From positions 6,120,658-6,184,657 of the forward strand of contig NC_081394.1 of the NCBI RefSeq assembly GCF_030684315.1: 64,000 bases of DNA. Direction: 5' to 3'. Shown one piece after another: positions 1-64,000 of the stretch. The position numbers and the translations under genes are program-made. Within the stretch, counting starts at the first letter, position 1; the number at the start of each line of letters is the position of its first letter. This DNA is from Stegostoma tigrinum (lineage: Eukaryota). Under the pieces are notes generated by a model that worked only from the letters and a program-made list of their open reading frames with translations, was not told the DNA's origin and searched no databases.

Positions 1-90
1 TCAGAATCCAGGCCCGAAACGTCAGCTTTTGTGATCCTAAGATGCTGCTTGGCCTGCTGTGTTCATCCAGCTCCACACTTTGTTATCTCA
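1..90 (+). mobile_element. Neptune-like PLE 3' terminal fragment (3' half of HHR plus tail), cut by window edge
   Basis: ggcccgaaacgtcagcttttgtg...gttcatccagctccacactttgttatct matches the terminus of the PLE at 9310-9390. Confidence 0.8.
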
Positions 91-109
91 GAAAACACAC
101 AATGCCATG

Positions 110-258
110 TTATATTCCAACAGGCTTATTTGAAAATACAAGCTTTTGGAGTCTCGCTAACACCTGAAGCACTAACACCTGTAGATGGAGTGAGACTCCA
201 ATAGCTTGTGTTTTCAAATAACCCTGTTGGATTATAGCCTGGTGTTGAGTGATTTCTA
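110..258. mobile_element. Fold-back pair of termini of a different PLE family (family 3), degenerate HHR
   Basis: tatattccaacagg...caagcttttggagtctc is inverted against gagactccaatagcttgtgttttcaaataaccctgttggattata; same terminus as 16820-16905. Confidence 0.65.
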
Positions 259-957
259 GCATTTCATACGGGGATAGGTCTAATTTCAAGATTTACTCTG
301 GTCTGTTCAGGACAGGTCTTGCAAAGGGAGTTTACAGATTGAAGGCAATGAGTCTGGAAATCATTGCATGCATCACAATGTGTTATATTTCCAGGATAAT
401 AACAGAACAACTGAGAGTCTGTTGGGAAATTCAGTGAGAAGGCACAAAGGCAGTCAGGTATCAGAGAGTTATTAGAACTCAGGCAAGAAGTTTGAGGAAT
501 TAGCTGGCAACTCAATGATGGTATCAAGGTTCCTGAAAGAGCCCAGCAAGTGCCAGGAGACTGGGGAGTCTGTGCTCTTCACAGATCAATGCAAGAGACA
601 GTGGATTGAAAAACACAGGGATAATTTTCTTGATGCAACTGAGCAAGAACACAGAGAAAATCCTTGGTGGGGAGGTGTTTGATGCAGCCAGCTCTCAAAG
701 GTAAAACAAAAATGGCTGTTTTGGACCTGTGAAGGAGCACAGCAGTATCATTACAGATTAACTCTGAAGGAAGACTCAGAAAGGCAGGGTAGTCAATTTT
801 CAAATGGGAACATTCACTGAAGTACAGCATGATGCAATGTCTCTACAGGACAGTCTGAGATATACTGAACCAACATGTCAATACAGTGTGTAAGCTTGTA
901 AAGCTGCAAAGTTTGTCATGATTATATTTATGGCTATCACATCTTTTTAATGCACAG

Positions 958-1110
958 TCGTGTGGAGTTTGCACATTCTTCCCATGTCTGCGTGGGTTTC
1001 CTCCAGGTGCTCCAGTTTCCTCCCACAATCTAAAGATGTGCAGGATTGGTGGATTGGCCATTGCCCATAGGGACTTGTTCGGCCAAAGGGCCTGTTTCCA
1101 CATTCTAAGA
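958..1110 (+). mobile_element. HE1/V-SINE, 5'-truncated
   Basis: V-domain gtggagtttgcacattct...gtgggtttcctcc..gtgctcc.gtttcctcccac plus LINE-derived tail gggcctgtttccac. Confidence 0.85.
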
Positions 1111-1446
1111 CTTCTAAGTTAGAATTCATGTTGCACATGTATTGTTCATTATAGTTCTCAAATGTTGTGAAGTAAACTTTATCTTTAACTTGTCTAAAAC
1201 CACGGTATGCTGTATTTTATTCATTTCTTAAGACTGCTGGATATCACACTTTGTCTCCCGTAAAACAAAAGCTTCTGGCCCCTTGCTAGCTTGAGCATTT
1301 AGTTGGCAGTTGTGTCCACGAACATAGCAATGCTGAAAAGCTTTCTGGAAAAGCAGATAAATCTGTTTTGTATTCATAACACAATTGTCATGACTTAATT
1401 GTGGTCTTTTGCTAGTGTGACACCCCCTCACCACTGCCCCTTCAAT

Positions 1447-1632
1447 AGTGCAACACTCCCTCAGTACTGACTTTGTTGGTGCAGCACACCCTCAATTCTG
1501 ACCCTCTGACAGTGAGGCATTTCCTTAGTACTGCCCTCCAACAGTGCAGCACTCCCTCAGTACTGATGCTCCGACAGTGCAGCACTCCCTCAGTACTGAT
1601 GCTCCGACAGTGCAGCACTCCCTCAGTACTGT
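1447..1632 (+). repeat. Short array of 33-bp minisatellite (cactccctcagtactga...cgacagtgcag)
   Basis: About 5-6 degenerate units; reverse complement of the 36097-37745 array unit. Confidence 0.85.
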
Positions 1633-2877
1633 CTCACGAACTGTCGGTCAGTGTGAAGAATTTTAAGTACTTCGATAAAATATTTAACTTATGAGAAAAT
1701 TCCCCAAATTGCTTTCCAGTGGACCATCCCAGTGACACATGCCAACACATTCAATTATACAGAATGTAGCGTGCATACAAACACACATCTATGTGTGAGG
1801 CGTATACACACACACACATCGACGCATGCATTCTAAAACAGCTCTCATACAGTGAAAAGGAACCAGGCTAGCACTAGGGATAGGGTTAATCTTGTGAACA
1901 ATTTCAGTGGAATTGAAGGAATCTTGTCACCATCAGTTAGCAGTTCATCTTTCACTGCAGGCAGCTCCCCCCATCCTTCGTCTAGGGAACAGGTGAAATC
2001 TTTGAACTGAAGGTGGGACCACGAATGGACAAACCCAGTCTCAGCAGACTCCATTCCTGTTCCAGTCAGCCAGCCTGTGGACATCAGTCTGTGCACACAG
2101 CATATTAAGCCACAGTTTTCTGGGTTGATGCAGAAGTCAATTAGATTTAAGGAGAAAAGAGAAAAAGAAAATTTGATGACCAACGATTGGCAAAGTCACT
2201 GGTTTTTCATGTGTTTGTTAAAAAATCAAACCCTCCTCGAATTAAAGGCAATGCTGATCAATAAATGTTCATTTCTCTTAGAAGAATGGGTTTTTGCAGA
2301 ACATTGACTTTGCTTTCTTTCCCCCAATGCACCAGACCTGCTAAGTTTCTCCAGTAATGTCTTCTTCTGTTTGAGAATTCCAGCATTCACAGTTCATTGG
2401 TTTTAATTTAAAGTTACTGTTTGGCCGAAGGCACGTCTGTGCCTTGAAAGTGAAACCTCACAACTTGGTGGTAATGGGTTGACCTGTCACAAAGTCTCTG
2501 GAAAAGCTGAGGTTTTGTTTAAAACTGACACAGCGAATCAGATGTGGAGTGTTTATCAGCCAAATCTGTGACTGGTGTGGAACTGTGCTGTGTAATGATC
2601 ACACGGGAGATTGGGTGGTGTGAAAGTGGTGAACAGCAAGTGCAAGGTAAAATTTTAGTCAAAGCTGATGAAAGATCACAGAAACACAGGAGTCTTAATG
2701 AGTGAACTGACCAAACACATGTGGAACTTGTGACATGTTTGTGATTTTTTTGCCAGTTCTCAAACCAATCATCTGCTAGATGGGAAGCGTATGGAACAGT
2801 TTGCCTCACAGTAAAACAAATTGAGCTCAGGGAAGAGACTGTAGTCAATTTAGCACGGCAAAGTGACCGAACTTGCA

Positions 2878-3033
2878 CCTCTAGACTGTGGGAGGAAATT
2901 GGAGCACCACAGGAAACTCACGCAAATACAGGGAGAACATGCAAACTTCACACAGTCACCCAAGAATAGAATCTAACCCATGACCCTAGTGCTGCAAGGT
3001 AGCAAGGCTAGCCACTGAGCCACAATACTGCCC
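2878..3033 (-). mobile_element. HE1/V-SINE 5' half with tRNA-derived head
   Basis: Reverse complement gives gggcagtattgtggctcagtggctagc head and V-domain. Confidence 0.8.
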
Positions 3034-3348
3034 AACACAGGCCTCCTGAAATATCGCATACTGCTTGCATTATTTCAATATTCCAGTTAAGATAATGCGA
3101 ACTACTAATGTCTACACCGGCCAATTCTGAACAAAGGGAGAGCTATTGAAATGAAAACAGAAAATGCTGGAGACGCTCTGGTTGGGCAGTATCAGTGCTG
3201 CTGTGCAGTGAGAACTGTCCAAGTGTGTTGTGAAATTTTGCATAAGTACAATGAAAATCAATGCAAGACAAACATTGTGTCAACACATTCCACCCAACCA
3301 AAATTACAACATATAAATATCAAATGAACGGCCCAATGATTGCATGAG

Positions 3349-3610
3349 CAGAAGAAATAGGAACAGGAGGAGGCCATTCAACAGGATCATGGCTGATCCA
3401 ACATTCCCCTCGTCCACTTTCCTGTCCTTTCCCTGTAATGCTTGATTCCCCGACTGATCAAAAATCTGTCTTCATCTTAAGTTTACACAAGAACTCTTTC
3501 CTCCTGCAGATCTCTTGTGGCAGAGTTCCAAAGATTCATGATTCTCTGAGAGAAGAAATTCCTGCTAATATCAGTGTTAAATTGGTGCCCCTTTATTCTG
3601 AGACTATACT
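3349..3610 (-). mobile_element. CR1-type LINE 3' end remnant
   Basis: aaataggaacaggaggaggccattca...gatcatggctgat 3' terminus and decayed RT C-terminus. Confidence 0.7.
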
Positions 3611-4689
3611 CAGTTGCAAACCTCACCAGTAAGACTGTAAGCATAATAACTGTGACATTTATAAGTCAATTCAGGTTAAAAAACTGGGTGTGCTGTGAAA
3701 TTGCTTGTCTCATTGAAGTGTGCCACATTACTGTGAAGGTTGGGAACTACTGCTCTAGGTTAAAGCTGATACAACTTGTTTTCATAACCCAATGTAGCAG
3801 AGCTAAGTTCAAATCAGTTCAGAAATTGAAAACTAATCCGATTAACAATTACCAATTGTTAACATGATAAAAAGGCATGGGGAGAAAGCCTGAACTTTTT
3901 TTTCCACAGCTTGTGCTCTCTATTTCTTTAAAGCAATGGTGACTTTGCTAAACTGATAGCACAGCTACTGCTGATCACTTGCTGCCAATTTCTGGCAAAC
4001 TCTTGCAATATGAGATTGGAATATACATGTGGGCCAAAGACTCATGTGGCTGTGATTTTATATTCCAATGACGTTAAGTCAATACAAACAGAAGTGGAAA
4101 TATGGAAATTAAAAAACGAATAAGAACTTCACATGCAACGTGACTCATGGGAATGACGTATCGTGTAAATCCTCATTTGATGGTAGAGTATTGAGGTAAT
4201 CCTAACAATGTCCTTGCAGTGAGCTGATAGCAAGAAGGTGAGCTAAGAAACAACAAGGGCAAGACTCTACACTTTGGGAAGATAAGGAAAAAAGATAAAA
4301 ATGGAGGATTTTGGAGTCCCAATAGCGAACACTCTGAATGAAGTTGAGTACCGTGTGCTTAGAAGCATGGAGATGACACGGCAAGGGTGGAGGGTAGAAT
4401 TGCTTGGCCAGACTATTCTCAGACATTAGCTTCTTTTTTGATTGATCAGGGAGTGTCATGGAAACTCAGTGGGTGTAGCCTAGAATGAATTGCATACGTG
4501 CTGTTAACCTTTCCTTAACCAAATGGGGCGAATTATCTATTTAACTCATCAAATTGGTGGTTAGTTGATACAGACTTGACTCTCTGTGCCATGCCAATAA
4601 CTACTGTCAAGGGCAGTAGCTGGGCAATATTAATTGGCATCCCTGGGTGTGCCATTGACAAGAAGCTCTCACTTCAGACCTAAGTTCAG

Positions 4690-5410
4690 ACAGAGACAGT
4701 TGGTAGGCCCAAAGATAAATCTCTCTGTTGAATCAGCGGGAGACCTGATTGGCAAAGTGCATAGAGAACTAGAGTCTGGGGTTAATTGAGTTAACTTGTC
4801 TCAGGCACAGACACTGGACTCAAGGACCGCTGAGTCAGCGGGAGACTCAAATTGGACTTAATCCAGGGTAGCGAAGCAAAGGGAACTTCCCACACCCAGG
4901 GACATGGATTGTTTTGATTGGAGGAGTCTCCTTTGAATACATGTAAATCAGTGGCTGGCACACGGGGAGTATGCTGGTTCGGCCAGTAGTGAGGGGGAAA
5001 ACCACTGGGAAAACCCTTCAGAAGACAGCTACGTTTAAAAAGCTGCAGAAAGCTGTATCAGTCAACCGGCTGAAGGGCGCAGCAGAAAGCCAGAAAAATT
5101 TGGGGCGTTCGGCTGAGACAGATGATGTTCGAAAGGAGATAAACAGTCTTAAAGAGAAAACTGCAAATTATTTCGCCTACATGAAGCAGTGAGAGATAAG
5201 GTATGGGAAATCAGAGACAGAGAAAAATAAATATGAGGAGGTTTTAAGCAAGATCTTGAGGAGAAAGAGGCATTGAAAAAGCAATGCAATGATTTGAAGA
5301 ATGCTATGTGACTGCTAGTATATACAGTAGGCCAGGAGAAAAGAAACACTGAAAACTACACGGTGTCAAAAGCAGATTGAAAACCCCAAGTCTGCTCCTT
5401 GCTTCAGTAC
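4690..5410 (+). mobile_element. Possible decayed LTR-retrotransposon leader and gag-like coiled-coil
   Basis: Broken K/E-rich coiled-coil frames (KQDLEEKEALKKQCNDLKNAM*), repeated tcagcgggagac leader motif; no catalytic motif visible. Confidence 0.35.
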
Positions 5411-6823
5411 AGTGAACAGCAAAGCAGCTCCAGACTTCGCAATCTGCATCTAGTCTTGATCTCTCTCCCTCCTGAAGTCTGACTTCTTGAAAATGATCCT
5501 AATTTGCCAGGAAAAAAGGAACATATTGCTGTAATTCAACTGCAATTCTCCTGCATTCAAACTTCTACAAAAGGAAATTCTGCCAAACTTTCATGGATAT
5601 TGACTGACTCTACTCAATTCCAAATGAATTATTGTCAACATCTTTAATTTTCAAGTATTTGCAACTGTAACTTTGCTTCTCTCCTGCATTTTTCTTCTTT
5701 CTTGTCAGAATGTTTTCGTGTGTTGTGAACTATTCCCCCAGGTTTCGATTGAATTAATAAAACCATACTTTTAACCCTAAAGAATTTGCTGAGGGTTTTT
5801 TTAAAGAAAAAAGTAGACTCTTTAAAGACAGAAGAACAATAAAAAAAGTATTATTTTATGGTACAGAGGAACTATTCAGCCCATGGTGTCTACAACAGCA
5901 CCCAAAATGGTGACACAGTTACTCCCACTCTCCAACCTTACCTCTGTATCCCACTAAATTCGTCATTTTCATATATGCTACTCTCCCGAAATGCCCTAGA
6001 GATCCTGCCTCCACCACTCACCCAGGCAATGCATTATAAATCTTGAATACTTAGTATGGAAGTTGGGAGGTCACATGGCAGCTGTACAGGACATTGGTGA
6101 GACACCTTTTGGAATACAGTGTGCAAGTCAGGTCTCCCTGCTTTCGGAAGGATGTTGCAAGCCTTGAGTATGTTCTGAAAAGATTTACAAGGATGGCGCC
6201 CTTGAAGTACGGTGGTAGCGTCTGCACCTCTGGGCCAGGAGGCCTGGCTTCAAGTTCAAACTGTGTCATCACATCTCTGCACAGGGTGATCAGCAACCTC
6301 TCAAACACTGGATCTTTTGGGAAAAAAATGTCCCTTCCTGACTTGTGAAAGGACATGAGATTCATCCAATAGCCAGTGGGAACTGTTTGAATTTCTGTGA
6401 ACGCTCCCAAAAGGGATGAAAGGCACAGCACGACATCTTTTGTTTTCTTCAGCAAAGTGGAAATAGCCAAAAGAAAACTCGGCATTGCTGGTGCAAAGTT
6501 GAGAATCAGAGCTCAGGTGGTTTATGCCTTACTCTCTGCTGGGGCTCCTACATACGGTCAGCTGGACCCAGTCTGATTGCAGAGTGAAGCGTGGCTCACT
6601 CACCCGGACTTGCCCTTTCACCTGGAGGTCAGTTAATGGACATACTCACGTGAGACTGTCAATGTTAAACTGGAACAAATAATAGAAAGGTTTGGAGAAA
6701 AAAAAAGAGAACAAAAGACATTTGCTGTGTGACACGAAGATTCCAACACAAGACATCGGCAACAAATTCAATGTGAGGCTGGATGAACACAGCAGGCCAA
6801 GCAGCATCTCAGGAGCACAAAAG

Positions 6824-6855
6824 CTGACGTTTCGGGCCTAGACCCTTCATCAGAG
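6824..6855 (-). ncRNA. Minimal type I hammerhead ribozyme motif (PLE-associated)
   Basis: CU-CUGAUGA-A-GGGUC UA GGCCC-GAAAC-GUC-AG on minus strand. Confidence 0.75.
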
Positions 6856-7077
6856 AGGGGGATGGGGGGAGGGAACTGGAATAAATAGGGAGAGAGGGGG
6901 AGGCGGACCGAAGATGGAGAGTAAAGAAGATAGGTGGAGAGGGTGTAGGTGGGGAGGTAGGGAGGGGATAGGTCAGTCCAGGGAAGACGGACAGGTCAAG
7001 GAGGTGGAATGAGGTTAGTAGGTAGCTGGGGGTGCGGCTTGGGGTGGGAGGAAGGGATGGGTGAGAGGAAGAACCGG

Positions 7078-8129
7078 TTAGGGAGGCAGAGGCAGGTTGG
7101 ACTGGTTTTGGGATGCAGTGGGTGGGGGGGAAGAGCTGGGCTGGTTGTGTGGTGCAGTGGGGGGAGGGGATGCACTGGGCTGGTTTAGGGATGCAGTAGG
7201 GGAAGGGGAGATTTTGAAACTGGTGAAGTCCACATTGATACCATATGGCTGCAGGGTTCCCAGGCGGAATATGAGTTGCTGTTCCTGCAACCTTCGGGTG
7301 GCATCATTGTGGCAGTGCAGGAGGCCCATGATGGACATGTCATCAAGAGAATGGGAGGGGGAGTGGAAATGGTTTGCGACTGGGAGGTGCAGTTGTTTGT
7401 TGCGAACTGAGCGGAGGTGTTCTGCAAAGCGGTCCCCAAGCCTCCGCTTGGTTTCCCCAATGTAGAGGAAGCCGCACCGGGTACAGTGGATGCAGTATAC
7501 CACATTGGCAGATGTGCAGGTGAACCTCTGCTTAATGTGGAATGTCATCTTGGGGCCTGGGATGGGGGTGAGGGAGGAGGTGTGGGGACAAGTGTAGCAT
7601 TTCCTGCGGTTGCAGGGGAAGGTGCCGGGTGTGGTGGGGTTGGAGGGCAGTGTAGAGCGAACAAGGGAGTCACGGAGAGAGTGGTCTCTCCGGAAAGCAG
7701 ACAGTGGAGGGGATGGAAAAATGTCTTGGGTGGTGGGGTCGGATTGTAAATGGCGGAAGTGTCGGAGGATAATGCGTTGTATCCGGAGGTTGGTAGGGTG
7801 GTGTGTGAGAACGAGGGGGATCCTCTTGGGGCGGTTGTGGCGGGGGCGGGGTGTGAGGGATGTGTCGCGGGAAATGCGGGAGACGCGGTCAAGGGCGTTC
7901 TCAATCACCGTGGGGGGAAAGTTGCGGTCCTTAAAGTACTTGGACATCTGGGATGTGCGGGAGTGGAATGTCTTATCGTGGGAGCAGATGCGGCGGAGGC
8001 GGAGGAATTGGGAATAGGGGATGGAATTTTTGCAGGAGGGTGGGTGGGAGGAGGTGTATTCTAGGTAGCTGTGGGAGTCGGTGGGCTTGAAATGGACATC
8101 AGTTACAAGCTGGTTGCCTGAGATGGAGA
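7078..8129 (-). CDS. PLE polyprotein C-terminal part (RT thumb, Zn-linker, GIY-YIG endonuclease), 5'-truncated
   Basis: TDVHFKPTDSHSYLEYTSSHP...SIPYSQFLRLRRICS; PCNRRKCYTC; NVVYCIHCTRCGFLYIGETKRRLGDRFAEH; EQQLIFRLGTLQPYGIN. Confidence 0.9.
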
Positions 8130-9069
8130 CTATTCCCAATTCCTCCGCCTCCGCCGCATCTGCTCCCACGATAAGACATTCCACTCCCGCACATCCCAGA
8201 TGTCCAAGTTCTTTAAGGACCGCAACTTTCCCCCCACGGTGATTGAGAACGCCCTTGACCGCGTCTCCCGCATTTCCCGCGACACATCCCTCACACCCCG
8301 CCCCCGCCACAACCGCCCCAAGAGGATCCCCCTCGTTCTCACACACCACCCTACCAACCTCCGGATACAACGCATTATCCTCCGACACTTCCGCCATTTA
8401 CAATCCGACCCCACCACCCAAGACATTTTTCCATCCCCTCCCCTGTCTGCTTTCCGGAGAGACCACTCTCTCCGTGACTCCCTTGTTCGCTCCACACTGC
8501 CCTCCAACCCCACCACACCCGGCACCTTCCCCTGCAACCGCAGGAAATGCTACACTTGCCCCCACACCTCCTCCCTCACCCCCATCCCAGGCCCCAAGAT
8601 GACATTCCACATTAAGCAGAGGTTCACCTGCACATCTGCCAATGTGGTATACTGCATCCACTGTACCCAGTGCGGCTTTCTCTACATTGGGGAAACCAAG
8701 CGGAGGCTTGGGGACCGCTTTGCAGAACACCTCCGCTCAGTTCGCAACAAACAACTGCACCTCCCAGTCGCAAACCATTTCCACTCCCCCTCCCATTCTC
8801 TTGATGACATGTCCATCATGGGCCTCCTGCACTGCCACAATGATGCCACCCGAAGGTTGCAGGAACAGCAACTCATATTCCGCCTGGGAACCCTGCAGCC
8901 ATATGGTATCAATGTGGACTTCACCAGTTTCAAAATCTCCCCTTCCCCTACTGCATCCCTAAACCAGCCCAGTGCATCCCCTCCCCCCACTGCACCACAC
9001 AACCAGCCCAGCTCTTCCCCCCCACCCACTGCATCCCAAAACCAGTCCAACCTGTCTCTGCCTCCCTAA
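8130..9069 (+). CDS. PLE polyprotein C-terminal part (inverted second copy), 5'-truncated
   Basis: Same protein as 7078-8129, open to the stop at 9069. Confidence 0.9.
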
Positions 9070-9291
9070 CCGGTTCTTCCTCTCACCCATCCCTTCCTCC
9101 CACCCCAAGCCGCACCCCCAGCTACCTACTAACCTCATCCCACCTCCTTGACCTGTCCGTCTTCCCTGGACTGACCTATCCCCTCCCTACCTCCCCACCT
9201 ACACTCTCTCCACCTATCTTCTTTACTCTCCATCTTCGGTCCGCCTCCCCCTCTCTCCCTATTTATTCCAGTTCCCTCTCCCCATCCCCCT

Positions 9292-9323
9292 CTCTGATGA
9301 AGGGTCTAGGCCCGAAACGTCAG
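9292..9323 (+). ncRNA. Minimal type I hammerhead ribozyme motif (PLE-associated)
   Basis: Core CUGAUGA 9294-9300, extra A, stem II GGGUC/GGCCC, GAAAC 9314-9318, palindromic ACGU stem III, predicted cleavage after GUC 9321; stem I only about 2 bp. Confidence 0.75.
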
Positions 9324-10429
9324 CTTTTGTGCTCCTGAGATGCTGCTTGGCCTGCTGTGTTCATCCAGCCTCACATTTTATTATCTTGGAATCTCCAGCA
9401 TCTGCAGTTCCCATTATCTCTGGCAACAAATTCAACCTATTTTACGTTGTTTTGGAGAGAGGGTGTATTTACAGGTAACATGGGGCAATCTCTGCGACCT
9501 AAAGCTCTGCTTATCAAATCTATCAGAGGAACTCATGTGGTTTTACACCTCAGGATCTGACTGTAATGATCTTGATTGACTACACGAGCTAAAGGTGGAT
9601 GACTTAGCGGAGCCAGTTGTGTGCTTTGGCTCCCTCTAGCAGAACTTGAATGGAATTACTTGAAAGGCTCACCCCTTGATCTGGGCTACTTCCAGGTATG
9701 GGTTTACACACCTCAGAGGTATGTCAGAATATCACAATTCCAGGACATTTGCAACACAGAGTCAGGCCATTCAGCCCAAAATATCTCCCATAGCGTTCAT
9801 TAGCCAAGATCTATTATGAATGGGGAGAACAGTACGATGGGTCATATATGATAGCCACAGTGGAATCAAATTGGGAACTGAAGAGGAACCTCTATACCCA
9901 GAAAGTGGGAAGACTGTGGAACTTTGCTCCTAATTAGTGGTTGAGGTGAAACATATCTATAAATTCAAGGGGAAGCTGTGTAAACTCGAGGATGGTGGTT
10001 GAACAGGAGAAACCAATTTGTTCACCGCAGTGCAGCTCTTCTGTTGAGGGAAAGGTTATGCAGACTGATAATGCCTGTTAGATCCACCGCGAGGCCAAAG
10101 TAACCAATCAGCAAGTGCCTGCCTGAGGGGGTGGGGGGAGAAACTCACCGGCAGGACGGTCGGTTTGCGGTGCAGAGAGATGCCAACAGCATGGGTTCAA
10201 TTTCTGTACCAGCTGACATGCCGACACCACCATGAAGGTCCCACCTTCTCAAACACACCCCTTGCCTGAGGTGCAGTCACCCTCAGGTCGAATCACCTTC
10301 AGTTATCTCTCTCAAATGAGACAGAGCAGCCGTCTGGGACTTTAGTAACTTTATCTTATCTGCCTGGTCACAGTTTAATAAGCAAACACTGACCGTTAAC
10401 AGTTCCTGCTACATCTCCTCACCAACCAC

Positions 10430-11265
10430 AGAATCAGAGGTTTAGAACATGAAAAGAAACCATTTGGCCCAATTTCTCCACGATGCCCTGTCTTCTCAAT
10501 TAATCTAGTCCCATTTGCCTGTGTTTGGTCCCTATCCCTCCATCCCTACCCCATCCATGTCCCTGTCCAAATGTTTCTTAAATGACAAAACTGTACTCAC
10601 CACTATCACCTCTGGCAGCCCATTCCAGATACTGCACACAGGCACTACCCTGTGAAAATACTGCCTCTCTGCACTCTTTTGTATCTCTTCCCTCTCACTT
10701 TAAACCTATGCTCTCCAGTTTTAGGCTCCCGTACCATGCGGAAAAGCTGCAAACTACCTACCTACCTACCTTATTTATGCCTCTCACAATTTTATAGGTC
10801 TCTACAAGGTCAGCCCTCAGTCTCCTATGCTCCAGGCAAAAAGGTCCCAGGCTATTCTTATGCTTCAAACCTTCCAGTCTGGGCAGCTCCAAACAAATCT
10901 TTTCTGTACTCTTTTGAGCTTAATATCCTTTCTAGAGCAGGGCAACCAGAACTGTAGACAGTACTCCAAATGTGGCCTTTCCAATGTTTTGTACAGCTGT
11001 AACAAGATGTCACAACTCTTACACTCAGTGCGCAAACATGGCGAAAGCCTTCTTCATCACCTTGTCTACCTGCGACTCCTCTTTCAAGGAGATTTGAACC
11101 TGTACCCCTAGATCCCTTTGTTCTGTAACACTCCCCCAGGGCTCTAACATTGACTGTGTAGGCCTTAGCCTGGCCTGACCTAAAATGCAATACCTTGCAT
11201 TTATCTAAATTAAACTCCATCTGACATCTCTCAGCCTGTTGGCTCAACTGAATCAAGATAGCCTG
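10430..11265 (-). mobile_element. CR1/HER1 LINE 3' portion, decayed
   Basis: AERCQMEFNLDKCKVLHF and LVRPHLEY-like remnants on minus strand. Confidence 0.85.
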
Positions 11266-11556
11266 CTTCACTGCTGACATCTTTTCATGCTGTAAAAAAA
11301 TTGGTGTTCCCTTTCCATTTTCTGATTTCTTGCATCCCAGTTCTGATGAGTATAGGATAAGAATGCTTCAATGTTAGTCTCTCGTTTTAACAAATTATTA
11401 AGTTCTCTACTGCTGACCAATAATCAACAGAAGGGTATACTGAGGTAGTGACATGGGTGAGGACACACATCAGCTCTCCACCTGTAGGGACACTTATAAA
11501 TGTTGACAGATAAATTTCAAATGAAGTATTTTGGCAAATCCAATAACAGCAAATAA

Positions 11557-11781
11557 AAGATAACAAAGTGTGGAGCTGGATGAACACAGCAGGCCACGCA
11601 GCATCTCAGGAGCACAAAAGCTGATGTTTCAGGCCTAGACCCTTCATCCTCTCAGATGAAGGGTCTAGGCCCGAAACGTCAGCTTTTGAGCTCCTGAGAT
11701 GCTGCTTGGCCTGCTGTGTTCATCCAGCTTCACACTGTGTTATCTTGGATTCTCCAGCATCTGCAGTTCCCATTATCACTC
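11557..11781. mobile_element. Fold-back PLE-terminus mini-element
   Basis: Two inverted termini meeting at the HHR; TSD AACAGCAAATAA at 11545-11556 and 11782-11793. Confidence 0.9.
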
Positions 11782-11889
11782 AACAGCAAATAAGACTTCA
11801 TTTATGTGCGTGCACACACACACTTTACTTTCAAAGAGATCTTCAATTATGCTTGGCTATTTTTCCTTTCACACAATCCCTTGTCTACT

Positions 11890-12440
11890 TCTGAATGACT
11901 AACTAGCATCAATTCCAAGGAGGCTGGCGTATAAAAGTTAATAATCTTGCCAAAACTGCATAGGGCTATGGTGAGACCACACCTGGAGTACTCTGTACAG
12001 ATTTGGTTTCCATACTTAGAAAGGTGTGATGGAACACACAAGACAGATTCCTGGAATGAGCAGGTGGTCTTATGAGGAGATACTAAGTTGACTGTCCCTG
12101 TTATTCTCTGGAGTTTTGAAGAACGGGAGACGATGTCATTAAAACATATAAAATTCTTAAAGGTTTGATACAGTGAACTCTAAGAGGGTCCTTCCCCCTA
12201 ACTGGCCCAGCTGAAGAATCTAGAACTAGTTTGGGGAGGAAGTAGCATTTGGGTGCTGGGCACTTTAGACCAAGATCAGGAGAAACTTCTTCACTCAGAG
12301 GGTGGTGAATCTTCTCCACTATAGACCGCTATTGATTCTCAGTTGTTGAGTGGATTTAACACTGAGATCAATCAACTTTTGGCCAAAATAATCCAGAGAC
12401 GCAGCAGAAACGTGGCATTCCGGTCAAAGAGCTGAGAAGC
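11890..12440 (+). mobile_element. CR1 LINE 3' portion, decayed
   Basis: atggtgagaccacacctggagtac (MVRPHLEY), ttcttcactcagagggtggtgaat (FFTQRVVN). Confidence 0.8.
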
Positions 12441-12552
12441 ACATTCAAGGGGTCCTTGTTCTGGTTTTTATAAAGATGGTGAACAGCCTGTGAAGTTCGA
12501 CGTAGCCAGATGGAAGAATCACGACTGGCTTCAAGACATATTTAGAAAGAAA

Positions 12553-12558
12553 TTTATT
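12553..12558 (-). terminator. Polyadenylation signal of MRPL50
   Basis: AATAAA on minus strand about 150 nt after the stop codon. Confidence 0.65.
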
Positions 12559-12709
12559 CAATACTTTAGGGTCCACAGATAGAATAAGGGCATGTAACTA
12601 TCCCTTCCAAGTGCAATGGGGTCTGACAGATGTCCATTCTTGTCTCATGAGGGAAGGAAGGACATTGAGTGCCATCTTCACAGAACACAGACTCCATGCA
12701 CTCCTCCTC

Positions 12710-25261: not shown

Positions 25262-26714
25262 GCGTGTTGCTTCTTAGTGTACAGAGAGAAACCTGAAGTG
25301 AGAGCTTCTCCTTCCCCTCGTCAGCAAACTGGGACTTTTCCCCATCCCATCAGTTCCCCACTGTAGCTGTGTGACCCCATTATACTAAAGACTGACACAG
25401 CCAACTTGGTCGAATAGCCCTGAACAGAAACATCTTTGTTATCAGAACTGAATATACATTCTGGATGATGCATCTTGTTCATGCAGTGAGGAATTCCAAG
25501 AAGCATGTCAGTTATGAACATTGTTACATTGATTAACAGAATAAAATACCCTGGCCGATCTGCCGATAAATATCAATTAAACTCTGCATTGATTCAAACT
25601 TGTTTGTGTCAAAGATGGGATCACACTTTGTCAGCTTGCCCACATTATTTGAAATCTTGAGTTAATAGTAGAATGGAAATTTCCAATGTAAACATGTCAC
25701 ATTGTATTTACAGCCTCCTGCCATTTGTGGCACTGTCATGTTCCTGCCTTGCTTCTCAGGTACAGGAGGAACAATTCCAAGCGACTACGTTGCTCAAATG
25801 TGGGCTTCAGGGAAATTTTTGCACCGTGCTAAAAATGTTTTTAGGATAATACACGCTCAGAAAGTAACCATTGGCAGTGCACCACTCACCCAGTACTGCC
25901 CTCTGACAAAGTGGCACACTCTCAGTCCTAACACTGCAATAGTAGAGCACTCTCTCAGGAGTGAAACTCAGACAAAGTTTCATACTCCCTCCCTTTCTCT
26001 GTAATTTCCTCCAGCTCCTGCACCATCCCTATGTCTGCACCCTCTTCTCGCCCTACACTCTTCCCTATCTCTGTATTCTCCCCAACCCCCACATAAACCT
26101 TCTATAATTGTGTAGACATCTCTAGCCCTTACCCCCGTCACTATGTTTGTAGCTTCCTCCAGACCAAACAACATTCTGAGGTCTGTTTGTTTCACCAGTT
26201 CTTCACCACCTCGTTTCTATTGCTGTCCCCCCTTAGTGGCCCTGAGCTCTGGAACCCCCTCCCTAAATCTTGTGGCTGTTGGGGGGATTTCAGAGACTCT
26301 CACAACACAGCAGCAGTCAGAACAGAATGTCCAGGCCTGACAATTCCTGCCCAGTCTCCCCAGCACAGTAACCACAAGAAGGAAGTAGCATTACTGATAG
26401 TTAAACAGAACACAGAGCAGTTCATATGTAAAGGTCAGAATTTATCGCTTCCCTCTGTTGCTGATCTACAGAACAGTTAAAATTCATAAAATCACAGACT
26501 GACACAGTGCAAAAAGAGGACGTTCAGCCTATCCTGCCGGTTCTGGCTACCTGATAGATCAAAGCAATTAGTTTCAATGTTCACTCATTCAACTGTGTCC
26601 AAATGTCATTTTGAAAGTTCCGGTTGAATCTGCTTCCATCTCCCTTTCAGAACATGGGTTCCATGTCTGAACAGCTCAGTGTGAACAATAAACCTGAGCC
26701 TGCCTGCTCAGTCA
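25262..26714 (+). repeat. Segmental duplication copy 1 (paralogue of 47828-49530)
   Basis: Colinear similarity from ttgcttcttagtgta to cctgagcctgcctgctcagtcac. Confidence 0.9.
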
Positions 26715-27109
26715 CAGAAACCATAATGTGAGACAGTGTATACATGACAAAATGGCTCAGAGTGCACAGCAGCACAGTATAGCCTATTCATGTGTCTATT
26801 GAGATGATCCCCTTTGAAGCCTCTGATTTTATTGCACTCTGTGAAAGTGTTTTAGATGCAGGGGAAATTACCAATCAGAATCTCAAATTTCCTGGGCAAT
26901 TCCTATGGAGGTAGCTGCTTGTGGGATTCTGCAGAGTTCTGATACACAGCTCCAGCCTGCAGTGTTCCAATATGTATTTGTCCATCCGGATTTCCAGGAT
27001 ATTTGGCCCAACAGGTCTACACCATTGTTCATGTAGTGAGGGATTCCAAGGAGCATGTCAGTTATGAACACCAACCAAAGAACCCATCTCCCACCTTCCC
27101 AACTATATC

Positions 27110-27352
27110 CCTGTAAGCCTGCATATCCAAAGCTAACCCACTTAGCCTGCACATTCCTGAACACTATGCGCAATTTAGCATGGCCAATCCACTTAATTTG
27201 CGCATCTTTGGGCTGTGGGAGAAAGCTGGAGCACCTGGAAAATCACTGGGACACAGGGAGAATGTGCAAACATCACACAGACAGTCACATGCATGTGGAA
27301 TTGAACCCGGTTCCCTGGCACCGTGAGGCAGCAATGCTGATCACCGCGCCAT
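27110..27352 (-). mobile_element. HE1/V-SINE
   Basis: caatttagcatggccaatcc..tgtgggag.aa.ctggagcacc.ga..gggagaatgtgcaaac. Confidence 0.8.
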
Positions 27353-28399
27353 GCCAACTGGTGATTGTCTCTGTTGTAGCATCATTTTAGAATGCATGTT
27401 TCATGAATCCACTTGAGTGACTCCGAATCGGCTATTTCAGTTTCATGGACATGGATGTACAGGGAATATGATGTTGAGTAGTACAGGAGTGAACATCGTG
27501 TTTTTCCTCTCTCCGTTACATTATCAACTTTGGAATTCACTGTTGACTGGTATGCTGGGCTCTCTGTAGAGGCAGAGCCAAACTGTTTCCTAACTGAGGA
27601 AATTGTCTTTACAGATAACATTTGGTCAGCATGATTTCCTGAGTTTGTCTTGATCACCTGAGGTGATTGAAGAGGAAAGGCAAAACTGCTCATGTCTTTT
27701 GCTTTAATAACTTCCACCAGAAGATTGCGCGGATGCATGGTGTGGTGAGTTGAAGATGGTGGGGAGAAATGTTTTGCAAGAATGGTCACACCATCATAGT
27801 GTAAATGAAGCTTGACCAACCAAAATTATTTCTATATATTTGGGCGAAAGATCAGCCCATGTCGTTATTTGGGAGAAACCAACTGGTATTCATGCAACCA
27901 GTTACAGCCAGCAACAAAGAGACCTTGAGGTGCTGGCTAATATTTCATTGAAAATAATTTACAGGTAGACAGGGTGGTGAAGAAGGCATCTTGTTTATGT
28001 GCCTTTATTGATCAGTGCATTGAATACAGAAGTCGGGAGGTCATGTTGCAGCTGTATACAACTTGGATAGAGATAATGGGAACTGCAGATGCTGGAGAAT
28101 CCGAGATAACAAAATGTGGAGCTGGATGAACATAGCAGGCCAAGCAGCATCTTCGGAGCACTAAGATGCTGCTTGGCCTGCTGTATTCATCCAGCTCCAC
28201 ATTTTGTTTTGAGAAGATTTGTAGCTCAGGTTGAGGTTCTGGATGTGAGTTTGCTCGCTGAGCTGGAAGGTTAGTTTTCAGACGTTTCGTCACCATTCTA
28301 GGTAACATCCGACGAAGAGCCTCCGACGAAGCGCTGGTGTTATGTCCTGCTTTCTATTTATCTGGTTATGTTTCCTTGGGTTGGTGATGTCATTTCCTG

Positions 28400-30802
28400 T
28401 TCTTTTTCTCAGGGGATGGTAGATTGGCTCCAAATCAATGTGTTTGTTGATGGAGTTCCGGTTGGAATGCCATGCTTCTAGGAATTCTCATGTGTGTCTC
28501 TGTTTGGCTTGACCTAGGATGGATGTGTTGTCCCAATCAAAGTGGTGTCCTTCCTCATCTGTGTGTAAGGATACGAGTGATAGTGGGTCATGTCGTTTTG
28601 TGGCTAGTTGATGTTCATGTATCCTGGTGGCTAGCTTTCTGCCAGTTTGTCCAATGTAGTGTTTGTCACAGTTCTTGCAAGGTATTTTGTAGATGACGTT
28701 CGTTTTACTTGTTGTCTGTATAGGGTCTTTTAAGTTCATTAGCTGCTGTTTTAGTGTGTTGGTGGGTTTGTGGGCTACCCTGATGCCAAGAGGCCCGAGT
28801 AGTCTGGCAGTCATTGTGGAAATGTCTTTGATGTAGGGGAGAGTGGTTATGGTTTCTGAGCCCGTTTTGTCTGTTTGTTTGGGTTTATTGCTGAGAAATC
28901 GGCGGACTGTGTTCATAGGGTACCCATTCTTTTTGAATACGCTGTATAGGTGATTTTCCTCTGCTCTGCGTAGTTCCTCTGTGCTGCAGTGTGTGGTGGC
29001 TCGTTGGAATAATGTTCTAATGCAGCTTCGTTTGTGGGTGTTGGGATGGTTGCTCCTGTAGTTCAGTATTTGGTCCGTATGTGTTGCTTTTCCTGTAGAC
29101 GCCGGTTTGAAGTTCCCCATTGGCTGTTCGCTCTACTGTGGCATCTAGGAATGGCAGTTTGCTGTTGTTTTCTTCCTCTTTTGTGAATGTTATGCCAGTA
29201 AGGGTATTATTGATGGTTTTGAAGGTTTCCTCTAATTTGTTTTGTTTAGTGATGACAAAGGTGTCATCCACATAGCGGACCCAAAGTTTGGGTTGGATGA
29301 TTGGCAGAGCTGTTTGTTTGAGTCTCTAAGAACCCTGATATCAGAGATCCCATGGGTGTACCGTTGGTTTGTCTGTAGGTTTTGTTATTGAAAGTGAAGT
29401 GGGTGGTGAGGCATAGGTCCACTAGCTTGATGATGTTGTCCTTGCTGATGGGGTTGGTGCTGTCTGGTGTATGTGTCTTCGGTTCTTCTAATAGTGTAGT
29501 CAGTGTTTCTTTGGCCAGGTTGATGTTGCTGGATGTGAACAGGGCTGTTACGTCAAAGGAGACCATTATTTAATCCTCTTCTATCTTGGTGTCTTTGATG
29601 GTGTTCAGGAATTCTTGGGTGGAGTGAATGGAGTGGTGGGAGTCTTCTACTAGGTGTTTTAGTCTTTGGTGTAGTTCCTTGGCTAATCTGTCGGTTGGTG
29701 TTCCAGGTAGCGACACTGTGGGCCTGAGAGGGGCTCCTGGTTTGTGAATTTTTGGTAGTCCGTAGAAGCGTGGTGTGTTGGATCCATCTGGTTTCATTTT
29801 TTGGAAGTCTCTCTTGTTTAATTCTCCAGATTTTTGAAGTTTTTTGAGTAAGGCTGTGATTCGGTTCTCTCGTTGTGGGGTCGGGTCTATCGCCACCTGT
29901 TGGTAAGTATCGGTATCTGCAAGCAGTGCATTCGCTTTCTCAACGTCGTCTGTTCGGTTTGAGATGACTGCCAAGCGTCCTTTGTCTGCAGGTCGGGTAA
30001 CGATGTTTTTATCTTTCTTGAGTCCTTTTAGGGCTTTCCTTTCTTGTGTGTTGAGTGTGTTTTCTTCCTTTTTCCTGCTTAATGTTGGTGCGACTGTCTG
30101 TCTGATGGTTTGCTGGGTTTCTTCTGAGAGTTTGTTGTCTTTCAGTGTTGCTTCTAACGCTGCTAAGAAATCTTTCTTGTCCACATCCTGGAAGTTGTAA
30201 TTTAACCCTCTTACTAAGACGGCTTTTTCAGTGTCTGTTAATGGTCGGTCAGATAAGTTTTTTATCCATGCTTCTATGCTGTCTGTGTTGTTATTTTGTG
30301 TGAGTTTGTCTAGTTTATTCTGCAGGTCTAGTTTTTTTGTTTTTTGTGTTTGCCGTTGCCTGATGTCTATGGCTCGTTGTACTGTGTCTGTCCATTCATG
30401 GTCTGTCGCGTTAGTGAGTAAAGTTTTTTGGCGCGAAATTTCCCGGTTATATTTACGGAGTCTGTTGTGGGCGTCATTGATCATTTCTCTGAGCATTCTG
30501 CGGCCGTTTTGCTCTGCTGTGCTTTTGGCTAGCGGGGTGTTAAGGGGAGGTTTGTATTTGAGACATTTTGGTAGTACCTGTTTCCTTAGGCATTCATGCA
30601 GGAAGTACAGCTGTTTGCGGGTGGCACTCTGTCGGATGGCACTGGTTTCCCATCTTCGGGCCAGTTTTAGCGTATTGCACCCATAGGTGCGAGCGAGTTT
30701 TGAGAAGATTTGTAGCTCAGGTTGAGGTTCTGGATGTGAGATTGCTCACTGAGCTGGAAGGTTAGTTTTCAGACGTTTCGTCACCATTCTAGGTAACATC
30801 AT
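28400..30802 (-). pseudogene. Poseidon-like RT-GIY-YIG ORF with a few stops and frameshifts
   Basis: LARRWE..FLHECL..VLP; PADKG; PRFYGLPKIHKPGAPLRP; MVSFDVTALFT; GTPMGS; YVDDTF; LPFLD; NVIYKIPCKNCDKHYIGQTGR. Confidence 0.92.
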
Positions 30803-30808
30803 CAGTGA
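30769..30808 (-). ncRNA. Minimal type I hammerhead ribozyme in the 5' pseudo-LTR
   Basis: UCA-CUGAUGA-U-GUUACC UAGAAU GGUGAC-GAAAC-GUC-UGA: 3-bp stem I, 6-bp stem II, ACGU palindrome; predicted cleavage after 30772. Confidence 0.85.
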
Positions 30809-33519
30809 GCCTTTGTCATCACTAAACAAAACAAATTAGAGGAAACCTTCAAGACCATCAATAATACCCTTTACTGGCATAACATTCACAAAAGAGGAGG
30901 AAAACAACAGCAAACTGCCATTCCTAGATGTCACGGTCGAGCGAACAGCCAATGGGGAACTTCAAACCAGCGTCTACAGGAAAACAACACATACGGACCA
31001 AATACTGAACTACAGGAGCAACCATCCCAACACCCACAAACGAAGCTGCATTAGAACATTATTCCAACGAGCCACCACACACTGCAGCACAAAGGAACTA
31101 CGCAGAGCAGAGGAAAATCACCTATACAGCGTATTCAAAAAGAATGGGTACCCTATGAACACAGTCCGCCGATTTCTCAGCAATAAACCCAAACAAACAG
31201 ACAAAACGGGCTCAGAAACCATAAGCACTCTCCCCTACATCAAAGTCATTTCCGAAATGACTGCCAGACTACTCGGACCCCTTGGCATCAGGGTAACCCA
31301 CAAACCCACCAACACACTAAAACAGCAGCTAATGAACTTAAAAGACCCTATACAGACAACAAGCAAAACGAACGTCATCTACAAAATACCTTGCAAGAAC
31401 TGTGACAAACACTACATTGGACAAACTGGCAGAAAGCTAGCCACCAGGATACATGAACATCACTAGCCACAAAACGACATGACCCACTATCACTCGTATC
31501 CTTACACACAGATGAGGAAGGACACCACTTTGATTGGGACATCACATCCATCCTAGGACAAGCCAAACAGAGACACACACGAGAATTCCTAGAAGCATGG
31601 TATTCCAACCGGAACTCCATCAACAAACACATTGATTTGGAGCCCATCTACCACCCTCTGAGAAAAAGAACAGGAAATGACATCACCAACGCAGGAAATG
31701 GCATCACCAACCCAAGGAAACCTAACCAGATAAATAGAGAGCGGGACATAACACCAGCGCTTCACCAGAGGCTCACTGATGTTGTTACCTAGAATGGTGA
31801 CGAAACATCTGAAAACTAACCTTCCAGCTCAGCGAGCAAACTCACATCCACCACATTTTGTTATCTAGGACATTGGATAGTCCACTTTTGGAATAATGCA
31901 ATCAATTCAGACCTATTTGCAGGAGGAAAAATGTTATTAAATTTGAAAGGGTGCAGAAAAGACGTGCACAGACATTGTCAACATTGGTCGAATGAGCGAT
32001 AGAAAGAAGCTAAATAGGCCGGGACTATTTTCCCCTGAAGCATCAGAAGCCGACAGGTGACTGTTGGGGAAGCTTACAAAATCATGAGTGGTGTGGATAC
32101 AGTGAAGAGACAGGTCTTTTCCTCCGGGCGAGTTATCCAAAACGAGAGGGTATAGGCCTAAGGTGAGTTGGGAAAGATTTAAAAGACACCTAAGGGGCAA
32201 CTTCTCCACACAGTTGCGTGCATGGAATGAGCGGTCAGAGGAAGTGGCGGAGGTGGGTACAATTACAACATTTACGATGGGTATGTGAATAGGAAGGGCT
32301 TAGAAGAATATGGGCCAGATGTTGGCAAATGGGACTATACTACTTTAAGATATCTTGTCAGCTTGGACGAGTTGGACAGAATGGTCTGTTTCCATGTTAT
32401 GCGTCTCAATGACTCCACGAGATCATAACTGGCCTTATTTCGTCATTATTTGCATCCAGCAACAGTCCTGCTTAATAACTGGAACAAGGTTCCAAGGCAG
32501 GCTTTCAATTCTGATTACTGCATATACCAGGAGGCTGGGAGATTTCATCACATGAGTTTGTATCTCAAAAGAATGGTTCCCTAGTATAATCAGATATATC
32601 AGTATAGATCAGACATATAACGGCAGTTAGATACCCACAATCCTTTGCGGTTCGGAAACCTCTCTATTCACCATATCATTTTAATACAGTCCTCTGCAGA
32701 ATAAATTCTGCCGCAGTGTTAACTGGGCCGAGTAACTGGCAACTTTACATTGGGGAATAGGATTTTCACATCTTTGTTCACCATTTGGCCCTCTCGGCCT
32801 ATTCTACCATTCACTGAGGTAATGCTGTTGTGTTCTGAAGAAATCTTTAGTCTCAAAATGTTACCATTGTTTCTCTATCTATAGAAGCTGCCAAATTTGT
32901 TGAGTTCCTCCTTTGATTTTATTTCAGATCTACAGCAACTCCAGCATTTTGCTTTCATATGGCTAACTGGCTGTTCTGTCAACTCCACTTTCCTGCCTGT
33001 GTCCCCTAACTCTCAACTTCATTGTCAATCAAAAATCTACCCAACTTGCCCTCAAATAATTTAATGACACAGCTTCCATTGCTTTCTGGGAAAGAAAGCT
33101 CTACAGACCAACAGTTCTATGAGAGAAAACAAATTATTCTCATCTGCAACTTAAAATGTACATCTCTCATCCTTAAACCTTGTCACTGGTTCTAGATTCC
33201 CACAAGAGAAGACATCTGTCCATGGTCCATAAAATCAAATGCCCCTCAGGATCTTACATGTTTCAGTAAAATCACCCCTCAGTCTGCAAAATCTGCATGT
33301 GCATAGGCCCAACCTTTTCACCCTTTAACCTTTGGCTTAGCACCTATTGGAGACAGGCGGCAGAAAGGACAGAATTCCATTCCACAGAAAGAGAAGGCAG
33401 AAGAGGTACATAGTTGAGGTAATCAGAAAGAATTTGATGGGGTAAGCATAGAGAAGGTGTTTCCAAGTGAGGGATGTAGCACAAGGGCATTAGGACACTA
33501 GAGTGTTCTTACAAATGAA

Positions 33520-33820
33520 GGTGGCACGGTGGCTCAGTGGTTAACATTGCTGCCTCATAGCACCAGGAGCCTGGGGTCAAATCCACTCTTGGGCAACTGT
33601 TTGTGTGGATTTTTCACATTCTCCCCATGTCTGGTGGATGCTCTGGTTTCCTCCCTCAGCCCAAAGATATGCAGGCTAGGGGGAATTGACCATTCTAAAT
33701 TGCCCATAGTGTTCAGGGTTGTGTGGATTAGGTGGGTTATGGGGGCTGCGTCTGGGTGGGATGCTGTGAGAGTTGGTGTGGACTTGCTGGGCTGAAGGGC
33801 CTGTTTCCCTACTGTAGGGA
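33520..33820 (+). mobile_element. Full-length HE1/V-SINE
   Basis: ggtggcacggtggctcagtggtta head, B-box-like ggtcaaatcc, V-domain, tail gggctgaagggcctgtttccct. Confidence 0.9.
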
Positions 33821-34339
33821 GTCTGAGTCTAAGCCATGTCCCCGAGCTACATATAAATGGGCAGAATGAGCAATAGAATCCTATACCTGATGAGAACATG
33901 GACATGAAGCACAATGTGACACAAAAAAATTAGTCCTTACCCAATGGTACTTTAAGACGTTTGAGCAGACATTGACCATTCAGCCCATCAAGTCTGCTCT
34001 GCCATTCAATGAGATCATGTCTGATCTAATAATCCTCAACTGCCATTGCCCTGTAATTCTCGATTCTCTTACTGATTAAGAATCTGCGTGGCTCAGCTTG
34101 GAAAATGAGGAATGACTTAGCCCCTATGGCCCTTTGTGGTAAGGAATGTAGAGAATCACTACATGTTAAGATGGATTTCTCGTCATCTCTCTTATCTCCT
34201 TACTCTGATATGGTGCACTCGAGTGTTAAGTCATTCTCACAATGGGAAATACCCTTGCATTATCTACCTTGTCGAATTCCATACAGGAAGTGGTAAAGGA
34301 GGCATATGGCATACTCAATTCCCAAACAATAGAGATGTC

Positions 34340-36095
34340 ATGTCTAACAAAGTGTTGAGCTGGAGAAACACAGCAGGCCAGCAGCTTCGGAGAAATAGGA
34401 ACACTGACCCTTCCGGTCGAGACCCATCTTCACGATGGGAATGGGGAGGGGAGTTTAGAAAGAAATAGGGAGAGGAGGGGAAGGGCTGGGGAAGGTACGT
34501 GGGATGGTGATAGATGAGAGCAGGTAGGCAGTGGTGGGAATTGGTCAGTGAGGTGGGAGGAGCAGACAAGCGGGCGAGAAGATGGATAGGATATATCAGA
34601 TCACGGCGGTGGGGATGAGAGGACTGGTTGGTCACTGGATAAGGCCGGGGGTGGGGGAGAATTTGAAACTGGTAAAGTCCACATTTACGCCATTGGGCTG
34701 TAGCATCCTGAGGCGGAGTATGAAGTAAGATAAAAATGTGTAGAGCTGGATGAACACAGCAGGCCAAGCAACATCAGAGGAGCAAGAAGGCTGATGTTTC
34801 GGGCCTAGACTCTTTTCATTTCTGAGGAAGAGTCTAGGCCTGAAACATCAGCCTTCTTGCTCCTCTGATGCTGCTTGGCCTGCTGTGTTCATCCAGCTCT
34901 ACACCTGATTATCTCAGGTTCTCCAGCATCTGCAGTTCCTACTATTGCAGAGTATGTAGTGTTGCACCTCCAGTTTGCGGGTAGTGTCATTGTGGCACTG
35001 GAGGAGGGCCCAGGATGGGCATGTCTCCCAAGGAGTGGGAGGGGATGGTAAAGTTTGGCTGTCGTTGTTTTTAGCATACAGAGTGCAGATGCTCTACCAA
35101 ATGGTCTATGAGTCTCCGCTTGGTCTCACTGATGTACAGGAGGCCCCATGGGGTGCAATGGATACAGTAGGCCAAGTTGACAGATGTGCAGGTGAACCCA
35201 TATCTGATGTCAAAGCTATGTTTTTTTGCCATGATTAGAGGAAAGGTGTGAAGTGTAGCACTTTCTGCGGGTGCAGGGAAAGGTGCTGATAGTGGTGGGG
35301 TTAGTGGGGAGTGTGGAGTGGACAAATGAGTCATGGAGAGAGTGGTCCCGACGAAAGGCAGATATGGGTGGGTAGTAAAATATTTTTTGTGTGGAAATGG
35401 ATTGTAGGCGGCGGAAGTGGCGGAGAATGATATGCTGATCGAGGAGGCTGGTGGGGTGTTATGTGAGGACAAGGAGGATACTGTCTTTATTTTTGTGTTT
35501 TTTTGGGGGCAAGATGAAGTGAGGGCAGAGGCTTTGGAAATGCAAGAGATGCATTTGATGGCATTTTCAATCACCGGAGGGAGGAAGTTACGGTCCTTGA
35601 CAAAGGAGGACATCTGGGATGTGCGGGAGTGGAACACCCCATCTTGGCAGTGATGAAGGCTTATATTAGGGAGTAGGGATCACAGGAAGGTGAGTGAGAG
35701 GAGGTCTAGTCTAGCAGTTATGGGAGTCGCTGAGCTTGAAATAGATGTCGGTCATATCAGAGATAGAACCAGATTTTTCCAGGAAGGAGAGGTGGATACC
35801 CAAGAATTTGAGGCTTGGATGAAAGGCGTTAGTAAAGTTGATGAACAGTTCAAGCTCCTCATGAGGTAACACCAATACAGTCACCAATATAGTAGAGGAA
35901 GAGGTGAGGGATAGTGCCAGTGTTACAGCAGAAAGGGAATGTCCCACGTATCCTACAAAGAGGCAGACATAAATAGGGCCCACGGGGGTGACCATGGCCA
36001 CCCCCTTAGACTGTAGTAAGTGGGAGGAGTTGAAGTAGAAGTTGTGAAGGCTAGGGACAAGATCAGTTAAGCAGATGATACAAGGGGAATGTTTG
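34340..36095 (-). mobile_element. Older Neptune-like PLE, with a younger fold-back mini-element inserted at about 34727-34945
   Basis: QSKGVAMVTPVGPIYVCLFVGY; FTCTSVNLAYCIHC..LLYISETKRRL; insert flanked by gc(g/a)gagtatg(a/t)agt. Confidence 0.85.
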
Positions 36096-36096
36096 G

Positions 36097-37745
36097 GGCT
36101 GAGGGAGTGCTGCACTGTCAGACCATCAGTGCTGAGTGAACTCTGCTCAGTTAGAGGGTCAGTGCTGAGGGAGCGCCGCACTGTCGGAGGGTCAGTGCTG
36201 AGGGAGTGCCGCCCTGTTAGAGGGTCAGTGCTGAGGGAGCGCCGCACTGTCGGAGGGTCAGTGCTGAGGGAGCGCCGCACTGTCGGAGGGTCAGTGCTGA
36301 GGGAGAGCCGCGCTGTCGGAGGGTCAGTGCTGAGGGAGAGCCGCACTGTTGGATGGTCAGTGCTGAGGGAGTGCCGCACTGTCGGAGGGTCAGTGCTGAG
36401 GGAGCGCCGCACTGCCGGAAGGTCAGTGCTGAGGGAGTGCTGCACTGTTGGAGGGTCAGTGCTGAGGGAGCGCCGTACTGTCGGAGGGTCAGTGCTGAGG
36501 GAGTGCCGCACTGTTGGAGGGTCAGTGCTGAGGGAGTGCCGCACTGTCGGAGGGTCAGTGCTGAGGGAGTGGGCACTGTGGGTGGGTCAGTGCTGAGGGA
36601 GAGCCGCACTGTTGGAGTGTCAGCTGAGGGAGCGCCGCACTGTTGGAGTGTCAGCTGAGGGAGCGCCGCACTGTCGGAGGGTCAGTGCTGAGGGAGTGCC
36701 GCACTGTCGGAGGGTCAGTGCTGAGGGAGCGGACACTGTCGGAGGGTCAGTGCTGAGGGAGCGGACACTGTCAGGGTGTCAGTGCTGAGGGAGCGCCGCA
36801 CTGTCGGAGGGTCAGTGCTGAGGGAGCGCTGCACTGTTGGAGGGTCAGTGCTGAGGGAGCGCCGCGCTGTCGGAGGGTCAGTGCTGAGGGAGAGCCGCAC
36901 TGTTGGAGGGTCAGTGTTGAGGGAGCGCCGCACTGTCGGAGGGTCAGTGCTGAGGGAGCGGTCACTGTCGGAGGGTCAGTGCTGAGGGAGCGCCGCACTG
37001 TTGGAGGGTCAGTGTTGAGGGAGCGCCGCACTGTCGGAGGGTCAGTGCTGAGGGAGCGGTCACTGTCGGAGGGTCAGTGTTGAGGGAGCGCCGCACTGTC
37101 GGAGGGTCAGTGCTGAGGGAGCGGTCACTGTCGGAGGGTCAGTGCTGAGGGAGCGGTCACTGTTGGAGGGTCAGTGCTGAGGGAGCGCCGCACTGTCGGA
37201 GGGTCAGTGCTGAGGGAGCACCGCACTGTCGGAGGGTCAGTGCTGAGGGAGCGCCGCACTGTCGGAGGGTCAGTGCTGAGGGAGCGGTCACTGTCGGAGG
37301 GTCAGTGTTGAGGGAGCGGGCACTGTCAGAGGGTCAGTGCTGAGGGAGCGGTCACTGTCGGAGGGTCAGTCCTGAGGGTGCACCGCACTGTCGGAGGGTC
37401 AGTGCTGAGGGAGTGGGCACTGTCGGAGGGTCAGTCCTGAGGGTGCACCGCACTGTCGGAGGGTCAGTGCTGAGGGAGCGGGCACTGTCAGAGGGTCAGT
37501 GCTGAGGGAGCGGGCACTGTCGGAGGGTCAGTGCTGAGGGAGCGCTGCGCTGTCGGAGGGTCAGTGCTGAGGGAGCGCCGCACTGTTGGAGGGTCAGTCC
37601 TGAGGGAGCGGGCACTGTCGGAGGGTCAGTGCTGAGGGAGCGCCGCACTGTCGGAGGGCCAGTGCTGAGGGTGCACCGCACTGTCGGAGGGTCAGTGCTG
37701 AGAGAGTGCCACAATCTCGGAGGGTCAGTGCTGAGGGTGCTGACC
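36097..37745. repeat. 33/32-bp GC-rich minisatellite (gggtcagtgctgagggagcgccgcactgtcgga)n, about 50 units
   Basis: Head-to-tail units without unique spacers; internal dyad CAGTGC...GCACTG. Confidence 0.97.
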
Positions 37746-37879
37746 CTGTTCTGAGAAAGGATCACTTAAACTGCCGTCTCTACACAGATGTTGCCAGGCG
37801 TTCTGAGTTTCTGCACTCATTTCTTTTGTTGTTGTTTCAGATTTACAGCATCAGCAGTTCTGTGTTTCATTGTTTATTT

Positions 37880-38500
37880 TCAACTGTGCTGCTGCTGCGG
37901 GATCTTTCTGTGCACAAACTGCTGCTGTGCGTCCCACACTTTTACAGTGAGCACACTTCCAAAAAGTGCTGTCTCTGGAGGTTTTTTTGTGATGTTCAAT
38001 TTGAGGGAAAAAGAGCTCAAATCCAAATTTAACACTCAATCTATGACACTCTTAACTCAGAGCTGAGAAAGGGTCGAGACTAGGAGGTGGAGACAGAGAT
38101 GGCACAGTGTATGACAGAACCATATAGGGAGAGAGAGGGATGGAAAAGGTTAAATTGACTGAATAGTGAATAACACTCATGAGAACTTACAACAACTTAA
38201 ACCAATGTTGGTAAACTGTGAGAATAACTTCTGTTGCCATTCCTTCAATGGAACTTCACACTGTTGGTGGCTTCATCTTTTAGATGGTGAATTAAACTGC
38301 TCCTTTTGCCCTCTGCGGGGTGTTAAGAGATCCCATGGAAGAGAAGCAGGGAGCAATTCTGCTCAGTGCCTGGAGATTTTCATCATCTCCCTCCAAGAAA
38401 ACAACATTAAACACGTGAGTTTTTTGAATACAGCTGTTGGGAGATTTGCTGTGAGCAAATTTGCTGCTGTGTTTCTTACATTATATCAATGATTACAGTT
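37880..38500 (+). mobile_element. DeuSINE (SacSINE1-like) remnants
   Basis: gagatcccatgg..gaagcagggag and gctgttgggagatttgctgtgagcaaatttgctgctgtgtttcttacatta Deu-domain-like segments. Confidence 0.6.
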
Positions 38501-38826
38501 CACTAAACAAAGTCCTTCAGAGGCTGAGGAACATATGTGTTGCTCAGTCTCCGTGAACAATGAGGTTTGGTTTTTAACCTAAGAAAGAAGTTTAAACCCC
38601 GATTAAACCCCTGAACCGTGACTGACTCTCATGAGGCTGTGCAAGAACTTAAGCCCAGCCATGTGATAATTGATAAGACCATAAGACCATAAAACATAGG
38701 AGTGGAAGTAAGGCCATTCGGCCCATCAAGTCCACTCCACCATTTAAATCATGGCTGATGGGCATTTCAACTCCACTTCCCTGCCCTCTGATGGGGGTAA
38801 CATCTTCTGTTTCCATTTCTCTACAG

Positions 38827-39048
38827 GTTTCACAGAACATGGTGGTTACTGACCCTAAGAACACAACAAGAGACACAGCTCGAGATGGGGAGACACCAGC
38901 TCCCTGGGAATGCCTTTGCTGCACAGTGGGAGGAGATGCTGGATGCCAGGAGACCTCCTCTACCTTCTCAAAGCCGCCCAGCAGAGACAGGGCTGCACGC
39001 AGGGGTGAGGATGCAGTATATGCACAGACTGAATTCCCACAAAAGTGA
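38827..39048 (+). pseudogene. Orphan terminal cytoplasmic exon of a Siglec-like receptor (distal Tyr motif DAVYAQTEF)
   Basis: Strong acceptor catcttctgtttccatttctctacag; open 73 codons to TGA; EEML(D)A in a shifted frame plus TFSK resembles an eroded ITIM. Confidence 0.5.
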
Positions 39049-39132
39049 AAGAGAAACAGGGATGGTGTGTTAGGGATGTGTGCAGCCATTATGGCCGAAT
39101 AATAATGAAGGAAAAATGATGTTGCTCAACGT

Positions 39133-39325
39133 TGAGATAGCAAGAACAGCAGATGCTGGAGTCAGAGACAACACAGGGTGGAGCTGGAGGAACACAGCTG
39201 GCCAGGCAGCATCAGAGAAGCAGGAAAGTTGAAGTTTCTGAAGAAAGATCCCAAACCAAAATGTCAATTTCCCTGCTCCTCTGATGTTGCCTGACCTGCT
39301 GCTTTCCTCCAGCTCCACACTGTGT
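39133..39325. mobile_element. Old fold-back PLE-terminus mini-element
   Basis: Diverged inverted termini. Confidence 0.75.
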
Positions 39326-39986
39326 TGGTGAACTTTGTTGATAATTCTGAACATGCTTCCCTAATTCTTTATTTTTTTCATGCGGTCAGAGATTGTACGA
39401 AGCTTTTGAATTCCGTATAATTTTATAGATATTATGTGAAATAATTATGATGAAGCTTCACAATATCTGATTATTATTTAGGAATATGGAGGCTTTAGGT
39501 TTGGTTTGCATTTCTATACTGTGTGTTAATAAGGGGGAAGATATGCTTTTAGTTTCATTTTGACCATTCTCTGTAAGTGGCTTCATGGTGCTGATGATGT
39601 TCTTTTACATACATTTATAAACTTTGAAGTGAACTTTTTAATAGATCAGGAGAAAAAGGATTGACAGCCAATTAAAATCCCTGCTGCTGCTTGGCCACAT
39701 CATTAGTGACCTTGAAGGAAGGAAATCTGCTGGAACACATACAAGTCCAAAACCCCAGGAACATGAGTGACTCCTAACTGCTGAGCCATTTCAGCAGACA
39801 AACCATGCAGCAGTATTGAACTGATAACACATTTCAGATAAGAAACAAAACCAGACAGACCACTGGACATCAATCTGGGCTCTGGAAAACAGAGTGGCAA
39901 ACTCCTCCTTAACAACATCAAGGAGGCTGTGGCAAATTTTGAAGGGTTACCTCACAACAGACAAACGACAGACTACTTCAGGACAA

Positions 39987-40235
39987 GATAAAATGTGAGG
40001 CTGGATGAACACAGCAGGCCAAGCAGCATCTCAGGAGCACAAAAGCTGACGTTTCGGGCCTAGACCCTTCATCAGAGAGGGGGATGGGAAGAGGGAACTG
40101 GAATAAATAGGGAGAGAGGGGGAGGCGGACCGAAGATGGAGAGTAAAGAAGATAGGTGGAGAGAGTATAGGTGGGGAGGTAGGGAGGGGATAGGTCAGTC
40201 CAGGGAAGACGGACAGGTCAAGGAGGTGGGATGAG
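39987..40235 (-). mobile_element. Young single-arm PLE terminus with intact HHR (40046-40077)
   Basis: Near-identical to 6772-7015; TSD gactac(t/c)tcaggacaa. Confidence 0.9.
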
Positions 40236-40676
40236 GACTACCTCAGGACAATGTGGGTAAGTTTAGTTTGAGCAAAAAGGGTGAATAACACAGTCACTCG
40301 GACTTTTAAAACAACAGGAAGTATAATGGTAAAATGAAAAGAAAGCAGCTGGTTAATGTGTGTGCAGGAGTGTTTAACCACGTCAAGAATTATGAAGGAA
40401 GTTAAGAAGAAGGAAAGCTCAGGAGATATTATTTATGGCGATGTTAGAATTCAAAAAGAAGCCATAAAAATTAACATAAGGACACTTTACTTGATGCTTG
40501 TTGCATTCCAGATTCCAAAACAGCACAAATGAGTTTGATTTAGTAGACATTATGAAGATCTGGTTGCAGGATGGTAATGTTTGGGAATTAAATATCCAGT
40601 GCTATCAGACTATCGGAAGGACGAGCAGGAAGATAAGGGAGGTGGTGTTACTCTGGTATTTTAGGATGACATCAGG

Positions 40677-41178
40677 GTGGTCTCCAAGCCTCTGCTTGGT
40701 TTCCCCGATGTGGAGGAGGCCACATGGGGAACAGTCGATCCAGTATACCACATTAGCAGATGTGCAGGTGAACATCTGCTTGATGTGGAAGGTCGTCTTG
40801 GGGACTGGGATGGGGGTGAGGGAGGAGGTGTAGGGGCAGGTGTAGCACTTCCTGTGGTTGCAGGGAAAAGTGCCGGGTGTGGTGGGGCTGGAGGGGAGAC
40901 AAGGGAGTCACGGAGAGAGTGCGATAGGAAAGAAGATAAGGGTGGGGAGGGAAAAATGTCTTTGGCAGTGGGGTCGGATTGCAGATGGTGTCAGTGCCGG
41001 AGAATGGTGCATTGGATCCGGAGGTTGGTGGGGTGGTATGTGAGGATGAGGGGGATTCTGTTTTGGTTGATGTTGCAGGGAGCGGGTGTGAAGGATGAGC
41101 TGCAGGAAATGCGAGAAACACAGTCCCGCAACTTCCCCTCCACAGTGGTCGAAAACGCCCTCAACCGTGTTTCTCGCA
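40677..41178 (-). mobile_element. Neptune-like PLE fragment with short terminal inversion
   Basis: NRIPLILTYHPTNLRIQCTILRH and GIY-YIG remnant; 41122-41178 folds back. Confidence 0.8.
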
Positions 41179-41179
41179 G

Positions 41180-43566
41180 ATGAACTCGGAAGCAGACAAG
41201 CAATCAAAAATTCACAATTTTGCTAAAAGAGATAAAGTGTTAGTGTTACTTCCAGCCATGGGTGAATCTTTAAAATCAATTAGTGGACTTTATCAAATCA
41301 AAAGGAGATTGACTGAGGTGAATTATTTGATCAGAACTCCAAATAGAAACAAATCTCACAAGAGTGTGTCATGTAAATATGCTTCTCCTTGATAGGGAAG
41401 GAATGCAAAAGGAGAATATGTTATTGATTACAATACAGAGTGAAGAACCAATTTCAGAGGATTCTGAATTGGACATTCTTCAAAGTTAGATTAGACAATA
41501 AGGAATTTCTGAATAAAAATTGGATACATTATTGATTTACCTTCCAGAGGAAAATTGAATTGACCTGAAAGAGTTATTACTACCACATGAGGAGAGATGT
41601 GGGAAGAAGCTGGGAAGTACTAATCTAATTATGCATAATGGATATATGGGAATGCTGTTCCAATTAAGCAACATCCTTATAGACTTAACCATCAAAAGTT
41701 GGCACAGGTTCAAAAAGAGATTGAACGCATGGTCTAAGACAGCATAATCAAAGTGCATTGCAGAGACTGGAGCTCACCTATAGTAATAGTGCCAGAAGTA
41801 GATAGTAACCAACCATTATGAGTTGACTATCACAAAGTCAATGCAGTTACAACGTGTGATTCATATCTGATTCCATGTTTGGAAGACTGTATTAAGAAAG
41901 TCAGACAAGCAACTTCTTTGTCTAAGTTGGACTTCCTCAGAAGGCAGTGGCAGGTACCTTTATCTGAAAGAGGGATGACAATTTCATCTTTCGTAACTCA
42001 AAACGTACTGTATCAATTTAACGTCATGCCATTTGGCGTGAAACATGTGGCCACCACATTTCAAAGTATCAACGATAAATTCATTTCTGGATTACCCAGT
42101 TGTGTGGTGTATATTGACAACCTGGTGATTATTAGTCACATATGGAAAGAACATTTGCAGCATTTATTGGATCTATTCCATTGACTTTGGGAGGCAGGCT
42201 TGGTGATAAACCTAGCTAGGAGTGACTTTGAGTCATGTTCCTGGGCCATGTGTTTGGACATGGTCCGATAGTCCCATGGATTGTGGAAAAAAAGTTTATT
42301 GAGGAGTTCCCAGAAACACTGGTGAGGAGAGCAGTGCTATGATTCCCGGGACTGAGTGGTTTTTGTCGGAAATTTGTACTGAATTTTAGCAGTGTGGTTT
42401 CTCCACTGACTGAATTATTGAAGCAGTGCAGAAATTTTCAGTGAACAGCAGACCATTAGAGGGCATTTGACAGCCTGAACACTATGTCAGCCACGACCCC
42501 AGGGTTAGCTAATTACACAAAGCCATTCAAAGTGGTCATCATTGTGACTGATGTGTGTCCGTGCTGTACAAGAAGATAGGAAGACCTATTGGGTATTTCT
42601 GTAGGAATTTGAATTATCATTAACAAAAATATTCCACAATTGAGAAGGAGACCTTGAGCTCGGTGTTGGCATTACAACATTTCAACATTTATATTGCCTG
42701 TAATGTGTCGGACACAATTGTATATCCTGATCATAACCCATTAATGTTTTTGGAGTAAGTTAAGGAGAAAAATTGCAGACTGTTTAGATGGAGCTTATTA
42801 CTGTAATCATTCAATTTGAAAATGAAGAAAGACAGAGGCTTTCAGTGGCAGGGGTAAACAGACTGAAATAGTAGTGCGTAGTGAATGTTGCATGTTCAGA
42901 TTCAATGTAATGTCGATGTATTGTAGCGTACTAACAGAGTTAGACTAAAGGTTTTGAAATTAAGAGATGGAGACTTGTGCCGATGTTGACGCTGTAAAAA
43001 GGTTATTTTGCCCTGTGTTTTTTTTGAAGAGAGGTGATAAAGACAGAAGAGCTCAAATGGCTACAAGAGACTGGCTAAGCCAACGAAAAGAGCCTTAAGG
43101 TCCTGAAGGTTTTAACAATGGAAGGGGAGTGGCCGGTTCTCCTCATTCAGTTTTTCTTTCGTGGTAGCAGTCAAAAGATGTGTCAGTTCAGAAGAGAGGC
43201 TGACTTCCTCTTAAATCTCTCTCTGGATGTTGTTCACTCCTGCCTATAAGAATCTCTGTTTGAATTTACCTTTTAGCCAAGTGGTGTGTTCATGGGATGT
43301 TACTACATCAGAACAATTAATTAGTTACATTGCTGCATCGGGTTGTTTAAGTTTTCCAATAGTTATGTTACTCTAAATTCCAATCTCTTTTGTTTGTGTT
43401 TTAACTGCAGTGTTTAAATAAATTGCAGTTTGCTTAAAGGTGATTGGTTTGACTGTTGTATCACACCTGGAACACCCGCTTCACGTCTGCCTTTAAAATA
43501 AGGAAAAGTTAGGGTCTGACCTACCTACTTAAAATATTTTTGAGGGATTTGGCCTAGTCCATAACA
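41180..43566 (+). mobile_element. Gmr1-type Ty3/gypsy LTR retrotransposon remnant (IN C-term, RT, RNase H, 3' LTR)
   Basis: RDKVLVLLP..GLYQI..VNYLIRTP precedes SKLD..WQVPL..LYQFNVMPFG..VYIDNLVI and RPIGYF..KYSTIEKETL..DHNPL; LTR ends ...gtccataaca. Confidence 0.88.
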
Positions 43567-44288
43567 GGCCCTTATTCTCAATGTGTACAAGTTAGAACAC
43601 CACTGGACTCCTCGTGCTACCTCCCACTGGCAGATACTCGACCAGCGGTGCCTCGCTGGGAAGAGCCCATTTTGGTTTTAAACTTTTTGGACACTCTTTC
43701 AGCCACTGCCGAAAATATCAACTGTGGACACAAAAAGATCCTGTCTGAGCGAAACTGAAACAGCTGGTGGTAATGGGGGAAACAGAAGGAACATCACACT
43801 GCAGATTGAAACCTTTCTAGACCCAGGTGAGAGCAGATCACTGTAGCAGATGGCATATCCCCGGCTTAGGGGGAACAGGGATGTAATGATTGGGACCAGG
43901 TGGACCTCATTTATCATGATCCTTGATTGGGGTTATTAATCTGCGTCAATCAGTAAAGCCCTGTGTCACCAATTTAAGCGGGAGATTAGAATCTCCTCAG
44001 CTGAGGAGTGACTTTGAGCTGCCTGGCCACAGCCTTTGAGGGAGAAGTTGGTTTGCTTCTGGGCTGTGTTCCCATTTTGGGCTGAGTAAGTCCCCGGTTT
44101 CTCCTGTTGCTGCTGCCTGGCCCTACCTGGGTCTCCCACTGCTGCCTGGCCCTGGATTCACTGCTGTCTGGGCTGGTGCCTGTCCATCGTTGTGATGCTG
44201 CCTGGGCCTTAGTCCAGATCTTTTGCTGCCTGGGCCTGGACTTCCTACCTCTGCCCCGTGTGTAGGCTGAATATTAGCCCCGTGTGTA

Positions 44289-44547
44289 GGGCAAACCAGT
44301 GATGACGACAAGCAGAAAGCTTTCCAAAAATGTGTTGTGATTATTAGCTGACTGGATAAAAATGACTGCAGGCAAGGATGAATATAAACGTCAGCTGAAA
44401 GAACTGCGGGAGATCTGCCATCCAATTGTCAGCACATTGTAGCATGTTGCTGGGGGCATGCCTAATGTGATGTCAGAAGGATTTCCTGGTGCTGCTGCTC
44501 CCATTGCAAGTGGGTGCTCTGGGCTAACCATTGAAGGAGTTGCCAAA
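44289..44547 (+). pseudogene. HSPA8: Retrocopy fragment of cytosolic HSP70 (HSC70-like) C-terminus
   Basis: SDDDKQKAFQKCVVIIS*LDKN/TAGKDEYKRQLKELREICHPIVSTL*HVAGGMPNVMSEGFPGAAAPIASGCSGLTIEGV vs [64 protein letters not shown]...GPTIEEVD. Confidence 0.85.
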
Positions 44548-45914
44548 ATAAAATGCACAGTAAGAATCAGTGAGTCTAGAAACTGGATGTTTATTGGCGC
44601 ATTAAGACATCAGAATGCAAAATGTACACTTTGCTTAAAAATATGACCAGGAGATAAGAATCTCCTCATTTTGAGGTCTGACTCCTGGCTGCCTGGTCAC
44701 AGCCAATGCTCCAATGAGTACAGAATGACTTGGTGACAGAACCTAGTTCCTGAGCAGTTACTTTGGTAAGTAAGACATTGAGTGGAAAAAGCAGTGGAAG
44801 AGTCATTTTGGGAGGGACAGGCAAGAAATTGGAGTTCAGTTCAGAATCGGATCAGCCATGACCTTCCTGATGAATGCATCAGGTTAAAGGGGCTGAATGG
44901 CCTGCTCCTGCTCCCTATGTCTGATTAAAGAGAAATGGAAAGTGCTGTAGACATTCAGAAGTCTTGGAGAAAATTAAACTCATAAAGTGTTTGGCCAAAA
45001 TTGACTCCATTTTAAAAAGGCTGTTAATCATCTCCATGGGGTTGAGACGGTTGATATCAGGACTGGGTTGGAGCTGGGAGCTGATTGTGTGTGTGTGTGT
45101 CTCTTCCATTAATAGACAATCCTTCACCACATTCTAAAAAACAGTCGCATTAGCGTGTGTGAGAATGTTCATGGAGTACTGAGGGGGACAGTGACAGATT
45201 ACTGGAGGGTATTAATAGACTGGGGAAATGAATGCACAGGTTAATTTCTGGGTCATGAGTATTGGGTTGTAAAGAGAGACATGTTAGGAATGAAACATGA
45301 ACAACAGGTTTAGTTGGGCTGAATGGTCTGTTGCACTGCATTAGATTCACACTAAATCTTTTATGTTTGGAGTCTCTCATCATATCCTTGGTACGTCTCA
45401 TCAAAGACATTGTCTTCAAGGTGATTGCCTGTGTTCTGAGTCCATTATTAAAGCTGTGTTCCACACAGCACTCTTTTATGTTTGGGATATTGAACTGTTT
45501 TATAAAATGGATTGGGAGTCTGTAATTACTAAACCATTTTCAAATGATAAGACTTAAGAATTACTGCCTTAGACCATGAGGATCCAGGAAGGTGAAGCTA
45601 ATTAGTGTTGGAGAGAACAGTATTAGTTCCCTGGTCTTTTCATCCATTGTCCTGCCCTATAAATCAGCACTGAATGTTTCTACATTGGCTTACCTTTTTG
45701 ACACTATGTTGAGTAGAAAACTGGCTTCAGTCTTATGTCCAGGATTTCCTTCCATCTGTTGTGATACTTTGTAGAGTTCCATGTGTGTCCTCTAGTTTAT
45801 TTGCACGACTGTTGCTGTACACAGATACCTAGTCTGGTGGTCGTACACACCACCCAGAGCTAAATACTGGTATTTCTCACCCTCCTCGCTTTCTCCCCCC
45901 CCCCCCCCCCCAAA

Positions 45915-46439
45915 CTTGGTCTGGCACAAAATGTGAAAGTCCACACTCCAGATGTTGTGACAGTGTGGGAAGGTTCTTCTGCACAAATTCCATGTCATTA
46001 CAGTTATCCTTCACATCTGGCAAACCAACCACGAGTCGGAATCTGGTTTTATCAAAAGCGATTGGAAACATGGTCAGTAGCTTTCCACTCCAAGAATCAC
46101 AGCAATGAGATGCCTCAATTTCGCCATCGGACCCAGCTGCCTGGAGACCTAAAGGATGGAGACTGTTTGCTGAGTATAAACAACATCACACAGGAAGACA
46201 AAAGCTGACGTTTCGGGCCTAGACCCTTCATCTGATGAAGCGTCAAGGCCCGAGACGTCAGCTTTTGTGCTCCTGAGATGCTGCTGGGCCTGCTGTTGTT
46301 CATCCAGCCTCACATTTTTTTATCTTGGATTCTCCAGTATCTGCAGTTCCCATTATCACTCACACAGGAAGATGCAGAATAAAATTTGATAATGCAAATA
46401 GTTACAGCTACTTTACTGTAACCCATCTTCGCATTTCTG
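45915..46439 (+). pseudogene. Siglec-like V-set Ig exon, inactivated
   Basis: Paralogue of 58875-59240 (AQIPCHYSYPSHLANQ.RVGIWF); acceptor AG lost, PLE insertion 46199-46359, 16-nt deletion of the GSYYFR codons; donor TCTG|gtaagt retained. Confidence 0.92.
46199..46359. mobile_element. Fold-back PLE-terminus mini-element inside the Siglec-like exon
   Basis: TSD TCACACAGGAAGA at 46186-46198 and 46360-46372. Confidence 0.92.
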
Positions 46440-46737
46440 GTAAGTGCTGTGCTATAATTATTCAGTAATTCACATCCAGCGCTCAGTGGGAAATAACACA
46501 TACTGTGCAATGTGACATTAACACAAAACATGGCCTGTTACAACAGCGTCTGATTCTCAATAACCTGGTGATAGTTTCCAGTTCAGTTCTCGAGCAACCT
46601 CTATTTCTTACTTTAATATCAGCGATTAAATGTATTGACTGTGTCCACCAATGTTATCAGGTTATCCACACGCATCATCCTCTCTAATCCTGTTTAAGGA
46701 TCTTACAAAGCGACAAAAACAATAGACTTGCATTTCA

Positions 46738-46867
46738 GTGATAATGGGAACTGCAGATGCTGGAGAATCCAAGAGAACAAAGTGTGAGGCTGGATGAACA
46801 CAGCAGGCCAAGCAGCATCTCAGGAGCACAAAAGCTGATGTTTCTGGCCTAGACCCTTCATCAGAAA
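46738..46867 (-). mobile_element. Single-arm 130-bp PLE terminus beginning just upstream of the HHR core
   Basis: TSD AGACTTGCATTTCA at 46724-46737 and 46868-46881. Confidence 0.9.
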
Positions 46868-47100
46868 AGACTTGCATTTCAATAGTGTCCTTCACCACTC
46901 CAGAGGATCCCAAAGAATCTCACAGAAATGAAACAATTCTTGATGTTGTCACTGATGTGACACAGCATCCAATATGAGCTCAGCAAGCTCCCACAAACAT
47001 CAGTGATATCGATGGCTCTCTGATCTCTGAGACATTGATGAAGCAGCTTTGCAGTAAATGTTACAGTGAAACATAACTTGAGTGGACATCCATAGTGAGA

Positions 47101-47289
47101 GATTGAAAGCGGGCAGTAAGGGATGAAGATTGAAAGTGGGCAGTAAGGGATGAAGATTGAAAGCGGGCAGTAAGGGATGAAGATTGAAAGTGGGCAGTAA
47201 GGGATGAAGATTGAAAGTGGGCAGTAAGGGATGAAGATTGAAAGCGGGCAGTAAGGGATGAAGATTGAAAGCGGGCAGTAAGGGATGAA
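47101..47289 (+). repeat. 27-bp tandem repeat x7 (gattgaaag[c/t]gggcagtaagggatgaa) fused to a PLE terminus (47290-47372)
   Basis: Seven units differing at one position; the last unit runs into gggtccaggcctgaaacgtcag. Confidence 0.95.
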
Positions 47290-47405
47290 GGGTCCAGGCC
47301 TGAAACGTCAGCCTTCCTGATCCTATGATGCTGCTTGGCCTGCTGTGTTCATCCAGCTCCACACCTTGTCTCATAAGTGATTAATGCTTTCTTTGTGTTT
47401 TCCAG

Positions 47406-47600
47406 ATAGCAGAGGGATGAGTCTGCATGCGTTCTTGATCCTGGGAATGTGAGTTGGGATATTCATTGCGGCTGTTGGCGTTTGTATCTGCAGGCAGCAA
47501 ACAGTTAAGAGAAGCTGAGAGGCTTTTTCAAGCTTTGTCAGTGCAACAGAGTCACATGTGCTGTTGAGTCAAGTTGAAATGAATCCTGATAATAGCACTG
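47406..47600 (+). pseudogene. Putative transmembrane exon of the Siglec-like pseudogene
   Basis: Acceptor tttgtgttttccag, phase 1 compatible with the V exon; DSRGMSLHAFLILGM*VGIFIAAVGVCICRQQTVKRS*EAF...; possible donor ACTG|gttagg. Confidence 0.6.
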
Positions 47601-47827
47601 GTTAGGATCATTTGAGATCAGTCATTACAGCACAGAAGTATACCATTCAGTCCATTGAGCCAGGCTGGCTCTCTCTTTAGAGCAACCCAGTCAGTCCCAT
47701 TTCCCCATTCTCTCTCTCTTTATTGTTCTGCAAATTTATTTCTCACAAGTGTCCATCCAATTTCCATTTTAAATTATTGAACATCTCCCTTTGCACCCCA
47801 CTTCATAGGCAGTGAGTTCTAGAAATG

Positions 47828-49530
47828 GGATATTGCTTCTTAGTGTATGGAGATACACCTCAAATGAGAGCTTCTCCTGTTCCTCTTCATCAAACTGAAA
47901 CTTCTTCCACGCCTTCTGCTCCTCACAGCTGCTGTGTGACTCCATTAAACCTAAGACTGACCATAGCCAACATGGTCAAATGGCCCTGAACAGAAACATG
48001 ACTTAGCTCGACTTTGTTATCAGAACTGAATATGCATTCTGACTGAGTGATAACAAAATGTGAAGCTAGATGAACACAGCAGGCCAAGCAGCATCCTAGG
48101 AGCACAAAAGCTGACATTTCGGGCCTAGACCCTTCATCAGAAAATAGTCAGCCTTCCTGCTCTTTAGATGCTGCTTGGCCTGCTGTGTTCATCCAGCTCC
48201 ACACTTTGTTATCTCGGTTTATCCAACATCTGTGGTTCCCATTATCTCTGATACATTCTGAATGATGCATCTTGCTCATGCAGTGAGGAATTCCAAGGAA
48301 CATGCCAGTTATGAACATTGTTACGTTGATTAACAGAATAGAATAAAATATTCAGGCTGGTCTGCAGATAAACATCAATTAAACTCTGCATTGATTCAAA
48401 CTTGTTGACTCAAAGATGGTCTCACATTTTCTCAGTTTTCCCACATTGTTTGAAATCTTGGATTAAATGTAGAATGAAAATTTTCAATGCAAACATGTCA
48501 CATTGTAGTTACAGCCTCCTGCCATTTGTAGTATGTTATGTTCATGCCTCGTTTCTCAGATACAGGAGGAACTATTCCATTTGACTACATTGCTCAGATG
48601 GGGGCTTCAGGGGAATTTTTGCACAGTGCTAAAGGTGTTCCTAAGATAATACACATTCAGTGCAGTGCTTCACTCACCCAGTACTGCCCTCTGACAAAGT
48701 GGCACACTCTCAGTCCAAACACTGCGATAGTACAGCACTCTCTCAGGAGTGAACCTTAGATAAAGTTTCATACTCCCTCTCTCCCTCTGAAATTTCCTCC
48801 AGCTCCTGCACCCCTCCCTATATGTGCAACCTCCTCTAGCCCTTATTCCTTCTCCCCATTGCTGTATTCTCCCCATCCCCCACATATAACCCTCCCTATC
48901 AGTGTGGCCATCTCTAGCCCGTACCCCTGTCACTATGTTTGTTACTTCCTCCAGACCAAACAATATTCTGAGGTCTTTTTGTTTTCTCTATTTCTGATGT
49001 TGACTATTCTTACTTTCTATTGCTCCCCCAATCCTGGCCATGTCTGGATCTTGAGCGCTGGAGCTCCCTCCCCAAACCTTACAGCCTTAGGAGGATCTCA
49101 GAGACTCTCACAGCAGTGACTCACAACAGCATTCAGAACAGAGTGTCCAGGCCTGTAACTTCCCTGTCTTCCCAGCACGGCAACCACAAGAAGGAAGTAG
49201 AAACGTTGACAGTTAAGCAGAACACAAACTGGTGCATATGTAAAAATCAGAAATTTACAGTATCCCTTTGTCGCTGACCTACAGAACAGTAAAAATTCAT
49301 TAAATCACAGATGGGCACAGCATAGAGAGAGGCCTTTCAGCCTATCCTGCCAGTTCTGGCTATCTGCTAGATCTAACCACTTGGTTCCAATTTTCCACTC
49401 ATTCACACTGTGCCCAAATGCCCTTTTGAAAGTTCCTGTTAAACCTGCTTCCAACTCCCGTTCAGAATGTGGGTTCCACATCAGAACAGCTCACTGTGCA
49501 CAATAAGCCTGAGCCTGCCTGCTCAGTCAC
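47828..49530 (+). repeat. Segmental duplication copy 2, carrying a fold-back PLE mini-element at about 48046-48250
   Basis: Colinear with 25262-26714; insert flanked by at(g/a)cattctga and absent from copy 1 at about 25454. Confidence 0.9.
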
Positions 49531-49759
49531 GGTCACTTCAAGACAAGGGAAGACGTGGAGAGTTATTTTCAGGCATTGGATTTAAGGTTGAAGTCGGAAA
49601 TTGCGATAGGGAAGCTGCAGCAAGGAAAAGTAGGCGGAAGAAGTGAGAGTGGTCTACAGCCACCATCAGTAATGTGAGACAATGCGTGCATGGGAAAATA
49701 CTGGCCTCTCACACAGTACAGTACAGGAACAGAACCTTTGGCCCACCAAATCTGTGCCA

Positions 49760-50340
49760 TAGAACATAGACCATTACAGCACAGTACAGGCCCTTTGGCC
49801 CTCGATGTTGTGCCGACCTGTCATACCGATCTCAAGCCCATCTAACCTACACTACTCCATGTACGTCCATATGCTTCTCCAATGACTACTTAAATGTACC
49901 TAAAGTTGGCGAATCTACTCCCGTTGCAGGCAAAGCGTTCCATTCCCTTACTACTCTCTGAGTAAGGAAACTACCGCTGACATCTGTCCTGTATCTTTCA
50001 CCCCTTAATTTAAAGCTATGCCCCCTCGTGCTCACCGTCACCATCCTAGGAAAAAGGCTCTCCCTATCCACCCTATCTAACCCTCTGATTATTTTATATG
50101 TCTCAATTAAGTCACCTCTCAACCTTCTTCTCTCTAACGAAAACAGCCTCAAGTCCCTCAGCCTTTCCTCGTAAGACCTTCCCTCCATACCAGGCAACAT
50201 CCTGGTAAATCTCCTCTGCACCCTTTCCAAAGCTTCCACATCCTTCTTATAATGCGGTGACCAGAACTGTGCGCAATACTCCAAGTGCGGCCGCACCAGA
50301 GTTTTATACAGCTGTAACATAAATTTGTGCCAATACAAGG
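49760..50340 (-). mobile_element. Young CR1/HER1 LINE 3' end
   Basis: MLQLYKTLVRPHLEYCAQFWSPHYKKDVEALERVQRRFTRMLPG...FLTQRVVREWNALP. Confidence 0.92.
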
Positions 50341-50535
50341 TACCTTTCTAAACTAAAAGGTTTTTGCCTCTCCATGGCCTATATTTCTCAATTCCCTGCC
50401 TATTCATGTGTCTGTAGAGATGCCTCTCCAACTTTGTTATTGTATCCGCCTCCACCTCCTCCGCTGGCAGTACTTTCCAGGCACATTCGACACTCTGTGT
50501 AAAAACCCTGCCACTCAAATATCCTTTACACTTTG

Positions 50536-50727
50536 AGATAGCTGGAACTGCAGATGCTGGATAATCCGAGATAACAAGGTGTAGAGCAGGATGAACACAG
50601 CAGGCCAAGCAGCATCAGAGGACCATATGACAATATGATGAAGGGCCTAGGCCTGAAACGTCAGCTTTCCAGCTCCTCTGATGGCGCTTGGCCTGCTGCG
50701 TGCATCCAGCTCTACACCGTGTTATCC
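50536..50727. mobile_element. Fold-back PLE-terminus mini-element inserted in an older CR1
   Basis: Inverted termini; flanked by atccttta(c/t)actt. Confidence 0.8.
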
Positions 50728-51515
50728 TTTATACTTACCCCATTTAACGTAAACTTCAATCTCCTCGTGATTGAATTTTCTAACCTGGGAAAACGACTGC
50801 GACTGTCTATTCCATGCGGAGGTCTCATTCTGTAAGATTCTATGAGGTTCTAACCCTCATCCTTCATCATTCAGGTGAAAACAAACCAAGTTTGTCCAAT
50901 CTCCTTTGTAATCCCTTTGAAACCAGTTAACATCCTGGTTAACCAGTTCTGTATGCTTTCCAAAGTTGCCATGTCTTTCTGGCGGTGTGGTGACCAGAAC
51001 AGGACTCAATAAAGGGACAGTGATACTCATGGGTGACTTCAATCAACATCAAAACTGGAAAAATCAGATTGACAATCGTAGCCTGGAGGGTGAGCTCACA
51101 GAATAATTTGAGATAAGTTCTGAGAGCAACACATTCTGGAACAGAGCAGGCGATACTCGATTTTGTGAAACAAGGCAAGCAAAGTGGATGACCTCAGAGT
51201 AATGACGTCCCTCAGCACAACTGGTGCCAAGATTGTGTCTAAGATTAGTTTTCTAAACTTAAATAGAGACAACAATGCGGCTGTGAAAGCTGAGATAGCT
51301 AAAATGAGTTTGTAGAAAAGGCTAGGGATATATGAATAGACATAGAGAGTGAAAGGCATTTAATGGGATATTTCAGAATATTCAGGCTCAGTACACTTCT
51401 CCTATGAACAATGATTTTAAAGGGAGATTCCACTCTTTATAGATAAATAATGGGGTTCAGGAAACATCAAACTTTTGGAAAAGCATGTCATTGAAAAATG
51501 GGCAGCAAGTGTTTC

Positions 51516-51669
51516 GAGATAACAAAGTGTGGAGCTGGATGAAGACTGCAGGCCAAGCAGCATCTCGGGAGCTTTTGTGCTCCTAAGATGCTGCTTGGCC
51601 TGCTGTGTTCATCCATCTCCACACTTTGTTATCTCGGATTGTCCAGCATCTGCAGTTCTCATTATCTCT
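51516..51669. mobile_element. Fold-back PLE-terminus mini-element lacking the HHR core
   Basis: Arms join at ...gggAGCttttgtg; flanked by agcaagt(g/a)t(t/c)tcga. Confidence 0.85.
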
Positions 51670-52082
51670 AGCAAGTATCTCGACATGTGGCTAAAAAGGA
51701 AAAGCTACCATCAGTTCAAGCAATAGCTCTGCATACAGAATATGCCCATGGTATCAAGATTGAGACAGTGCATACGAAGGGTCCAGTTGCAAACACACAG
51801 CTTCATTTCTTCCACACAGACAGCTGGATAAGGACACCCTTGTGCATGCTGATAGAAGAATTCCGTACCAAGCTGATTTCCAACAAATATAGATGTATTT
51901 TAATTAACATTCCCAGATCATCATTGTTATCGAGTTTGAATACACCAAAAATCCATAATCTTTTAAAATGCAGTAAACGTTAAAGAGATTCCAATTTGGA
52001 CACAAAGCCTGAGACTGTAAGACAATGCCCCTAAACTGCATTCATGGAGGATTGAATTAAAGTGACAGAACTCAGCAGGATT

Positions 52083-53990
52083 AAAGCAAAAACAAAAGTT
52101 GCTGGAAGAGCTCAGCAGGTTAGGCAGCATCTGTGAAGAAAGGATCAGAGTTAATGTTTCAGATCTGTTAACCCTTCCTCAGAACTGATGGTTGCTGGGA
52201 AACATCAATTTATATACAGAAAATAAGGAGGGGAATAAGGGCAGGAGTAAACGATAGGATAGAGCCTGAAGAGAGCGAAGAGCAGTTGGATAGACAAAGG
52301 AGTTGCTAACGATCAGCCTGGGAGGGTGAATAGTTGTTAATGGGGACTGATTGTGACTAACGATAGGTTGTGTGTGATGCTGGGCAATGTGATAACAAGG
52401 CCTAGTGTAGGGGATAGGGGTCTAGGACATTTAGTTTCGGCCCGGAAATTATGGAAATTAATATTGAGTCTGGAGGGCTGCAGGTTCTCCAAGCAGAAAA
52501 TGAGGTGTTGTTCTTCCAGCTTACATTGAGCTTCACTGGAACACTGCAGCAAGGCAGACACAGAGATGTTGGCTAGGGAACAGGGTGGTGTGTTAAAGTG
52601 GCGGGCAACAGGTAGCTCAGGGTCTTTTTTGTGAGCAGAATGTAGATGCTGTGCGAAGCAGTCACACAGTTTATGCTTTGTGTCCCCAGTGTAGGCGAGA
52701 TTGCATTGTGAGCAACGTATGTAAGAGACTAGATTCTGTCGAGTGCAGGTGAAGTAACAAGCTATGTTCGGGCTCTCGGATAGTGGGGAGCGAGAAGGTA
52801 AATGGGCAGGTCTTGCACCTTTGCTGGTTGCAGGAGGGAAGAGAAGAGGTGAGGGCAGCACTGTGGGAGATGTGTTGAATCGGTTGAGGTCTCTGTCAAA
52901 AATGGTGCTGGGGAGTCCTGAATTGAGGAAGAAGGTGAACATTTCGGACCCTCCATTGTCAAAATTGGTCTCATCTGAACATATGCGATGGAGATGGGGA
53001 AACTGACAGAATGGAATGGAAGCAGGGTGTGAGGATGTATAGTCCAGGTAGCTGTGGGAGTCGGTGAGTTTTTAGTGGATATTAATGGCCAGTCTATTCC
53101 CAGAAATGGAAACAGAGATGTCAAAGAAAAGAAGTGAGGAATTAGAGATAGAACAGGTGAAAGTGAGGACAGGGTAGAAATTGGAAGCAAACTCAACAAG
53201 GAATGTTCCACATAACCCATGAAGAGACAGACATAACTGGAGACCATCCAAGTATCCATGGCCACCCCTCTGAGGTGAAGAAAAAGAGAGGAGTTAAAAG
53301 AGAAGTTGTTGAGTGTGAAGATGAACTTTGCCAAACGGAGGAGGGTGGTGACTGGCGGAGATGGCTCAGGCCTTTCCTCCAGAAAGAAGCGGAGAGCCCT
53401 AAGACCGGCCTGGTGTTAAGGAATTGCACATCCATGGTGAAGAAGAGGTGGCTTGAAACTGCAAGCTGGAAGTTTTGAAACTGGCAGAAAGTGTCAGAAG
53501 AATCATGGATGTACATGGGCAGAGATTGGGAGAGAAAACTGAGTCAAGCTACGAAGAGATGAGTTCTGTGGGGCAGGAGTAGGTTGAAACAATGGGTCCC
53601 ATTTGTGGATTTTTGGAAGGAGGTTGAAGTGAGCTGCATGGGGCTGCAGGGCTATCAGCTTGGAAGCATCTTGGAGGGAGGTCACCAGATGAAAAGAGAT
53701 CAGTTACCATACTAAATACAATGGATTGATACATCATAGTGGGGTCATGGTCCAGGGGAATATAGGAGAAAGTATCTGAGAACTGTTGCTCAGCCTCTGC
53801 AGTGTAGAGGTCAGTACACTAGACTACAACAGCACCATTCTTATCAAGAGGCTTAATAGGAAAGTCAAGGTAAGATCTAAGTGCACAGAGTGCATTGAAT
53901 TCAGAGTGACATAGCTTGGATTTGGTGAGGCGGGGAGGAAGAGAAATTTGAGGTGACCAATATCACATGAACAACTCTCACTGAACAAAT
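52083..53990 (-). mobile_element. Decayed Neptune-like PLE (further subfamily)
   Basis: LLPKIHK; FTLNNFSFNSS..RGVAMDTW..SYVCLFMGYVE; NLVSYIRCSQCNLAYTGDTK..EEQHLIFCL. Confidence 0.85.
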
Positions 53991-55334
53991 CAGCTGCGGG
54001 TAAAAGGCCAGAGAGAGGGGTCCAGGTTGAGGGGGAGTGTTGGGCTCGGCAAAGCTTCTGTGGGATGGGGAGAGGACTTGTCTGAAGAAATGGACGCGAC
54101 ATGTTGTGTCAATTGGTCAGAATGTGGGTGACTATGATGCATTATAAAAGGCCAATAGTTAGATCAAAGTTTGTCTCGTAAACATCATGAGATCATGAAA
54201 GACCGGGGGTTGTGCATAAGGCTGGCCCATCATTGACCAGATTTGCACATGATTAATTTCATTGAGTGTGTATGTAATTAATTCATAATATAATTGCTCT
54301 GTAAATGCCAAAGTAGGTTGAAAACAAATATATTAACGTTTATGTCTTTCCTTTGTTCATTCAAGAAGTTTCTGACCCCCAGATATTTCTTCCCACTGGT
54401 GTAATTTCAATAAACTCTTTGATGCTGGAGGTGGAGTCTGGGTTTCAAGTGATTTATTTAGTCATTCTACCCCAAAAATATAAATCAGGAGGCGGAAGAC
54501 AAAGAGGAACTTTATGGAAATACATACAATCATGATGAAAGTGGCACTGAGTAAACTGATGGAGCTCTGGGCTGACAAATCACTGGAATCCAGTGGACTT
54601 CATCCCAGAGAATAACGGAGGTGGTGAAAGATGTAGTTGCTGGGTTGTTTTTAGTTTTACAGCATTTGTTGGACCCTGAGAAGGTTCCACCAGGTTTGAA
54701 AGGAGAAAATACAACCCATCTATTCAAAGGAGGGAAGCCAAAAATAGGAATCTCTAGTTCTGGGCAAACTGCTAACTTCTCACTTAACTAACTTCCCGAT
54801 GTCACCCACAATGACATATCGACAATTCTGAAGATACAGAGAGAGAGGGTGTTGCATAGGAAGAAGCTACTCAGCCCAAGCTGTATGTCTTGGTAATTAC
54901 TCTCCAGGCAAGCAGTTGGACCGATCAGGGTAAGTAACATAAAAATAGGAACTTAGTTTCTTTTCTTGTTGGTGTTCTAAGGACAGGTTCAAATAATTGA
55001 TGCCTTTGAAAGGATTGTATTTATTATTGAGATTTGTCCGTGTGGCTCAAGTCAGTCAAACAGACCATCTTTCTGGGTAAAGGGATGAGAGATATAGAGC
55101 CAGGGGTTTTGGAATGGCCTAAGGAGGTGAAAACGCTATAGAAATTCAAATTGTTCATCTTTTTACTTTGTTGAAGCCTTTTGACTCTCTACAGAGCACC
55201 AATCATTCTGCAGAGAATCAAAGAAGTCTGTGAGGACTTTGTCTAAAAGTCGCTCTGATCTCTCGAGAACAGTCAGATAAGGGGTGAGGCCTCATTAATT
55301 CCTTCCTCTTTCAGAGCTTCAGAGGGAAAAGTGA

Positions 55335-55398
55335 ATGAAATATCTGGGAGCTGGGGCTATGACTGGGAAATCTTACTTCCTGCTGTCACTTCTCCAAG
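55335..55398 (+). CDS. Signal-peptide exon of the intact Siglec-like gene
   Basis: (MKYLGAGA)MTGKSYFLLSLLQ then G|gtaatg phase 1; splices to 58875 giving MTGKSYFLLSLLQAGLAQ-NW; upstream acceptor ccttcctctttcag ends at 55314. Confidence 0.75.
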
Positions 55399-57200
55399 GT
55401 AATGCCATTGTCAGCTCGGTCCGATTTACGGTTCATAGACTTCTCTAAAGATCGTTCTTACTGAGCTGTAATTAGGAACCAATTCAGTAGTGAGCCAGTG
55501 TTCACACTCACAGTAAGTCCTGTTCACCCATCGCCCCTGTGCTCACTAACATACACTGACTCCCAGTCTGACAACAGTCATGAAGCAGCACAGAGATCTG
55601 TTTGTGTACATTGGAAATCTACAGAGATTACAGAGTTAGGGAATGAAGAGCAGACAGCATAGATGGGAAATAAATGATGCTTATCACAAAAACGAAAGTT
55701 TAGAAACCAATTCAAGTCAGTGAACAAGGACCTAATAATAAGAATGAGCCATGATAAAAACTGGGGGTTGATGTTTACTCTGAGGCTGCGACTCCAATTA
55801 CAATTTTCTGAAATTTGTGACTTTTGCTGATTTTTGTCAAAATTTCCCATGTAGACAACACACTTCTAGAACAAATATGCCTCTCAACATCACACTTTCT
55901 GTCCATTCTTACCATGTTAGAAACTTCAATAAAGGTGTGAGATAACTGACAGAGAGAAGTAAGCCGAATCAGGCGGTGCAGAGAGTGTCAAACATTCAAT
56001 TCATTTTCAATTCATTATCTTTACTGTTAGCACATGCAGGGCTCAGGCCAGAGGCACTTTGCTCCAGTGTTCCAAAGTGTCTGCTGCAGGAGGGTCAGTG
56101 TGGAGCTTGGGAACCAGTCGGTCTCTGAGGCTGCATCAGAATCAACAATATAACAACATTGCATTTGGACCGAAAATAACCCTTCAGACAATCAGGATCC
56201 AAAGAGAAGCCCTCAGCAGTGAAAATCTGAACTGATCCCTGACAGCAGGAAAGGTGTTAAGGGAAGGTCATGTCTGATCAACTCGGTTGATTTTTTTGAA
56301 GAGGTGACGAGGTGTGCAGATGGGGGGTAATGGTTTTGAAGTTGGATTCTTGAACGTCAGTGAGCTTTTGATAAGGTCCTGTATGGGACAGCTAAGGTCA
56401 AGGAAATGTGGCAAACTGGGTTCACAATCAGCTGAATTTCACAAAGCAGTGGGTGATCTTTGAGGGGTGTTTTCTCCACTGGATATCTATCTCCAGTGAG
56501 GTCCCACCGTGGTCAAGTGTAGAGATTATTGCTGTCAGTGCTTTGTACAAATAATGCACACCTGAATGCTGGAGGGTTGCTAAATACGTTTGTAGATGGC
56601 AGAAATGCTGGTGAGATTGAAGTAGTGAGGAGGATAGAGATGAGCTCATCAGCTGGGCTGATCAGTGCCAAATAGAGTTCAATCCCGAAAGATGTGAATT
56701 GGCCCACTGACCTTGGAGCTGTGAGCTGAAAATAACTTGTGCACTTTGGAAGAGCTTGTGGCAAGTGGAAAAAGAAGAAATAAAACAAACTTTTATTTGT
56801 CTTTAATACGAGGCCTGGAGTTTAATCACAGGCTGATTCTAGGTTAAAACGATTCCAACAGATACAGCGACCTCAGGAAGACCAGGACTTGGCCATTAAT
56901 GAGGTCAATGCCTGGGAATTGGTTCTGACAAATCTGGAATTGGCTCTGTATTCAAGCAGATGGCAAATGTTCAATGGAATTTGAAACCTCAGGAAATGAT
57001 GGTCAGTCTTTCAAGGTGGAACCAGGGCTGAAGTTTGTTTTTGAACTGTGTTTTATGGTAAGATGAGTTTGCTGCTGATGATACAGCAGGAAGATTTGAG
57101 AGCTATCTCCTAGCTTCCCACACTAACTTCCAGAAGCACAGAGAGTAGAAAACTGAGTCCGAAATATTGCTACATTTACCTGAGTGAACTGAAACGGTGA

Positions 57201-57434
57201 TCAGAGATAATGGGAACTGCAGATGCTGGAGAATCCAAGATAACAAAGTGTGGGGCTGGATGAACACAGCAGGCCAAGCAGCATCTTAGGAGCACAAAAG
57301 CTGATGTTTCGGGTCTAGACCCTTCATCAGAAAACAATTTTCTGATGAAGGGTCTAGGCCCAAAACATCAGCTTTTGTGCTCGTGAGATGCTGCTTGGCC
57401 TGCTGTGTTCATCCAGCTCCACACTTTGTTATCT
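57201..57434. mobile_element. Fold-back PLE-terminus mini-element
   Basis: TSD TGAACTGAAACGGTGA at 57185-57200 and 57435-57450; arms meet at catcagaaaa-caa-ttttctgatga. Confidence 0.92.
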
Positions 57435-57904
57435 TGAACTGAAACGGTGACCCTGACCAACACTTTCAGAAAAGAAACTGAGGAGTTCACATTTATATCT
57501 GTGAAACAATGCATCATGTGAACCATTTAAGTCATCTGTCCAGTTTTGTTATTGTCTTTTACATATCCATGATCTGTGTTATTTTGTCTGTTTTTGTGTG
57601 AATGGGGGCTGTAAATGAATGTTTCAAGTTTACAGGATAGAAATGAATTAGACTACCATGTTGTTTAATTTCTCATTGCTGAAGTTATTGTATATTTCGT
57701 CAATTGTTAAGTCTTTTGCTGAAGATACAAAAATAGTGCGTGGATTAATTATTCAAAAAATCTGGAACTGCTTATGAAGAAGTCTTGTAGAGTGGCTACT
57801 CAGGGACTTTAACACTTTTAATTTTACTGTGTTGCGAACATAGAGGCAAAAGTCTAACATGTTTAGATTGTTCCATATTGGAATGAAGGGACATGAGACT
57901 TATT

Positions 57905-58500
57905 AACTGAGGCTTGCCAGTCAAGAGCAGGGAGGTGATGCTGGAATTGTTTAAACATTGGTTAGGCGAGAGCTAGAGTATTGTGTGCACTCCTGACATC
58001 CGCATTATGGGAGGGATGTGATTACACTGGAGAGGGTGCAGAGGATATCTGCCAGGATGTTGCCTGGGCCGGAGAGGTTCAGTTATGAAGTGAGATGAGA
58101 CAGACTGGGGTTGTTTTTCCCTAGTGAGGAGATGGAGGGAAATGTGATTCTGATGTATAAAATTATGAGAGGCATTGACAGGATTGATAGGTGGACACCT
58201 TTCCTGTAGGTGGAGGGCTCAATGGCCAAGGGTTTAAGGTAAAGGTGAAAAGGTTTAGGTCAGATGCCAGGAAAGAATTTTTCACCCAGAGGGCTGTGGG
58301 AATCAGGAACTCACTGTCTGTGAGGGTGGGAGAGGTAGAAATTCTCAGAACATTTTTTTTGGCATTTCAACATGCACTTGCCATATCAAAGCCTACAAGG
58401 GTATGGGCCAAGTCCTGGAAAATGAGATTAGACAAGTTTGTTAAATGGTTGTAATTGTTTGGCAGGGACATGAAGGGCTGAAGGGCTTTTCTCTATGTAG
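57905..58500 (+). mobile_element. CR1 LINE 3' portion
   Basis: LERVQR..MLPG; FFTQRAVGIRNSL. Confidence 0.8.
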
Positions 58501-58874
58501 CAGATCTCTGTGATATCAGTCCCGCTTATTCTCAAACTGTGATGTATGGCTCCTCAGTAGAATCAATCAGTAAGTTGGGAGAGTGTGTGTGAAACAGCAG
58601 GGTGGGAATGAAAGACAGGAGAAATGGAAAGCTGTTCATGTTGTATAAAGGAATGTGAGGTTGTGTTAGTCCAACATGTATCACTGAGAAGATGTCTTCT
58701 CTCAGAGCTCCCCAACATTTGTCTCCTTTTGACATGACAGTGTCTCTCAGCTCCCGCGGTTTTTCTGCAGCCAGCCTCTGATTTATACTGAAACCTCCCC
58801 TGAGGCTGGTCATTCAGTGTGTCTGATCGGTCTATAGCCTATCTGGTGCTAAATGCTGATGTTTCTCTCCCCAG

Positions 58875-59240
58875 CTGGACTGGCACAAAACTGGAAATGC
58901 CACACTCCACGTGAGGTGACAGCACAGAAAGGTTCCTGTGCACAGATTCCATGTCATTACAGTTACCCTTCACATCTGGCAAACCAAACACGAGTCGGAA
59001 TCTGGTTTCATAACAAGAAACAGGATGCAACATCGATAGCTTTTCACTCTGAGAATCACAGTCAAGTGTTACCACGGTTCCGCCAACGGACTTGGCTGTC
59101 TGGAAATCTGAAAAATGGAGACTGTTCCCTGATGATAAATAACATCAAGGGAAGAGATGCAGGATCTTATTATTTCAGAGTGGAATTCAGTGGTTCAAAT
59201 AAATACAAATACCTTCCTGTAACCCAGCTTCATGTTTCAA
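58875..59240 (+). CDS. Siglec-like (CD33/CD22/MAG family) N-terminal V-set Ig exon, intact
   Basis: 366-nt phase 1-1 exon (ccccag| ... |gtaagt); GSCAQIPCHY and GDCSLMINNI give the Siglec B-E intra-sheet and inter-domain Cys pattern; DAGSYYFRVE holds the essential Arg. Confidence 0.92.
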
Positions 59241-59459
59241 GTAAGTAATGTAATTCCTCAACAATTCACTTCCAACACTTAGTTGAAAACAATACAACCT
59301 TATGCTTTGTTCGCGTTTTTTATGCGTGTGATAACCAGTGTCGATTTTCACTCTACTTCATAAACGATATTATTGGTCTTAATATGTTAATTCAATCCCC
59401 ATATTAGTACACTTTCATACCGTCATTCAGAATCAAAAACACCCACAAACCAAGGATCT

Positions 59460-60570
59460 GTACTCAAAGGATAAAATGAGTTTCCTGTTGATGGGATTGA
59501 AGTACTGCCCAATATAGAATGATGGAATATCTTCGGATTGATGAAGAATCAGTTAGACTTTGGTCTTCCAATAGAATGAAGAGCCCAGGCTCGGAGTTAA
59601 TGAGATTGTTAGAAATACTGATATCAGGAAATTTTTCAGGGCCCCAGAAATACTTCACTGATTGAGAGATCTGTGCTGCATGTCTTGCTGGAAGGTGTCT
59701 TTATTTTTTCAGAAGAAAGACTTGTTGGCAGCACATTTCGAGGTCATTTCTCCCAGTGACACATACAGATGTCCTGGAAAAACAGGGACCAACTCCAGAC
59801 AGTGTTGCAAAAAACCATCAAAACAAACATCCCATTTGGTGGAACCAAGCTTGTCCAGCAATTAAAATCATAAACCTTTCCATTAACCCACCTTAAAAGC
59901 TTCACTTCTCTCATTTCCAAAATTACTTGACATTTCAGTAACACTCTGGTGAGCTCACATTCATGATGAACATTTGCCTGAGGTCACATCAAACCTTGGT
60001 AAACGCTTTTCGAATCCAAAACATCCGAACAGTTCCATATTTCATTGGCCCTCAATTCTAAATATGTGTCAAAATCACACCTCTCGCTTTGGAAAATGAG
60101 ACACCATTTCCAAATTCATTTTCATTGGGATGTAAACATGAAAATATCTACGCCACAACAACACGAAATAAATCAAACTTAAATGCATTCACCTTCATTA
60201 TCTGTAATGCTGAAACAGTTTCTGACTTTTTTCAACATTCATGTAATCCAACATTCTTGACAATGCATCAGCAATAATATCTGCTTCAGGCATGTGCAAA
60301 CAAGTCTTTCATTAGTTGAATGAGAAAAGTCCAGAGAATCAGTTGGCATTTTGACTTTTAAATTACTCTCCAAAGGCGACAGATTACAGTTAGTATATTG
60401 GTGTTCCTTTATCGTCATGATGGACATAAACTTTTGAAATGTTTCGGAGGCAGTAACAAGATCAGATTTTACTTTTGCATAGGACAGTACTTCCTTTGTT
60501 ACTTCCTTCGTTCAATTTACCATAACAGTGCCATTTCGGCTTCTTTATGTCCAATGTATCATTTTGTAAT
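59460..60570 (-). mobile_element. Gypsy LTR retrotransposon remnant (RNase H end, PPT, LTR) in the Siglec-like intron
   Basis: VYVHHDDKG...FKSQNA...DIIADALSR on minus strand, then gcgagagg-TGTGA. Confidence 0.65.
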
Positions 60571-61452
60571 AAGACTGCAGCCTCCCCTAAGACCCAAACA
60601 CCAATTCTCAGTGTAAACGGTGAGAACTGTAAAGAGGCTGCAGCTTGGAACTACAAGGGAACACCCATCCTGGGAGCTGGGCAGTGTCCAGAAAAAAGGC
60701 TAAGAGTGACAGCAAAGGAGAGATGTTGTTTGTTGATGAGCTGCTGTTTAGGGCTGTGTTTCAACACCAGTCATTTTGATAAATGTGAATTTGAAAAGTA
60801 GCACTGGGAAGGTTGAATTTATAGGCACAAGAGGGAAAGATAACACGTAAACACGGACCAAAACTTACTGCTTTCTACTCATCTTCAGTTCTGAGTGGCC
60901 AGAGCAAGAAAATGGTTGAGTGAGGAAAAGTGGCTGAAGCTAATGTAAATTAAAAGTATAAGACATGGAATGGTCGGCTCGGCCACGTGTATCCTCTGCC
61001 AAGTCAAGGGACTTCTAGTGGTCGGGACAAGCCCAAGTGTAGGAAGTGACAGCAGCTTGAACTCTGGGATTCAGAGCTCGAGCAGTAGCTACAGTCACTG
61101 AGCTGTGTCTGTGAGGCAGAGAGCAATGTGGTTAGTACATTCAGGGAGGTGATCATAATACAGGTTTGGGGAAGCAGGCAGACAGGGAATGTGTGAACAC
61201 CTGGCAATCCAAGAGGAACAGGCAGGTAGGGCAGGAATTCTCAGAGGTACCACTCACCAGCTGGTTTTCCATCTGGATGTTGTTGATGGATCCCTGGAGG
61301 AGCGCAGCAACACACAAGGCCTTGGTATCATGGGTGGTCCAGCTGTACAAGAGAGGTGAGGCGAGAGTGGAAGGGCAGTACCAAGTGGTGATTCATAATT
61401 CAAGGTCAAATAGACATTTCTGCAGATGTCAATGCGACTGTAAGAAAGTTTA

Positions 61453-64000
61453 TTGCTTGTCTCTGATCGTGTTTTTGGGATCCTTAAGGGGGAGGGTGAG
61501 CAGCTCCAAGTCGTGGTCCACATTGGCACCAACAACATAGGTAGGAAGAGAGATGGGGATTTAAGGCAGAAATTCAGGGAGCTAGGATGGAAGCTGAGAG
61601 CTAGGACGAACAGAGTTGTTGTCTCTGGTTTGCTGCCCATGCCACGTGCTAGTGAGGCGAGGAATACAGAGAGAGAGGCGTTGAACACGTGGCTACAGGG
61701 ATGGTGCAGGAGGGAGGGTTTTGGATTGTTGGATAATTGGGGCTCTTTCTGGGGTAGGTGGGACCTCTACAAGCAGGATGGTCTTCACCTGAACCAGAGG
61801 GGTACCGATATCCTTGGGGGGAAATTTGCTAAGGCTATTTGGGTGGGTTTAAACTAATTCAGCAGGGGGATGGGAACCAAAATTATTGTTCGAGTATAGA
61901 AAAGGTTGAGAGTAGGGAGGTCCGAAATAAAGTTTCAGGGATGCAAGATGGCACCGGCAAGCAAGAGGTTGGTTTGAAGTGTGTCTACTTCAATGCCAGG
62001 AGCGTCCAGAATAAGGTGGGTGAACTTGCAGCATGGGTTAGCACCTGGGACTTCGATGTTGTGGCCATTTCGGAGACATGGATACAGCAGGGACAGGAAT
62101 GGTTGTTGCAGGTTCCGGGATTTAGATGTTTCAGTAAGAACAGAGAAGATGGTAAAAGGGGCTGAGGTGTGGCATTGTTGGTCAAGGACAGTATTACAGT
62201 TGCAGAAAGGATGTTTGGGGACTCATCAACTGAGGTAGTATGGTCTGAGGTTAGAAACAGGAAAGGAGAGGTCACCCTGTTGGGAGTTTTCTATAGGCCT
62301 CCGAATAGTTCCAGGTATGTAGAGGAAAGGACAGCAAAGACGATTCTCGATAGGAGTGAGAGAGACAGCGTAGTTGTCATGGGGGACTTCAACTTTCCAA
62401 ATATTGACTGGGAACACTACAGTTCGAGTACTATAGATGGGTCAGTTTTTGTCCAGTGTGTGCAGGAGGGCTTCCTGACACAGTATGTAGACAAGCCAAC
62501 AAGGGGCGAAGCCACATTAGATTTGGTACTGGGTGATGAGCCCGGCCACGTGTTAGATTTGGAAGTAGGTGAGCACTTTGGTGATAGCGATCGCAATTCT
62601 GTTATGTTTACTTTAGTAATGTAAAGGGATAGGCGTATACCACTGGGCAAGAGTTACAGCTGGGGGAAAGGCAATTACGATGAGATTAGGCAAGATTTAG
62701 GGACCATAGGATGGGCAAGGAAACTGCAGAGGATGGGCACATTAGAAATGTGGAGCCTATTCAAGGAAAAGCTCCTGTGTGTCCTAGATGAGTATGTACC
62801 TGTCAGGCAGGGAGGAAGCTGTAGAGCGCGGCAGCCGTGGTTTACGAAGGAGGTGGAATCTCTGGTCAAGAGGAAGAAGAGGGCTTATATTAGGATGAGA
62901 TGTGAAGGCTCAGTTAGGGCGCTTGAAGGCTATGAGGTAGCCAGGAAAGACCTAAAGAGAGAGCTCAGAAGAGCCAGGAGACATAAGAAGTTGTTGGCGG
63001 ATAGGATCAGGGTAAACCCTAAGGTATTTAAGGAATAAAAGAATGACGAAAATAAGATTAGGGCCAATCAAGGATTGTAGTGGGAAGTTGTGTGTGGAGT
63101 CAGAGGAGATAGGGGAAGCACTAAATGAATATTTTTTGACAGTATTCACTCTAGAAAATGACAATGTTGTCGAGGAGAATACTGAGATACAGGCTACTAG
63201 ACTAGGTGGGATTGAGGTTCACAAGGAAGAGGTATTAGGAATCCTACAAAATGTGAAGACAGATAAGTCCCCTGGGCTGGATGGGTTTTATCCTAGGATC
63301 CTCTGGGAAGCCAGGGAGGAGATTGCTGAGTCTTTGGCATTGATCTTTAACTCGTCATTGTTTACAGGAATAGTGCCAGACGATTGGAGGATGGCAAATG
63401 TGGTTCCCCTGTTCAAGAAGGGGAGTAGAGACAGCCCTGGTAATTATAGACCAGTGAGCCTTACCTCAGTCGTTGGTAAAGTGTTGGAAAAGGTTATAAG
63501 AGACAGGATTTATAATCATCTGGAAAAGAATAAACTGATTAGGGATAGTCAGCATGGTTTTGTGAAGGGTAGGTCGTGCCACACAAACCTTATTGAGTTC
63601 TTTGAGAAGGTGACCAAGCAGGTAGATGAGAGTAAACCGGTTGATGTGATGTATATGGATTTCAGCAAGGCGTTCGATAAGGTTCCCCACAGTAGGCTAT
63701 TGTACAAAATGCGGAGGAATGGGATTGTGGGAGATATAGCAGTTTGGATCGGAAATTGGCTTGCTGAAAGAAGACAGAGGGTGGTAATTGATGGGAAATG
63801 TTCATCCTGGAGACCAGTTACTAGTGGTGTACCCCAAGGGTTGGTGTTGGGTCCACTGCTGTTTGTCATTTTTATAAATGACCTGGATGAGGGCGTAGAA
63901 GGATGGGTTAGTAAATTTGCAGATGACACTAAGGTCGGTGGAGTTGTGGATAGTGACGAAGGATGCTGTAGGTTGCAGAGAGACATAGATAAGCTGCAGA
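61453..64000 (+). mobile_element. CR1 LINE: ORF1 SGNH esterase (to 61857), ORF2 APE endonuclease and RT; disrupted and cut by window edge
   Basis: VVVHIGTNNIG..DGLHLN; YFNARS..ISETW; VFYRPP; MGDFNFP; LDLVL; SD; YRPVSLTS; [13 protein letters not shown]; GVPQG; KFADDTK. Confidence 0.95.

Follow-up and report, generated by a model that had tools for sequence, protein, structure and literature searches.

The closest described systems are the EN+ Penelope-like elements (PLEs) that carry an inverted 5′-truncated copy and an optional 30–40-bp tail (PMC8557442, PMC2377424; here and below, statements on cited papers refer to the portions of each available to us). The shark element analysed here resembles them in its tandem unit, pLTR, and TSD, and also in its head-to-head inverted copy, one-sided tail, and RT with C-terminal GIY-YIG. 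It differs in that most of its two-arm insertions (52/84) hold only the last 60–135 nt and in showing two sharp 5′ peaks, no such description being found in those portions. Pen2, Pen2a, and Pen3a of Adineta vaga are likewise similar in their inverted pLTRs, palindromic junctions, one-sided tail, and solo pLTRs, with TSDs of 8–10 bp and with TATA and Inr-like motifs in the pLTR; they differ in being few in number, in coming without end statistics in the accessible text, and in having been explained by self-priming on an antisense template (PMC3846280). For Poseidon of Anolis carolinensis, the PLE protein in vitro cuts and extends both strands, with internal starts at the two sites that bound the tail, and there is a hammerhead near the ORF start, as in the shark, with protein-assisted cleavage; it differs in that integration and head-to-head joining were not reconstituted there, while insertion in vitro did not need cleavage and RNA reads ending at the cleavage site were not found (PMC11167929). 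Non-LTR retrozymes (PMC7229834; bioRxiv 10.64898/2026.07.22.740005) share with the shark stubs a non-coding nature, a type I hammerhead, and an origin from PLE pLTRs, but they form head-to-tail tandems with a ribozyme per unit and circular RNA, whereas the stubs are head-to-head, one-off pairs. What PLE hammerheads do and how inverted PLE ends originate are questions that PMC8557442, PMC11167929, and PMC3846280 describe as open. Our literature search returned no account of these shark stubs or of genomic end peaks at a PLE ribozyme, and the available part of PMC12910113 holds nothing relevant to the stubs; supplements, Repbase, and Dfam lay outside the search, and the family may be catalogued.

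The stub arms represent the terminus of an abundant PLE that is very young and Neptune-like. The parent unit is 3,699 bp, arranged head to tail in tandem, and has a single ORF of 1,102 aa with matches to RVT_1 (E 3e-5) and, C-terminally, to GIY-YIG (E 4e-3), each below the Pfam cut-off. The RT–EN linker is Zn-finger-like, as in the Neptune clade: a Cx4Cx2C motif is visible in the translation and fits the CX2-5CxxC motif given for Neptune in PMC8557442, where such a linker is described for Nematis as well. As in other EN+ PLEs, there is a partial-tandem pLTR with inverted copies, and the 3′ ends, at +92–94 and +127–133, differ by the optional 30–40-bp tail (+1 is the C of CUGAUGA in the hammerhead core). 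Because the units lie head to tail and the ATG is ~40 nt downstream of the tail, an RNA started in the upstream repeat has the terminus at its 5′ end. The landmarks are present in a long copy within the 64-kb window (the whole stretch of DNA analysed), with strand given where one was assigned:

6772..9421: long head-to-head copy of the young element, arms ~1.3 kb and 99% alike, TSD 14 bp
8134..9069 (+): C-terminal ORF piece with thumb, Cx4Cx2C linker, and GIY-YIG (Pfam PF01541 E 8e-4, below the curated cut-off)
9260..9266 (+): TATA-like box at -34..-28, retained in 93/105 long arms, putative function
9290..9290 (+): position -4, probable transcription start
9294..9321 (+): minimal type I hammerhead core, +1..+28, cut predicted after 9321 (PMC4209133)
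9386..9421 (+): optional tail of ~36 nt, bounded by the two 3′ end peaks

The copy at 6772..9421 has the same architecture as the stubs. A fold-back unit considered as a fixed head of the full element (L031) was rejected; it is flanked by a TSD of its own, and the element copy 1.8 kb away was truncated separately.

In the window, 33 arms of this PLE terminus lie at ~19 loci, in keeping with the about 20 copies counted by an initial annotation, and our independent search recovered the fold-back arms at the places named there. The claim that these are small two-arm insertions with TSDs of their own also stands: by script, TSDs of 11–17 bp flank 8 of 10 named loci tested and the single arm at 46738, against only 0–6 bp in an identical script search shifted by 300 bp. 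That single arm starts at -3/-4, which agrees with its reported beginning at the core. The script found no TSD at three further fold-backs (20204, 28069, and 39144), and at 51516 it gave 7 bp, compared with 14 bp and 2 mismatches by eye. The stubs and single arms are as follows:

7..88 (+): arm clipped by the window edge
11557..11781: fold-back stub, minus arm +3..+94 without tail, plus arm about -4..+128 with tail; TSD 12 bp
14608..14784: older fold-back stub, arms about -3..+85 and +21..+129; TSD 11 bp (1 mismatch)
18956..19090 (-): old single arm that includes upstream sequence
19690..19900: fold-back stub, arms +8..+93 and -4..+129; TSD 15 bp
20204..20381: three-arm stub; TSD not found
28069..28208: fold-back stub, turn downstream of the core; TSD not found
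34345..34484 (-): old single arm that includes upstream sequence
34727..34949: older fold-back stub, arms +7..+94 and about -5..+124; TSD 11 bp (1 mismatch)
39144..39319: decayed fold-back stub; TSD not found
39988..40236 (-): young single arm, -161..+88
46199..46359: fold-back stub, minus arm very short; TSD 13 bp
46738..46864 (-): single tailed arm, start -3/-4; TSD 14–17 bp (17 by script, 1 mismatch)
47284..47363 (+): single short arm, +3..+82
48047..48253: fold-back stub, arms -4..+92 and +26..+129; TSD 12 bp (1 mismatch)
50534..50722: older fold-back stub, centre with filler; TSD 14 bp (1 mismatch)
51516..51669: fold-back stub, plus arm from +29, where cleavage is predicted, with microhomology; TSD 14 bp by eye (2 mismatches)
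57201..57434: fold-back stub, both arms from -4, spacer 3 nt; TSD 16 bp

We then drew on 1.34 Mb of random DNA, where 206 arms reach 85% or more similarity to the young element, and on genome-wide counts. TSDs of at least 10 bp flank 52/82 head-to-head pairs in the random sample versus 0/82 shifted controls. That the 5′ ends are not random is supported genome-wide, with peaks at -4 (9,447 copies) and +29 (3,494). In the sample, 42/206 arms start at -8..-1, ~65 times the upstream density; a single arm starts at -60..-15, and farther upstream there are ~8 starts per 100 nt. Another 71/206 start at +1..+60, so the description of arms meeting near the core holds for a part of them and not for every arm. 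The initial annotation had missed the two sharp ends, one at -4 with an extra G and the other at the cleavage site.

Genome-wide, the base at -5 is other than C in 9,447 copies and C in 76,149, and the control at -11 gives 892. Among the matches listed (100), the -5 base is G in 67, T in 26, and A in 7, compared with 24 G, 55 T, and 21 A in the control, and long copies have purines at -5 in 386 cases and at -7 in 383, so that G at -5 is not a substitution there. An extra G is a mark of capped full-length L1 insertions (PMC11702581). Reading 25 G loci gave 7 with a clearly untemplated G, 2 long copies, and an ambiguous remainder; many of the G's would also fit as complements to the end of the partner arm. 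Starts at -5 number 4,343, where G and A each account for 29 of 100 among the matches listed, and in an older subfamily G is not dominant before -4 (A 56, G 26, and T 18 of 100 among the matches listed). The TATA-like box lies 30 nt upstream of -4, and a distant family has TATAAA and TCAGTT at identical spacing. Position -4 is likely the capped transcription start of the element RNA. None of the 29 copies holding the ORF start begins at -4 (one begins at +2, six further downstream, and 22 continue upstream), and long copies therefore derive mostly from RNAs that exceed one unit, and a single start at -4 leaves this unaccounted for. A splice acceptor at -4 was discarded, the parent having CC, not AG, before that position, and there was no support for the idea that ORF-start copies stop more often within the pLTR (7/29 versus ~4.6 expected from the upstream rate). 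Retrovirus-like transfer of a capped run-off cDNA to the 3′ pLTR, with the promoter rebuilt, was rejected as a common route because it predicts a surplus of G at -5 in long copies, where the purine counts are the 386 and 383 just given.

The second peak falls at the predicted ribozyme cut. As proposed in the initial annotation, the terminus carries a minimal hammerhead; it is of type I and matches those of metazoan PLEs in its conserved core, extra nt before G10.1-C11.1, palindromic 15.2-16.2, and lack of loop 3 (PMC4209133), but its helix II has 4 bp versus the 7–8 reported and its helix I 2 bp in the young subfamily versus 4–5. These 2 bp are kept through C-G, U-G, and U-A, with the outer two mostly unpaired; in the distant family helix I has 4 bp. 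The same paper notes opposite-strand hammerhead pairs 100–700 bp apart in Schistosoma and, in the part available, offers no in vivo evidence of cleavage. Rfam matched no hammerhead or other ribozyme family; its sub-threshold matches were microRNA hairpins. The +29 count, of starts with two non-matching upstream bases, compares with 699 at +30, 577 at +31, and 834 at +32. Among the matches listed, 40 of 100 +29 starts are not palindromic joins, which would still leave ~1,400. At equal 4-nt palindromes, perfect palindromic joins number 595 at +29, 123 at +13, 39 at +24, and 21 at +56. Of 20 such loci read, 9 begin cleanly at +29 (L236 lies directly against its TSD). Part of the peak is a microhomology collection, and the peak is not visible in the random sample (4/206 arms at +28..+30). 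At L247 and L248, +29 is joined to ORF-start sequence, a sign that the template was a full element RNA, at its 5′ end. Judged from these sequences, the +29 ends likely come from in vivo hammerhead self-cleavage. Against this count the 2-bp helix I of the young subfamily, the inactive hairpin predicted for the monomer, and, in Anolis, RNA reads that do not end at the cleavage site and in vitro insertion that proceeds without cleavage (PMC11167929).

The 84 two-arm pairs of the random sample comprise 52 short-short, 25 long-long, and only 7 mixed, against ~38 mixed expected if arms were independent. Exactly one arm is tailed in 50/52 short pairs. Arms of one locus share a haplotype: in 19 young long pairs they differ in 9/162 shared-variant site comparisons, against 32% between loci. 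A further possible source of such sharing is gene conversion, or smoothing in the assembly. A correlation of arm lengths within long pairs was tried and dropped (rho 0.23, p 0.27).

The stubs are short copies of the PLE terminus, each with its own junction. Starting from what is observed, namely the structure, TSDs, both 3′ and both 5′ end peaks, extra G, independent junctions, and shared arm haplotype, we consider it probable that they were made as dead-end products by two-nick priming, run-off at an RNA end, and head-to-head joining. On one element RNA, cDNA would be primed by both nicked target strands at the two 'tail' sites, which lie close to the 5′ end, and both cDNAs would run off that end, at the predicted capped start (-4) or the predicted ribozyme cut (+29). 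The two cDNA ends would then be joined head to head, with trimming and short-homology joining as the presumed cause of the +1..+60 shoulder. Because they lack the TATA-like box, the stubs would not be transcribed again. The earlier suggestion that these MITE-looking palindromes arise by a retro mechanism is supported. With less assurance, we lean toward the wider reading that the genome may be a base-resolution fossil record of PLE RNA, preserving a capped start 4 nt before the core, an in vivo hammerhead cut at +29, and paired run-off cDNAs made from both nicks on the 5′ pLTR of one RNA. Extrapolation (52 in 1.34 Mb to 3.2 Gb) gives ~120,000 short pairs genome-wide, which place the RNA start, the cut, and the two priming sites at exact positions open to test. 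If true, the pairs would be genomic evidence of head-to-head PLE ends arising through two-nick priming and of a minimal PLE hammerhead cleaving in the germ line, rare evidence of a PLE ribozyme working in a living animal. Repeat annotators are warned that such palindromes resemble MITEs or microRNA hairpins but are probably retro by-products.

It is unlikely that the stubs instead stem from short RNAs begun at -4 in the 3′ ends of truncated genomic copies and inserted once in trans. Long copies that retain both the box and the -4 site number in the tens of thousands, D. virilis 3′ pLTRs are able to drive transcription (PMC2377424), and this origin would account for the ORF-start copies not ending at -4; yet about half of long copies have no tail whereas 50/52 short pairs have a tailed arm, L247 and L248 contain ORF-start sequence, and the Anolis protein requires RNA downstream of the start sites (PMC11167929).

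Decidedly unlikely, too, is a single cDNA that uses itself as template after folding back, or an antisense RNA that primes itself, the reading offered for rotifer Penelope palindromes (PMC3846280). The tailed arm reaches farther 5′ in 18 pairs and the untailed arm in 24, with 8 ties, so the pairs are not the outcome of simple self-copying of the tailed arm, and each of the two 3′ ends also exists alone, as single-arm insertions with TSDs, although the haplotype common to both arms and short snap-back copies at junctions would suit such a route.

Very unlikely is the proposal of the initial annotation that reverse transcriptase halts at the folded ribozyme region, which would thereby set the 5′ ends. 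The monomer is predicted to fold into an inactive hairpin spanning +1..+30, starts are raised across +1..+60, and a blunt join of two cDNAs stopped at +31 yields the same palindrome as a +29 join; a stall predicts +31, however, the hairpin base, which has the fewest starts while +29 has the most, the main peak at -4 lies beyond the whole structure on the far 5′ side of the motif, and the fold does not exceed shuffled sequences in stability (z 0.4).

Dead-end run-off remains the preferred reading, and the idea that the stubs form a family or lineage of their own is largely refuted. MITEs are short, with inverted ends, TSDs, and high number, and the stubs are alike in these; unlike MITEs, they have neither uniform size nor a shared centre (52/52 centres of short pairs are distinct), and their arms are a retroelement terminus. 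The shared structure and separate lineage of a SINE- or MITE-like family are both absent: short and long copies are interspersed on the tree, the largest all-short clade has 5 of 76 with weak support, and none of 15 sites tested is a fixed diagnostic for short copies, the check that the initial annotation had put forward. Clustering of short copies under free shuffling (43 changes versus 50.7, p 0.014) does not go beyond age structure when shuffles are age-stratified (43 versus 45.4, p 0.25). Least credible is a short hammerhead-plus-tail RNA that is its own non-autonomous, retrozyme-like element multiplying in trans, also proposed initially, for which the high number (39 short pairs per Mb), over-representation of short copies among older strata, slight clustering under free shuffling, descent of animal retrozymes from PLE pLTRs (bioRxiv 10.64898/2026.07.22.740005), and a few short tandem joins are outweighed by the distinct centres, the age-stratified result, the missing diagnostic sites and upstream box, and the head-to-head arrangement of all 84 pairs in place of head-to-tail units each with a ribozyme. 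Two-unit tandem joins occur only here and there, a few short ones (L171, L242) among them.

The stubs, short head-to-head pairs of arms (copies of the Penelope-like element, PLE, terminus), are real and abundant; they form a class of by-products of an already known type of element, not a new family, and their value lies in two sharp 5′ ends, at −4 and +29. A literature search, whose reach did not include supplements or repeat databases, found no published description of them. The fold-backs named in the initial annotation are all present in the window, where our terminus search placed 33 arms at ∼19 loci. Their reported flanking by target site duplications (TSDs) also holds: by script, TSDs of 11–17 bp flank eight of the nine and the single arm at 46738, while the script gave 7 bp for the fold-back at 51516, whose TSD reads as 14 bp by eye if two mismatches are allowed, and the shifted-control search of the window gave only 0–6 bp. 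In our random sample (27 blocks at round-number positions on large contigs, 1.34 Mb in total), which held 288 arms or 215 per Mb, TSDs of at least 10 bp flank 52 of 82 pairs versus none of the 82 controls. Other features of the window are as follows.

90–257: inverted repeat with 69-nt arms (84%) and no match to this PLE terminus; it may be another family's stub
12710–13153 and 14125–14502 (minus): ORFs, presumably resembling the exons of an L50-like gene for a mitochondrial ribosomal protein, with the stub at 14608 just upstream
28488–31466: second PLE family, in inverted pieces, with a GIY-YIG match and no obvious Zn linker
30805 (minus): hammerhead core of that second family, with a long helix II
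52182 (minus) and 52337–53415: distant hammerhead-bearing PLE family
58853–59248 (minus): what we take to be a V-set immunoglobulin exon, Siglec/MAG-like

The terminus of the stubs also ends the long inverted copy in the window (6772–9421). Many copies of the parent element in the 3.2-Gb genome are 99–100% identical at the protein level (127 of 127 scored). In L101, a natural tandem copy elsewhere in the genome, the head-to-tail unit is 3,699 bp and the ORF 1,102 aa, with weak reverse transcriptase and GIY-YIG matches, both under Pfam cut-offs, and a Cx4Cx2C linker that matches the description of Neptune (or Nematis) in PMC8557442. The ATG lies ∼40 nt past the tail, so an RNA begun in the upstream repeat has ribozyme and tail at both its 5′ and 3′ ends. 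The 3′ ends of sampled arms peak at +92–94 and +127–133, corresponding to the known optional tail. A variable Pro/Thr/Asp-rich tandem repeat in the N-terminal part of the ORF (L032:4477–7722 and L031, two further loci) differs in copy number between young copies.

Positions are numbered on L101, a consensus not being used, with the C of CUGAUGA as +1 and the preceding base as −1. One edge-censored arm and the 33 arms of the window were left out of the sample analysis, and 81 arms below 85% identity do not enter the 5′ end histogram, since their upstream sequence cannot be aligned reliably. The 206 arms kept start upstream of −60 (90), at −60 to −15 (1), at −13 (2), at −8 to −1 (42), and at +1 to +60 (71). 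Older subfamilies also align upstream, so the −8 to −1 pile-up is no alignment artefact; their starts scored at −1 are really at about −4.

Several observations fit a capped transcript starting at −4. By exact patterns across the genome, 9,447 copies carry a non-C at −5 versus 76,149 with the templated C (892 for a control pattern at −11). By hand count, the first 100 listed have G 67, T 26, and A 7, against G 24, T 55, and A 21 in the control. A strand-transfer test, which looked for surplus G at −5 in long copies, was negative. Among 30 loci fetched, 25 have G: 7 clearly untemplated, 2 in long copies, and 16 ambiguous. A TATA-like box lies 30 nt upstream of −4 in 93 of 105 long arms, and the distant family has a canonical box (TATAAA) and TCAGTT at the same spacing. 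TCAGTT is presumed to be an initiator. Capped full-length L1 insertions carry an extra G (PMC11702581), and Drosophila virilis Penelope starts transcription within its upstream pLTR, although from a TATA-less promoter (PMC2377424). Against a capped start, the base before −4 in the older subfamily (1,662 copies) is A in 56, G in 26, and T in 18 of 100, the A fitting joining via a terminal AT; the 4,343 starts at −5 lack G bias; and none of 29 ORF-start copies begins at −4. Short copies of the distant family in the sample often begin at −3, and a −4 stub at another locus (L165) sits within that family's hammerhead region.

The terminus core matches a minimal type I hammerhead (model in PMC4209133), with a predicted cut after +28. 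Requiring two non-matching bases upstream, we counted 3,494 starts at +29, 699 at +30, 577 at +31, and 834 at +32. A palindromic join accounts for 60 of the first 100 listed at +29, and the other 40 still correspond to ∼1,400 copies; perfect joins at 4-nt palindromes number 595 at +29 versus 123 at +13, 39 at +24, and 21 at +56, with CpG decay permitted in two of these controls. Twenty loci picked from the first 29 matches, 8 paired palindromic matches being excluded, showed a clean +29 start in nine, several others via microhomology, and one small deletion within a long copy. The random sample does not reveal the peak, which is too small: 4 of its 206 arms start at +28 to +30. The earlier proposal that the folded hammerhead halts reverse transcription is not supported here: the monomer is predicted to fold into an inactive hairpin across +1 to +30, and if its base stalled the enzyme, starts would be expected at +31, which has the lowest count. 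Helix I is just 2 bp in the young subfamily (4 bp in the distant family), and cleavage would thus require a dimer, probably with assistance from protein; protein-assisted hammerhead cleavage has been shown for an Anolis element (PMC11167929).

The 84 head-to-head pairs comprise 52 short–short, 25 long–long, and 7 mixed; one tailed arm is joined to one untailed arm in 50 of the 52 short pairs and 20 of the 25 long pairs. Across 19 long pairs of young age, the two arms disagree in 9 of the 162 comparisons of shared variants, versus 32% between loci, which, gene conversion and assembly smoothing set aside, points to a single source for both arms. The pair data fit better with the in vitro picture of cleavage and extension on both strands, with two internal start sites (PMC11167929), than with antisense self-priming (PMC3846280). 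Self-copying of the tailed arm is countered by the finding that either arm can reach further 5′ (18 and 24 pairs, with 8 ties).

A self-standing lineage of short copies, also proposed initially, is not borne out, all 52 short–short centres being distinct. In a tree built on 84 alignment columns from 151 arms, each locus giving one arm and 76 of the arms being short, short/long labels change 43 times, versus 50.7 in free shuffles (p 0.014) and 45.4 in age-stratified shuffles (p 0.25); the biggest all-short clade has five rows, though small lineages could escape so short an alignment. Short head-to-tail joins occur at four other loci of this genome (L242, L245, L171, and G000:C1 near 20040900), where tail or ORF-start sequence leads into a start at −4, −7, or +29; these are possible seeds of retrozyme-like tandems.
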